Below are positions 1 through 64,000 of a stretch of 64,000 nucleotides of DNA, one piece after another (the first letter of the stretch is position 1; every line of letters starts with the position of its first letter). Below the pieces are notes generated by a model, which did not search any database, was not told the DNA's origin, and saw only the letters and a list, made by a program, of their open reading frames with translations. A program made the translations under genes and the position numbers. Where the stretch lies: positions 9,486,001 to 9,550,000 of the forward strand of contig JAWMAR010000013.1 in NCBI GenBank assembly GCA_036785375.1, in the 5' to 3' direction. This DNA comes from Leucoraja ocellata (taxonomy: Eukaryota).

Positions 1-994
1 GCTTGACCTCTTGAAAGTTGTCGGCGGTGAGGGGCGGGAGAAGAAGGAAAAGGGCTTGCATAAAATTAATTAATAACTTAAGTCCTATTTACAACTGCAA
101 ATTATTGTGAGTTCACTTCCTAATATTCTCATGTCGTCAAGTTGAATTTATTATCATATGCACAAGTATATTGAGGTCCAAGCACAATGAAAAATCACTG
201 CTCAGCGTGTGAAGATTAAAAGTTAAGCAGTTTGTTGCAGTTCTTCATTAAAAATTGTATTGGTCTCAATTCTATTGAGGAATACGATCTCTTGGGGTTG
301 AGGTGCTAGAGTTTTATAAAAATACTTTAAGGTATAATCAAGGACGCTGCATTTTTCTTGGCAGGCCCTCCATACATCTGAGGAACCCAGACCTATAGCG
401 TACAACTAGGCAGAACATGTGTCTCAATTCTATGCATTTCTATCATGCTTGGAAATGTCACAGGCTGCTCATGAAGAAACCGTGTTTGCGAGGTTCATTT
501 TATTATTAGTTACAGGGGACTTCCAGAGCAGATTCCAGGCCAGAGTCTGCAACAGGAGGCAGCTGCAAGTAAATCCCACTTAAAATTATGTTGCTCTAGG
601 TGATTCTTCTCGGGCCACTCAAACTCCCTTGATTCAACCATTTCCACATGTTGCCCCTCCCCCCACCCCATTCTTCAAATTCATGTTGAACTCTTTCTGC
701 CCCTTTGGTGAGCCCAAGCCTTTTTCACTGGATAACAAACATCCACCAGGAGTCTTTCCCCTATGTGTCCATTTCCCTCTCCTTCCACAAACAACGAGAA
801 CTTTATTCACAACAGAATTTTGTGGCAGCAGGGGAACTGGTAGGAAGCATATCAAGTTCATGCATCTCTCCAGTGCCAAAGAAGTTCTCAGTTACCTTTG
901 TAACAAAATATTAAATAATGTTTCAAAATTCCCATGATTCAGGTCGCGATCAAAAATCTGAAAGGTTCATTTTTAAGAAGAGCATTAGTTTATT

Positions 995-1497
995 TCAGTT
1001 TAGTTTAGAGATACAGCACGGAAACGAGCCCTTTGCCCCGCCGACCAGCGATCCCCACACACTAATGCCCCTGTCCCACTTAGGAAACTTGAACGGAAAC
1101 CTTTGGAGACTTTGCGCCCCACCCGAGGTTTCCGTGCGGTTCCCGGAGGTTGCAGGTGGTTGCCGGAGATTGCAGGTAGTGGAAGCAGGTAGGGAGACTG
1201 ACCAAAAACCTCCGGGAACCGCACGGAAACCTTGGGTGGGGCGCAAAGTCTCCAGAGATTTCCGTTCAGGTTTCCTAAGTGGGTCAGGGGCATAACACTA
1301 TCCTACACCCGAGGGTCAATTTACAATTATACCAAGACAATTATCCTATTAACCTGTACGTCTTTGGAATATGGGAGGTCACTGGAGATCCCGGAGCAAA
1401 CCCACGCAGGTCACGGGGAAAATGTATAAACTCCGTGCAGACAGAACCCAGTTCTGGCGCTGTAAGGCAGCAACTCTACCCCTGCGCCACTGTGCCA
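995..1497 (-). mobile_element. HE1-like tRNA-derived SINE interrupted by a MITE
   Basis: Reverse complement starts ggcacagtggcgcagggg (A box) and ends with a CR1-like tail gctgtatctctaaactaaac; homologous to the copies at 39560 and 60143. Confidence 0.85.
1066..1292. mobile_element. PIF/Harbinger-type MITE (fold-back)
   Basis: TIRs TGCCCCTGTCCCACTTAGG...CCTAAGTGGGTCAGGGGCA; ~85-bp inverted arms; TAA duplicated at 1063-1065 and 1293-1295. Confidence 0.85.
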
Positions 1498-4053
1498 TTA
1501 GTTTCCACTGGCACAGCCACACCAATTCAGATCAATTGATCATTTATATCATTGCTATTAGTAGAAACTTGGTTTGTGCAAAGTAAGTGTGTGTTTGCTT
1601 TTATAACGTCAGTCAGTGCATTGTAAGGTTGAAAGAGTCTGAACTACTACAGAAATTTTTGAAATATTCTTCAGATCGGACAGCATATATGGAGGGAGAA
1701 ATAGGTGTAATATTCCAGCTTGATGACCTTTGATTCGAAATCATTTGATGACTGAAGGGAAGGAGTTCATGCCAAGGATTGGGCAGAGATCGATGGTGGT
1801 GGTGGATTGAGGCCTCCGTTGAGGATCTTGGTTGATCAGGAAGTAGATGAGAGTCTGGATCTTGGCCTTGGGAGTGCGTAGGATGTATGTGGTCAGATGT
1901 AATTATAACGATGGCACCTCCTGCAACTCTTTGTAGAAGCCGTCAGGGTACTAAGGCGTTTCATGCTTGGCCAAATTTCTTCCTTGACATGAGTGACCCA
2001 GCAGTAGTCATTACTGAATATTACTCCAACAAGAACATTGATTTTTCATTCGCATATTGTCAAAAGCAGAGATTATTATGCAATTAAATTTCTGGCCAAT
2101 AGTTTCCATGGCCTTGAATTGTTGGAAATGAAATGAGCAAATGCAGCGGACAAAAGTGAATGCTCTCTAGGTCTTTCTTAAACAGTTGGAGGCAGCTTCA
2201 TGTACTACAAATGTTGATGATTATTACTGTGTAATAAAATATTTATTCATCACCTTTTTTTTATTTTAGAGCATTTGGTGTTTTACAACTGAGTAAAAGT
2301 AAACAGGCTTCAGATTAGAATCCAATAAACTTGCATCTGAAGGTTTTGGACCAGAGTGTGGGAACACAATGACCTGATCCTGTTATTCTGTTATCCCCTG
2401 GTGCAACGTTATAGCTACCAGGAGAGTCTGTACTATTCTATTTAAGATGGTTTTGTGAAAAGAATGAGGTAACTGGCGGATTTATTATGTCTCTCGTAAG
2501 TTTCTTACATGACTTTTACTGTTGCGTTGTATATACTGAAATATTTGTTGGCAACTTACTGGATTGGCAGAACCTGGATCACGAGGCTCTGAAGTAGAAA
2601 TTAATTAGAGTGTTCTGTAAAACTCATATTAAAAGGAAGTTCAGTCATAAAGGCTATACTTTATGTCTGTTGACTGTGGAAGGAGTTGTGCCAAAAGGAA
2701 ACATATGTATACATGATGGAAACAAATTGTTACAAAAAACCCTTACAAATGATATTTTTCAGAGTGTTTTTTCCTTTCATTGTTTTTGTAGAAACATCCC
2801 ATGTCCATATTGCAAGCCCTCATCCTCCAGTAATTTGGACAGCACAATGTTTTAGAATAATGAATGATTTAATTCCGATTTTTGCACACAGCAGCCAGTT
2901 ACGGCTGATTTAAAACGAGCATTTCTGCTGCCTCTCTCCACCCTGCCTTGGAACATAAAAGAGATAAATGAAATACACAAGATGAAAAAAACACAACGGC
3001 CCCTCCCACCCGCAACATACATTTCATATTCATCAAATTGCACGTAATTTATTTTAGAATTCATAAGAGGTTAATCCATAGTTATTTCAGGTTTATTTTC
3101 TTTGTTTATTCCACAAGGCCAGAACTCGTCTCTGCTTTCGAGCCTACACATTTAATGAAACATTATAAAACTGGCATCTGGAGACCTCGGAGGACGTCTC
3201 TTGGAAGCTGGAGTTTGGGCAGTTGGGTAATCATTTTTATTCTGTTTATTTTCCAAATGGAAATAGACATGTATGATAAAAATGTCATCCACACTCTACA
3301 CATTGTCCCCTATAACAGAATTAGATGTCAATTCTTAATGTCTAGCTCTGTTTTTCTTTTCTATGAATGGATGCATTATTGCTCACAGGAACTTGACTGT
3401 AATATATGGTAAGAGACAAGTAGCTCTTTATGGCCAGTGATTATTCGGTTTGAATGAAACCTGTGATTTATGGCCATTTAACAGAAAAGTCTTGTAAATT
3501 CCCAGTGTTGCATTTTTCCTCCATACAGAACAAGACAAGTGAAAGTGACAACTGGGTTAGCCCGGAAAGTGGAATGCATAGTGCTTCAGAATGTGTTATA
3601 CTTAATAAACCTGACATGAGAAGCGTGCACATACCACACCAATGCTTTATGCAAGAGTGAAAGTGACATTAGCTCTCAGACTCACACAGTGTATGTTCAG
3701 CTAACAGTGCTGTCAATGCACATCTGTTCCATCAATGGTTTGGACAGGAAGGCAGCACCTGGGCTTTTCAAAGCTATTCAGATCAGATTTGCATAGAATG
3801 TATTGTTCCTAAAACACACTCTTATTCAGAAGAAGATAATTAGGTGCTGGAAAAAAAACTTTTTATTCTAATAAGTATTTACAAGGAAATAAAGTATTAA
3901 AAAAAAAGATAATTAATTTCCAATAGCCATTGGTCAAATGGGTAAGGGACTTTAATGATATTCTCATATATTACGATTGGGTAACATTTGATTACCCAAT
4001 ATTCATGACCAATGCATAATACTGACTTTAGACAGAAGGTAGGGTAGAAGGAA

Positions 4054-4250
4054 TGTAAAAATAAGGAACTGCAGATGCTGATTTACAAAAACAGACACAA
4101 AGTGCTGGAATAACTCAGCAGGTCAAGCAGCATCCCTGGAGAACATAGATCAGCCTGAATAAGGGCCCCGACCAGAAACATCACTTATCCTTGTTCTCCA
4201 GGGAAGCTGCCTGACCTACTGAGTTACTCCAGCACCTCATGTATTTATTT
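4054..4250. mobile_element. Fold-back element with degenerate hammerhead core (Penelope-like, non-autonomous)
   Basis: aggaactgcagatgctg head and inverted arms; CTGAATA..GAAAC at 4155-4179; perfect 14-bp TSD TAGGGTAGAAGGAA at 4040-4053 and 4251-4264. Confidence 0.75.
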
Positions 4251-4456
4251 TAGGGTAGAAGGAACCGTTTACTTTGGAATATGATTTCATCTGTAGATTT
4301 GTAATCTCATCATCCATCCAACTGTGCACTAAAAAAGATTTAAAATGTAGCAAAGAATTTGCAGTATGTAGCTGAGCACAGATTTTTATATCAAAAGTGC
4401 AGTTTAAAATAGACTGGAAAGTTTCCCAAGAAAAAAATTGCTGCAAAGGATGGAAT

Positions 4457-4492
4457 GGGGGGGGGGGGGGGGGGGGGGGGGGGGGAGAGGGG
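4457..4492. repeat. Poly-G tract
   Basis: About 30 consecutive G. Confidence 0.9.
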
Positions 4493-5612
4493 AAAGTTAT
4501 CCTGCGATTAACTCCAAATAAGATCGAACATTGTCCTGTCCTTTTTTGACTTGCATTTGTAAGAATCTGCTGAAATGAAATGCTGCAGGATTGCTCATAT
4601 GCAGATGACTGTAAATTTGGATGAATGCCAAGGAAAGGATGGGGAGGTGAGGGGAGGGAATTAAGGAATGAAACTTTAAAGCTAAAAAGCTTTTTGCCAT
4701 AATTGATGATAAGAGATATGAACTTGAAGTTTTGGAGATGTGCGGCAAGTCAAATAAATATCTGAATGAAGAATGTGGGTAAATATTTACAGCGTGGCCC
4801 TTCAGCACATCTGGCAGTGAAGCTCAGATTCCTGTTCTAGGACTTGCTTAGCCAAACTGAAACATAGCCAAAAAAAACAGGAGTTTTGTTGTGTAAATTT
4901 GATCTCTGGAATTACCCACAAAAAAGTATTTTGAAGGCAAGAAAATCCAATTTCACGTGTTTATTAGTTTCCCTGCTGTAATATGCCATTAAGTCTGAGA
5001 TTGAATCTAAATTGTCTATGCAAAAAAAATGTTTGTTTCGGGTTCCACGGAACAATATATCTTTGGTCAGTTCTAATCTTTTTTTAATATAAATTAAAAG
5101 CTTTCCATGTATTAATGCGTTGTTAATGAGCTGTTGAAAATCTCTTGAATTGCAATCAGATTATTCAGAGTGAATGCCTTTGTAATCATGCAGTTTGATG
5201 GGATTTGGGTGTCTTTCACATGTGTTTCGAATGGAGAAGGAAGTGAGTTTCTTTGGAGAATGCTTTGTAATATTTTTGACCTGTAATTTATTTATTGGCC
5301 TTTGAATGCAGTGTTCTGTGCAGATGCACATTCCCATTATCCAAAAGGGCAGGTGTGCTGCATATTGAAAGACTGTTAATTAGGATATGCTGAGAGATGA
5401 GCAAAACCCAGTACCATTAGAAAAGCAAATGCAATGTTAAACAATGTTTCAGGATTTCTATTTTGGCCAGTGTACAGGCATATTAAAATAGGTGTGCAAT
5501 TTGATCTTCAACAGTAGATTAACAATGGCTACATTATATTTTGCACAGCAGGATAAAGAGAGATTTGATGTCACGTGCATTTAAATAAGTGCACACATAT
5601 TTAATGAATTGG

Positions 5613-5803
5613 TTAAGAAAGAACTGCAGATGCTGGAAAAATTGAAGGCAGGCAAAAATGCTGGAGAAAATAAGCGGGTGGGGCAGCATCTATGGAGAGA
5701 AGGAATAGGCGACGTTTCGGGTCTTGGAATAGGCGACGTTTCGGGCGACGTCTCCACCCGAAACGTCGCCTATTCCTTCTCTCCATAGATGCTGCCTCAC
5801 CTA
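5613..5803. mobile_element. Fold-back element of the same family
   Basis: gaactgcagatgctgg head; inverted arms aggcgacgtttcggg / cccgaaacgtcgcct; small internal duplication. Confidence 0.75.
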
Positions 5804-5817
5804 TTTAATTAAATAAG

Positions 5818-6200
5818 TCATTTGAGTCATATCGCACAGAAACAGGCCATTCGGACCACCATGTCCCTGCCAACCTCGTTGCTGATTAACATTGATCCCA
5901 TTTGCCTGCATTAACTGTTTCCTTCAATGCCGTGGCCATTTACATGATGTCTAAATGCCTTTTAAACATTGTAATTGTGCCAAATTCCACTATCTCCTCT
6001 GGCAGAATTCTATTGCACAACTCACAAATACAGTTGTCGTATTTCGGCATCATATTAAGCACTCTGTGTAGAAAGAACTTACCCCTCAGAACCTCTTTAA
6101 AACTCCTTCCTCTCATCGGAAACCTAGGCCTTTTGTTTTTATACCCCTTTCATGCTATCGCCCCTATATATCTTGTCCATACTTCTCATAATCTTAAATA
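5818..6200 (-). mobile_element. CR1/HER1 LINE 3' fragment (old)
   Basis: cacagaaacaggccattcgg tail motif and degraded CR1 ORF2 end. Confidence 0.7.
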
Positions 6201-6419
6201 CATATCAGAACCTTTCAAATTTAAGAGCTTTGTGTCATTGGCTTATGACATTTCCTTAAATGTTGGTACAGGTATTTGCATTGTTTAGTATCCATGTGAA
6301 GGCTGTGTTTTAAACTTTTTGTTTATCTCACAATATAACTTTGGTTGTATTTCATGTTTTGCTCTTCAGTTTTGAGGTGATAATACCAGATTAAATTTGT
6401 TTGCCTATCCTAGTACCAC

Positions 6420-7010
6420 CTTAGGTTTAGGTTTATTACTGTCACGTGAAAGGCTTTGTTTTGCATGCTATAAAACATCAGATAATACTGTACATAAAAT
6501 TACAATCAAGTCAACTCGAGGGCAAAGGGGAAGATACAGAGTGCAGGATTTAGTTCTTTGCGTTGTAGTGCATCTGTTCTATGGACAATGTCCAACATCC
6601 GCAATGGAGTCAAGTTGAATCGGAAAGTCTTTTGGACGGGAGCAGGGAGAAGAAGGAATGACTGGGGTGGGACAAGTCTTTGATTATCTTGGCTGCTTTT
6701 CCGAGGCTATGTGAAGTGTAGATGGAGTTAATGGAGAGAAATCTGGTCCGTGTGGTGGACTGCATCCACAACTCTGCAATTTCTTGCGGTCTTGGGCAGA
6801 GCTTTGGCAAACCAAGCTGTAATGCAACCTGACAGTATGCTTTATGTGGTGAATTTGCACAAGTTTGCTGAGAGTCATTGGAAACATGTTGATTTTCCTT
6901 ACTCTCGTTCTAGAGGCATGATGTGCCTCCTTGGCTGTCACATCAATGCGGTTAAAACACCACAGATCGTTGGTAATATTAACGCTAAGGAACGTTAAGC
7001 TGTTTGTTAA
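6420..7010 (-). mobile_element. Rex1/Babar-like LINE 3' fragment
   Basis: Minus-strand peptide LSINSIYTSHSLGKAAKIIKDLSHPSHSFFSLLPS matches the Rex/Babar ORF2 C-terminus; tail gtgacagtaataaacctaaacct. Confidence 0.7.
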
Positions 7011-7387
7011 ACTTCACTGATGAAGGAATAAGGAACATGTTATCAATGTGTTGCTATGTATCCAGACTAAAACAACATCTGTACAAGAATTGAAGTCTAT
7101 TAGTTGTCTTTTAAAAAAAATACTACTACCACAGTAGAATGTAGCTGTAAATATATCACAATGGGAGAGAGATTCATCCTTGGTGTTAGTGCTAAAGCAT
7201 GCGAGAATATTGACCACCAGTGGAGATATTGCAATTGAGTAACCAACTGTAAGTAGAACAGGCACCCACTTCTCAAATGCATTCAGCGGTAATGACCACA
7301 GATGGATTTCTTCCCAAGTACTTCATTACAGCCTGTATTTTAATGCCATGGTTTCAACTTGCTTGCCCCTGAGTAGGTTATTTTCTT

Positions 7388-7612
7388 GTGTAGGAAGGAA
7401 CTGCAGATGCTGCTTTAAACCAAAGATAGACACAAAATGCTGGAGTAACTCAGCGGGACAGGCAGCTTCTCTGGAGAGCAGGAATGCGTGATACTTCTGG
7501 TCGATACATTAACTCAGTCTGAAGAAGGGTCTTGACCCAAAGCGTCACCCATTCCTTCTTTCCAGAGATGCTGCCTGTCCCGCTGAGTTACTCCAGCATT
7601 TTATGTCTATCT
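7388..7612. mobile_element. Fold-back element with hammerhead-like core
   Basis: Long inverted arms; CTGAAGA 7519-7525 and stem GGGTC/GACCC; perfect 14-bp TSD TAGGTTATTTTCTT at 7374-7387 and 7613-7626. Confidence 0.8.
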
Positions 7613-7953
7613 TAGGTTATTTTCTTCCTCAGCAGACTTTCATTTAGTTGGTTAGTGTAGCCATACTGCAGTTCCTTGAATCTACACAATTGTGGTGTTT
7701 GCATTTCTAAATCTTTGTTGGGTTCAATGCTGTTGTCATATAAGATTTATTCCACACCTCTTGAGTGTAAAATAAGCACAGCCACACATCTTTGCCCGAC
7801 ACATGTCACTACTCCTATGATTCTGTGATTCCACAGTTGATGTCCTTTGAGGCTGATGTGTAATAGATCGATGAGCACTTGCTTCAATGCTGATTTCAAA
7901 ATAATTTAGTTGGATGCTAGTTGGTGTCCTTAAGTTACCGTTTTTTTGCATGA

Positions 7954-8283
<330 letters not shown>

Positions 8284-8789
8284 TGACAGAAAGGGTTTAT
8301 TGTGCACATTCTCTGCGGCTTTGCTTTGATAATATCTTCATTATATTATATAGTGAGAAATGAACCCGCGCTGAATGCAGCTGAAATCCATAAAGAGCTG
8401 TACAGTTTAATTATCACCAACTGATTTTGAATTTGTACAAACTGGAACAGTGCTTTCCTGGAACAATTGTCTCCAGCTGCAGTTATTTTCCTGCCAACTT
8501 CTGAACAAAGAAATCAAACCATTGTTTCTATAGATTTTGCCCCAGCACCTCGTGTGTACACAACTGTATACAAATATGTATCAACTATTGTAAATTTGGA
8601 AGTGCAAGTAAAACGAGCAAAGAGAAGGAGTGAGAAACTTTGATTCCTGGCTGCAGGAAAAAAGGCTATTCTTATCTCTACAAATAGGTTTCACTGCTTC
8701 ATAGAAAAAAAGCCATGCCTTTGTTTGCATTATTTTCCAATGAGGCTTTGGAAATCAGAGGTTTGTAGAGAGCAATGGCAATGTTAGCA

Positions 8790-9190
8790 TAACGCAGAGT
8801 GCTGGAGGAACTTGGCTGTTCAGGTAGCATCGGTGCAGGGAATGGACTGGCAACGTTTTAGATCGGGACCCTTCTTCAGCCTTATTATAGTCGGGAGAAG
8901 AAAGCTGGAAAAGAGAGGTGGGGATGGGACAAAGCCTGACTGGTGATATGTGCAGGATGGAACTGCATATGCTTGTTTACACCGAAGATGGAAAAAAGTA
9001 GCTGGAGTAATTCAGCGGGACAGGCAGTATCTCCAGATAGAAGAAATGGGTGACATTTTAGCTCGAGACCCTTCTCCGAAACTTCACCCATTCCATCTAT
9101 CTAGAGATGCTGCCTGATCTGCTGAGTTACTCTAGCATTTTGTGTCTATTTGAGAAGTGATAGGTGGATACAGGTGAGGGGCTTTTGTTG
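8790..9190. mobile_element. Penelope-like 3' remnant (minus strand) with a second fold-back copy nested at ~8948-9150
   Basis: Minus-strand CTGAAGA-agggtcccgatct-AAAACGTT at ~8851-8880; purine-rich body split by a ggaactgcatatgct fold-back copy. Confidence 0.65.
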
Positions 9191-9559
9191 GACTACGTCA
9201 GCATGTCTGTATGCAATAATAGTGGATGATAAGGCCAAGTCCAAGGCAACTGTGTTCTATGACTGAGTGTTTGACCAAATTCTTTCAAAAACCAAATGAT
9301 TTCTGATATTGTTCACTAGCTCTGGTTAATCTAGATGCTGAGGTTAGTGGTAAATTTAAAATGGTTAATGTTGCCCTGGCCACAAATTAAACCTGGAAAC
9401 TAGTCAATAGGTCAGTGTTGAGCAGACAGCTGAACTTGTGTTCTAAATATCTCCTTGGAAAAAAATAAGATGATATTGAATATTTAGAATCATAGTATCC
9501 CAAAATAATGTACAACCATGTAATTCATCCATTCATCATCGTTGAAAACATTAGCGACG

Positions 9560-9860
9560 CATTGGTGCCAGTTTCCAACGGAAATGGTGACGAACGCACC
9601 ACACATCTCTGTCCCCCAGTTCCTACGGACTTCCGCCGCTGGAAGTATAAGATTTTGGTGTGTGTGCTTTATCATCATTCCTTACAATGCAATGTACGAC
9701 AGTGAGCGCAACTTCTACTGAAGTGTGGATGGCCGTTGGCTCACTAGAAGCTCATCCGCCCTTTGACAGGCCTTGTTTTTGGTCCTGCTGGGGGTCCATA
9801 GCCCCCTCCTCACTGCAAACCAGGTGGGGGAGATGGTTTAATCGCCGACTATCCGACCAT
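9560..9860 (-). mobile_element. GC-rich repeat, probably RTE-related (5' UTR-like or SINE)
   Basis: CpG-containing block that contrasts with its flanks; family assignment is by resemblance only. Confidence 0.35.
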
Positions 9861-9974
9861 AATACACTCATAAAGAGTTGTCATTCCTATTATGTGGGCA
9901 CATTCAGTGGCCTATGCTATGGAAAATGCTGTAAACGTCAATTAAATAAATAAGTAATCAAATTATTTTTGTGA

Positions 9975-10162
9975 TATTGGTAAAAGGATAAATATTGTTC
10001 GGGAGATCTGTTACATGAATCCAAATAGGCAGACAGAGCCTCACTTAGACATCTGAGTCAAAGATGTCACCTCCAACAATGCAGGACACTGCTGCACTAT
10101 TAGTCTTGATTATCTTCTGACCGCAAGGCAAGAGAACCGTGGCTGAATTAAGCTGACACTTG
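9975..10162 (-). mobile_element. Ancient Deu-domain SINE remnant (SacSINE1/AmnSINE1-like)
   Basis: ggcagacagagcctcacttagacatct...aaagatgtcacctccaacaatgcag resembles the Deu-domain consensus as recalled. Confidence 0.55.
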
Positions 10163-10815
10163 TGTATGATTAATCTCACTAAATGACCGCATCTGATTTT
10201 TGAGCTGAAATGGCAGATGACGACTTCTAGGGGGAAAAAAGAGAAAAACTAGTTTGAAGAATTCATTCACTCTTCAGTGATGCTAATCTTTGTTCTGACA
10301 TGGCCGCTGCTAGGTAGTATATTTATTTAATTAGAATTTGGGATTTATATCATGCTTTCCTTTTCTCCTTAAAAACAATTTTTTGGGTGTTATATTCAGC
10401 ATTTTCAAAGGCCCCTTTGCTTTGTTTCTGATTGTGATTATTTCCCCATCTACAGGCTGTTGAATATGCTGACATAATTAGAATCCTAAAGAAAGGAAAG
10501 ATAGGATAAAAAGAAAGCACCGGTCTCTCAGGTTCCATTTGCTGGGCTAATAACACCTTATTACTTGAATGGAGGAAATCTTAAGGATAAGAAGTACTTA
10601 TGGGAGCTTGTATCAAAATGAGCAAACGGCTTTTCTAACCTGTGACTGTGATATTACTTCAAAATATGCAATTGACTTTTCATTTGGTTTGGAATGTTTT
10701 AAGTTGGTGAAAATCAAGCTATAGCATTGTAGCTTATGCCTGGTAGGTGGAATTGAATCACTTGATCATTAGACTGGTGGAACATGGAAAATCTGAGGAT
10801 AAAGGTGCAGCTTGG

Positions 10816-11372
10816 ACTGTATCGGGATGTTACAGTTGTACAAGACGTTGGTGATTCTGCATTTGGAGTATTGTGTTCAGTTTTGGTCGCCCTGTTAGAG
10901 GCAGGATGTTGTTAAGCTGGAAAGAGCGCAGAGAAGATTTACGAGGATGTTGCCAGGACCTGAGGGCCTGAGCTATTGAGAGAGTTCGGGCAGGCTAAGA
11001 GTTTATTCCTTTAGAGAGGATGAGGGGTGATCTTATTGAGATGTATAATATCATGAAGGTAAATGCACTGAGTGTTTTACCCAGAATAGGGGAATCGAGA
11101 ACCAAGAGACATAGGTTTAAGGTGAGGGGGGAAAGATATAATAGGCACTTTTTCACACAGAGGGGTGGTGGGTATATGGGATGAGCTGCCAGAGGAGATG
11201 GTTGAGCAGGTACTATAGCAACATTTAAAACCCATTGGACAGGTACATGGATAGAAAGGTTTAGAGGGATATGTGCCAAATGCAGGCAGGTCGGACTAGT
11301 GTAGATGGGGCATCCTGATTGGCTTGGGCACTTTGGGCTGAAGGGCCTGTTTCTTTGCCTCTTTGACTCTGA
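10816..11372 (+). mobile_element. CR1/HER1 LINE 3' fragment
   Basis: LVxLHLEYCVQFWSP...LERAQRRFTRMLPG-type ORF2 end; 3' tail gggctgaagggcctgtt. Confidence 0.85.
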
Positions 11373-11759
11373 CTCTACCACTCTATCCCCTTGTGATCAG
11401 TGTTGAGTTGCCCAGTCTGGTCTCAGAGCTGTTGGTATTGGCATCATCACTAGAGTAGAACAAATCAGCAATTTACAATTGTTTGAAATTTTATATACAT
11501 GAGTGAAGATGGGCTAAATAGTTAACTGCATCTGTATTTAATGATTAAACTATGTAAATCTAGAACAAAATGATTTGTTTTTACATTTGAAAGCCCTTCC
11601 CAACAAAGTAATCTAACAGATTAATGTTTCAATTTATACTTTATGTTTACACCACAGTTAGTCGAAGCCTGGAATATGGTTGTCAGTATTGGCAGGAAAT
11701 CCAACTGAAAAGATGTTTTTCTAACTTCCCCATACAAGATCAAATCTGATACCATGCCA

Positions 11760-12760
11760 ACACATGAATTAAATGCAGGAGTAGGCCACTTGGCTGCTCA
11801 GTAAAATCACTGTTCCTCTTAATTTGTAACCTACCCATCCCAGACACCTTTCACCCCTTATCTTATTGAAAATCTATTTATCTCTGCCTTCAAATATTCA
11901 AAGACACTGCTTTGCCCATCCTTTGAGGACGAGCGATCTAATGATTCATCACCTTCAGAAACAAAAGTATTTGCCTCATCTCTACTGTAAAGCAGCGACT
12001 TGTAGTTCAAGAAACATCCTTTTAATTAAAATTCTACTAAATGTCAACCTAGCTTATCCCACCTTTTCTCATAAATTAACCTGCTCCTTCCAGGTATAAT
12101 TCTAATCCACCTACATTGAAATGAATGTATTGTATAAAACATACTGAAGGTAAGAATATAAGCTACTACTCCACAAACCTAGTCATTTTCTGGAGAAATT
12201 CTTGCAATAACATCTGTGCACGGACTTTGATATGTGCGTCCAACAGATTTACAAACTTACTGAAATATGGAGATCAATACTGTATCCACTTCTCCAGATG
12301 TGGTCTTACCAGGGCATCAGGTAACTGATGTATTTAATGCCCCTTACAATTAAAGAAACTATTCCATTACTTGCACGGTCTGTATATTAACCTTTCACAA
12401 ATCATGCACAGGGATGCCTTTTGCATGTAGCTTCACAGTTTCCCACATTACACACCATTTGCCAGATCTCTGCCCATTCACAACCTACTTATTCCCCTAT
12501 ACACCTTTGTCTTTTTTTATAACTTTCTTTCCTGTCCATCATGGTGCCAGCAACAAATTCAGAAATCTTAGTAAATTCATCCTTTCTTTTATCCACAAAA
12601 CATTAATATTTCAAAGAACACCAATAAACTGATCAAATATGATTTCCCTGTCACACAACTATTTTTACTTTGCCCGATTAGCCTGAATTGTTCAAGTACT
12701 TTGCTGCCGCATCATTAATGAGAGCCGCGTTTCCCTGCTTCAACTACTAAGGCATCTAGT
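11760..12760 (-). mobile_element. Highly decayed CR1-like LINE
   Basis: gcaggagtaggccac tail motif; ttctccagatgtggtcttaccagggc (LVRPHLE on the minus strand) at ~12290-12315. Confidence 0.55.
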
Positions 12761-14167
12761 CTGTAGTTTATTGTCTTGTGTTCCTGTCTATTTTTGAATA
12801 ATGCTACTTTAAAAGAATATTCCCCGATTCTAGGGAATTTTGAAGAAAAAAAAACAGTGCTTTAACTATCTCATCTACTTCTTTTAAGGCTTTTAGATTA
12901 AGTCCTTCAGGAGTCTAGAGCATGCCATCCTAAAGCCACCTCCCTGGTGATTGTATTGTCTTGAATTTCTCTCTGCCCTCCAATTCCCGATTTGCAGCTT
13001 TACAAGGATGCTACTTGTTTCCTCTATAATGAAGACCAGTACAAAATGTAGATTCATCGCTATTTTTATTATCAATTCCCCAAACTCACTTTCTCAAGGA
13101 CCAACGCACACTTTGATAATTCTTATTTTCAGAATATCTATGGAATTTCTTACTATCTGTTTTTAAAATTTTGCCAACTTTGTCTCATATTTTACATCCT
13201 TTGAACTTCGATCCTTAGAGCCCTGTGGTGGGTGCAGCAGCCCACTCAGAGTATTTCATTAAAGTAAACCTTATTACAGTTCTCATCAACCTGCTTGGTT
13301 GTGTAAACTTCACGTGCCACCGTAAATGAAATGTTACCTAGCAACCATAGGAAGTGTGAAGATTTAACTGGAATAGAAGCCGGAGGGCTTCATTGGACCC
13401 ATTAACGTACATTTTTATAATTGCCATCTTAAAGGATATTTTTAATCTGAAAAACTCCTTTCCCTAAATGTCATGTAATGAAAAAATCATTGGTACTGAT
13501 CTCAGTCTGTCATTGCTTCAGGTTACTGCATCTATTTCAGTACATGTTGCAAGAAATGGTCATCATTACAAAACCAATACATTCGGGCATCAATTTAAAA
13601 CAAACTCTGCTAACAATTAATGCACCATCATTTTCTCTTTGTCACCATGTAAATGTTTTTACTCGAATTAAACAGTTATCTGTTACATGATGTTTAAGGT
13701 TATGTCTATTTTGCATTGAAGGGTCCCCACTTTTGGTGTAGATATTTATAAAATCGATCTGTGCAAGACATAATTATAACAGTATCATTCATATTTTTTG
13801 CGGATCCTTTGGTACTATTTTTGGCATTAACATCAAGGATTACAAATTTATCATTGGCATCCCACATGCAATTGATCTTGTCTCATTGCATGCTCTTTGT
13901 TTTTTTTTAGCTAGTTCCCGCAAATTTATGCAACTGTAACCCATTCAATCTTTTCTAGTACGCTTTTCACCTTGTGAAAAGTACTTTTTGAAGATATATA
14001 GCCACGTGCTTCAACTTGTATTTGACTGATCGGCAAATCCTACTTCTATTTGGTACATGTAACCCATGTATTGCGTGGTGTCGCATTAATGGTTTCAGTT
14101 GAGCATATCCTACTCACTCAGAAATGTTGATGCTTTTACAACTTGCCTCATTGTAACAATTGAGATG

Positions 14168-14806
14168 TTACTGAAAGTAAGCATGCAGGTACAGCTGGCA
14201 GTGAAGAAAGCAAATGGCATGTTGGTCTTCATAGCGAGAGTATTTGAGTATAGGAGCAAGAGGCCCTACTGCAGTTGTACAGGACCCTGGTGAGACCACA
14301 CCTGGAGTATTGTATGCAGTTTTGGTCTACTAATTTGAGGAAGGACATTTTTGCTATTGTGGGAGTGCAGCGTAGGTTCTCCAGGTTAATTCCCGGGATG
14401 GCGGGACTAACATAAGATTAAAGAATGCATCAACTGGGCCTATATTCACTGGAATTTAGGAGGAGAGAGGTTCTTATAGAAACATATACAAATGTTAAGG
14501 GATTCAACAGGCTAGATGCAGGAAAAAAATTTATTGATGTTGGAATGTTGGGTTCAGAACCAGGGGTCACAGTTTAAGAATAAAGGGTAGGCCATTTAGG
14601 ACTGAGGTGAGGAAAAACCTTTTCACCCAGAATTCTCTGTAACAGAAGGCAGTGGAGGCCAATTCAATGGATATTTTCAAGAGAGAGTTAGATAGGGATA
14701 ACGGAATCAAGGGATTGGGGAGAAAGCAGGAACGGGGTACTGATTTAGGATGATTAGCCATGACCATCTCGAAGGGCCGAATGTCCTCCTACACCTATTT
14801 TCTATG
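14168..14806 (+). mobile_element. CR1/HER1 LINE 3' fragment
   Basis: QVQLAVKKANGML...LVRPHLEYCMQFWS; tail gaagggccgaatg...ttttctatgtt. Confidence 0.9.
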
Positions 14807-15814
14807 TTACTATCAATTCAATATCATCATCCAGGTTGACTTCAAGCACTTTGGTTGGAACCAAGAACCATAATTCATTGGGGACAGATATAGTGGGTGA
14901 CATTTGTCAAGGTGCATAATTTAGGATCTTTTACATATCTGCGGGATTCTACCATTAAATAAATTGTTAGCTATATTTTCAAATGGGAATATGGCATGAA
15001 ATATTCAGCAGAAATGTTCCCCCTTTTCATCGACGCTAACGCCTTAATATAATTTTTTCTAAAATGGAATCTAGCAACAACCATGAAAGACTCTTTAAAA
15101 ACTCAACCATGAGATTGTACACCTCCGCCTATACACCTCCCTCAGTTCAAATTGTGTAGCGGTACTAGAGTGGCAGAAAATTGCTGCCTCTTATTAGGTA
15201 ACAACCTATGTTTCGATGTTCACAAAATTAATCATGGGCACCAAATTCCGGCAGTTAAAATTTGACAAATTTTTGTATGGTAATGTGTTGTACCTGCGCT
15301 TATTTAGTTGGGCTCAACAACTAGATTGGAATGTTTTGAAATTCGTCAGTTGTAAATGAATAAATTCTGGAGGTAAAGTACAATGCGCCGCTGTAACTAT
15401 ACAGTGCATTTAGCGCCACTGACCTCCGAAGTATTTCTAGCCAATTATATTTGGACTTGGGGGAAGCAAAAATGAAGACAAATGAAGGCTCCATGATACA
15501 GGGTCCTCATATGAAATACTTGACTGTATGTTTATTTAAACTGCATATACTATTTTATTCATGAACATTGTTTTTATTCATGAGAGCAATTTACTCTTTT
15601 TTTGTTGCTGATGCCTCTAAACTCCATTTCTGACTGTGTACGTCGGGCTGAAAAACGTTCATCAATTGCAGGCATGTAGTCTTCTGTAATGGTGACATCT
15701 ATAAAGCTGATGAACAATAACTATCGATGACCATTTCATTAGAGCAGTTATTTTTGAGAACCATTGGCAAGGACTGCAGATGAAATAAAAACATACTTTT
15801 TTCAATCATACTTT

Positions 15815-15985
15815 TATTCACTTTCAAGAGAGAGCTAGATAGGGCTCTTAAAGATAGCAGAATCGGGGGATATGGGGAGAAGGCAAGAACGGGGTACTGA
15901 TTGGGGATGATCAGCCATGATCACATTGAATCGTGGTGCTGGCTCGAAGGGCTGAATGGCCTACTCCTGCACCTGTTGTCTGTTA
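15815..15985 (+). mobile_element. CR1 3' tail
   Basis: gatcagccatgatcacattgaat...ggctcgaagggctgaatggcctactcctgc. Confidence 0.8.
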
Positions 15986-16094
15986 TTGTTGTTGTCTGTT
16001 GTCAATTGATGTTTTAGGTATGGCCCATTGTTACATTCCAAAACCAAAGAAATGCACACACACACACATGTTCAATTCTATATGCCATCTATAT

Positions 16095-16212
16095 CTCTTG
16101 TTTCCCTTTCCCTGACTCTTAGTCTGAAGAAGAGCCTTGACCCGAAACGACACCTATCCCTTTTTTCCAGAAATGCTGCCTGACCTGCTGAGTTACTCCA
16201 GCATTTTCTGTG
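16095..16212 (+). mobile_element. Single-arm copy of the hammerhead-bearing repeat
   Basis: CTGAAGA 16124-16130, GAAA 16144-16147, then gctgcctgacctgctgagttactccagca. Confidence 0.7.
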
Positions 16213-16449
16213 CCTGTCTGTCTTCTCTCAATTCTTTCCCTCTTTATTCACAGACTAATTGTGGATGGTTCATTGGATACTGGAAATGTTTTTTAGTGTC
16301 ACACATTTGACTGCCACTGAGTCTCCTTTTCCAGCAGCAATATGTTCACCAGAAGCTTAAACATCACCTTCTCGTGCCATATGGTGGACCTGCACACTGA
16401 AAATTAAATATATTTTTCTCAGTAATCCTCATTTGTGCAGACAGTCTCA

Positions 16450-16720
16450 GCCTGTAAGGCAACTGCTCTGCTCTTGACTGCCTGAAGCTGCAGAGAATGG
16501 TGAACACAGCGCAGTCCATCACAGATTTGTCACTTCCTTCCATCCAGTCCATCTTCTCAGTGCATTGCATCAGGAAGGCTTTAAGTACCATAAAGGACGC
16601 CTGTCACCTTAGCCATTCCCCTTGCTCTCATATACCTTCTGGGAGAAGATATAGAAGAAAGATTGTACATTCAGACATAAGAACAACTTCTTCCCCATTG
16701 CTATCAGACTCCTGAACCAA
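16450..16720 (+). mobile_element. Rex1/Babar-like LINE 3' fragment
   Basis: VNTAQSITDLSLPSIQSIFSVHCIRKALSTIKD...HIPSGRRYR. Confidence 0.7.
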
Positions 16721-16766
16721 TCGCTTCCTTCACACCCCCATCCTTATATGTTGACATATACTTTTA

Positions 16767-17384
16767 AGCCCCTGTCCCACTTAGGCAATTTTTTCGGCAA
16801 CTACAGGCGACTAGGCCGTCACTACATGGTCGTGCGGTGACGCCTGTATGGTCGTGAGTCGTCTCCTCAAGTCGCCTAAAGAGTTGTAATGTTTTTTCTG
16901 GTCGCCGCTGGTTTTTGAAATGTTCAAAACTCTTCGCCGACTGTGGGCTTGACGTAGCTTGTCTTTTTCTGTCGTAGGTGCTACCGTAGGTTGTCGCCAG
17001 GATGACGCAGGTTGTCGCCAGGTGACTGATTGTCGACGGGTGCTGACGTCGGTAAATTCCACTGGCGACTACCTACTTCAGCCGGCGACTCAATTTACTT
17101 CAGTGGTCGCTGACAGGGTCGTTGCTTGTCATAGCTTGTCGCGGGTGAACGTAGGTTGTCGCCTGCGTGGTCATAGGTGTGATAGGTGTGACCGTAGGTG
17201 GATGTCCTAATGCGTCGTCGGTTGTCGGTAGCTTGCCGTAGCTTGATGTCGACTAGGTGGTAGGTTGTTGTAGCTTGTCGTAGACATTGTCATGGGGGGG
17301 GGGGGGGTCCAGTCGCTGTTTTTTTGGCAACCTGCTACGACTATGACAGTCGCTGGAAAAAATCGCCTCAGTGGGACAGGCCCT
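16767..17384. mobile_element. PIF/Harbinger-type MITE
   Basis: TIRs AGCCCCTGTCCCACTTAGGC...GCCTCAGTGGGACAGGCCCT; TTA duplicated at 16764-16766 and 17385-17387; internal GTAGGTTGTCG-like repeats. Confidence 0.85.
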
Positions 17385-17979
17385 TTACTCTTACCTCAAG
17401 TTGAGTTTATTGTCATATGCACAAGAATGGAGAATAGGTACAATGAAAGTCTTGCTTGCCGCAGCATTACAGGTACATAGATTTGGGCGACACAGAAATC
17501 AAATTCTACATAAATTATATGTAACATCTACAATACAGTGCAAAAACGTCTGAAATAAATGAGAGATTTGTGCAAAACACAATGAGAAAACCAGTCCTAG
17601 ACAGTGCAAGGGTGTTCAATTGGTGACTTGGGGGTGTGCAGATTGGTTCAAGAACCTGAAGAATGCAGGAAAGCATTTTGGGACATTTGGTTTGTACAAA
17701 TGCCTTACGATTGGCAAGAAGTCCTTCAACATTTGGCACTGACTACCAGTGCTCCAATGGTGGAGGGCATCTGTCGAATTGTGAAAATAATTGATCGGAA
17801 TCAAGCAACAACTAACCTACACGCCTTTGATAAGGGTAGGAAAAGTCCTAGACTATTGTTTTTAATATATTTAGGATAAACAAAATGTTGAATCCCAACA
17901 CAGTTAGAAAGCTTAAATTCATACTTAAATCCATGATAAAAATATGATTAGCCTTAATGACCAAATTTATATGATTGTT

Positions 17980-18180
17980 GTAAAAATGCATCTGATTTGC
18001 CAATGTTGTTTAGGGAATTAAATCTCCCACCCTTATTTGGCCTGGCCTTTACATGACTCCATACCATTGCAATGCAGTTGACTCTTAACAGCTCTGTGAA
18101 ATGGCTCCACAGACCACTTGGTTCAGGGGCAGTTAGAGATGGGCTGTAAGTACTGGCTTAGCCCATGACACTAAAATCCG
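17980..18180 (+). mobile_element. Old SINE 3' half of an elasmobranch-type family
   Basis: gcctggcctttacatgactcca...gttgactcttaac...gggcagttagagatggg; a more decayed relative lies at ~37980-38115. Confidence 0.5.
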
Positions 18181-20215
18181 CAGATATATATATAAAAATA
18201 ATCTTTTTATGTAGAAATGGTCGAATGTTTTTCCTGTCTCAACATAATTTCAAGACGGGTTAAGAGAGGGTAGACACAAAATGCTGGAATTGAATCCTGG
18301 TTAATGCCATGGTTGGCCTTTGATGTGTATTTACATTGAATAGTCATTTATGCTGCCAACAGTGGCATCAGGTGCCTATTGCCCCACCATTAGGCCTGTT
18401 TATTGAGGATGATATTTTGGAATTCTTAGGACACCCTGGCACTCATAAAATGGCCGCTAACAATCCCAATTTCTTTCCTCCATTGTCTTTTGAGTCTGTC
18501 ACTCTGCACAGAAGTAACTCTGTGACACTGGTTGATGATTTATTTCTTTTTAAATCTGAGAGAGTGTTAGAAGAAATGATGTTGGAAAACTAGCTCCTTA
18601 AAGGGCAAGTGCTGTCTGATTTACAGCAGTCTCCCCTGGTACAAAATGCGGCATCAATGAGACTATATTGAGGCAGGCAGTGATGTAATTTAAATTGGTA
18701 ATTTACTGTAAGTAGTCACAAAAGCTTTTGCCTGAAGAGCATACATGTTTCTTAAGGGTGTAACCAGATTTTAATTATCTAAATGTAAATACTTAACAAA
18801 TTTTACTTAGAGTAATGAGCTAAAGTGCACACAGTATAAATGAAATATTCTAATTAATCACACATGAATTGCTGGTTTAGAGGAGTTGCATGCGTCAGTG
18901 ATGTTGGGAAAATGCCCAATAGCAAATCACATTTTGCATTCATAAATTTGCTCATTTAATACAGGTTTATGATATTTGACTTGTCATATTCAAAGTAGTC
19001 TTTAGTATTTACATGTAGGTGTAGCTCTTTATTTTGCAGTGCCTCTTGTTTAGTAATGTTGCACTAATTTCCACTTGTGTGATCCACAACTGCTCATTCA
19101 CCACTCAAAATCAGACTTGTTAGGCACTCTTTGACCCACTGGTATCAACAATCTAGTATTACTGCCATATACAAACTTCTTGATATCCTTAGCTGCCCAG
19201 TTCATAAAATAATAAATTTTAATCTAATATCATGTTAAGTAGGATGTATCAGCAGCTAAACACACAGTTTTGCTCTTTTTGCCGTGACAAGTTATCCAAA
19301 AGCAAATATAATGTTGAGCACATATATCACAAAGCCTGGTTTCACTTGCCTGTCACTGTAAGCAGGGGTAATAATACTTCACACTTCCTTTGCCAGTAAT
19401 ACCAGAAAGGCAGGTTATGCATTGTTTTAAGGGAAAAGCTGGGTCCAAGATGGACTGGCTGGTGACCTGATTGAAACTATTGCAGAATGGTCAAGGTAAT
19501 TAGATAGTTAAGCCAGATACATCAGCTGTATTTGTAAGCCTTTTAGCCTCTAGCTTACCCTAAACATTACATGAAATGGTTCTGACTGGACTACACTAAA
19601 ATGCTTCCTTTGGGTAAATGGCTTGTTTCCTTCCTTCCTTAACCTCAACAAGTTAAATCAAAAGCAAAATGTTGCAGACGCTGAAAATAAATAACAAAAC
19701 CGAAGATAGTCAAGTGGTAAAACTGAGATGACCTGATGAAAGAGGATGGTAAAACGTTGAGAGTGAAAATGATAATTCTGGAGGAGATGTTAGTGGGAGT
19801 AGCTTTACATACATTTTACCAAGTTAGCCCAAGTTACCAAACTCTAGCTGTTGATAACCTTCCGATGAAGGAAAAACTAAAAGTCGCACCCTGGACAAAT
19901 AACATGTGTATTCATGTGGATTTCACAGTTGATTAGCTGGAAGAATGGTGAGGAGGATTTGTCCATGCTGGAAACCTAGCAATCTAAGAAAGATTTGGAA
20001 TTAGACATGAAATTAGACAGGTGGTTGGCCTACTGTTGCTCATTTTGAGCCCTCATTGAAGTTCAGCAACTCTCTTTGCTCTATTCTCAGTGTAAGAATA
20101 CTCGGGAATAACCCTATTTTTAAAAATATATTGTTCGTTCTCTCATGCGGGTGAAACTGTCGCATGTTGTTTAGAGGGAATTTACAGACATGCTATTAGA
20201 GAGAGCTGATAAATA

Positions 20216-20625
20216 TAATATAACCATATAACAATTACAGCACGGAAACAGGCCATCTTGGCCCTTCTAGTCCGTGCCGAACACGTATTCTCCCCTAGTC
20301 CCATCTACCTGCACTCAGACCATAACCCTCCATTCCTTTCCCGTCCATATAACTATCCAATTTATTTTTAAATGATAAAATCGAACCTGACTCCACCACC
20401 TTCACTGGAAGCTCATTCCACACATCTACCACTCTCTGAGTAAAGAAGTTCCCCCTCATGTTACCCCTAAACTTCTGTCCCTTAACTCTCAAATCATGTC
20501 CTCTTGTTTGAATCTTCCCTACTCTCAGTGGGAAAAGCTTTTCCACGTCAACTCTGTCTATCCCCCTCATCATTTTAAAGACCTCTATCAAGTCTCCCCC
20601 TTAACCTTCTGCGCTCCAAAGAATA
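20216..20625 (-). mobile_element. Young CR1/HER1 LINE 3' end
   Basis: Uninterrupted ORF2 C-terminus IEVFKMMRGID...TRGH...FFTQRVVDVWNELP (20295-20591); short TATGGTTA-type tail. Confidence 0.92.
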
Positions 20626-21097
20626 AAGAATAAAGAATAAAATGTAGTTACTGTAAATCGGGTGTTGGAATGGAGCTTATACCATTATATAGCAGGGGTT
20701 CACGGAGCCAGATTTCCCCCTAACCTTTACTGCAGGGTGCATGAAATACCTTCAGCACCCTGTGCATCTGGAAATTATTACTGTTTGAGTGAATTCTCTA
20801 ACTTTTATTAGAATCGTGACCACTGAATTTGAAATTTAGTACCCCGACAAACACTGGTGTCCTTGAGCTACTATAACCTCCGACTACAACACATGTTGTA
20901 TATGTTCCCTGTCATATATTTTTGTGATAATGTACAAAATTGGTTCTATCCTTTTTAGGTCCACACAGACAAAGCCTTCAGGGTGTTATACCATGCACAG
21001 TATTACTGTGATATCAGATGAATTAGAAAAAAATGTATTGGTTACTTCAGCGATGTTTATTTATTTCTTTTTTGCATCTTTTTACTTGAATTTTCAG

Positions 21098-21882
21098 ATC
21101 AATCAATCAATCAAACAATTTATTCATCACATACACAATAAAATGCAGTGGAATTAATTTTGCCAGCAGCGGTACAATCAAAAAAGAATACACAATACAC
21201 AATAAAAATTTAACACAAACACCCACCACAGCATTCTTCACTGTGGTGAAAGGCACAAAGTACAGTTAGTCCTCCTCCATTGTTCCCCCGTGGTCGAGGC
21301 CATAAACCTCCGCAGTCGCTGTTGCGGGCGGCCAGATGTACAGGCCCTTTCGTCGGGACGGTAAGTCCTGAATTGGCGCTTCCCTACCGGAGACCGCGGC
21401 TTCAGGATATCGGCCGCGGGCCAACGGCTGGAGCTTTTCTCCAGCGAGGGGTCCCTAGCAAGGAGTCCCAGGCTCCGGACGCCGCACCCGTGGCTAGAAG
21501 CTCCGCAGACCGCGGCTTCAGGCTGTAACAGTCCGCGGGCCAGCGATTGGAGCACTCCATTCTGGCGACACCAGCTCGCCCACTCCACGATGAAATGTCC
21601 ACGCTGCGCCCGCTGTTGAAACTCCAGGCCCGATTCCAGGAAACGCCTCACCAATCCATGGTGTTAGGCCACAAGAGAGGCGACATGGAAAAAGTTGCCT
21701 CTCCGTGGAGGATTAGATCGAAAGCGGTTCCCCCCTTATCCCCCCCCTCACCACCCCCCATACAAGACACACCAAGAGACATTAAAACACACATTTGGAC
21801 ACACTAAAAAAACAAAAAAAGTAGAATTGATGAACACGCTGCTGGCAGGACAGCCGTCTCGCAGCGACCGCAGATGCCATTG
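21098..21882 (-). mobile_element. GC-rich non-autonomous retroelement with (ATTG)n tail
   Basis: CpG-rich body with an internal repeat (gaccgcggcttcagg twice); minus-strand tail ...tgtatgtgatgaataaattgtttgattgattgattga. Confidence 0.55.
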
Positions 21883-22453
21883 TATACAAATTAACAACAC
21901 AAAGGTTCTGGTAAAATGAGCCATGATATAGGAGTGAAAAGATACTGCAGCGTAGAAGGCTTTACTTTTGATTAATGTTATGAATGGCTATTGTGAATTA
22001 TTTTTGGTTCTGATTCAGGAAATCATTGCCTAAAATTTGAAGCAGCAAAAAGGTGGACTTGTCTAATTTGTATTAAGCAATTCAACAAAGGAAATTTAGC
22101 ATGAAAAATTAACAAGTTATGAATTTAGCAACCCTGTTTAAGCAAACGGAGTCTTGGAGCACAAAATTAAGAAAAATTAAAGTATGATCTTGAGGCTTGG
22201 AAAACAGGAATTTTAATGCTGTCGCAAAATAATCCTACCCTTTTCCCATTGCAGAGATTAGATCTCAACAGCTGAAATTTAACCTTGGTCAATAATAATA
22301 GAGTATATGCATAGTACCAGCATCACGTGTGTTGCTTTGGGAATTTATTTCCATGAATTTCTGAGACAGGAAGCAATGCACAGTTAACGTTACTAGTCGG
22401 AATACACTTCTGGGTATCAGCCTTATTTTAAATTGCACAGTACATAGAAATAA

Positions 22454-22795
<342 letters not shown>

Positions 22796-23569
22796 TAATC
22801 TGAAGATAAACATAGCAGATTTACTGAGCTTAGCAATAACCAAAATTTGCTGCACATCCACTGTTGAATTGCAGCCTAATATTATAACACGGCACATTGT
22901 CCTTATGTTGGTGTGAAGATGCTTCCTGATCTGCTGAGCCCATAACTTTATTAACATTCATTGAATGGACATGTGCCACTGCAGATTTATGCCAATACTT
23001 CCATGCGTGCACACTGCTGAAAACTCTTCAAGATTGTGATCAGAGTCAATCTGTCCAGAACCGGGTCCCAAATAGTGCAGCAGATGCTGTAAGTCAGAAA
23101 GCAGAAACCACCAAATGTGAAAATGGCTTAGAAGAACTGATCAACCATACTTTAATGCATTTTGATGAGATTTTGGCTGCTAATTTCATAAAAGCATCCT
23201 TAGAGTATAATTATACTTAACAAAATATTTAAAGCATGCATCTTTATTTCCATAATTAATAAATAACATCAAGTGGTTTTGTTAGAAAATTGCTAATTAG
23301 AGATGAGTATTCCAATTTTAAGAGGAATTTAAACCTCTTTTACCTGGATCATTTATGAAAATGTACATATCCGCAAGGAAAGAGGTCTTTTTGCCTTCTT
23401 GAGTCAGTATGACTATAAAAAACACATCTATATTAACCTACACCAATACCATTTTAATCTCCCCACATTTGCTTTAACTTCAGTCTGGAATAGCCAATTA
23501 AGCAACCACCTATTTTCTTAGGGGGGTAAGAGGGCATTCTGGATGCAAAGGTAGTTAACAAGTCATTTA

Positions 23570-23915
23570 AGATACTTTCCTTCATTGGCTGGGACATAAA
23601 ATACAGACGCTGGGAGTATATGGTACAATTATATAAAACATCATTTTGGCCTCAGCTGGAACACCACGTGTAGTTCTAGTAGTCACAGTACAGGTCGACA
23701 GTGGTTGCACTGGAGAGGATGCAGAGGAGATTTACCAGGATGGAGGATTTTTCAATGCAGAGGATGGTTGCAGCCTGGAACAATTGTCTAAAAGGGGGGT
23801 GGAAATATGTACACTTAAGGCAGAGAAGGCAATGTGCAAAGTGCTGGAAAATGGGATTTGTATAGATGGGTACGAGGCTCGGTATGGACTTGGTGGGCCA
23901 AAGGGCCAGTTTCTG
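23570..23915 (+). mobile_element. Decayed CR1 fragment
   Basis: ctggagaggatgcagaggagatttaccaggat (LERMQRRFTR) and tail gggccaaagggcc. Confidence 0.65.
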
Positions 23916-24064
23916 CGTTGTATTACTCTATAACTGAGAAATCTTTGACTGGTATTTCAGCAAATGGGATATTGATGGGGAGCTGCTTTGCAGACTCTTT
24001 TCCTGATTTTCTGCCAATGTTTTTGACCACCACGAGTGTACATGAAGTAGTAACAATGTGCAGC

Positions 24065-24853
24065 AGAGTGGCACGGCTGGTACAGTTGCTGCCCCACAGT
24101 GCCAGAGACCCACCTCACAGCAATCACCTCACTTAAATGCGCACGTCAGGTGCTGTCTGTGTGGAGTTTGCAAGTTCTCCCTGAAACCACGCATGTATAC
24201 TCCTACATCTCAAAGATGTGTAAATTGAGGAAGCCAACATGACCAGCATCACCACCACAATAATGCAACACCAATTTCGATGGGCTGGCCATGTCATCCG
24301 CATGTCCAACACACGTCTCCCTAAACAAATCCTGTACTCTCAATTGAAGGAAGGTCGGTGAGCCCCCGGCGGGCCAAAGAAACGCTTCAAGGACAACATC
24401 AAAAACAGTCTGAAGAAATTCCACATCACATCGAGCAATTGGGAGAACATTGCACTGGACATGCGCTCCTGGAGGAAATCCGTGCAGGAAGGAGCTTCAC
24501 GTCACGAAATGGAACCACGCCGTGTCGCAGAGACAAAGCGACAGCACCGTAAAGAGAGAGAGAAGGGAGCTCGACGACTACCAACCACCACCCACTGCCC
24601 ACGTTGCGCCAAGGTGTGTGGATCGCGGATCAGCCTCTAAAGACATCTGCAGACCCACAAGTAGACGACACTATGGAGAGGACAGTCACTCGTTTCGAGT
24701 GACCGCCGAAGATGATGTTATTGAATGATAGAATCTGGAGAGAATTGATAGGAATGTAGGATTAACGCAGGATTAGTGCAAATGGGTGATTGATGGCTAG
24801 TGTGGACTCAGTGAGCCAAAGGGGCTTTTTTCATGCTGCATCTTTCCATGACA
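24065..24853 (+). mobile_element. Old HE1-like SINE interrupted by an RTE fragment
   Basis: Head ggtacagttgctgccccacagtgccagagacc and V-domain ggagtttgcaagttctccctg; tail resumes at ~24745. Confidence 0.7.
24226..24717 (+). mobile_element. RTE-clade LINE 3' end
   Basis: QFRWAGHVIRMSNTRLPKQILYSQLKEGR*APGGPKKRFKD...SWRKSVQEG, then C2H2-like CPRCAKVCGSRISL*RHLQTHK*; GAT-repeat tail. Confidence 0.85.
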
Positions 24854-27504
24854 CTTAGGCATTTTTAAACTCAATCCACTTTTTGGGAAATGTAATGGAA
24901 TTGAGTGCAGCACTATTATATAACATTTCCATTGAAATCTCTGAATCCTGTGTCTTTCCTTCCTATCAAGTTGATAAAATTGCACTCCATATATCTATCT
25001 TCCATCATTATTATTCCTTTAATACTCTCAGAAAATTGTGTCTAATGCTATGCAGTAGAATTTAGTTTTAAGATGCTGTTCTGAAAAGTTTATTTCTCAA
25101 GAGATTTTATATTTTTTACCCATTTTCTTGAGTGGTTCCTATTTTTCTTTTCCTCCAATTTTATAAATATCAGCGGAGTTTACAAAAGATAGAAAATAGG
25201 GAAGCAAACAAAGCAATGGATGGGGGGGTGGGAGGGGGTTAGATCGGGGATTAGAAACAGTGAACAGAATTTGCCTAGACCATAAAAATCACATGTTCTG
25301 ACTAATCTACTCAAGTATAGAAGAAGGGCTTGGGGAAGGAACTTCTGGGGCTCATGGTCTTGGCAACTGATGGCAATTATCTATCATCGGGCAATCACAT
25401 TACTTTGAAAATGATCAAGAGGTCAGATGTAGACGCATGCATTTAGCTCAAAAGAGATTCCACTCAGATGCAGAGGAAAGATTACACTGTGATTTGAAAA
25501 TAAGGGTGCGAGTTTAAAAACAAGAACTAATTTAAGATCAGTTAGCACGGGATGGCGACTTTGAGACTGATTTAGTTTGCATTAACTCTCATAGGCAGCA
25601 GAGTTCTGAATGTTGCTGTAGTTTACTGAGAATGAAATTACCCAGAAGTTATGAAGAGGTAATAAAAGAATGGATAAACGGGTTTCAGCAGACAAATTGG
25701 TTATGTTGTCACAATACTCTGCTTGTGACCAAATTTCTCCTTCAGAGCTTTCCCTACCACTCCCTCAATGGCTGTTGTGGGATCAACCCACCATGGTATC
25801 ACAGATGTGGATACAGGATAAGAAACGGCCACTTCTTTTGTACTTTGCTACAGAGACCACCCCAAGAAGCTCTAAAGAGATTTTAACATACATGTTTGTT
25901 AATTTTAGTGCACGATCCTTCCTGAGATTTCATAATTCCCCTGGATAGTCCTAATTTTCTGATCCGGCCGTTCGGAATTGTTCATTTGAATGATTTTGCC
26001 TTGTTGGTGCTGTCTTGTGTAGTACTATTTTTCTCAGCCCGTACATTGACAAACAATGAATTGTTCCATTAACCTGTCAGCAACCCTTTGCAGGCTGCTA
26101 GAAATTACATCCATGTGACCTTGGCACTCCCCACTGTAGTACTGTATTCTGGGGAGACTGGGAGGACATTTTTGGCTTCATCACCTCTGAAGAAATATTC
26201 TCTTCAAAATGTAACAAGTGCAAAGGATTGTCAAGGAATTTCAGCAACTCAATATTGTACTGTATTTTTACCAATTAAAATTACTTTTAAACATAGAGAA
26301 AGTGAAGGGTGTGAAGAAACTGAGTACTATTTTAGGCAAACTCAGGACCCTGATCCGTGAAATGTCATTAATTTCACCTTTTGGATTTGTGAGTGTAAAA
26401 CTCTACTGATTTGAGCATCCCTGGAAATTGTGTAGTGATTTAAAATGTTAATCTTGGATGAGCTTGTTTCATTGTAATTTGTTCCTTCAAGCTTTGCGGA
26501 TCTTAGTAAATTCTAACAATTTAGATGCTGAACATCATGAAGTGTAGTTCTAATTATCTCTCAAAAGGGTAAGAAAAAATTGATAGTTGCCACATGCTCT
26601 TGAATAAGCTGAATGTGCAATCTGGCTGTTCTGCAGTGGCCCAATGTTCAGCAAGAGAAATGAGCACATTTCAGACATCAGCTATGTGACCTGATCACTC
26701 AAATTAATGATAGTAAAACAGTAAATTTTACAAGAAATATATAAAAGTTGAAGTATTTTTACATTATGCTTACCCTTAAAAAACATATTGTGTTTATATT
26801 ACCTCGGTGGTGAACTTGATTAAAATTGATATTTTAGGGTGCATGCGTTAGAATTGCAGTGCGCTGCTAAACTAGTTTATAAAAAGTCTCCCGTGGGAGT
26901 CCTTGGCTCTCAAGGGTACCTTGTAAAGCTACCTGGAGTTAATTTAAGTGTTCACAGAGTGCAGACACTACTATCCATACTCTCTAAACATTTAAATGTT
27001 AACTCCGAGGAGAGGAGCTCTGTGCAGGCATGTAACCAAGCATACACCAAGCTCTCTCCTGGGTAGGGGAATTGGAGTTCCAGTCAAGCAGTGTAAATAG
27101 GAACTGATACTAAAGCCAACAATCTGAGACCGAGCGCCAGCATAAATGCAGTATTAAGCTCTAAACTGCAATTTCTGAAACTAGCTCTACACAGTATATA
27201 ATTACAGCAGTACAATATAAAGGCACTATTACCCATACTGCAGATTAACCATTCTATTAAAGGATTTAATCAAAATATATTTATTATAACAATTGTTTCA
27301 TTTACATGTTCTTTGTAATTTTATTTCTGAACTGTTTTAGTCAGTTTAGATGAGTTTCCTATGCATAGGAATTAAAGAGCGTTTAGTTTGGATGCGAGCC
27401 CCGTTAATGTTTGCGCAGTTTAGTTTGAAAGTATATATCAAAACTATTTGCTTGAAGAAAGGAGAGATAGAATAATACTAAATCACTGTCCAACTAAAAT
27501 GTGA

Positions 27505-27690
27505 ACAACATGCTGAAGTAACTCAGCGGGTCAGGCAGCATCTCTGGAGAACATGGATAGGCGACGTTTCGGGTCTTTGACGCGAAACGTCAAATATCCA
27601 TGTTCTTTGGAGATGCTGCCTGACCCGCTGAGTTACTCCAGCACTTTGTGCCTTCGTTTGTAAACCAGCATGTGCAGTTCTTTGTTTCTA
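27505..27690. mobile_element. Fold-back element, hammerhead family
   Basis: Inverted arms aactcagcgggtcaggcagcatctc / gagatgctgcctgacccgctgagtt; GAAACGTC in both arms. Confidence 0.75.
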
Positions 27691-28431
27691 AAATATTCCC
27701 AATTTTCAGGGCTAATGGGGTTGTGACGTATTGTCGGCGAATTTTACTCAAAGGAATGTATTTTGGAGGCAGTGCAGAGTGCAGGACCACCATGTCGTAC
27801 TTTTAGCACTCCTGATCAGGGATTGAACTTGTTTCCCTGCAGACCTGGCACTTGAGAAGGGCCAAGCGTTGGACTTGACCAACAAAAGTGACTTGAGGAT
27901 ATATGTTCTGCTTTCCTAGCAGACATTTCCAATTGGGTTTTGTATTAACAGGTTTTATATGAATAAAGGGATGCTATTTTAAATATTACAACTCTCTGAA
28001 GCTTATGAATTATAATCCTGTTGTTTCCATCTTAAAGGAGCTCTGTGTGTTGCACAGTGGTGATGAACAGATAAGGAATGTGTGACATTCAGGCGAGCAG
28101 AGACAACGGCATGAGATAAGGATGTATCCAAGTAATAGTAAACCTCTCTGATCATGTAAAAGCCATAGATTAACATTTATTTTTAAATCCATGAGCATCA
28201 AATGCATCAGTGCAAGCAAGCACAGGTAGTCTAAATAAACCAATAAATGAACAGCACAGTTTTCATGCCCTGAGGACAAGCCAAAGTGGAAATGTCACAC
28301 ACTAGAGGTCAAAGCTTGAAGCTGAGAGGTAGAATGTGTAATGGAGACTTTCTAAAGCAAGCTTTCTACACAAAAATTAGCTGGTGTTTGAAATATGCTG
28401 CCAGAGAAGGTGATAGAAGCAGATACAATAG

Positions 28432-29485
28432 TGGGCGGCACAGTGATGCAACAGTAGAGTTGCTGCCTTACAGCGCCAGGGACCCGAGTTGGATCCTGAC
28501 TACAGATGCGTGTGTGTACGGAGTTTGTACATTCTCCCCATGACCTGCGTGGGTTTTCTCTGAGATCTCCGATTTCCTCGCAAAGATGTGTCCTCCAAAG
28601 ATGTAGATTAAATGGTTTGGTATAATTGTAAATTGTCCCTAGTGTATGCAGGATCGTGTTATGGGCCTGTCCCACTTGTGCGACTGCAGGAGACTATGCA
28701 GTCGCTACATGTTCGCGGATGGTTGCCGAGGAGTCGTCTTCAGAGTTAGGAGGAGTTCCCACATTCTGGGAACTAGTCGCGGCCTCATTATGGTCGCTGA
28801 GAATTTTTCAACATGTTGAAAAATTAGCGGCGACTAGAATGAAGCCGTCATGGAGAGTAGCGAGATTTGTTGTGCCGTAGGTGGGTCGCCAGGTGGTTGA
28901 AGGTTTTCTTAGGTTCTCGTAGGTTGTAGCCGGTGCTGACCGGTGAATTTCATTGGCTCATTGGGGATAAAAAAACGTAAGCAGTAGTTTTCAGAACCAA
29001 GGATAACCAACCGGTAATGTTAAATGTTCGCCGAACTTCACAGCTGTGTATCTCTGGCCTCTTAAAAGTTGTCTGGCTGCTTAAAAGTTGCTTCCACTCC
29101 TTCTTCCTCCTTCTTTCCCCCCCCCCCCCCCCCATTTTAAAGGACTTACTGTGCTAGCCGTCTTAATTACAGCGCCAACCTTCCTGTTCATCACGGTGTG
29201 TGTCTGTGTCACCTTGGCTTTGCACCGTGTGAATTTCCCACAGCGCTCCCCCCCGCTTGCCCTGGCCCCCGCCTTTGCGTTGTGTTTGTGTGTGTTCCAC
29301 TCTGACAGTCGTCGTTCCAGTTGCTGGTTTTTCAGGCGACTGCCGTCAACTTAACAGTCACCGACAGTCGCCTGAAAAATCACCTAAGTGGGACAGGCCC
29401 ATTAGTGTGTGGGGATGGCTGGTTAGCACGGTCTTGGTGGGCCGAATGGCCTGTTTCCACGCTCTATCTTTAAACTAAACTAAAA
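28432..29485 (+). mobile_element. HE1-like SINE interrupted by a MITE
   Basis: Head gggcggcacagtgatgca, V-domain gtacggagtttgtacattctccc, tail ctaaactaaa. Confidence 0.85.
28662..29401. mobile_element. PIF/Harbinger-type MITE
   Basis: TIRs TGGGCCTGTCCCACTT...AAGTGGGACAGGCCCA; TTA duplicated at 28659-28661 and 29402-29404. Confidence 0.85.
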
Positions 29486-29779
29486 AAGCAGTGTACAAGA
29501 GGCAGTAGCAGGGGTACATAAACAGACAGGGAATGGAGGGATTTTGACACGTACAGTTTAAATGTGCATCATTTGAAGATGTTGCTCCTATACTGTATTG
29601 TTTTATGTTAAGCGATTTACTTCCACTGAATTACTTTTGAAGCAGTTGACATTTTAAAGCTAAATTTGCACAAATAGTCACACATAATGAGGACAATGTT
29701 TTCTTTGGTTGCTATTTTGAGGTTATTACTTGGGAATGTTTCTAGGGCGGGAAAAAAATAATGTTGCTGTTCAGGAAAA

Positions 29780-29955
29780 TGCATTGGGAACGTTTTTCAT
29801 TCACTTGAACAAGCAGTCAATGCCTATATCTACAGCATTTGACAGTGCTGCAGTGTCTTTGTGTTGCTTTCAGATATCAGACAAGATTATGCTGAGGTCC
29901 TGAAGTGGGAATTGAACTTGCAATCTTCTTGTTCAGTGGTGACAATTCTCTCAGT
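29780..29955 (-). mobile_element. Ancient Deu-domain SINE remnant
   Basis: gacagtgctgcag...gattatgctgaggtcctgaagtgggaattgaacttgcaatcttct resembles SacSINE1-type sequence as recalled. Confidence 0.45.
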
Positions 29956-30887
29956 AAAACCCTAAAGCAGATGCAAACCTCTTCTCACTCGCTGCACACG
30001 ATCCACATGTACTATTCTGTTTGAAAGTGAGCCCTAGAGAAGAACAGCCAGTTATTTTCCAGGAGAACGTAACCCCTGAACCAAATAACTTAAAAATACA
30101 TCCTTTTCCAAATGACAAAATATTATACTTCAGTCTAGTGTTTCCTGATTTGAATTCAGATGCTTCCTCTCAATATGTTTAGCTTTTGAAAGCTCAGATT
30201 GGGTTCCATGCAGGCTTTCAGTGTACGATTAAAATTGATGGATGAGCATGCCACTCGGTCAAGAATTGGATAAAATAACCCAAACCTTCTGCTATCAAGA
30301 GGATAGAATAGCAAGCAGCTGCAGTTAATAAAAGCTTTCCCGTAGATATTTTGTGTATTGAATATAAATTTGACAGATTATAAAATTGGTGCAAGGGTTT
30401 TCAACCTTAGCAGAAATGCATGTAATTCACAACATGCTTGCCCACCCATATAGTCCAATCATTTTATGTGTTGATTTTCTGCACATTTAAAATGCCTATG
30501 TCAACATTTGGGTCAGAACATATATTATAATTAATAACTAATACAATATTTTCAGTTATATTATTTCAATGTTTTTATTTTCAATACATTTGGGTTTAAT
30601 TTTATTGAGATTTTATTTGAGTGCAATTCAGTAGGGGAAAAAAGTGTGGAGTGTATTATTAAAATAAGGTGATTGGAAACAAAAAAACATTCTGTACTTT
30701 TGTTCATGAGAATAATGTTGATTTTGCAGTGTAGCATTTAATTGATTTTAGAATGAATGTTTTTAACTATGACATTTTTGACTCCACCATGTTTCTCTCC
30801 GGCAACTTGTTGCTGTTCTGTGACAGTGGGAATATTGGAAGCTTATGACTAAACTTGTGAACCGAGCACGACAATAATGTTATAATT

Positions 30888-30987
30888 AAAAAAAAAACAC
30901 AAAGTGCCCGAGTAACTCAGCGGGTCAGGCAGTATCCCCGGAGAACATGGACAGGTGACGTTTCCGCGCGAGACCCCTCTTGAAACC
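30888..30987 (-). mobile_element. Single-arm hammerhead-family repeat
   Basis: Arm gagtaactcagcgggtcaggcag...ggtgacgtttc; 11-bp TSD ATGTTATAATT/ATGTTATAGTT at 30877-30887 and 30988-30998. Confidence 0.7.
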
Positions 30988-31983
30988 ATGTTATAGTTGT
31001 TTTAGTCACCGTTATGAACACCTGCCTTTTAAAAATCTCTGTCACGCTCTACAGCTGAGTTACATGATCTCTGCTGGTTTGTTGTATGTGCATGTTCTCT
31101 TAATACAGCAATTTGCACCTGTAGACAGTTAGAGGCTGAAACAAACTGAATAATTTCACTGGCAGCCAGGTCATCAGCAGGTGTGGTAAATTAAAATAAT
31201 TATAAGCAGTTGGAAAATGCCTTTAGAGAATTTGGATTCCTTTATACAACTTAAATTGAGCAGATGTGCATTTTTTAAATGATTTATTTGAAGGGAACAG
31301 TGTGTAAACAAGGAAATAAGAATGGTCACACAAAGGAGAGATGAATGCCACCCTGGGGAGATGCAGTGAGCTGTGCTGGAGTGAGCATTCATTGTAACAG
31401 TGCCGAGAAACCAAAAGGGCAGTGCAGTGTGGGGTTAATGCAGTGTTAAGTATCATGGAGAAGGCAGAATTGCCCTCCGTCCGATCTCTCCTGAAGCACT
31501 GCAAAATCGATTCTGAAGGGCACCAGAACAAGTCTCTCCACAGGCACATTGCCTCCTTGCCGATGATTCCCACAGAAAAGCAGACTGTGAATATAATTTT
31601 AGTACAATATAGATTGAAAGCCACAACCTTCGTAGCCGGGAACTATGTTGCTTGCACAATTTAAAGAGATAAATTGTAAAGCTGCCTTTGAGGATCTAAT
31701 CATGTTACATTCATAAAGTGCCTCAATGCAGTTTAATGGTTCTTTTCAGTTCCATATTCAATTATTGGTTGTTCCTTTATTAGCTGGTGTTATTTTTGTA
31801 TCACTTTTTTTTTTGCTCCTTGAGTGAATAATGCAGATTTTATAAACTCATTTAATATGAGTGTTGATTGTATATTGTGGTTTTTGACGGAAGTGGGGGA
31901 AAATGTATTATCCTGCACATAATGTATTCCAACTTTAATTTGATTCACGATTAATCAATTTACTTACTCAATAAAAGTTGTAA

Positions 31984-32217
<234 letters not shown>

Positions 32218-32882
32218 TGAATGTATTCCAAAGGAACGTGTTTGCTCAAATTTAAAAATAATGGAAGTATATTGGTGAAGCTGATTTGAAGCCTTTGCTC
32301 AGTGTGAATCTTCAAGCTAAGCCAAGACATGAATCAACTATGTAGGCTGATGATTTCTATAAAACCAAAGGATGAGTTGTTACTGCTCCATCTCATTCAT
32401 TCTCTGATTTTAATATCATAGTTAATTAGCTGAAGAAATAAACAGATGAACAAAATAATGTAAACTTGCAAATGGTACTGAATTAACAGATTTCTTCACA
32501 TGAGTACATATGAAACACAATATAATTTGAGGTTGCACAGTTAGCTGACTATTCAAGCAACTCCTGAATTAAACATTTGCAAAGTTTAAAATGGTAATAT
32601 AGTCTAATTAAACAGAAATTCTTGCTAATATTTTTCGTTTAGCTCCAGATTTTAATTTCATACAGCAACGTATAATCATGCCATTTCTGCCACAAGTACT
32701 GCTTCTAGCAATAGTCTCAGAGCTGCTTCTCTTAGGCAAGAAGTGTTGCTGGGCCATGTTGTTATTAGCTAATAATTTATTTTGGCTCCTTGTTTATACT
32801 GAAGCATTTAAGGTTCATATTTGTTTTGTGATTCTTTGGTAAGTGAATTTGGGGATTTGACTACAATGGGAATTGAATAATT

Positions 32883-33048
32883 AGACAAAAGGCCACAAAC
32901 GACTGGAGTAAGTCGGCGGGTCAGACAGTGTCCCTGGAGAACATCTGTGGGTGACGTTTGGGGTCGGGTCTTGACCCAAAACCGGCCGAGTTACTCCAGC
33001 AGTTTGTGTCCTTTTGTGGAAACCAGCATCTGTAATTCTTTGCTTTTA
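32883..33048. mobile_element. Fold-back element, hammerhead family (internally deleted)
   Basis: Inverted arms ctggagtaagtcggc / gccgagttactccag; flanked by GAATTGAAT repeats. Confidence 0.65.
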
Positions 33049-34639
33049 AGAATTGAATTTAACATTTCCTGGAGTGGGAGGTTTTCAAGTGCTGGTATGT
33101 CATCAGATTCGAAAGTTCCAGTGAGGATGCATACTTGATGAAAGAAGGTATCCTGACCTTGCTTTTTCTTGCAAAATAATCTCTATTTAATGATTTATCT
33201 TTAACTTATACACTGGAATTAAAATAATTTAAAGAAAACCTGATGTTATAGTTCAGGTAATCAGAGGCATCTGAGAAACATGATCTGTGTTCTGACTTGT
33301 GAGACTGACCATAGCTCACTTGTGACTTTGTGCTCGTGAGTTACCCAGTCGGCCTTACTTATGGACATATATATCATATTTTACGACTGGCCATGACAGC
33401 TACTCTATTTATACCTATCAAGGTGCTTGCTAGGTGTCACGAGTATTGAGTTTGCTTCTAAACTCAGAGTGATAGAATATGTTGGTTAAGGTGACACAAA
33501 CAGTGATCCTGGACGACTGAGTCTTGCATATCAATATTACAGCTCATAATATATTTATCATAATGTGGCTGAGGGTTAAATGGATTGTGCTTTAACTATT
33601 CATGGCTTCTGTTCTATTTTTGACATAATGATCAACTTAACCTCCAGAGGAACTTTCAGAAGCATAATTAGAAACCAGCTTGAGGTTAACTAATTAATTA
33701 ATATTATTCCAATTGTTTCAACTGAGGTTTGAAAGAATCATCTGTGAAAGATGTACTGAAAAGTTAATTTCTGCTGAGTGAATAAGCCATTTCTATTAAA
33801 TTTTATTCATTAATCTTGTGTATTTGCTTAATGGAAATGATGTGAAATTGTGTTACATCTTTGGTTTAGTCCATAAGCTATTCTTTTGCAAGGGAGAGTT
33901 TTAAAAGCGGAATTAATCTACAATACTACTCTGCTAATAGGAAGGCCTGCTGATTGAGATGTTATTTTCTTCAACTTGATGCTGTTTGCAAATGTTTTGT
34001 GTTAGAGCAGAAGTTTCCTGGAAATTAATATTGCTGAAAGGGTAGGCATTAACCAACATTATAGAAATGTTATAAATCTAAAGTTGACAGTGTTGAAACT
34101 TGGAGCTGGTTTCGTAAGTGTTTGGGCAAGTAAAAACAAATTTAGTCAATTAACAGCTAAGAATATAACTTTGAACTTCACCCGATTCAAACCGTTTATA
34201 AAGGAGAAAAGAACAAATTTGCTCCGACAGCAAAGTGTAAAATTCTTCTTTGTGATTCTTTGGTGAGGAAGCAAATTTAATGAAAGAGACTGCACTAATT
34301 TATTAATCTTACTTTTCCTTTCAAAATGATCCCTATTAATTGATGTGTGGATGACTGAATATAGTTGTCTCTGGTTATAATGAAAGCCCTGCATGTGGTG
34401 ATACTGATTTTTGATAAGCAAAACAAAAAGATATATATTGTTAATTATAACAGAATTCATGATTATGTTGTGTATGTGGAGTAAGTTAGAAAAATATTCT
34501 CAATAGAACATGAGGAATAAGACGGCGCAAGCCAGGGTCCTGTGAACAATTAGTAAGATCATCACTTTCCTCCCAAATCCTCATCCATGCATTCCAATGA
34601 AATCTAAAAATCTGCCATTCATGGTCTTCAATATTCTCT

Positions 34640-34958
34640 ATGTTTAGTGTAATTTAGTTTATAAATCAGCGTGGAAACACCGTTCTGCCCTTTGAGTCCA
34701 CACCGTTCATCGATTACCCATATGCTGATTCTATGTTATCCTATGTTCGCATCCTACACAATTGGGGTAATTTACAGAAGCCAATTAACCTACAAACTTG
34801 CACGTCTGTGGAATGTGGGAGGGAAATGGAGCACCTAGAGAAAACCCATACGGTCACAGAATGTACAAACTCCACACAGATAGCACCCGTAGTCAGAATC
34901 CAACCTGGGTCTCTGGCGCTATGAGGCAGCAGATCTACCGTTGCTCCACTATGCCACA
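34640..34958 (-). mobile_element. HE1-like SINE
   Basis: Homologous to the copy at 60143-60447. Confidence 0.8.
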
Positions 34959-37679
34959 CAATGATTGGGTATTCATAAAATTCGAAAGACTTTCAGCCCT
35001 GCGTGTGAAGAAAGTCCTTCTGACCTCAGTCCAAAAAGTCTGGCTCCTTAACCTGAAGCTGTTGCGTAGTAGTAAAGTTACTGGACTACGGTCCAGAGAC
35101 AGAGGTTTAGTATTTTTTAAATTTCCTCTCTTTTACCAGAAATGCTTTATATCTGATGTCTCCTACAGAGAAAAATACAAAATTCTTCTGTAATGTAACA
35201 GCCATTTTGGCATTCAAGCACTTTGAATGAACCATGCTTACCCTCATTATAGGAACTTCTCTAATATATTTTCACATTTCCTGCTAGCTTACTCAGACAT
35301 TCAATTTTTCAATATTTTGGTCTACTTTGCTTATTTTAACATTGTCCCAATCCTCAGGCTCAGCACTCCTACTTGTAACATTATAAGCTCTTTTAATCTC
35401 ATCCTATCCCTAATTACTTCATTTAGCAAAGGGTGAAGTACTTTTCCACTAGAGCTTTAATTTCTTGAGGGAATATAATCTTGCTAAGAATTTTCAATTA
35501 TTTCTTCCTACTCAGCGCACATTTGTAGAGATTAATTTTTGTGCGCCATTTTTTAAATGCAGTAAAGCTTTTTTTTTTGTGGCAGAGTTACATGCAGCCA
35601 TAGATTCAAATATGCATTTAGTACAATGATGTGGGTCAAATTCCCTCTGTAAGGTGAACGATTAGTGTTTTTTATGTCTTGTTGTTTAAGATCTTTAATG
35701 ATTATATTTTGATTCTCCCATATGAAGGCTTCTTTAATTAAAGGATATTTTTTTTGATGAACAGATAGCCTAAAATGAATATTCTAACTGTTCTCATGCA
35801 ATTCTTCCTTATAATAATGATTAAAGTAACATAGTGGAAGTGTGAGCAAATGCACCATCGACTAAATTGTGCATGATTGTAATGGAGATAGTGGGAATGC
35901 TTCCCTCAAATAAGTGATCATAGTGAGAGAGTCCCACAGTGCCCTGCCACTCTAACCTGCCAGCTGCGGTTCGTAACACATTATTTGATGGAGAGGCTTG
36001 CAAAGGTAAACTGCTTTGGTAAGGGAAAATGAATCTTTAGCCCCATCCATAACTACCATCGTTTTGGTAAAGAGTTGAATTGCAGATGTTGCATTTTATA
36101 TGCATGCACACTTTACTCGTCTCTGAGACCTGTACCTTGCACCCACCCTTCTGTTTGATGCACTACACACATCTACCTATGTTCGCAATCAGACGTGCAA
36201 CCCTCCCACCAGTTATGGACTCCTTCTGCGTGTGCATGTAGCCACCTTATGCATGTGCAGATTCACCTAAGCGCACACCTTAGAGTTCTTCAGATTTCAA
36301 AACCCAGCTGGTATAGCATTCACAAGGTTCAAATAAACCAACAAACTGTTAAGATTAATGAAAAATCGTAGTACAGACAGATCATTAGAGAACACCAATA
36401 AACATTAAAAACCAAAACACTGAACTCCCTCTGTATCACGCACATTATTTATGACTCCCTCACTAATAGAGAAGCTATAAAAGACCCTGTCGATAACAAG
36501 CTGTGTGGATGGCTCCCATGTACAGCATGGTAGCTTATCTACAGTAATTACTAATAGAACCACAAAACAGTGCAGAATTTTAGCTGTGTGTTTCTGTTTG
36601 CTAGATACTGGATGAGATAAAAGCAACAAAGCTAAAGAATACATTTTTATGAAATGCCCAGTAGTATTTAAACACCTTCTGAAAATTTATTGGGATAAAA
36701 GTCACTAAAAAATACAATTTTATTTTGTGGAGAAAGCATTAAGCCAACAAAATGTGTCCCTTTTCTTGAAAGTGCAGTAACTATTTATTTTTTTAAATCT
36801 TAGCAGATAACGCAGACATATTTCAAGAAAAATCACTAGCATCTTACACAGTGCCCTTTATTCTTGATCAAATTAGAGACTGACGGCTCAAGTTCAAGGG
36901 AGACCTACATCAAGAGTTGCTGCAAACTATCATGTCTGCTGTGTTCTGGCTGCAGATAAACTACCTCATCTGTTCCACAGACATTCAGCCAGTGAGGAAA
37001 AATGCTTTCAACAGAACCAGATGAGTGTCTTGCAGTGTCAGAAACAGTGAATATTTATACTACAGGAGACAGTGGAAATAAGAAAATATACAACCTCACT
37101 ACAGCTCCAGTATAATTTGTTACCGTCTAATTCTATATTTTAACCAACAATTTGCATGTTCTTTTTTTTAAATCCCCTTCTTGAATGCTCAGGCAAATAT
37201 AAAAAAGTCTATTTTGCTTTTTCGGTGTACTTTTCTTCGATTAGATTCTGGTTAAAATGCATATTAGAATATGGTGGGGAAACAGAAGCGTTTGTCAGTG
37301 ATGGGTTATTTCTCAACACATTTCATCTTCGTACAGGGGATGACTTCATGCACTGATAGTTACTGTCAGCACAAGAGGTCTTTACAGATACAAAATCCGA
37401 TCCAATACACAATAAAACTACAACGTTAAACAATGTTAATTATAAAAATATAGCATGCACCAGGCAGTGAAGCCTAAACTTGGGGCAGACATGGCAACTG
37501 AATTCATTCCAGCTCTGTTCTTATGATTCATGGCATCAGCATTTTCACGAGATTCACTATAATAGTGTGATGATAATATTGCTGCATGAATAATTCATAA
37601 GGTCTCGACTAATAATCTAGAGTGAGTGTTTAAGTCCCATCAATTGACTTTGAATTAAGTTTTCAACGATGGTGGTCAT

Positions 37680-37940
37680 GAACATAGAAGATAGAACAGT
37701 ACAGCACAAGAACAGCCCCTTCGGCCCACTATGTCTGGACTATCATACATTTCCCTGCACATAACCATTATCCCTCCATTCCCTGCATGTGCTTAACCAA
37801 AAGTTTCTTAAATGCCACTATGGTATCTGCTTCAACCAGCACCCCTGGCAGCGTGTTTCAGGCACTCATCACCTTCTGTGTAAAAAAACAAAAACAAATT
37901 TGCTGTGCACATCTCCTTTAAAATGTGTCCTCTCACCCTA
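37680..37940 (-). mobile_element. CR1 3' fragment
   Basis: aacatagaa...acagcacaagaacagcccttcggccc tail. Confidence 0.7.
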
Positions 37941-39559
37941 AATATCATACAAATCCAGCTAATTTATTCATTCCCATGCTGCCCTTACCCAGTCTGACTC
38001 CAGGCCCATTTTCTAGTTAAATGACTCCTAACTGTCCCTTGGAATAGTCTGGAAAATTCAATTGTAGTGGTTCAAGAAAATGATCTGAATACTCTAGTAT
38101 GTGGCAATAAAATTGACTTTTCAGAAAAGGTGTGTCTTGAGATTGAATTAAGAACAGTACAGCTTTGACAAACCATCATTGCAGGAGTCAGCATCGTGAA
38201 TATTCCATGTCCTATCTTTCATCGCAAATATACCCGCCTGTAAATCGGGAGACCAGACCAGCACACAAGATTCTGGATGCAATCTCTCCGTGGCCATGAC
38301 TATACTCAACTAAATCAAAATGCTTTACAAATAAAATAATAAGTTGTTTATTTTCCAATCATTTGTGTACATTTATTGTAGCAGTTGAGAGTTTATACTT
38401 AAACAAAGTTGTTTGAATGTAAATGTTGCAGGTTTTGAGGATTTGTTGCAGTCAGACACATAAGTGTGACCAGAAATTGCTGTAGATGCTGAAGTGATCC
38501 AAAGACATCAAGTTAAAACATTTTGATTTCTGTTTATTTCTCCACTGATGCAACCAGACGATGTTTTTATTCCAGCATTTTCTCTCTTAATTTAATATTT
38601 TGAGATTTTGTAGTGTTTTGACACAAGTTTAATCATTTTACTTGGATTTTCTGTTACTATGGGCAATTATGAGGCTTAATTAAAAAAATGGCAATGACAA
38701 AAAGCTAAAGTCAACCTGCTTTTTCACTGCTAACAACAGTACTGAAGTGCATAGATTAAATCACTCTCGGAGTGTAAAAATATTTGAAAAGAATTGAGCA
38801 TTTCCAAGTGTTAGTAGAGCCCCATTTGCCTGTATTCCTGAACCTTCTGATCATGAGAGCAATAAATCTAAAAGGAATGGCCACCCTGTTTGATTTGGGG
38901 CTTTTAGTCAGTCAGGTTGCATTTGGGTCACTGATGCTTATAAATTGAACAGTTTCACGGGCAAAAGAACAAATAATTTAATGTTACAGAATCGCACTGT
39001 ACATAAAAGTAGTACCAGACTGCAATGTTGCAGGGCTCTAGACTAATTATCCATAATGCAAATTCAAATCCCATCAACAAAATTTGCATCTGCTTTTTGT
39101 AAAAATCTGAAAGTAATCATAAGCTGTCAGCTTGTGATGCATCCTGCTGGTTCACGAATTGTAGCAGAAAACATTCTGCCCGTAACCTGGTCTGACTCCA
39201 AGCCAGCACTATCATTAGTTGGATCTTTGGCATTGAAAATTATCCTTAGTTTCTTGCTGTAAACATTCAGTTTAATAATGACTGGGCATTGCAGTGCACT
39301 TCTAAGGTTTGGAAATATATATATATATATATTACAATTGAAATTTGGGAACTATAATAGTACAGCTGCTGCTGTATGGTTAGTGCTAGTGACTTTTGCC
39401 ACTTAAAATATATTTCCAGATTATATTTTGTTGACCACCATTCATGTTTGCTGTGTGATTAATTTGCACGTCCATTTTACCTCAAGGAAGTTTATATGCA
39501 TGAAAGATTGTAAAGATAGCAATTTGGTCTTTTCAGAAAAGCTTGGCCAGAGACTAGTG

Positions 39560-39814
39560 TAGTTTTGTGGTTTAGAGATACAGCGTGGACACAGGCCCAT
39601 CGAGTCCGCGCCGACCAGTATTCCTTGCACACTAACACAATCCTACACACATGAGGGATAATTTACAATTTTTGGAGTGTGGGAGGAAACTGGAGCTCCC
39701 GGAGAAAATCCACACGGTCATGGAGAATATACAAACTCCATACAGACAGTACCCGTAGTCAAGATTGAACCTGGGTCTCTGATGCTGTAAGGCAGCACCT
39801 CCACCACTGTGCCA
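39560..39814 (-). mobile_element. HE1-like SINE carrying the empty MITE target site
   Basis: Homologous to 995-1497 without the MITE; cacacTAAcacaatcctacac with TAA at 39633-39635. Confidence 0.85.
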
Positions 39815-40789
39815 TCTAACTGAATTGTTGGTAGCTTTGCTCAATCCCTGTAATTCATGTAACAAAGTGTGCACACAACAGCACCCTTCTGAATTGTTCA
39901 CATTGCCTGAAAATATGCCCACAGTAAGGCACCTGTTCCAGCAGAAAAAATGACTGGTTAATTAAAGGCACTGCAGTACCTTATTGTGCTACCCAACGGA
40001 GAAGATTAGATAACAACTTTTTTTTTATATAGTGTAGAGTCAGAATTCTGTTAGTTTAGATCAGAAAAATAATCGGTTTTATTCCAAGATTTCTAAAATT
40101 TATTTAAGCCAATTTTTAATTTATTTGTAATATAACAGAAGTGCTTGCCACAAGTTGACTCACTGACAACAGCTTCGGGAATTCTGTGTTAAATATACAA
40201 AATTGTCATGTGGCTAACAACTTGCCAATGTAATGACAATGCAGGCCAATAGTTTTGTTAACGTTACAGTCATAAAATTGGAACTGTAAGTCAGTTATCT
40301 AGAGAGAGATGAAATAAGTTGGTGGTTCAGGCATTGTTATTTACTGAAGTATTTACTTCCAAAGTCATAAATAACACAGAATGAAGCCATTCGGCATATC
40401 ATGCCTCAACAGGTTTAGAAAGAGATGCCCAAATTAATGTTGTATACAATTCTGCCATATCTCTCTGCTATTATAACTCGTCTATTTAATAAAGTATCAC
40501 AAAACGTTTTTTAACCACCTATTGACTTGTGGGACCGTCTTTTCAGGGTGTGTAAATGTATACTCCAAGGTCCCATTGCTTCTCCACATCCACTCATTAT
40601 TGTATAAGCTGTCTGAAAAGCAAAAACCATCGTTAAAAAAACATTGGAAATAAAAATAGAAAAAGTCATCTGTAACATTAACTCAGTTTTTGTCTCAGCA
40701 CGGCTACAGTTAGATCCAGCTGCATCTCCGGGGTTCTCTTTTATTTCTTATTTCCAGGAAGAGGCGTGTTTTACATCTTGCAGGCGCAA

Positions 40790-40982
40790 ATAGTTGAGGC
40801 CAGTTCATTGGCTATATTTAAGAGGGTTAGATGTGGCCCTTGTGGCTAAAGGGATCAGGGGGTATGGAGAGAAGGCAGGTACAGGATACTGAGTTGGATG
40901 ATCAGCCATGATCATATTGAATGGCAGTGCAGGCTCGAAGGACCGAATGGCCCACTACTGCACCTATTTTCTATGTTTCTAA
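40790..40982 (+). mobile_element. CR1 3' tail
   Basis: gatcagccatgatcatattgaatggc...ctcgaaggaccgaatggc...ctatgtttcta. Confidence 0.85.
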
Positions 40983-40999
40983 GTATTGTTTTTCCTGCT

Positions 41000-41302
41000 A
41001 CGCTGCCATCATTCATTTCTCTGTATCTACATTCCTCCAGATAGATCAGCTATGATCCATCTGCATTATCACCCTATCTTCAATGGCATGGACAACATTT
41101 GTTTTACCTGGACAACTTTGGTTTGCCACCCTGTCCCCGACATTCCTTTGTTCTTTCCACCTCTCCATTTTCTGCAAGTTAAAACCCACTTGTTTTCTCC
41201 ATTTTCCAGTTCTGATGACAGATCGTTGATCTGGAACTTTAACTTTCCTTCTATCTTCATAGATGCTGTGTGACCTGCTGAGTATTGCCAAGATTTTCTA
41301 TT
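41000..41302 (+). mobile_element. Older Penelope-like 3' remnant with hammerhead-like core
   Basis: Pyrimidine-rich body, then agtt-CTGATGA(41212-41218)-c-agatc-gtt-gatct-GGAAC-tttaact and gatgctgtgtgacctgctgagta. Confidence 0.6.
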
Positions 41303-41357
41303 TTTATTGTATATTCTATTATCTTATAACTTTATTGTATATTCTATTATCTTATAA
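41303..41357. repeat. Perfect tandem duplication (27 bp, period 28)
   Basis: TTTATTGTATATTCTATTATCTTATAA at 41303-41329 and 41331-41357. Confidence 0.9.
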
Positions 41358-41359
41358 GT

Positions 41360-42010
41360 TCATGACCCAACACTTCCCAGATTAAATTTGCCATTTTATG
41401 TCCAATTGAGCAGATCACCTCCATCTTCCAGAAGTCCAAATCTTTCCTTCTTATTGTTACCGCATAAATCATGCCTACTACATTTGGGTGTAAATCATGA
41501 ATATCTAATACATAAAATAAGGTACTTCAACTCCCTGTGAGACCTCACTACTAACAGTTTTCCAGTTACAAAAATCGGCATTTGCTAGTTTCTTGCCACT
41601 GAGCTGTTTTTGGATCCAATATGCCATTCTTTCATGGGCTATTTTGTTTTTGATCAGCCTGCCATGCGAGAGTTTGTCGGAAAGCTTACTAACATCCACA
41701 TAAACAACATGAAATATGTTGTACTCATCTATCCCCTTTTTACCCCCACATAAAATCCAGTCAAATCAGTTGGGCACACCCTGCCCTAAGCAAATCCCTT
41801 GATTAATCTTTGCCTCTGAAGGCTTCCTGTGCTTTCAAATGAATTCTAATAATTTTCCCATCCATGATCAAAATAACTGGGTTATGCTAGCTTGGTTTAA
41901 CCCTTCCTCCCTTTTTAAACAATGGTACAGAGTTAGCAAGTCTCCAATTGTCTGGCACACCTCCAGTAGCTGGAGAGGATTGAAAAATGGGCTTGCTGCA
42001 TCTTCTCCAC
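41360..42010 (-). mobile_element. Decayed CR1 reverse-transcriptase fragment
   Basis: Minus-strand MDVSKLSDKLSHGRLI...WKTVSSEVSQG resembles CR1 DFSKAFDKVPHGRL...VTSGVPQG. Confidence 0.65.
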
Positions 42011-42144
42011 TGACGTAGTGCTTGAGTTTTCTGGACTTAAATATTTTGTGCCCTATGGCTAAATAACCTAACTCTCTGTCCAGGTCGACACATGAAGAAC
42101 ACCCACTTAATGGAGTGTCAAGTACTTTCCAGTGCTCCCTAGTC

Positions 42145-43188
42145 ATATTTTTATACATTTTGGTTTCACCATGCAGAAATTACAGCAGTATTTATACATT
42201 CATTATGCTACTACCATCAGCAGTTGTATCATCAATGAATGGGCCAGTACCTTCAACAGCCATACTTGCCAGGCCATAACACCCTCACCACCATGTTTCA
42301 TAGATGAGGTGGCATACTTTGGATCTTGGACAGTTTCTTCTCTCCTCCATACTTTGCTCTTGCCATCACTCTTATATATTAATCGTCGTCTCATCTGACC
42401 ATTTTCCAGAATTGTGGTTACTCTTTTAAGTACTTCTTGGCAAACTGTAACGTGGCCATCTTTTTCTTGCAGTTAACCAGTGGTTTGCATCTTGTAGTGT
42501 AGTCTCTGTATTTTTGTTCATGAAGTCTTCTGCGGACAATGGTCATTGACAAATCCACGCCTGACTCCTGAAGAGTGTTTCTGATCCGTCGGACAGGTGT
42601 TTGGGGATTTTTCTTTCTAATAGAGAGAATTCTTATGTATTCAGCTGTGGAGGTCTTCCTTGGCCTGCCAGTCCCTTTGCGATTAGTAAGCTCAGCAGTG
42701 CTCTCTTTCTTCTTAATGATGTTCCCAACAGTTGATTTTGGTAAGCTTAAGGTTTGGCTGATGTCTCTGACAGTTTTATTCTTGTTTCTCAGTCTCATAA
42801 TGGCTTATTTGACTTTCATTGGCACAACTTTAGTCCTCATGTTGATAAGCAGCAATAAAAGTTTCCAAAGGTGATGGAAAGACTGGAGGAAATACTAGGT
42901 GCTGAGAGCTCTCTTATACCTGCATTAAGGAGGCATTTAAATACACCTGAGCAATTACAAATGCCTGTGAAACCATGTGTCCCAAACCTTATGATGCCCT
43001 GAAATGGGGGGACTATGTATAAACACAGTTGTAATTTCTACATGGTGAAACCAAAATGTATAAAAATACCCTGTAATAAAATCTGACAATGTGCACTTTA
43101 ACCACATGTGATTTTTTTCTATTACAAATCTCAAATAGTGGAATACAGAGGCAAATAAATAAATGATGGGTCTTTATGGAGGGTACTG
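42145..43188 (-). mobile_element. Decayed Tc1-family DNA transposon
   Basis: Transposase remnants: paired-like HTH...GRPRKT (42418-42798) and VWRR...KHGGEGVMAW (42203-42394); right end reads CAGTACCCTCC on the minus strand beside TA; partial inverted repeat 42146-42199 versus ~43015-43068. Confidence 0.88.
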
Positions 43189-46100
43189 TAGTTGGGAAAG
43201 TAACTGGCAAATTCTCCAAGTAAAAGCTCTTGTAATCATCTAAGCAGTTAGGTGGCCATATCTCTGTAAATTTATTTTGTTTTCTGTTCCTATGATTGTA
43301 AATTTAGAGTATTGCAATGCCAAATCAGACTAAAATTTCATACCTAAAAATTAAAAATCGTAATGTTACCATATTTCCATATTTACATATACAATAAAGT
43401 AAGTTAGTTACTGCAATAGGATCCCATTTAAAGCCCGTAATTCCAGTTAAAACTCACATTAATAGCACAAGCAAACAGCTAATTCTTTAATTTTGACAGC
43501 ATCAAAAACCTGCAAGATATTTACAGTAATTTGTTATGTAGGCTCTGACAATTATTATTCCATATTCTAATCAGTAAGCTGTCTGTGGAAATTTGGCTCG
43601 TATCTACTTTGATAGTCTAAAATTGTACACCATTGATGCCAAAGTCTGATGAATGTTTTGAGGCAGAAATGGGCAGACATCGGTATAATATAACAATTAC
43701 CATGGGAGCAATAGTAAAAACATGACCTGTTACAGGCAAACTGATAGGGTTTCCTCCATCCTGACAGTTTATTGATTGTTTGATTTCCACTTATCATATT
43801 CTTCCAGACAAATTCAACCTGGATTTTAAAAGTCTGAGTTTTCTTTTGTTTCAAAATATTTGAAGAGTCCTCATGGTGTGTGGTTGGTGTTCCAGCAGTT
43901 TTCTCTGTAGTTATGAGGCAAAAAAAATCAGATGATTGTCCTCCCTTTCATTGCTCCAATTAAACCTTGCTTGTTAGTTAACCTCAAGGTAAGCTCATCA
44001 AACAACTGATGTCAAGGAAACACTGCCCACAGTGGTTTGTATGAGTGGTCATTAATTTTAATTGCCTTGATATTAAAGATTAAGAAGCACAGCGACTGGA
44101 GTGCTACAAAGGATCTGGCGGTGTGCAAAGTCCCTCCTCATATTTTAGATTGTGCTAAAGATATAAAATTTTAGTGCACAGTCTGGAATTTATTGCACAT
44201 TGTGAATGGTTGCTGTTTCTTTTTTATCATTGTGCATCTGTGACTGTTTGCACAATATAGATACTTTAGTTATAAATAGTCGATTACTGTTAATATGATT
44301 ACCACAATAATTATGATAGATTTATGGCAGAATGGCTATGCTCTTATAGATTGTATAGAATGTTTCCGGGTAATTATCTGTTGACTGCCTGGTAGCTTGT
44401 GATATGGCGTCAAAGGTAAATAGCATCACATTCATTCTATCTTGGTTATATTGTGTTTTTTTTACTTGCCGGTTTTAAAATGGATCTGCAATAATCATTT
44501 GAAAATAGAATGGAGCACAACTCTGGCGGTATATGTTCTCAAGAGCTCCGATAATTCCACCTACCTCTGTGCTTCTATTTTGAATCATGTTGTTATGGAA
44601 TGTCTCCATTGCGAAGGAGAAACAGAGAAAAATCAGAGAGAGTTATTTTCTGATTAGTCTTGCGAGACTTCTAGTTTTTGGTTCTGTGAGGCTTTATTTT
44701 GGGTCGAAACGTAAGCTTTGCCGTAAGCGACCAAAAAGAATGGAGAGGTAAGGGAGGAGAAATTGAAAAAATACAGAGACAAAGAAATGACAAAAAAGAA
44801 CATCACATTACAATGGCTGTTCGCTCTGATTGCAAAATTATCTGCATTTAAAATTTAATCTGTACATTGCACAAACTGATAAAATACTGGGCCAAACATT
44901 GGAACTGTAACTATTTTTCTTTCTGTGAATATTATTAAGTAATTTTTCCAAATCAGCAAAAGATCATTTCAAATTCCCTCACTACATGAAAGAAATATAA
45001 ACAGCATAACGTTTAAGCCCTAATTAGAATTTGGCATAAGGTGTATACCCAGAACCCTATTGGGAAAATAGCGCTTAAAAAAAAAAAAATTAACGTTTAA
45101 AAATAGTTTGATTTGTGTGATTTCCTTAAGCTCGGCTCTGAATTTGAGAAATTACTGAATCCATGGTGAATGTGGCTGCCATGAAGCTGGTAATCTTTCT
45201 ACATTTGTGCGCTGTTTCTTTGTGCACTCTTTTCATTCAGACATTCTATTTAAAACGCAGAAATTAACGACCGTATTAAAATAAAATTTTAGGTGAACTC
45301 ATCCATATGCAGATTACCAGTGAAAAATAAACCTGCTTGTCATGCTTGCATTACAAAGGATTTTAATATATTTTTTCAATGTCATTTACACATCTATAAC
45401 CTTTAACTCAAGCCATGAGATAGAAATCTAACACCATAAAGACAATTTACCCCCCTGTTCTTCCCATAGGTCAGCGGCTCACTTTCAGTAATGATTGCAG
45501 AAATATTCCATTAACAACTGTAGTAAGATAAAATATTTTACACCAAGTAGAGAAAATACCATTGAGGAGATTAACCAGCGTGTGAGTGCACATTAAGGTC
45601 TATAATCTATCTCAGGAGTTTACATGAAGTTTCTCAATCATTCAGACTTAGTTCGAGCAGTTTATAACATCATCTCATCTGACTGCGTTACTGCCCTCTG
45701 ATTCTTTCACCGGTACTTGCAGTTAAACTGTGTTTTGTAAAGTGCGGTGAATAATATTTAACGTCCACTGCATTCGTTCAGAACACACTGCAAATGTAAT
45801 TGCTCTCTAGCCATGTTTTGGCCTTTGAAAATAATAATGCAGCATCATCCCAGTTTTGCCCCCTTTGGCCAAAGTACAAATGATTACTAACCAATTTATA
45901 AGGATCCCTGCGCAGGTTAATGGACACAGATTAGCCCAGGCAACAGAGATCCTGATCTTACTGTGTTCAAAGGGAGAATGCAGAACACTGGTTCATTTAT
46001 TATTGATTTACATCCCTCTATTCATATTCATCTAACTGAACATGATTTAAATTGTAGCACTGCCAGGTTGTTCCAGACCAGAAACAAAGAACAATGGCAT

Positions 46101-46520
46101 TTCCAGGCCTTCTCATCTTACCACTTCTCAAAGAAAAGAATGCACTTTTTATTCAGCGCAGTAACAATTTTTGATTGGCAGCTGGTATTTAATGCACCAA
46201 CAATTACTTCTTTATTATTAATGTTTTGCCGTGTTTTTTTTTCCTTCCCAATGTAATCACATCGGTAAACTTGAAGATGCATGTTGTGGTAGATGTTTAA
46301 ACCCTTGAGTATCTGTTCTGCCGAGAGACAGACAAATTCATGTCATGCTCCAATTCCTAATAACTTGCAACCTACCCTTGATTATTGCTTAATTAGTCGA
46401 GATACCCATTGGAAAAAGTTAGATATTGCAATTGCGATAGAGCCAGGCGTGATATGAATAGTAAGAATACCTGTGGGTACCCGGCACTGCTTTTCACACG
46501 TGGTTCTCTCCTTTCCTCAG

Positions 46521-46686
46521 GTATCAAACTGGTTTGGCAATAAACGAATCAGGTACAAGAAGAATATTGGAAAGTTTCAAGAAGAAGCCAACCTATACGC
46601 TGCAAAAACCGCTGTAAATGCTGCTCATGCTGTTGCAGCTGCCGTGCAAAACAGCCAGGCAAACTCTCCCACTACACCCACGTCCG
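46521..46686 (+). CDS. pbx3: PBX3 coding exon 6 (homeodomain helix 3 and C-terminal extension)
   Basis: Acceptor ctttcctcag|GTA and donor CCG|gtaagt; 166 nt; [55 protein letters not shown](G); [11 protein letters not shown] is PBX3-type. Confidence 0.97.
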
Positions 46687-47216
46687 GTAAGTGGAAAGGT
46701 TCCATGACACTGTCCAACATTTAGCTCTTTTTGGTTTGCCATAAGGCAGCATAATGTTATCAGAACAAGTGCTTCTTTAAGAAATGGACTCTGAAAATTG
46801 CAATACAGTTTATGCAAAAATCAACCATATTGTAAGCCCCAGCTGTAGAGATATAAATTAAACCACTTTGCTGTCATTCTGAAAGCAAGAATTTGCCATT
46901 TCCCAATAAGGTAAGTTCCTGACGTCTCCTTCGTGTGTCTCGAACTAAAGCCAACAACTGCACTTCAGAATTCACCGCTTTGGGCTTTGCAGGTCATTAC
47001 TTGACAGAATAGAGATCTTTTTAAAAAGAATCGCCTCATTCTATAAGAATCTGGACAATTTTCTTAATGCTTTTCATGTGATGGAAAGGCTGCTGTTTCT
47101 TTTCTGTCTTGTTTCTTTTTATTTCTGTTTCTCTCTTGTGTGCTCTTTCTTTTGAGAACTTTGGGGAGAGATTTAAAGCCCTCTGTGATTCAGGTGCCTG
47201 ACTCTTTCCTTTCCAG

Positions 47217-47329
47217 GTTCCTCTGGTTCTTTTAACCTACCAAATTCTGGGGACATGTTCATGAACATGCAGAATCTGAATGGGGATTCTTACCAAGGGG
47301 CCCAAGTCGGAGCCAATGTGCAATCACAG
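47217..47329 (+). CDS. pbx3: PBX3 coding exon 7 (113-nt cassette: included in the a isoform, skipped in the b isoform)
   Basis: Absent from the ORF track and read by hand: acceptor ctttcctttccag|GT, donor CAG|gtagga; (G)[37 protein letters not shown]. Confidence 0.95.
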
Positions 47330-48407
47330 GTAGGAAGAATGCCCAGTGCCAGGGCCTAGGAAGCAGGGTAGGGCCTAGACAGTAAAACTGCCTTACTCTG
47401 ACCTATAGCCCTGTAGATATTCTGTACCTAAAGTACAGATTAATTAAATTATCCATTCGCTGCTTTGATATTATCATTATTGTTTTGAGTCCGTTATTTG
47501 TGATGTTCCATGTCTGATATTTCAAACTATGTGAATGCAGTCGGCTCTGGCTTGAGCTATCCAGGGTGGGTGGAAAATTGGGGAATTTGGTGACTGGTGT
47601 AAGCTTCTGCCATATTCATTCACAACTTTCCTCTCATTATTTTCATGCCTTATGTTTTTTTAAATCCTGTTCCTTTCTTTCAAGATGAGAATTGTTCTTT
47701 GGGCCAGGTGACTTTTGTCCACTGAAATATCACACAGCTGGGAGAGGGTGGAGACCCACACTCTCTCTGAAATCAATAATTATTTGGAAAGTGTTGAGGT
47801 TTTCCCCCCTTCTTGTCCACTTAAATGGAGAGAAAGGCAGCATTCCAAATACAATATGACTTTTTTTTAAATAAGTTAAAATGCTACTGATGTGGTACTT
47901 AGGTAAATGACATGAGGTGAGTCCAGTACCAATATTTGAATAACATATTTATAGAAGTGGTTGGCTGTATTACAAGCAAACAGTGTAGTTTTTCACTGTT
48001 TGTCATCCTCAATGTAATCATTTCTGTAAAAAGTGTCAGTAAATGGCTGCAGTTCTTGTTAAGGGTGATCCATTAAATTGTTACTGACAGACAGCATGCT
48101 GACTGGCTGCAGACAGCCTTTGCCTGTAATTTATTTATTGGGTGCAAAGAAAATTCTAGAAACCCTATGGCAAGATTTGCAGAATTCAGTGTGGTATGTA
48201 AGCTTAGCCTGACGTCTTTCAAAAAACAAATCTTAACACACTGGGTGCCAGCTTAAAAAAAATTAAAAACAAAATGATAAATCTTACCAAAATGCAAGCA
48301 GGATGGCAAGTTTACGCATCTCAGACTCCTCTATCATTCCCTGTAAGCAGAGGACAGCTCTTTCACATCAGGTCTGACATGTCCCTTTCTGTTTGTTTTT
48401 GCTTCAG

Positions 48408-48497
48408 GTGGATTCCCTGCGTCATGTTATCAATCAGACGGGCGGATACAGTGATGGTCTTGGAGGGAATTCACTGTACAGTCCACACAGTTTGAGC
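48408..48497 (+). CDS. pbx3: PBX3 coding exon 8 (read in two frames by the a and b isoforms)
   Basis: Acceptor gcttcag|GTG and donor AGC|gtaagg; 90 nt; a-frame [30 protein letters not shown]; b-frame (G)[14 protein letters not shown] with TGA at 48452-48454. Confidence 0.95.
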
Positions 48498-50149
48498 GTA
48501 AGGAACACTTTTATTTCTGTGTCCATAGAAGAAAAAGAAAAACTAAAGCCTTGCCAGTGTAAGCCATTATAGTTTCTTAATTCAGCTTTTGATGGCAGAG
48601 AGGGTTACATTATCCAGAGAGAACAAAGCACCATACGTTCCTTAAAGGAATGCTTATGTAAAGAATTTATAGTTATGTAAGAAAATTAGTTCTTTTTAAA
48701 ACTAGCAATGCACTGTTGATAAAATAAAGGTAAAGATGGAAATCTTTTGTCCTATTACATTAAATCCAATGTAAAATACTTCACTGTGTTGGATATATCA
48801 TTGCCAAAATACTGTGGTTGGAAGATGGAATGTAAAATTGTCCTTGCCTGCAGCATTTTGAAGTCATGAATTCCATCTTCGTTGATGAGGCTTGATAAGG
48901 TGTCATATGATAGTGTAGTGCATTATACCACTCTGGTATGGTATGGACGTTGAGATTTTTTATTATTTTTTAAACGGAGGGATATAGTTTGACAGCTGTC
49001 CCTGCAGGACCCTATTAATATATACAACATCATCTCTCCAAAATTAGATTACATTTGGATTACATTTACACAGCAAGGATCATAACATAAGCATACTTAA
49101 CTAATCTCCAAAATTTGGATAACAATGACTAAATTATTCTTTTATCATTGTCCTCACGATTAATTGTGTTGCCTTCGTGGTGTTATAGGAAACTATTATT
49201 TTCTAAATATAGACACTCTAGAGGCAATACAGTATATTTGCCAATAAGCCTACGGATCTGGCAAAATCCAAAGGTGCAGGTTGAACTGTACATGTTTAAT
49301 TTGGAAATACTGATGTAAAGGATATTTCCCAAGAGGAAAATATAACCACACGTTAATATACACAATGTCTACATGGATGGGTAAAAGATTGCAACCCACT
49401 TCATACATTGATGAATAAAAATATATATATTGACAGCATGCATGACTGGTGTAGGTTATACTTTTATAATAATGCAGACGGATTGCTTTGGAAATTAGCC
49501 ACATTGTAAATAAACCGTTATTAGCATACGCTAACCTTTTTTTGCTGCTGATGTTTGGCGATGGGAGGCTCGAGCAAAGGCTAGTCTTCGCCGCAAGCAC
49601 TCAAAGTCAATGTGGCTCACATTGGCCCCTACAGAAAGGGCTGCCCCGTCACTTCCACTCAATGTTCCTCAACTCACGAGGCCTGCACCTTCCCTCTTCC
49701 TGACTGACATAAAAATATGTAGCGACAAGCTGTCTGCCACAGCAGAAATTTGATCAGACATTGATTTCAGCAATTGCCTCTACAGGCCAAGACATCAGGA
49801 GAACTCATTTCCCGTATCTCTCATTCCTGATGCAAATGCAAAGAATACCAGTGGTTTATGTAGGAATTCGGTGGTGTCATCAAGTTCAAAATTCATGTTT
49901 AATTTACTGTTAACGAGACCAACAAAGCAGTCTCCTGCACCAGGACAAGAGATGTCCATCTTCTTCTGCTTACTCCTGCTGCTGGTAAACTGAATGTGTA
50001 CACTTTGAAATGAGGGCTTGAAGCAAAGTGAATAATATTTGTCAACAGTAATTGGCACCCTGTATGTGCCAACTTACATTGTAACTTGTTGGTTGAGCAG
50101 TGAACAGTCAATAAAAATAGGAAGGTGCGTTTCAAATTGTATGATTAAA

Positions 50150-50382
50150 AGGCACAGTGGCACAGCGGTAGAGTTGCTGCCTCACAGTGCTAGGGAGACC
50201 TGGGTTTGATCCTGACCTCGGGTGCTATCTGCGTGGAGTTTGTACGTTCTCCCTGGAACTGCATGAGATTTCACCAGGTGGTCCGGGTTCCTCCCACATC
50301 CCAAAGACAAGGTTAATTGACTTCTGCAAATTGTCCCTAGTGTGCAGGATAGAACTAGTCTTGGGCTGAAGGGCCTGTCCAC
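50150..50382 (+). mobile_element. HE1-like SINE
   Basis: ggcacagtggcacagcggtagagttgctgcctcacag head, B-box-like ggtttgatcc, V-domain. Confidence 0.85.
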
Positions 50383-53188
50383 ACGTGAAACAAATTCACC
50401 GCCCCATTCCAAATGAAACCATGTAACATGCCTCTTAGCTGCAGGAGTTTTGTGAGATGGCACCTTGCATTCCCACCAAACCATGACCTCTTCTGTTGCA
50501 AACATGCCATAATATTGCTTCCTTCCTTATTTCTGGCCCTCCATCTTGCTCTGCCTGGAGATCGGCTTTTAAATTATGTAAACTACAATATATTTGGGAT
50601 TTAGAATTATCTTTTTTTTTTGTTTTGAAGGAAGTAAATCTTCACCCACATTCAAAACTCTCAAAGAGTCTGTTGGGTTGTTTATTTGGTTTTAATTACG
50701 ACGCTAGATTTTTGAACGGTGATTGATTGTGCATTGTTGGAGTAACAAGGCACCTCGTGAAGGCTGTAATTTCAGTTGCAGCAATGGGTTTGTGGCATTT
50801 GACCAGGAGCTTGCTCACAGCTCAAAGGACTGAATCCAGTCGGTAGAGATTTAGATTTGTAGCTTCTGTTTGCCAAGAAAAACATTCAGTTATCGGGTGT
50901 TCACTAAGCGGAGTGGAATGGATCATCAATTTGTGCAAAGCAGATTAGCTTGGTTTCATTTGCAAGAGGCTGCTTTCAATATTTGCCTTGTTTCTGCCAG
51001 CTCCCCTCATGTCAGCAGAAATCATTCCCTGTTTGATGCCATGTAGGATCGGTTTGATCTGATCGAGCCTGCAGGAGTTAAATCTAGAGCCGTGCCTGGA
51101 TTAATGATTCACAATCTTGGGGGAAATTTTATTTTAAAAACAGGGCATTCTGAGTAGTGTTCTTTCTTAAATCTAAATAATGTTGTCTGCACAGAATGTG
51201 AGCGCTTTTCAGGAGATTGAGTCTGACAGCAGTTATAATCAGTGCTTGAATTTAATACTGGCTGCCCAGCAGATTGCTCATGGATTTTTCAGTTTTGCTA
51301 GTCAGTATTCTAAACACTAGCAAGATTTTCCTAATGAGCTCCACAGAACAGTGCCTCAGCTTCCCAGGATTCACCTTTCATTTTGTCACCCCAATCATCC
51401 GGCTGGCTTTGATTCTGATCGCTTACGCTAGTGGAAGAAGAAATTTGCTAGTGACAGTCATAGCCACTAGCAACATTCGGCTGTCTCTAGCCCTGCAAGG
51501 TAGATCTCATTCTGTGTCTGTAATAAATTGTTCCTTCTTGTGACAAATTTGCATTATATACATTTTGTGTGTCTAGATTATGTGTAGTATGTTTTAAGGG
51601 GATCAAGAAAGAGACGGCGGAAAATGGAGAGAGAGTGTGGAAGAGAATTGAAAGATGCTCTTGGTAATTCTGAATTTGTGTGAGGCACCAGAGAAGTAAC
51701 TGATTGCAGGTTTGATGAATGTTCATACCCACTTAGTCAATAGGTAAAATCACTGTGGCCTCCTGACTGCAGGAGCTGCACAGAGAGTAGTGTGGACCAA
51801 GAGAAAATTAAAATGTAAGAAAAATGAGCATTCAATTTGAAATTGATGTGTTTCACCGATGGAATCCACGCTAATGGATACAGGCAGTGTGCCGCAGTTG
51901 TACCCAGAGCACCTCCACTGAACTCTTGCCTTGACAGCTAGTTCAACTCTTTCACCTCTGGCCACACCAGCCCAAACACAGTTGTTTCTTGAATTATTAT
52001 CTATGTGATATAATATATTTCTTCCACTCATGACGCTATGTTAATCTCATGTCACTCTTCCAGTGCTGCCTAATCATTGCGGCAGAGGGATCCAGGTTAG
52101 ATCACTCTGGTTTCCGTGTCAGTCCTATCAAATAACGCGACCCCGAGATTGAGAACTGTGGCCACAGAAATATGAAAAGGTGCATGCTGCTTGTTAGATC
52201 AGCTGTAGTATCACAGTGACCCGCTGTGCCCAGGAATCCACAGGATGAATTCCCAATAACTACAGAGCTAACGAGTGCCAGGAGTTTATAAGCTTGAGGC
52301 ACCCAAGAAGAAGCTGAATAAACAGAAGGTCCTGGGCATCGCCTGCTTGAAGTCGAAAGCAGGGCATTGCATAGGTGAAGACAAGGTGCACAATGAGGGA
52401 GTGGGGGGAGGGGTAGGCAAGTTGCTAGTGGAGGGTTTGAATAGACAGGGGGCCGTGGATCAGATGCTGAGTACAGGTGAAGCATTGGAGGATGAAGGAA
52501 GGTTTTTCCCAGATATGCCGTCACCAGAGTGTTTGGAGGATATCACCTAGCAGTGCTCTACTCGACCCTACTGGTACAGAATGCATCCTGGCATGAGGCA
52601 ATTAAAATAAGAAGCTAAAAATAGGGGAATTTAGTCAAACATTTAATTTAAAATTTGTATTTTATTTTCTCTCCTTTGCATTCACTTTGCGCTGTTCAGA
52701 GGAGGGCAGGCAGCCTAAGTTTGTGGCAAACCTTAAGCCAGCTGACTGACGCACAAGGTGACTTGCACCCCCCTCTCCTCCTTCCATTCTCGCCACTGTC
52801 ATAGTGCCAGGGATGAAGCTGGCACATGCCTACGCGCATGGGTCAGGGTAGGAGCTTCACCTCATGGCAATCTTTGCCTGCTGCTCCCTGAAAAAATGCT
52901 TCACCGTGCTATGGGTTTGCAGGAAATTACTTACAGTATTGATTGGGGATTACTAAAGTTCCGTTAAAATGCTTATTAAAAGATTTGCTTATGTTTTGCC
53001 ACCACTGAAAATTTTATCTGCATAAATCCAACTTGGAAGGTGATTCTTTCTCATTCAAAGTTACCTCGTTGGGGCAACCTTTGTCTTTAACATGATTTGA
53101 CAATATATTTTCAGTTTATTAAAGAAATGTTTGCTAATAAAGTTTTTTTAGATTTCAGCTTGTTCTAATGGTAGAGAATTTTCAGCTG

Positions 53189-53552
53189 TCATAGAGTCAT
53201 ACAGCGTGGAAACAGGACCTTCGGCCCAACTTGCTCACGCCGGCCAACATGTCCCAGCTACACTGGGACATGTTGGCTGTTTAGCCCATATCCCTCTAAA
53301 CGTGTCCTGTCCATGTACCTGTCTAACTGTTTCTTAAATGTTGGGATAGTCCCTGCCTCCTTCGGCAGCTAAAACTACCTCCTCCGGCAGCTCATTCCAC
53401 CACCCTTTGTGTGAAAACGTTATCCCTCCGATTACTATTAAATCTTTTCCCCTTCACCTTAAACCTATGTCCTCTGGTCCTCGATTGACGTACTCTGGGC
53501 AAGAGACTCTGTGAATCTACCTGGTCTATTCCTCTCATGATTTTATACACTC
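53189..53552 (-). mobile_element. CR1/HER1 3' fragment
   Basis: VYKIMRGIDQVDSQSLLPRVRQSRTRGHRFKVKG...FTQRVV; tail (TATGACTC)n. Confidence 0.88.
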
Positions 53553-53738
53553 CTAGATCATTGTTGCATTGACTCAAGATCATTGTTGCATTGTTTTATA
53601 CAGGTTTACATAACAATATGCATATTATCGTCTACTAATTTTTGTTATCCTAGTTGGATTTAAAAATGAAATTACAAAGAGAATGTGTTCTTGTACGTCA
53701 CACATTTTTACCTGCAGGACACTGTTTGTGTTTTCTAG

Positions 53739-53831
<93 letters not shown>

Positions 53832-54794
53832 TCTCCTAGCAACATCCATTCCCTGAGCCAATAGGCCTTGATTAGCACTGACCAGTAGGAGAAGAAAAGT
53901 GGATTTTCTGTAACCCAGTCACCTGCTGCTTTACTGTAAAACCCTGCTCTTTAGTGAAAACAAAATAAACTTACAATTCATATCATTGAAGAGGAACAGA
54001 TTGGTTCCCTTTGGATTTCTACATTTATTGTGTTAAGTTACAGCACAGTCTTGCCTTAGTCAGTTGTTGAGACAAAGAACTAAATAGATCCAGTGTTTTC
54101 AGACTTTAAAAAAATGGAACAAAAAAAGTTAATTTGTAATGGAAATTCACAAAGGGTGAAAGCATGGATTGAAGATTTATATGTGTAAGATGTTACTGTG
54201 AAGCATCTTGACCTTTTGAGGTATGAATGCATGTTTCAAATTGACTGCAATACACAAGAATGCTGGTGCCGAGGCAGACAGTCATAAATTAACTAAGTTA
54301 GCAAAGCTAAACTCTTGCTGCTGCTTAAAACTATTTTAGCAAGATATCTGGAATTGATAGCTTGCTTAGAACAACGAAGCGTTACATGATATCAGAATCT
54401 TGATCAAATTTCTTTTATTACAACTGTACAACTAGAATAAAGACTCATTTGGAAGGATTGGTTGAGCAGTTTTATTACCCGTGTATAAATAACCAGAGGG
54501 TTGCCAAGAACTGATATTGTTTTTTTTCTCAGACTTGTTATTACGGAGTGCTATTTACAATTGTTCCTTTTTTAACACACTAACTCAATGCCAGCCTTCG
54601 TAAGTCTTTGCTTCTAAATTTATGTGTCCTGAAGCCTGGGTTTTACAGTACGAGATGGGTGCAGCATTCATACTTTTTTCAGATTTGCTATTTCAACCTA
54701 TCTATGGCAGGAAATGGCACCGTTCACATGGAGTGTTGTAAATAATGTAGGTAAAGAGTATTTATACATCTCACCAATCAAGACACAGCTTTAT

Positions 54795-54868
54795 TACCTC
54801 ATGCAAACTCATATGAACCGATAGAATTTCAACATGTTCTGTAGCTTAGAGTGCTCACTTACTACCTC
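54795..54868 (+). promoter_or_regulatory. Pair of let-7 seed matches
   Basis: TACCTCA 54795-54801 (7mer-A1) and CTACCTC 54862-54868 (7mer-m8). Confidence 0.65.
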
Positions 54869-55064
54869 TGAACAATATTCACACAGTAGTTTGTCTGTCT
54901 TACTTTTTTTTTGCATCTTGTAATTAACTTTTGATTTCCTTTCATGTAATCTAATGTACATTGTATCTTTTAAGAAATCAGGGTTGCTCTAGCAACTGCT
55001 TTTAAAAGGATAATCCTAAAGTGAAAAGTTTGGTTATCATCTTAAATACAAACAGTACAACTGT

Positions 55065-55162
55065 TGTAAATACTGAAGATCATTTTGAATGTTGGTCATG
55101 TCATTACTAAACCACGCAAAAAAAAGTTGTAATGCATACAAAATTCAGTATTCAGTACTGTA
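55065..55162 (+). promoter_or_regulatory. Cluster of Pumilio, miR-181, miR-200bc/429 and miR-101/144 sites
   Basis: TGTAAATA 55065-55072; TGAATGT 55086-55092; CAGTATT 55146-55152; GTACTGTA 55155-55162; a second TGTAAATA at 54737-54744. Confidence 0.55.
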
Positions 55163-55359
55163 TATTTCACCCTGTGTAACGGGGCCCCCCTCCTTTCTCC
55201 CTTTTTTGTATTGTATGCAATTCTGAAACTGATTTGAGTCATGGAAATAATTTGTGGCAGTGATATAATGTATTAAAACGTTTCGTGTTACTTTCTGACT
55301 GGACTACACCCTGGATTGAGAAGTCTTCCTTGTGGTAGTTAAATGTAGTTGAAATCTTA

Positions 55360-55365
55360 AATAAA
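55360..55365 (+). promoter_or_regulatory. Probable distal polyadenylation signal
   Basis: AATAAA at the end of the repeat-free UTR block, followed by T-rich and GT-containing sequence. Confidence 0.65.
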
Positions 55366-55728
55366 ACTTTTTGCTTTCATGATGCAACAACCTCGTGGTC
55401 TTCATTTGAGCTTCCAGCGGAAAGAAAATGGGCCCCTTTGAGAGAGAGGTTTTCAGCTAAAGTGTGGAAACCTGCTGGGGGTCTTGAACATGGATTGCTG
55501 TGAAGTCAACTATGTAATAAAATTATTTCACTGTACCTGGGCATAAAGTACCATCATACCATTACCCAGAAAAGACGGAGTTAGGTGGTGAATGAGGTAG
55601 GCTGTTGTTGAACGGCTAGTGTGACTGAAGGAAGGGAAGCTCATTGTGATAAAAGTTGCACATATTCAGTAATAACTTGTGGTTAACGATACAGGAATTA
55701 ATAGGCAAATAAAACAATTCATACTCCA

Positions 55729-55822
55729 TGGTCTGAAGACGGGTCTCGACCTGAAACGTCACCTGTTCCTTTTCTCCAGAGATGCTGCCTGACCCGCTGA
55801 GTTACTCCAGCATTTTTGTCTA
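55729..55822 (+). mobile_element. Single-arm repeat with near-intact minimal hammerhead ribozyme motif
   Basis: GGT-CTGAAGA-C-GGGT-CTCG-ACCT-GAAA-CG-TC-ACC (55730-55763); 13-bp TSD AATTCATACTCCA/AATTCATACCCCA at 55716-55728 and 55823-55835. Confidence 0.75.
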
Positions 55823-56127
55823 AATTCATACCCCAAATCTGGCCTCATTTTAACTGCCTGGTGTAGGCTGTCACTTGCACCAAATAAGACCGCTAGTGCA
55901 TTCGCAACTTGTGCACCGGTGGGAATCTTGTATAGAGTCAGTAATGATTTAATGTACATTCTGAATCATCTAATGGCTGCTTACGAAACTAGCTGCTCTC
56001 ATTCATGAAGATTCATGTGAAATGGAACCAATTATTCTGGACCATAAACGATGTGACATTATTTCAAGCTCTGAAGGTAGCATTACATATATCTGAGGGT
56101 GCCTTTTATCAAGATCCTTATAAACAT

Positions 56128-56890
56128 AATTAGGAGCAGGAGTAGGCCAGATGGCCTGTCAAAGCTGCCCCACCATTCAATAAGGTCATGGCCGATCCAA
56201 TATTGGTCTTCATTTTCCTGCCTGCCCCGCATAACTCTTGACTGCCCTCTAATTCTAAGATATATCTCCCTTGAATGGATTCAATCACAGCCCCTTTGAG
56301 GTTGGGAATTCCTAAAGTACATGAAAGTCATGATAGCGGAAATTTGGCCTCACGTCTGTATCACGTGGGAAAACTCTTATTGGAAACTTCCCCCAAGGCT
56401 TAGATTCTGCACTAGGGGAAACATCTTCCCCTGTCTAACCCTCTTGGAATCTCTTTTGTTTCAATGAGATTACCCGATAGGCCCAAACCTGCTCAAACTT
56501 TCCTTTTAAGATCGCCCCTTCATTGCTAGAAGCAACCGTGAATCCCTGAACTGCCTCAAATTATATCTCTGATAAAAATGAGAACAAAATCATACATGGT
56601 GCTCCAGATATACTCTCCAATGCCCTGTGAAGTCGCAACAAGATTTATGTACTTTAGTCCTCTATCCCCTTGCAGTAAAGGTCAACAATCCATCTGGCTT
56701 CCCAATTGCTTGATCTGCGTGAGAGTTTGCTTTGCTTCACATAAAGGACACTTAAATCCCTCTGTACAGCAGCATTTGTAGTCGATCTTAATTTGAACAA
56801 CTGTTATCCTTCCTAACAAAGTGGATTATCTCACATAATGCTCCATCTGCTAAATGGTTGCCTATTCATTTAACCTATCTATATCCCACT
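56128..56890 (-). mobile_element. Decayed CR1-like LINE
   Basis: aattaggagcaggagtaggcca...ccattcaataaggtcatggccgatc tail. Confidence 0.6.
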
Positions 56891-56926
56891 GGTGTCAAAT
56901 CAAATTGCTCCCTACGTGATCTAGAA

Positions 56927-57150
56927 TGTAGAAGCAAAGAACTGCAGATGCTGGTTTATACCAAAGATAGATGCAAAGTGCTGGAGTAACTCAGTGGGTC
57001 AGGCAGCATCTAGAGGAAAAGGATAGGTGACCTCTTTTGGATCGGGCCACTTCTTCAGACTGAAAGTGGGGTCCCAACCTGAAACGTCACCTATCCTTTT
57101 CCTCCGGAGATGCTGCCTGACCCACAGAGTTGTTCCAGCACTTTGAGTGT
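56927..57150. mobile_element. Fold-back element, hammerhead family
   Basis: gaactgcagatgctgg head, inverted arms, central cttcagactgaa, GAAACGTCACC at 57081. Confidence 0.75.
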
Positions 57151-57799
57151 ACTCAAGATGGTTTGGCTGGTTAGTAAATTTCCTGTGGATGTTCACAGCA
57201 TACGTGGAGGTAATCTCAGTTTTCCATGGCCGTGCCCTGAACCTTCGCTGTGGGAGATTGGAGTTGCACATTCGAGCCGGTTAAAGTGGGTTCACGCGCC
57301 ACCTCCTATCGGCAAGACCCTCAGGATCGAGGATGATGTGCTTTAACTGTTGTGACTTTACCTCTGAGGACACTGTCAGTTCTTCAAAGGATGGGGCAGG
57401 CGTGTAGTTTGGGAGATGGTGTGTCTTCTCCCAAGTTTCCATTCCATTGCTCTTGATACACGCACGCATGCGAGTTTATCAATACCATCTCTAAAGTTCC
57501 TTCACTCCTTGAGTGATGAGGAGTGACAAGGGATGTGGCGTTTCTTCAAGGACGGTGTGAGCTCATCATTTTCTGTGTCTAACATGTCAGAGCTTGGAAT
57601 AAATTGTTTCAGGACCTGCTGCCTAGATGCAAAGACATTGCCCAACATTACTAAGGCCTCAGTACTTGGAATGGTAGCTTGGAAGGACACTCATTCATCC
57701 TCCCATTGAGACAACCTTGGACGTTATTGTCTTGTCACTGGAGGACTTTGCCTCGGGCAATCCAGGTCTCCAAAGCTTCAGAGGTGGGGTGTACACGCT

Positions 57800-58150
57800 G
57801 ATAACAGGCCTGGATAGAGTGAATGTGGACAGGATGTTTCCACTAGTGGGAGAGTCTAGGGCCTGAGGCCATAGCCTCGGAATATAAGGACGTACCTTTG
57901 GAAAGGAGATGAGGAGCAGTTTCTTTAGTTCGAAGGTGGTGAATCTGGAATCCATTGCCACAGTTATTCATTCACCCGTGGAGGCCAAAATTCAGCGTTA
58001 TTTTTAACGTGGGGATTGACCGATTCTGGTGTCAGGAGTTCTGGGGAGAAGGCAGGAGAATGGGGTTGAGAGGGAAAGATAGATCAGCCATTATAGAATG
58101 GTGGAGTAGACTCGTTGTGCCAAATGGCCTAATTCTGCTCCTATGACATG
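57800..58150 (+). mobile_element. CR1 3' fragment
   Basis: GLDRVNVDRMFPLVGESR-type ORF2 end and tail. Confidence 0.8.
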
Positions 58151-58699
58151 AATATCATCTTAAGGCCTATACTGAAATAATTACCGTTAAGCAATTATTT
58201 ATTTAAAGAGCGGTAATGAGCCCTGTATTGCAGGAGTCACTGTTGTATATTTAGTGAGTCAGGACATTGTGAGTATAAAGCCAGGCCTCACGGGATTAGA
58301 CTGGACTATTTCTGGAGCGAGTTCTGTAACTCGAGTGCACAGCTACTGAACTTATCACATAAACAGGCACTTTAGCCTAACACTGCTGGGAATTTGTACT
58401 GGAGCCATTGAACTTACGGAGGCAGAGAAATTGAGGCTGTTCGTCCCATCTGACCCCATCTACTGACCCACTGGGCCAGTAGCCGTGGAGGATTTCCAAT
58501 TCGGACCTCCCGTTCAAGAGCTGGATTCCAGAAACCATCTCTCGTGGCGCAAACTCCGCCTCGTTCTGGATTATCTTCACCCTATCACTTCCAATTCGTG
58601 ACATCAGCTCAGGAAAACACAGCCCTGATAATTTAATACAGTTCCCTCCTCGATCTCCATTTCAAATAAAATATCTCATCATTGGCAACCTTCCCTCAG

Positions 58700-58970
58700 A
58701 GAGTCATAGAGTCATACAGCATGGAAACAGGCCCTTCAGCCCACTAGTCTATGCTGATCAAGTTCCCAATCTGAGCAAGTCCCATTCACCTGCATTTGTC
58801 CCCAATAAACCTTGTGCCTATCCATGTGTCTCTTAAATGTTGTCATTGTACCTACCTCTACAACTTCCCCTGGCAGCTCGCTCCACATAGCCACCGCCAT
58901 CTGTGTGGAAAAGTCCCTTTTAAATCTTTCCCCTCGCCTTAAATCTGTGGATTCTAGTTTTAGGCTCTTA
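58700..58970 (-). mobile_element. CR1 3' fragment
   Basis: gagtcatagagtcatacagcatggaaacaggcccttc tail. Confidence 0.8.
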
Positions 58971-59207
58971 ACTCAAAATTGTCAACCTTGGCCACATTCT
59001 CTGTAATAAATTTCCCTTGTAGCCCGGTGTGTTGTCAACATGTTGTGATGTGGTGAATTGGATACACTATTCCAGCGGTGACCCACTATAATAAAATACC
59101 ATAAATCCGCACAATGGGAACTGTTGGGGCTGGACTGGCGGAGTTTTGGGACTGTTGGATGCTACTATTAGTACACTAACATTCTTACGATTCCCTTTGT
59201 TATTTAA

Positions 59208-59525
59208 GGTGGCCCAGTGGTGCAGCGGTGGAGTTGCTGCCTCACGGAGCCAGAGACCAGGGATCAATCCCGACCTCGGGTGCTGTCTGCGTGCAGTTTG
59301 TATGTTCCCCCCGTGACCGGGTGGGTTTTGTCCGGGTGCTCCGGTTTCCTCCCACATTCCAAAGGCGTGCAGGTTTGTAAGCTATTTGGCCTCTGAAAAT
59401 TGCCCCTAGTCTGTAGAGAGTGTATACGAAAGTGGGACTACATAGAACTAGAGTGAATTGGTCAGTGTCGACTCGGTGGGCTGTAAGGCCGGTTTCTGCG
59501 CTGTATCTCTGACGTAAACTAAACA
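59208..59525 (+). mobile_element. HE1-like SINE
   Basis: A box tggtgcagcgg, V-domain and tail gtaaactaaac; a partial inverted copy follows at ~59612-59713. Confidence 0.85.
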
Positions 59526-59824
59526 AAAGTTGTTTAACAATAATGAAATCACTTTTCCGGTGAGTTTGAAGTGAATGCAGGAAGGGAAGCTGGTGACAAC
59601 AGCTGGTGCCCACGCGATCACTGAGAGAACGTGCAAACTCCGTACAGACAGCACCCGCGCTCAGGTTCGAACCTGCTTCTCTGGGGTCGTAAGGCAGCAA
59701 CTCTACCGCTGTGGGTAGCAACAGATGGCTGTGGAGTTCAATAAACCTTTAAAATAATTAGGGGATATTGAGTCAGTGTAGGAAAATGGCGTTGGGTCGA
59801 AGACCAAAGATATTGAAATGGTGA

Positions 59825-60012
59825 CAGAAGAAACTGCAGGTGCTGGAATCTTGAACAAACACAAAGTGCTGGAGGAACTCGGTGGGTCAGGCAGCATCAG
59901 TGGAGGGAATGGGCCATCAATCTGAAGAAGGGTCCCGACCCAAAACGTCGTCTGTCCATTCCCTCCACATTCGCTGCCTGACCCGCTGAGTTCCTCCAGC
60001 ACTCTGTGCTTG
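59825..60012. mobile_element. Fold-back element, hammerhead family
   Basis: aactgcaggtgctgg head; CTGAAGA 59922-59928 and stem gggtc/gaccc. Confidence 0.75.
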
Positions 60013-60142
60013 CTTCTAGAAATGGCAGATCAGGTAAACAGGACAACGGGCTTCTCCTGCTTGTGATTTATGTTCTGAGATCAGTGGTTCACTGTGTCTG
60101 TGCGCCACACTGGTTTGTTCTCCCAGTTTAACATTTCTGAAC

Positions 60143-60447
60143 GGGCGGCACGGTGGCGCAGCGGTAGAGGTAACGCCTTACAAGGCCAGAGACCCGGGTT
60201 CAATCCTGACAACGGGTGCTGTCTGTACGGAGTTTGTACGTTCTCCCTGTGACTTGGATAGGTTTTCCCCGAGATCTCCTGTTTCCTCCCACACTCCAAA
60301 GACGTGCAGGTTTGTAGGTTAATCGGCTTGGTATAAATTGTCACTAATGTGAGTAGGGTAATGTGTGAGGATCTCTGGATGGTGCGGACTCGATGGGCCG
60401 AAGGGCCTGTTTCTGCGCTGTATCTCGAATCTAAACTAAACTAAACT
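60143..60447 (+). mobile_element. Full-length HE1-like SINE
   Basis: A box TGGCGCAGCGG 60154-60164, B box GGTTCAATCC 60197-60206, V-domain, CR1-like tail (CTAAA)3. Confidence 0.9.
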
Positions 60448-61036
60448 TGTGTGCAATGCTGTTAAGCTTGGGCAGTGTATACAAACCACGCATTAAAAGA
60501 CAGTACATCACAAACAGCCAGCAACACTTGGCACAATTAATAATTACTATTGTTTGGCCTTGTTATTATATTTTTTCTAAGAAGAAGTGAACGACAACAT
60601 ATATTTTATAAAATGATACTTATCCATGATGAGGAAAGGTTACTGTGGTTTGCATCTACTCAGTGTGACGTGAGAACAATGTGCCCATTGTTTGTGTGCA
60701 TTCATCCATTCTATGAATTCACATTTTGAAACAGGCTAATTTACAATCCGTAAATTACAAGTAAAAGATCTAAATAGTAGCTTGGGTTCCGATTAACCCA
60801 TCAGGCAGGTTAGCTGATCAGGCAAGGCAGAGAGTGTAGAATCATGGCCCGAGGAATTGCTGTGTGTGCAGAGCCCTATTGCTCAGTGGAGAACCACAAA
60901 TCATCGCGGTGTCCAAGGAGGTTATTTGCTCACTCAGTCCACGGAACGGCAACCCGTTTGGAGTCTGCGTGCTCTTCTGGTCACCCCATTCCAGCAATGA
61001 TGTGGAGGCTTTGGAGAAGGTGCAGAAGAGGTTTAC

Positions 61037-61135
61037 CAGAAGAAGGGTCTCGACCCGAAACGTCACTCATTCCTTCTATCGAGAGAGAGATGCTACCTGT
61101 TCCGCTGAGTTATTCTGGCATTTTGTGTCTATCTT
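61037..61135 (+). mobile_element. Single-arm hammerhead-family repeat joined to a short CR1 fragment (60960-61036)
   Basis: cagaaga-agggtctcgaccc-GAAACGTCACT. Confidence 0.7.
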
Positions 61136-61150
61136 AGGTGTCTGGTTTCA

Positions 61151-61370
61151 GGGAGAACAAACCAGTGTGGGTGCACAAACACAGTGAACCACTGATCTCA
61201 GAACATAAATCACAAGCAGGAGAAGCCCTTTGCCCCATTTACCTGATCTGCCATTTCTAGAAGCAAGCACAGAGTGCTGGAGGAACTCAGCGGGTCAGGC
61301 AGCGAATGTGGAGGGAATGGACAGACGATGTTCTGGGTCGGGACCCTTCTTCAGATTGATGGCCCATTCC
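61151..61370 (-). repeat. Inverted duplicate of 59906-60124
   Basis: The reverse complement aligns by eye with about 9 differences in ~220 bp, including ~110 bp of non-element flank. Confidence 0.9.
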
Positions 61371-62009
61371 TTACACCTAGCTGTTTCCTCCCACGTCCCA
61401 AAGACTTTCCCTGTACCTCGGTACACGTTGAATGGTTTCATGAATCAATGGATCGATGGTGCTTTATTAGTCACGTATGCAAGTGCCTACAGTTAAAATG
61501 CATGTAGTGCACACGCGGGCACCGCCATCTATAGGCACCATTTCCAAAGATCTACGTCTGGTCTTCAATAAACGTAAACCTAAACCTCTGTTCACAGGGT
61601 TGAATTTGAGGACGGAGAGAAACAAACACGACCACCTTGACCAAGTCCCAGGCCTAGAGTAAGGCCAGTGACTGCAGGTGAGTCACCTGGGCATTGTAGA
61701 GGGAGAGCTTTCAAAACATCGATCTGGTTCTGGGTTCATGATCCTCCCCAGGGGGAACGTTGTGAATAAAGATAAACTGGCATGTTTTGTTTGTGCTTTA
61801 CCTGTTATTCGATGTGACAATGGAGTTAGTTGATGGGGATGCTGAGGTTGAGATGGTATAACTGAGTCAAGAACCAAGGGTGCTTTATTGTCATATGCAT
61901 TGGAACGGAACAATTAAATTCTTACTTGCAGCAGCACAACAGGTTTGTAAACGCAGTTCTTAATAAATAATGTAAACAAACGAAAAAAATTTGAATAAAA
62001 CCAATATGG

Positions 62010-63595
62010 TGTGGCGGCTCCTAAGGGTCGGGCCATTTCCACTATCGAACCCCTCGGCACGGGAATGGATGAGTCCAGGGGCGGCCCTTAACTAGAGGGA
62101 TAAAGGGCAGGGGTTTAGGTGCCATCTTCCTCTTGCAGACGCGTCTGGTCAGGAGAAGGACAGCGATTGAAATACCTCCCGAAACACCTGGCTCCTCGCC
62201 TACATTTCGGGATTATCGTCGCGCTACATTGGTGACCCCGACGTGATCCACGGGCTGGCTCACCCATCCATCCGGGCGTCGACGGCACTTGTGGCTGCTC
62301 GGTTCATAAGGCACGGTCTGCGCAAGCAGGTTGGCCACTGGGCCCGCACATGCATTCCGTGCCAGACGGCGATAATCCAGCGCCCCTCCAGGAGTTCGGT
62401 CTACCACGCCGGCGTTTCGACCATCTCCACGTGGACATTGTGTGGCTTCTCCTGCCGTCCCGGGGCATCACCCACCTCCTCATGATGGTGGACCGCTTCA
62501 CGCGGAGTCCATACCATTGGCCGATACTTCAAAGGGCAACGTGCGCTCGTGCGTTGTCCGCGCACTGGATTGCTCGCTTTGGGGTGCCGGTGGACATCTC
62601 CTCGGACCGGGGGCCACAGTTCACCTCTGAGCTGTGGTCGGCCATGGGTCACTTGTTGGGTGTGAGGCTGCACCACACCATGGTCTATCACCCGCAGACA
62701 AACGGCCTGGTAGAGGGGTTCACCGGCAGCTCAAGGCAGCACTGAAGGCGCGACTCTCTGGCCCGGACTGGATGGACGAGCTGCCGTGGGTCATGCTGGG
62801 CATCTGAACTGCGCTTAAGGAGGAGGACGGCCTCATCCTCAGCGGAGCCTCATGTACGGGTCGCCACTCACGGTGCCGGGGAGTTCGTGCCATCGGCGCC
62901 GGGGCAGCAGAGACCGCCCTCGTCCACTCTACAGCGCCTTTGTGAACGAGTTGGCTGGCCCGTGCCCGTGCCGACGTCCCGCCATGGGACATTCCGCCCG
63001 CACGTGCCATCGGCCCCCCGGGACTGCCCTTATGTTTTCCTGTGCCGTGATGCCACCGGACGCCATTCCGGAGACCGTATGATGCTGTTCCGGGTGCTGG
63101 AACACGGGCAGACGACTTTTGTGTTGGACATTGGGGGCCGGCCGGAGGCCGTATCGATTGACCGGTTGAAGCCGGCGCACCTGGACATTGACCAATCGGT
63201 GCTGGTTGCCCAGCCACGGCCGCGAGGTCGCCCCCCTTCACGGCTCCCTCCGCCTGTCACTCCACCTGTGCCTCCGCCAGCCCCTTGGTTGGCCGACTTC
63301 CGTACGCGGTCTGGTCGGGTTGTACGCCTGCCGGTGCGTTTCGTGCCTCCTGTTCTGGGGGGGGGGGGGGGGATCCTGTGGCGGCTCCCAAGGGTCGGGC
63401 CATTTCCACTATTGAACCCCTCAGCACGAGAACGGATGAGTCCGGGGGCGGCCCCTAGCTAGAGGGATAAAGGGCAGGGGTTTAGGTGCCATCTTCCTCT
63501 TGCAGACTCGTCTGGTCAGGAGAAGGACAGCGATTGAAATACCTCCCCAAACACCTGGCTCCTCGCCTTCATTTCGGGATTATCGTCGCGCTACA
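62010..63595 (+). mobile_element. Internally deleted Ty3/Gypsy LTR retrotransposon (only an integrase remnant is left)
   Basis: 219-bp LTRs TG...CA at 62010-62228 and 63377-63595 with about 11 mismatches; PBS TGGTGACCCCGACGTGAT 62230-62247 (tRNA-Trp); poly-G PPT 63357-63372; integrase motifs HGLAHP..CIPCQ, HVDIV, SDRGPQFTSELW, YHPQTNGLVE, IDRLKPAH, with frameshifts; imperfect 4-bp TSD atgg/ttgg. Confidence 0.93.
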
Positions 63596-63770
63596 TTGGT
63601 GTAAAACAAAACAAAGCCCAAAGTTAAGGACCTGGTGCAGATGTAATTGACTCTGTATGTGGTCTAACTATTCTTGGCTTCTATGGTGGGATTTTGGATA
63701 TTAAAGGGATTGAGGGAAGAGGGGGTATGGCAGGAAAATGAGCTGGAAGTTCAGCCATGAGACATGTTGA

Positions 63771-63929
63771 GGATACAAAGTGATGGAGTATCTCTTCAGC
63801 CTGAAGAAGGGCCTTGACCCGAAACATCACCTCTCCATGTTCTCCAGAGAAGCTGCCCGACCTGCCGTTACTCCAGCACTTTGCGTCCTTTTGTGCACTA
63901 ACCAGCATCTGCAGTTCTTTGTCTCTACG
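63771..63929. mobile_element. Hammerhead-family element inserted in a CR1 tail (~63690-63990)
   Basis: CTGAAGA 63801-63807 and GAAA 63821-63824; 13-bp TSD TGAGACATGTTGA/TGGGACATGTTGA at 63758-63770 and 63930-63942. Confidence 0.8.
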
Positions 63930-64000
63930 TGGGACATGTTGACTGGTGGAGCAAGTCCATGGATGTTGAACAGATAACTGCTGTTCCTGTCATGTTGGAA

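Follow-up and report, generated by a model that had tools for sequence, protein, structure and literature searches.

We think it very likely that the repeats scattered over this stretch of Leucoraja ocellata DNA (the window, 64,000 nucleotides) are pieces of the pseudo-LTR (pLTR) of a Neptune-type Penelope-like element, probably left one at a time by the element's own enzyme in insertions that aborted. An intact parent is present in the same genome as a 3,946-bp unit in head-to-tail tandem. Its frame is open for 1,233 codons (1,221 aa when counted from the first Met) and carries the reverse transcriptase (RT) and then the GIY-YIG endonuclease (EN) within one ORF. DKG and YLRYIDD motifs are present; the GIY-YIG domain is of the CCHH kind, has CxxC between IY and YIG and comes after a C-X4-C-X2-C linker. 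The hammerhead motif lies 120 nt behind the stop of this intact frame and is repeated before the start, the ORF beginning about 165 nt behind C3; the earlier suggestion that the arm would prove to be a Penelope pseudo-LTR was thus correct. Two consecutive units are identical (3,946/3,946) and a third unit elsewhere matches at 3,937 of 3,946 positions. The 3,946-bp period was found at two loci (C8 and C1) and a partial 5' copy at a third (L114), which is the arrangement that forms pLTRs. Open frames of at least 1,150 aa were found in 10 of 150 scored matches.

Judged by its sequence, the parent is a Neptune-type element: the type is defined by a CX2-5CxxC linker between RT and EN, CCHH in the EN and a C-terminal EN (PMC8557442), and the assignment relies on these three features, the linker being found in Nematis as well. 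The Pfam scores are under the curated cut-offs, both for RVT_1 (28.5 against 29.6, E 1.5e-6) and for GIY-YIG (16.2 against 22.6, E 0.013). There are 745 full-length homologues of the protein, many of them annotated with both RT and GIY-YIG domains and none bearing the name of a clade, and a PDB sequence search gave no relative. When motif loci were translated (10, chosen by eye from 30 fetched), the GIY-YIG end was upstream in all 10. The window copies align only to positions 1-125 of the parent unit counted from C3 and have no ORF inside, and tblastn of the parent protein against the window gave no match.

A search profile derived from natural repeat copies matched 24 arms at 16 loci of the window and none in the reversed sequence. 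Eight loci are head-to-head fold-backs and eight are single arms. The density is 1 per 4 kb in the window and 3.9 per 10 kb when 40 further stretches are taken; the preliminary description had given about one copy per 5 kb. Its 15 coordinates all fall on or beside a locus; the copy placed at 41000 does belong to a family locus, but the arm itself is at 41211-41301, and a minus-strand locus at 61259-61361 had been missed. Inverted pairs had been called frequent, which holds for 8 of the 16 loci, but only two fold-backs (7388 and 56927) have the hammerhead region on both arms. Most copies had been considered mutated in the core, and indeed it is intact in only 2 of the 14 core-covering window arms (C3 at 55733 and 63801), the first being the sole one that also retains helix II and the ACGU palindrome.

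Among the fold-backs, the one at 4054..4250 (CCATG-type subfamily) combines a tailed minus arm that lacks the core with a short plus arm with a decayed core, and its target site is duplicated over 14 bp, at 4040 and 4251. The stub at 5613..5810 lacks CUGANGA; its junction falls within helix II and comes with a short duplication inside the stub. The stub at 7388..7618 folds at a TCAG-W-CTGA palindrome and has a tailed minus arm, a short plus arm (C3 at 7519, G12 decayed), a 14-bp target duplication at 7374 and 7613, and a predicted hairpin of -141.7 kcal/mol (z -16.9). A tailed minus arm and a short plus arm also form the stub at 8949..9156, whose 10-bp target duplication has 1 mismatch. Two more are of the CCATG type, one at 27496..27695 (junction within helix II, plus arm tailed) and one at 32882..33049, which carries an internal deletion and whose target duplication of 9 bp lies at 32870 and 33050. 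The fold point of 56927..57153 is again TCAG-W-CTGA, with both cores decayed and the minus arm tailed, and 59825..60017, from an older subfamily, has a core on its plus arm (C3 at 59922) with G12 decayed.

Among the single arms, the minus-strand arm at 8788..8945, from an older subfamily, keeps a pyrimidine-rich 3' UTR remnant, and relatives of it are found behind GIY-YIG fragments (loci L309 and L313). The plus-strand arm at 16080..16213 has about 47 nt of 3' UTR remnant and a core lacking only U16.1. Another minus-strand arm, at 30878..30986 (CCATG type), starts at the 5' edge of its decayed core and has a candidate target duplication of 8 bp. An old divergent plus-strand copy occupies 41150..41301 (C3 at 41212); its helix II is different yet paired, and a pyrimidine-rich remnant lies upstream. 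In the window, only the plus-strand arm at 55729..55828 has a fully intact motif; it is flanked by a target duplication of 9 bp (exact) or 13 bp (1 mismatch). The arm at 61037..61141 (plus) is cut off inside CUGANGA. The one at 61259..61361 (minus) belongs to an inverted duplicate that 59900-60106 has nearby and is therefore not an independent insertion. Lastly, a tailed CCATG-type arm on the plus strand (63771..63928, arm from 63795) has an intact core, a decayed palindrome and a 10-bp target duplication at 63761 and 63933. A Tc1-type transposase fragment is also present in the window.

Over the 188 core-covering arms of 359 sampled, the majority letters form a minimal hammerhead motif with the invariant core, one extra nucleotide, G10.1-C11.1 and the palindromic 15-16; they agree with the consensus drawn earlier by eye and with the Penelope-type layout proposed for it, in which a palindromic ACGU takes the place of helix III. 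These features are retained across subfamilies whose UTRs differ. Helix II is paired in 94%, the changes between subfamilies being one-sided (U-A to U-G, C-G to U-G) and both-side changes not exceeding shuffles (112/500). Helix I has 2 bp followed by an A-C mismatch, and the youngest subfamily has a GUU triplet. The Rfam scan that had been proposed as a check found no hammerhead model at E<=10; it gave MIR2118 matches only, which are hairpin-driven false hits. As in the known Penelope minimal type I hammerheads, we find CUGANGA, the extra nucleotide before helix II, G10.1-C11.1, GAAA and the palindromic ACGU, mostly as single motifs with some opposite-strand pairs. The length of helix I equals that in D. 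virilis (2 bp) and is below that in Schistosoma (4-5 bp); the GUU triplet of the youngest subfamily is another difference.

In single arms, the predicted hammerhead fold exceeds the minimum energy by 2-11 kcal/mol; in six fold-backs, it exceeds the energy of the hairpin by 45-55 kcal/mol. The idea that the inverted arm might serve as partner in a dimer does not hold, because that arm is antisense and cannot supply one; according to the folding predictions, it would rather bury the core. The motif is inherited cargo, probably selected only in the parent; it decays in the stubs and is predicted to be buried in the hairpin of fold-back transcripts.

The stubs are pieces of about 100-135 bp, identical in segment to the hammerhead-to-tail part of the parent. 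Two-arm loci in 664 kb are head-to-head in 65 cases and tail-to-tail in 1. A long arm is combined with a short one in 37 of these 65, while 5 are long/long and 2 short/short; there are two preferred 3' ends and the tail is on one arm only. Exact flanking repeats of at least 8 nt were found in 37 of 91 fold-backs, compared with 1.7% in shuffles, and target duplications measure 8-19 nt. The fold-back junctions vary, the commonest accounting for 11 of 64 (1,683 exact genome matches) and being present in several subfamilies; among 15 such cases judged by eye, the primary arm bears the tail in 8, the secondary in 6 and neither in 1. With such varied junctions, the commonest recurring across subfamilies, and a tail on either arm, a separate non-autonomous family is not supported as the general explanation. 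The arms of one fold-back share subfamily letters in 81-95%, compared with 45-76% expected. Rare letters common to both arms number 17, compared with 4.2 in shuffles and 28 for the best-matching arm from other loci; an origin of both arms from one RNA molecule is suggestive only.

In an unselected sample of 87 core-bearing single arms, 67 had no parent sequence upstream of the core, 15 were pyrimidine-rich there and 5 were ORF-linked. The 5' ends pile up at the 5' edge of the core, not at the cut site: of the 130 single arms that were mapped from their target duplications, 23 begin at -8..+5 of C3, compared with 0.7 in shuffles, whereas starts at model positions 36-40, around the cut site, were 2, 1, 1, 0 and 1 of 173. 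Random truncation would leave much less uniform 5' ends. A test for a cap-derived extra G was negative (6/20, p=0.45). In a poly(A) run of a relative (about 6% of reads), no read started or ended at the cut site among the matches listed, which is weak evidence because the library was fragmented; nor did any joint listed correspond to an intron within the pyrimidine-rich UTR that would end with the CAG preceding the core. The uniform 5' ends and the missing upstream sequence are also compatible with a short self-contained transcription unit.

These observations can be accommodated by the following scheme. The GIY-YIG domain would nick the target with a stagger of 8-19 nt, and reverse transcription would use element RNA that is still uncut, begin inside it at either of two sites separated by about 30 nt, and mostly stop at the TCAGT immediately before the core. 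Should each of the two target strands prime, at different sites, their cDNAs would join head-to-head, often via the motif palindromes, giving a fold-back with a tail on one arm only. In known Penelope-like elements, 5' copies in inverted orientation, tails on one side only, duplications of 8-10 bp and palindromes at the junctions have been described (PMC8557442, PMC3846280), and Anolis Poseidon uses uncut RNA as template with two internal RT starts (PMC11167929). As in Anolis carolinensis, the two 3' ends are about 30 nt apart, no RNA ends are listed at the cut site and the copies read through it, so that uncut RNA would be the template. Poseidon belongs to a different clade and, given the position of the skate ORF start, the two 3' ends here are in the 5' UTR and not in the ORF.

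A more far-reaching version can be offered only tentatively, and we regard it as possible rather than probable. Transcripts would start at an initiator-like TCAGT doubling as helix I of the hammerhead, so that internal priming 100-135 nt downstream would copy only the 5' end of the RNA, and two-strand priming at both start sites would give the fold-backs. The stubs would then be a record of a million Penelope transposition events, and a 66-bp coreless derivative would be a stub parasite that invades, in the form of tandem arrays, copies belonging to different subfamilies, with the ORF-less CCATG subfamily as its source.

The abundance of the family is very high. A 33-nt motif has 11,534 exact genome matches (control 0) and the genome contains 85,235 intact cores, compared with about 4,000 in coelacanth and about 9,000 in Xenopus under differing search rules; by extrapolation there are about 1.3 million loci, and the repeats make up about 5% of sampled bases. 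Most subfamilies represented in the window have ORF-linked relatives. The CCATG subfamily, which accounts for 44 of the 272 arms classed and for five loci of the window and has a motif with 2,785 exact matches, may be non-autonomous, no GIY-YIG being found directly upstream in 25 distinct loci nor in 5 more. One copy seemed ORF-linked, but the link belongs to the neighbouring arm. For this subfamily above all, some stubs could be a SINE-like non-autonomous unit of about 130 nt with its own TCAGT start, re-inserted in trans by the Neptune protein. The sharp 5' ends, the many CCATG copies and the trans-mobilisation by pLTR sequence reported in a rotifer (PMC3846280) agree with it. We nevertheless think it unlikely: the same stub anatomy is seen in subfamilies with ORF-linked members, in only 15 of 280 stubs is the resemblance to another stub much closer than that to an ORF-linked arm, UTR remnants are present in some CCATG copies and, if the Anolis case can be taken as a guide, the RNA would require about 55 nt past the RT start sites (PMC11167929), which the stubs do not copy.

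The retrozyme reading of the preliminary description has far less to recommend it, and we judge it very improbable. Non-LTR retrozymes, whose hammerhead-cut tandem units would give circular RNAs for re-insertion, share with our repeats the type I ribozyme, the pLTR-related sequence proposed as origin in animals and the lack of coding capacity (PMC7229834; bioRxiv 10.64898/2026.07.22.740005). In retrozyme arrays, each of the head-to-tail units contains a complete ribozyme, whereas the window loci are single or inverted, none tandem. Tail-to-head junctions of full units number 241 in the genome, few beside the intact cores, with varied spacers and (by eye) often joining different subfamilies. 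The abundant tandem arrays derived from the same arm, a 66-bp minisatellite with 24,429 junctions, lack CUGANGA, and their unit junction differs from the cut site, where neither copy ends nor RNA read ends accumulate. These arrays seemed to lie on one strand only, but this is an artefact of the listing, from which a minus-strand array (in L213) is missing. As for MER6-like MITEs moved by a DDE transposase with an incidental hammerhead match, the long inverted arms, strong hairpins and Tc1-type fragment give only a resemblance to the Tc1/mariner-derived MER6, whose description (24-bp TIRs, TA duplication, V-SINE domain; PMC6887750) sets it apart, and this reading is refuted by the parent RT + GIY-YIG element, of which the arm is the end, and by the long target duplications (8-19 nt), besides the unequal arm ends, the varied junctions and the single arms at half of the window loci.

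This is not a new system, since the class has already been published together with its hammerhead and fold-back insertions. The skate family is like EN+ Neptune elements in its single RT and C-terminal GIY-YIG frame, Cys linker and CCHH (PMC8557442; PMC3846280), in tandem units giving pLTRs that contain the hammerhead, in the inverted 5' copy with palindromic junctions, and in the tail at one end (30-40 bp in the class) with target duplications of variable length. It differs in its copy number and its share of the sampled bases, in the dominance of 100-135-bp stubs that start at the 5' edge of the core, and in the long, proline-rich N-terminal part of the parent (1,221 aa in total compared with 670-1,130 aa in most homologues listed). 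We consider unusual the number of copies, the 5' ends at that edge and the coreless 66-bp minisatellite. There is also a warning for genome annotation: motif searches would count tens of thousands of "ribozymes" here, mostly passive stubs, and the stub hairpins mimic MITEs and microRNA precursors. In our opinion, the skate genome is a valuable test bed, since it combines recent intact copies, seen as identical tandem units, with about a million dated insertions. Questions on Penelope transposition, such as the inverted 5' copies, the one-sided tail and the role of the hammerhead, thus become accessible to statistics and to in vitro work.

The repeats are real and large in scale, and they are insertion stubs, of one or two arms each, of a Neptune-type Penelope-like element (clade by linker motif) carrying its minimal hammerhead. 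The arms are pieces of about 100-135 bp of the pseudo-LTR (pLTR), the stretch that holds the hammerhead motif. By using blastn and a profile HMM built on natural copies, 16 loci with 24 arms were located in the 64-kb window (C13:9486001-9550000 of assembly G000, 3.44 Gb), eight being head-to-head fold-backs and eight single arms; the reversed sequence, searched likewise as a control, gave no arms. The repeats listed in the preliminary description are present, although one locus had been overlooked, a single arm (61259-61361) belonging to a local inverted duplicate (59900-60106 and 61170-61376; 95% over 207 nt, 1,063 nt apart, about 100 nt of non-element flank included). The consensus proposed there corresponds to the majority letters of 188 core-covering arms (359 arms sampled). 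The weakest core positions in these 188 are CpG sites, with G12 at 70%, which is the pattern expected of neutral decay. The core is retained in 60 of them, and core, helix II, 2-bp helix I and palindrome together in 20; in the window, 2 of 14 arms retain the core, and an Rfam scan gave no hammerhead match.

The anatomy of the stubs was studied in 664 kb (the window, 200 kb of neighbours and 40 other stretches), where the 359 arms form 254 loci: 173 single, 65 head-to-head, 1 tail-to-tail and 15 other. Arm 3' ends are bimodal, with two sites about 30 nt apart, and the fold-backs combine one long and one short arm in 37/65, two long arms in 5/65 and two short arms in 2/65. An exact 8-19-nt flanking repeat occurs in 37 of 91 fold-backs, a larger set with selected loci included, versus 1.7% of shuffled pairs; 14-nt target duplications lie in the window at 4040/4251 and 7374/7613. 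Junctions are varied, 11 of 64 being folded at the palindrome TCAG-W-CTGA. Head-to-head arms, one-sided tail, target duplications and junction palindromes all match marks described for Penelope-like insertions, namely an inverted 5' copy with a tail on one side (PMC8557442), and 8-10-bp target duplications with palindromes at junctions (PMC3846280). Moreover, pairs of minimal hammerheads, one on either strand (PMC4209133), and two internal starts of reverse transcription, using both target strands and uncut RNA as template (PMC11167929), have been described for such elements.

Besides the stubs, the window holds a Tc1-type transposase N-terminal fragment (42418-42804, minus strand; HTH_Tnp_Tc3_2, E 1e-11), a shortened LTR-retroelement-like insertion (62010-63601) in which two direct repeats of 225 nt, 95% alike, enclose an integrase core fragment (rve, E 9e-11), and an 87-nt inverted repeat, 94% complementary with a 55-nt spacer (1065-1293), unrelated to the arm family. 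Another repeat family, whose members have a tRNA-like head and are likewise dispersed (D9-D16; e.g. 24063, 28434, 50151, 59208 and 60144 on the plus strand, and 34858, 39724 and 59626 on the minus strand), is presumably a V-SINE of sharks and rays, and the earlier label 'MER6-like' may belong to it, not to the fold-backs. The latter are no MER6-like MITEs, as they show neither the 24-bp TIRs nor the TA duplications of MER6 (PMC6887750). The common TCAG-W-CTGA junction (1,683 exact matches genome-wide) would not behave as it does if one fold-back had served as master and been copied whole: 15 such loci, compared by eye, represent several subfamilies, each locus with both arms of one subfamily, and the tail lies on the primary arm in 8, on the secondary in 6 and on neither in 1. 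Arm-to-arm subfamily concordance is 81-95% versus 45-76% expected; rare letters common to both arms (17) exceed those in shuffles (4.2) but not those shared with the arm from another locus that matches best (28), and both arms may therefore derive from one template molecule.

The end of a GIY-YIG endonuclease was found upstream of the motif in all ten translated loci (chosen out of 30 fetched), with weak Pfam support in 3 of 5 pieces, and a genome search with them led to intact elements. The parent unit measures 3,946 bp, is repeated head-to-tail and has one open frame of 1,233 codons (first Met at codon 13) with GLTF, DKG, QGVAMG and YLRYIDD motifs, a C-X4-C-X2-C linker and a CCHH GIY-YIG domain. 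The arm thus adjoins a Penelope ORF with RT and GIY-YIG, as had been proposed for checking: the hammerhead motif lies 120 nt past the parent stop and, in tandem, about 165 nt ahead of the next start. Window copies align only to unit positions 1-125 counted from C3. The linker type is given as a mark of Neptune or Nematis (PMC8557442), and Neptune and Poseidon as the vertebrate clades (bioRxiv 10.64898/2026.07.22.740005). Pfam scores of the parent protein are under the cut-off, just for RT and clearly for GIY-YIG, and none of its 745 homologues at E<=1e-20 (best 55%) has a clade name. Two successive units are identical across 3,946 nt, a unit on another contig has 9 differences, and frames reach at least 1,150 aa in 10 of the 150 matches that were scored; from these identical units and long open frames, parent activity is likely recent. 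At one fetched locus (L114:2947-6609) a long proline-rich stretch stands ahead of GLTF, the intact protein being about 300 aa above most listed homologues; in X8, a poly(A) short-read RNA run of a related organism, its ORF reads lean about 3:1 toward one first-mate strand and its pLTR reads are even. Long head-to-head inversions within the ORF of young copies (L072, L075, L116, L119) show the geometry of the fold-backs enlarged to kilobases.

Subfamilies with UTRs unlike in length and sequence all retain the TCAGT-to-GUH block, which argues for selection in the parents. Helix changes between subfamilies preserve pairing and are one-sided only; changes on both sides are not above shuffles in 20 hand-chosen sequences. 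Helix I has 2 bp, and the triplet of the youngest subfamily is GUU. In single arms the hammerhead fold is predicted to be less stable than the minimum-energy fold by 2-11 kcal/mol; the predicted gap is 45-55 kcal/mol in six fold-backs and 17.6 in window copy 7388. The inverted arm, being antisense, is unable to supply the palindromic dimer. Published minimal motifs cleave weakly as dimers (PMC4209133), or in one report only with the element's own protein (PMC11167929).

Retrozymes are described as tandem units with a full ribozyme in each (PMC7229834; bioRxiv 10.64898/2026.07.22.740005), and this identity, also proposed earlier, has to be abandoned here. Tail-to-head junctions number only 241 in the genome, with varied spacers and often joining different subfamilies. 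Head-to-tail 66-bp arrays are abundant outside the window and absent inside it, with 24,429 exact junctions that occur in clusters; at the loci inspected an array has 2-9 units, 88-100% alike, and examples are L206, L215, L220 and L236-L255 (C1:18.05-20.7 Mb). Their unit starts at G12, ends near +86 of C3 and has no CUGANGA. These arrays are a minisatellite derivative; the copies to which they are attached belong to different subfamilies and the first units are chimeric, which suggests a later invasion. Non-autonomy, also claimed earlier, is possible for one subfamily: ORF-linked members exist for most stub subfamilies, whereas no ORF-linked copy was seen among 25 distinct loci plus 5 more of the CCATG subfamily, to which five window loci belong and which may be non-autonomous.

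The 5' ends are concentrated at the 5' edge of the core and not spread along the element. Parent letters fade at -3 to -6 of C3, and when the 5' ends of 130 single arms are mapped by their target duplications, 23 fall at -8..+5 versus 0.7 in shuffles (one pair being a duplicate locus) and 20 at other positions versus 7.25. Upstream of 87 core-bearing single arms, an unselected sample, 67 sequences are neither UTR-like nor ORF, 15 are a pyrimidine-rich remnant and 5 are endonuclease. DNA contig depth and RNA depth in the related organism drop more than 10-fold at about -4, due partly to UTR differences between subfamilies; neither arm ends nor its RNA read ends pile up at the cut site. TCAGT resembles an initiator. 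An internal promoter is described for D. virilis Penelope (PMC2377424). The stubs may accordingly stem from run-off copying of the 5' end of a transcript that would start at TCAGT. Alternatively, reverse transcription would stop at the core edge; a test for cap-derived G at stub 5' ends, which bears on the run-off origin, was negative (6/20, p=0.45).

The exact 33-nt motif has 11,534 genome matches and the core pattern with free loop 85,235, with none in either control. Density is 3.9 loci per 10 kb (bootstrap 3.0-4.9; 40 10-kb stretches from contigs C2-C400, arbitrarily picked and not random draws), with 5% of sampled bases and an extrapolated total of about 1.3 million loci. Many locus pairs are 97-99% identical (L003/L004, L011/L012, L026/L027, L065/L066 and others), their members lying 80-500 kb from each other on a single contig or being split between two. 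They suggest duplicated regions, due either to segmental duplication or to an assembly that contains both haplotypes, and such regions inflate these counts.

Searches on hammerhead/Penelope/shark, Penelope/cartilaginous fish, pLTR satellites and truncated pLTR copies, leaving aside subscription journals, Repbase and Dfam, gave no paper on this family; the supplementary tables of bioRxiv 10.64898/2026.07.22.740005 (one chondrichthyan genome) and the supplements of PMC4209133 may cover it. Besides the concentration of 5' ends at the core edge, for which we found no description in the literature, the kind of element is already known, and the repeats presented here are a further member of it.
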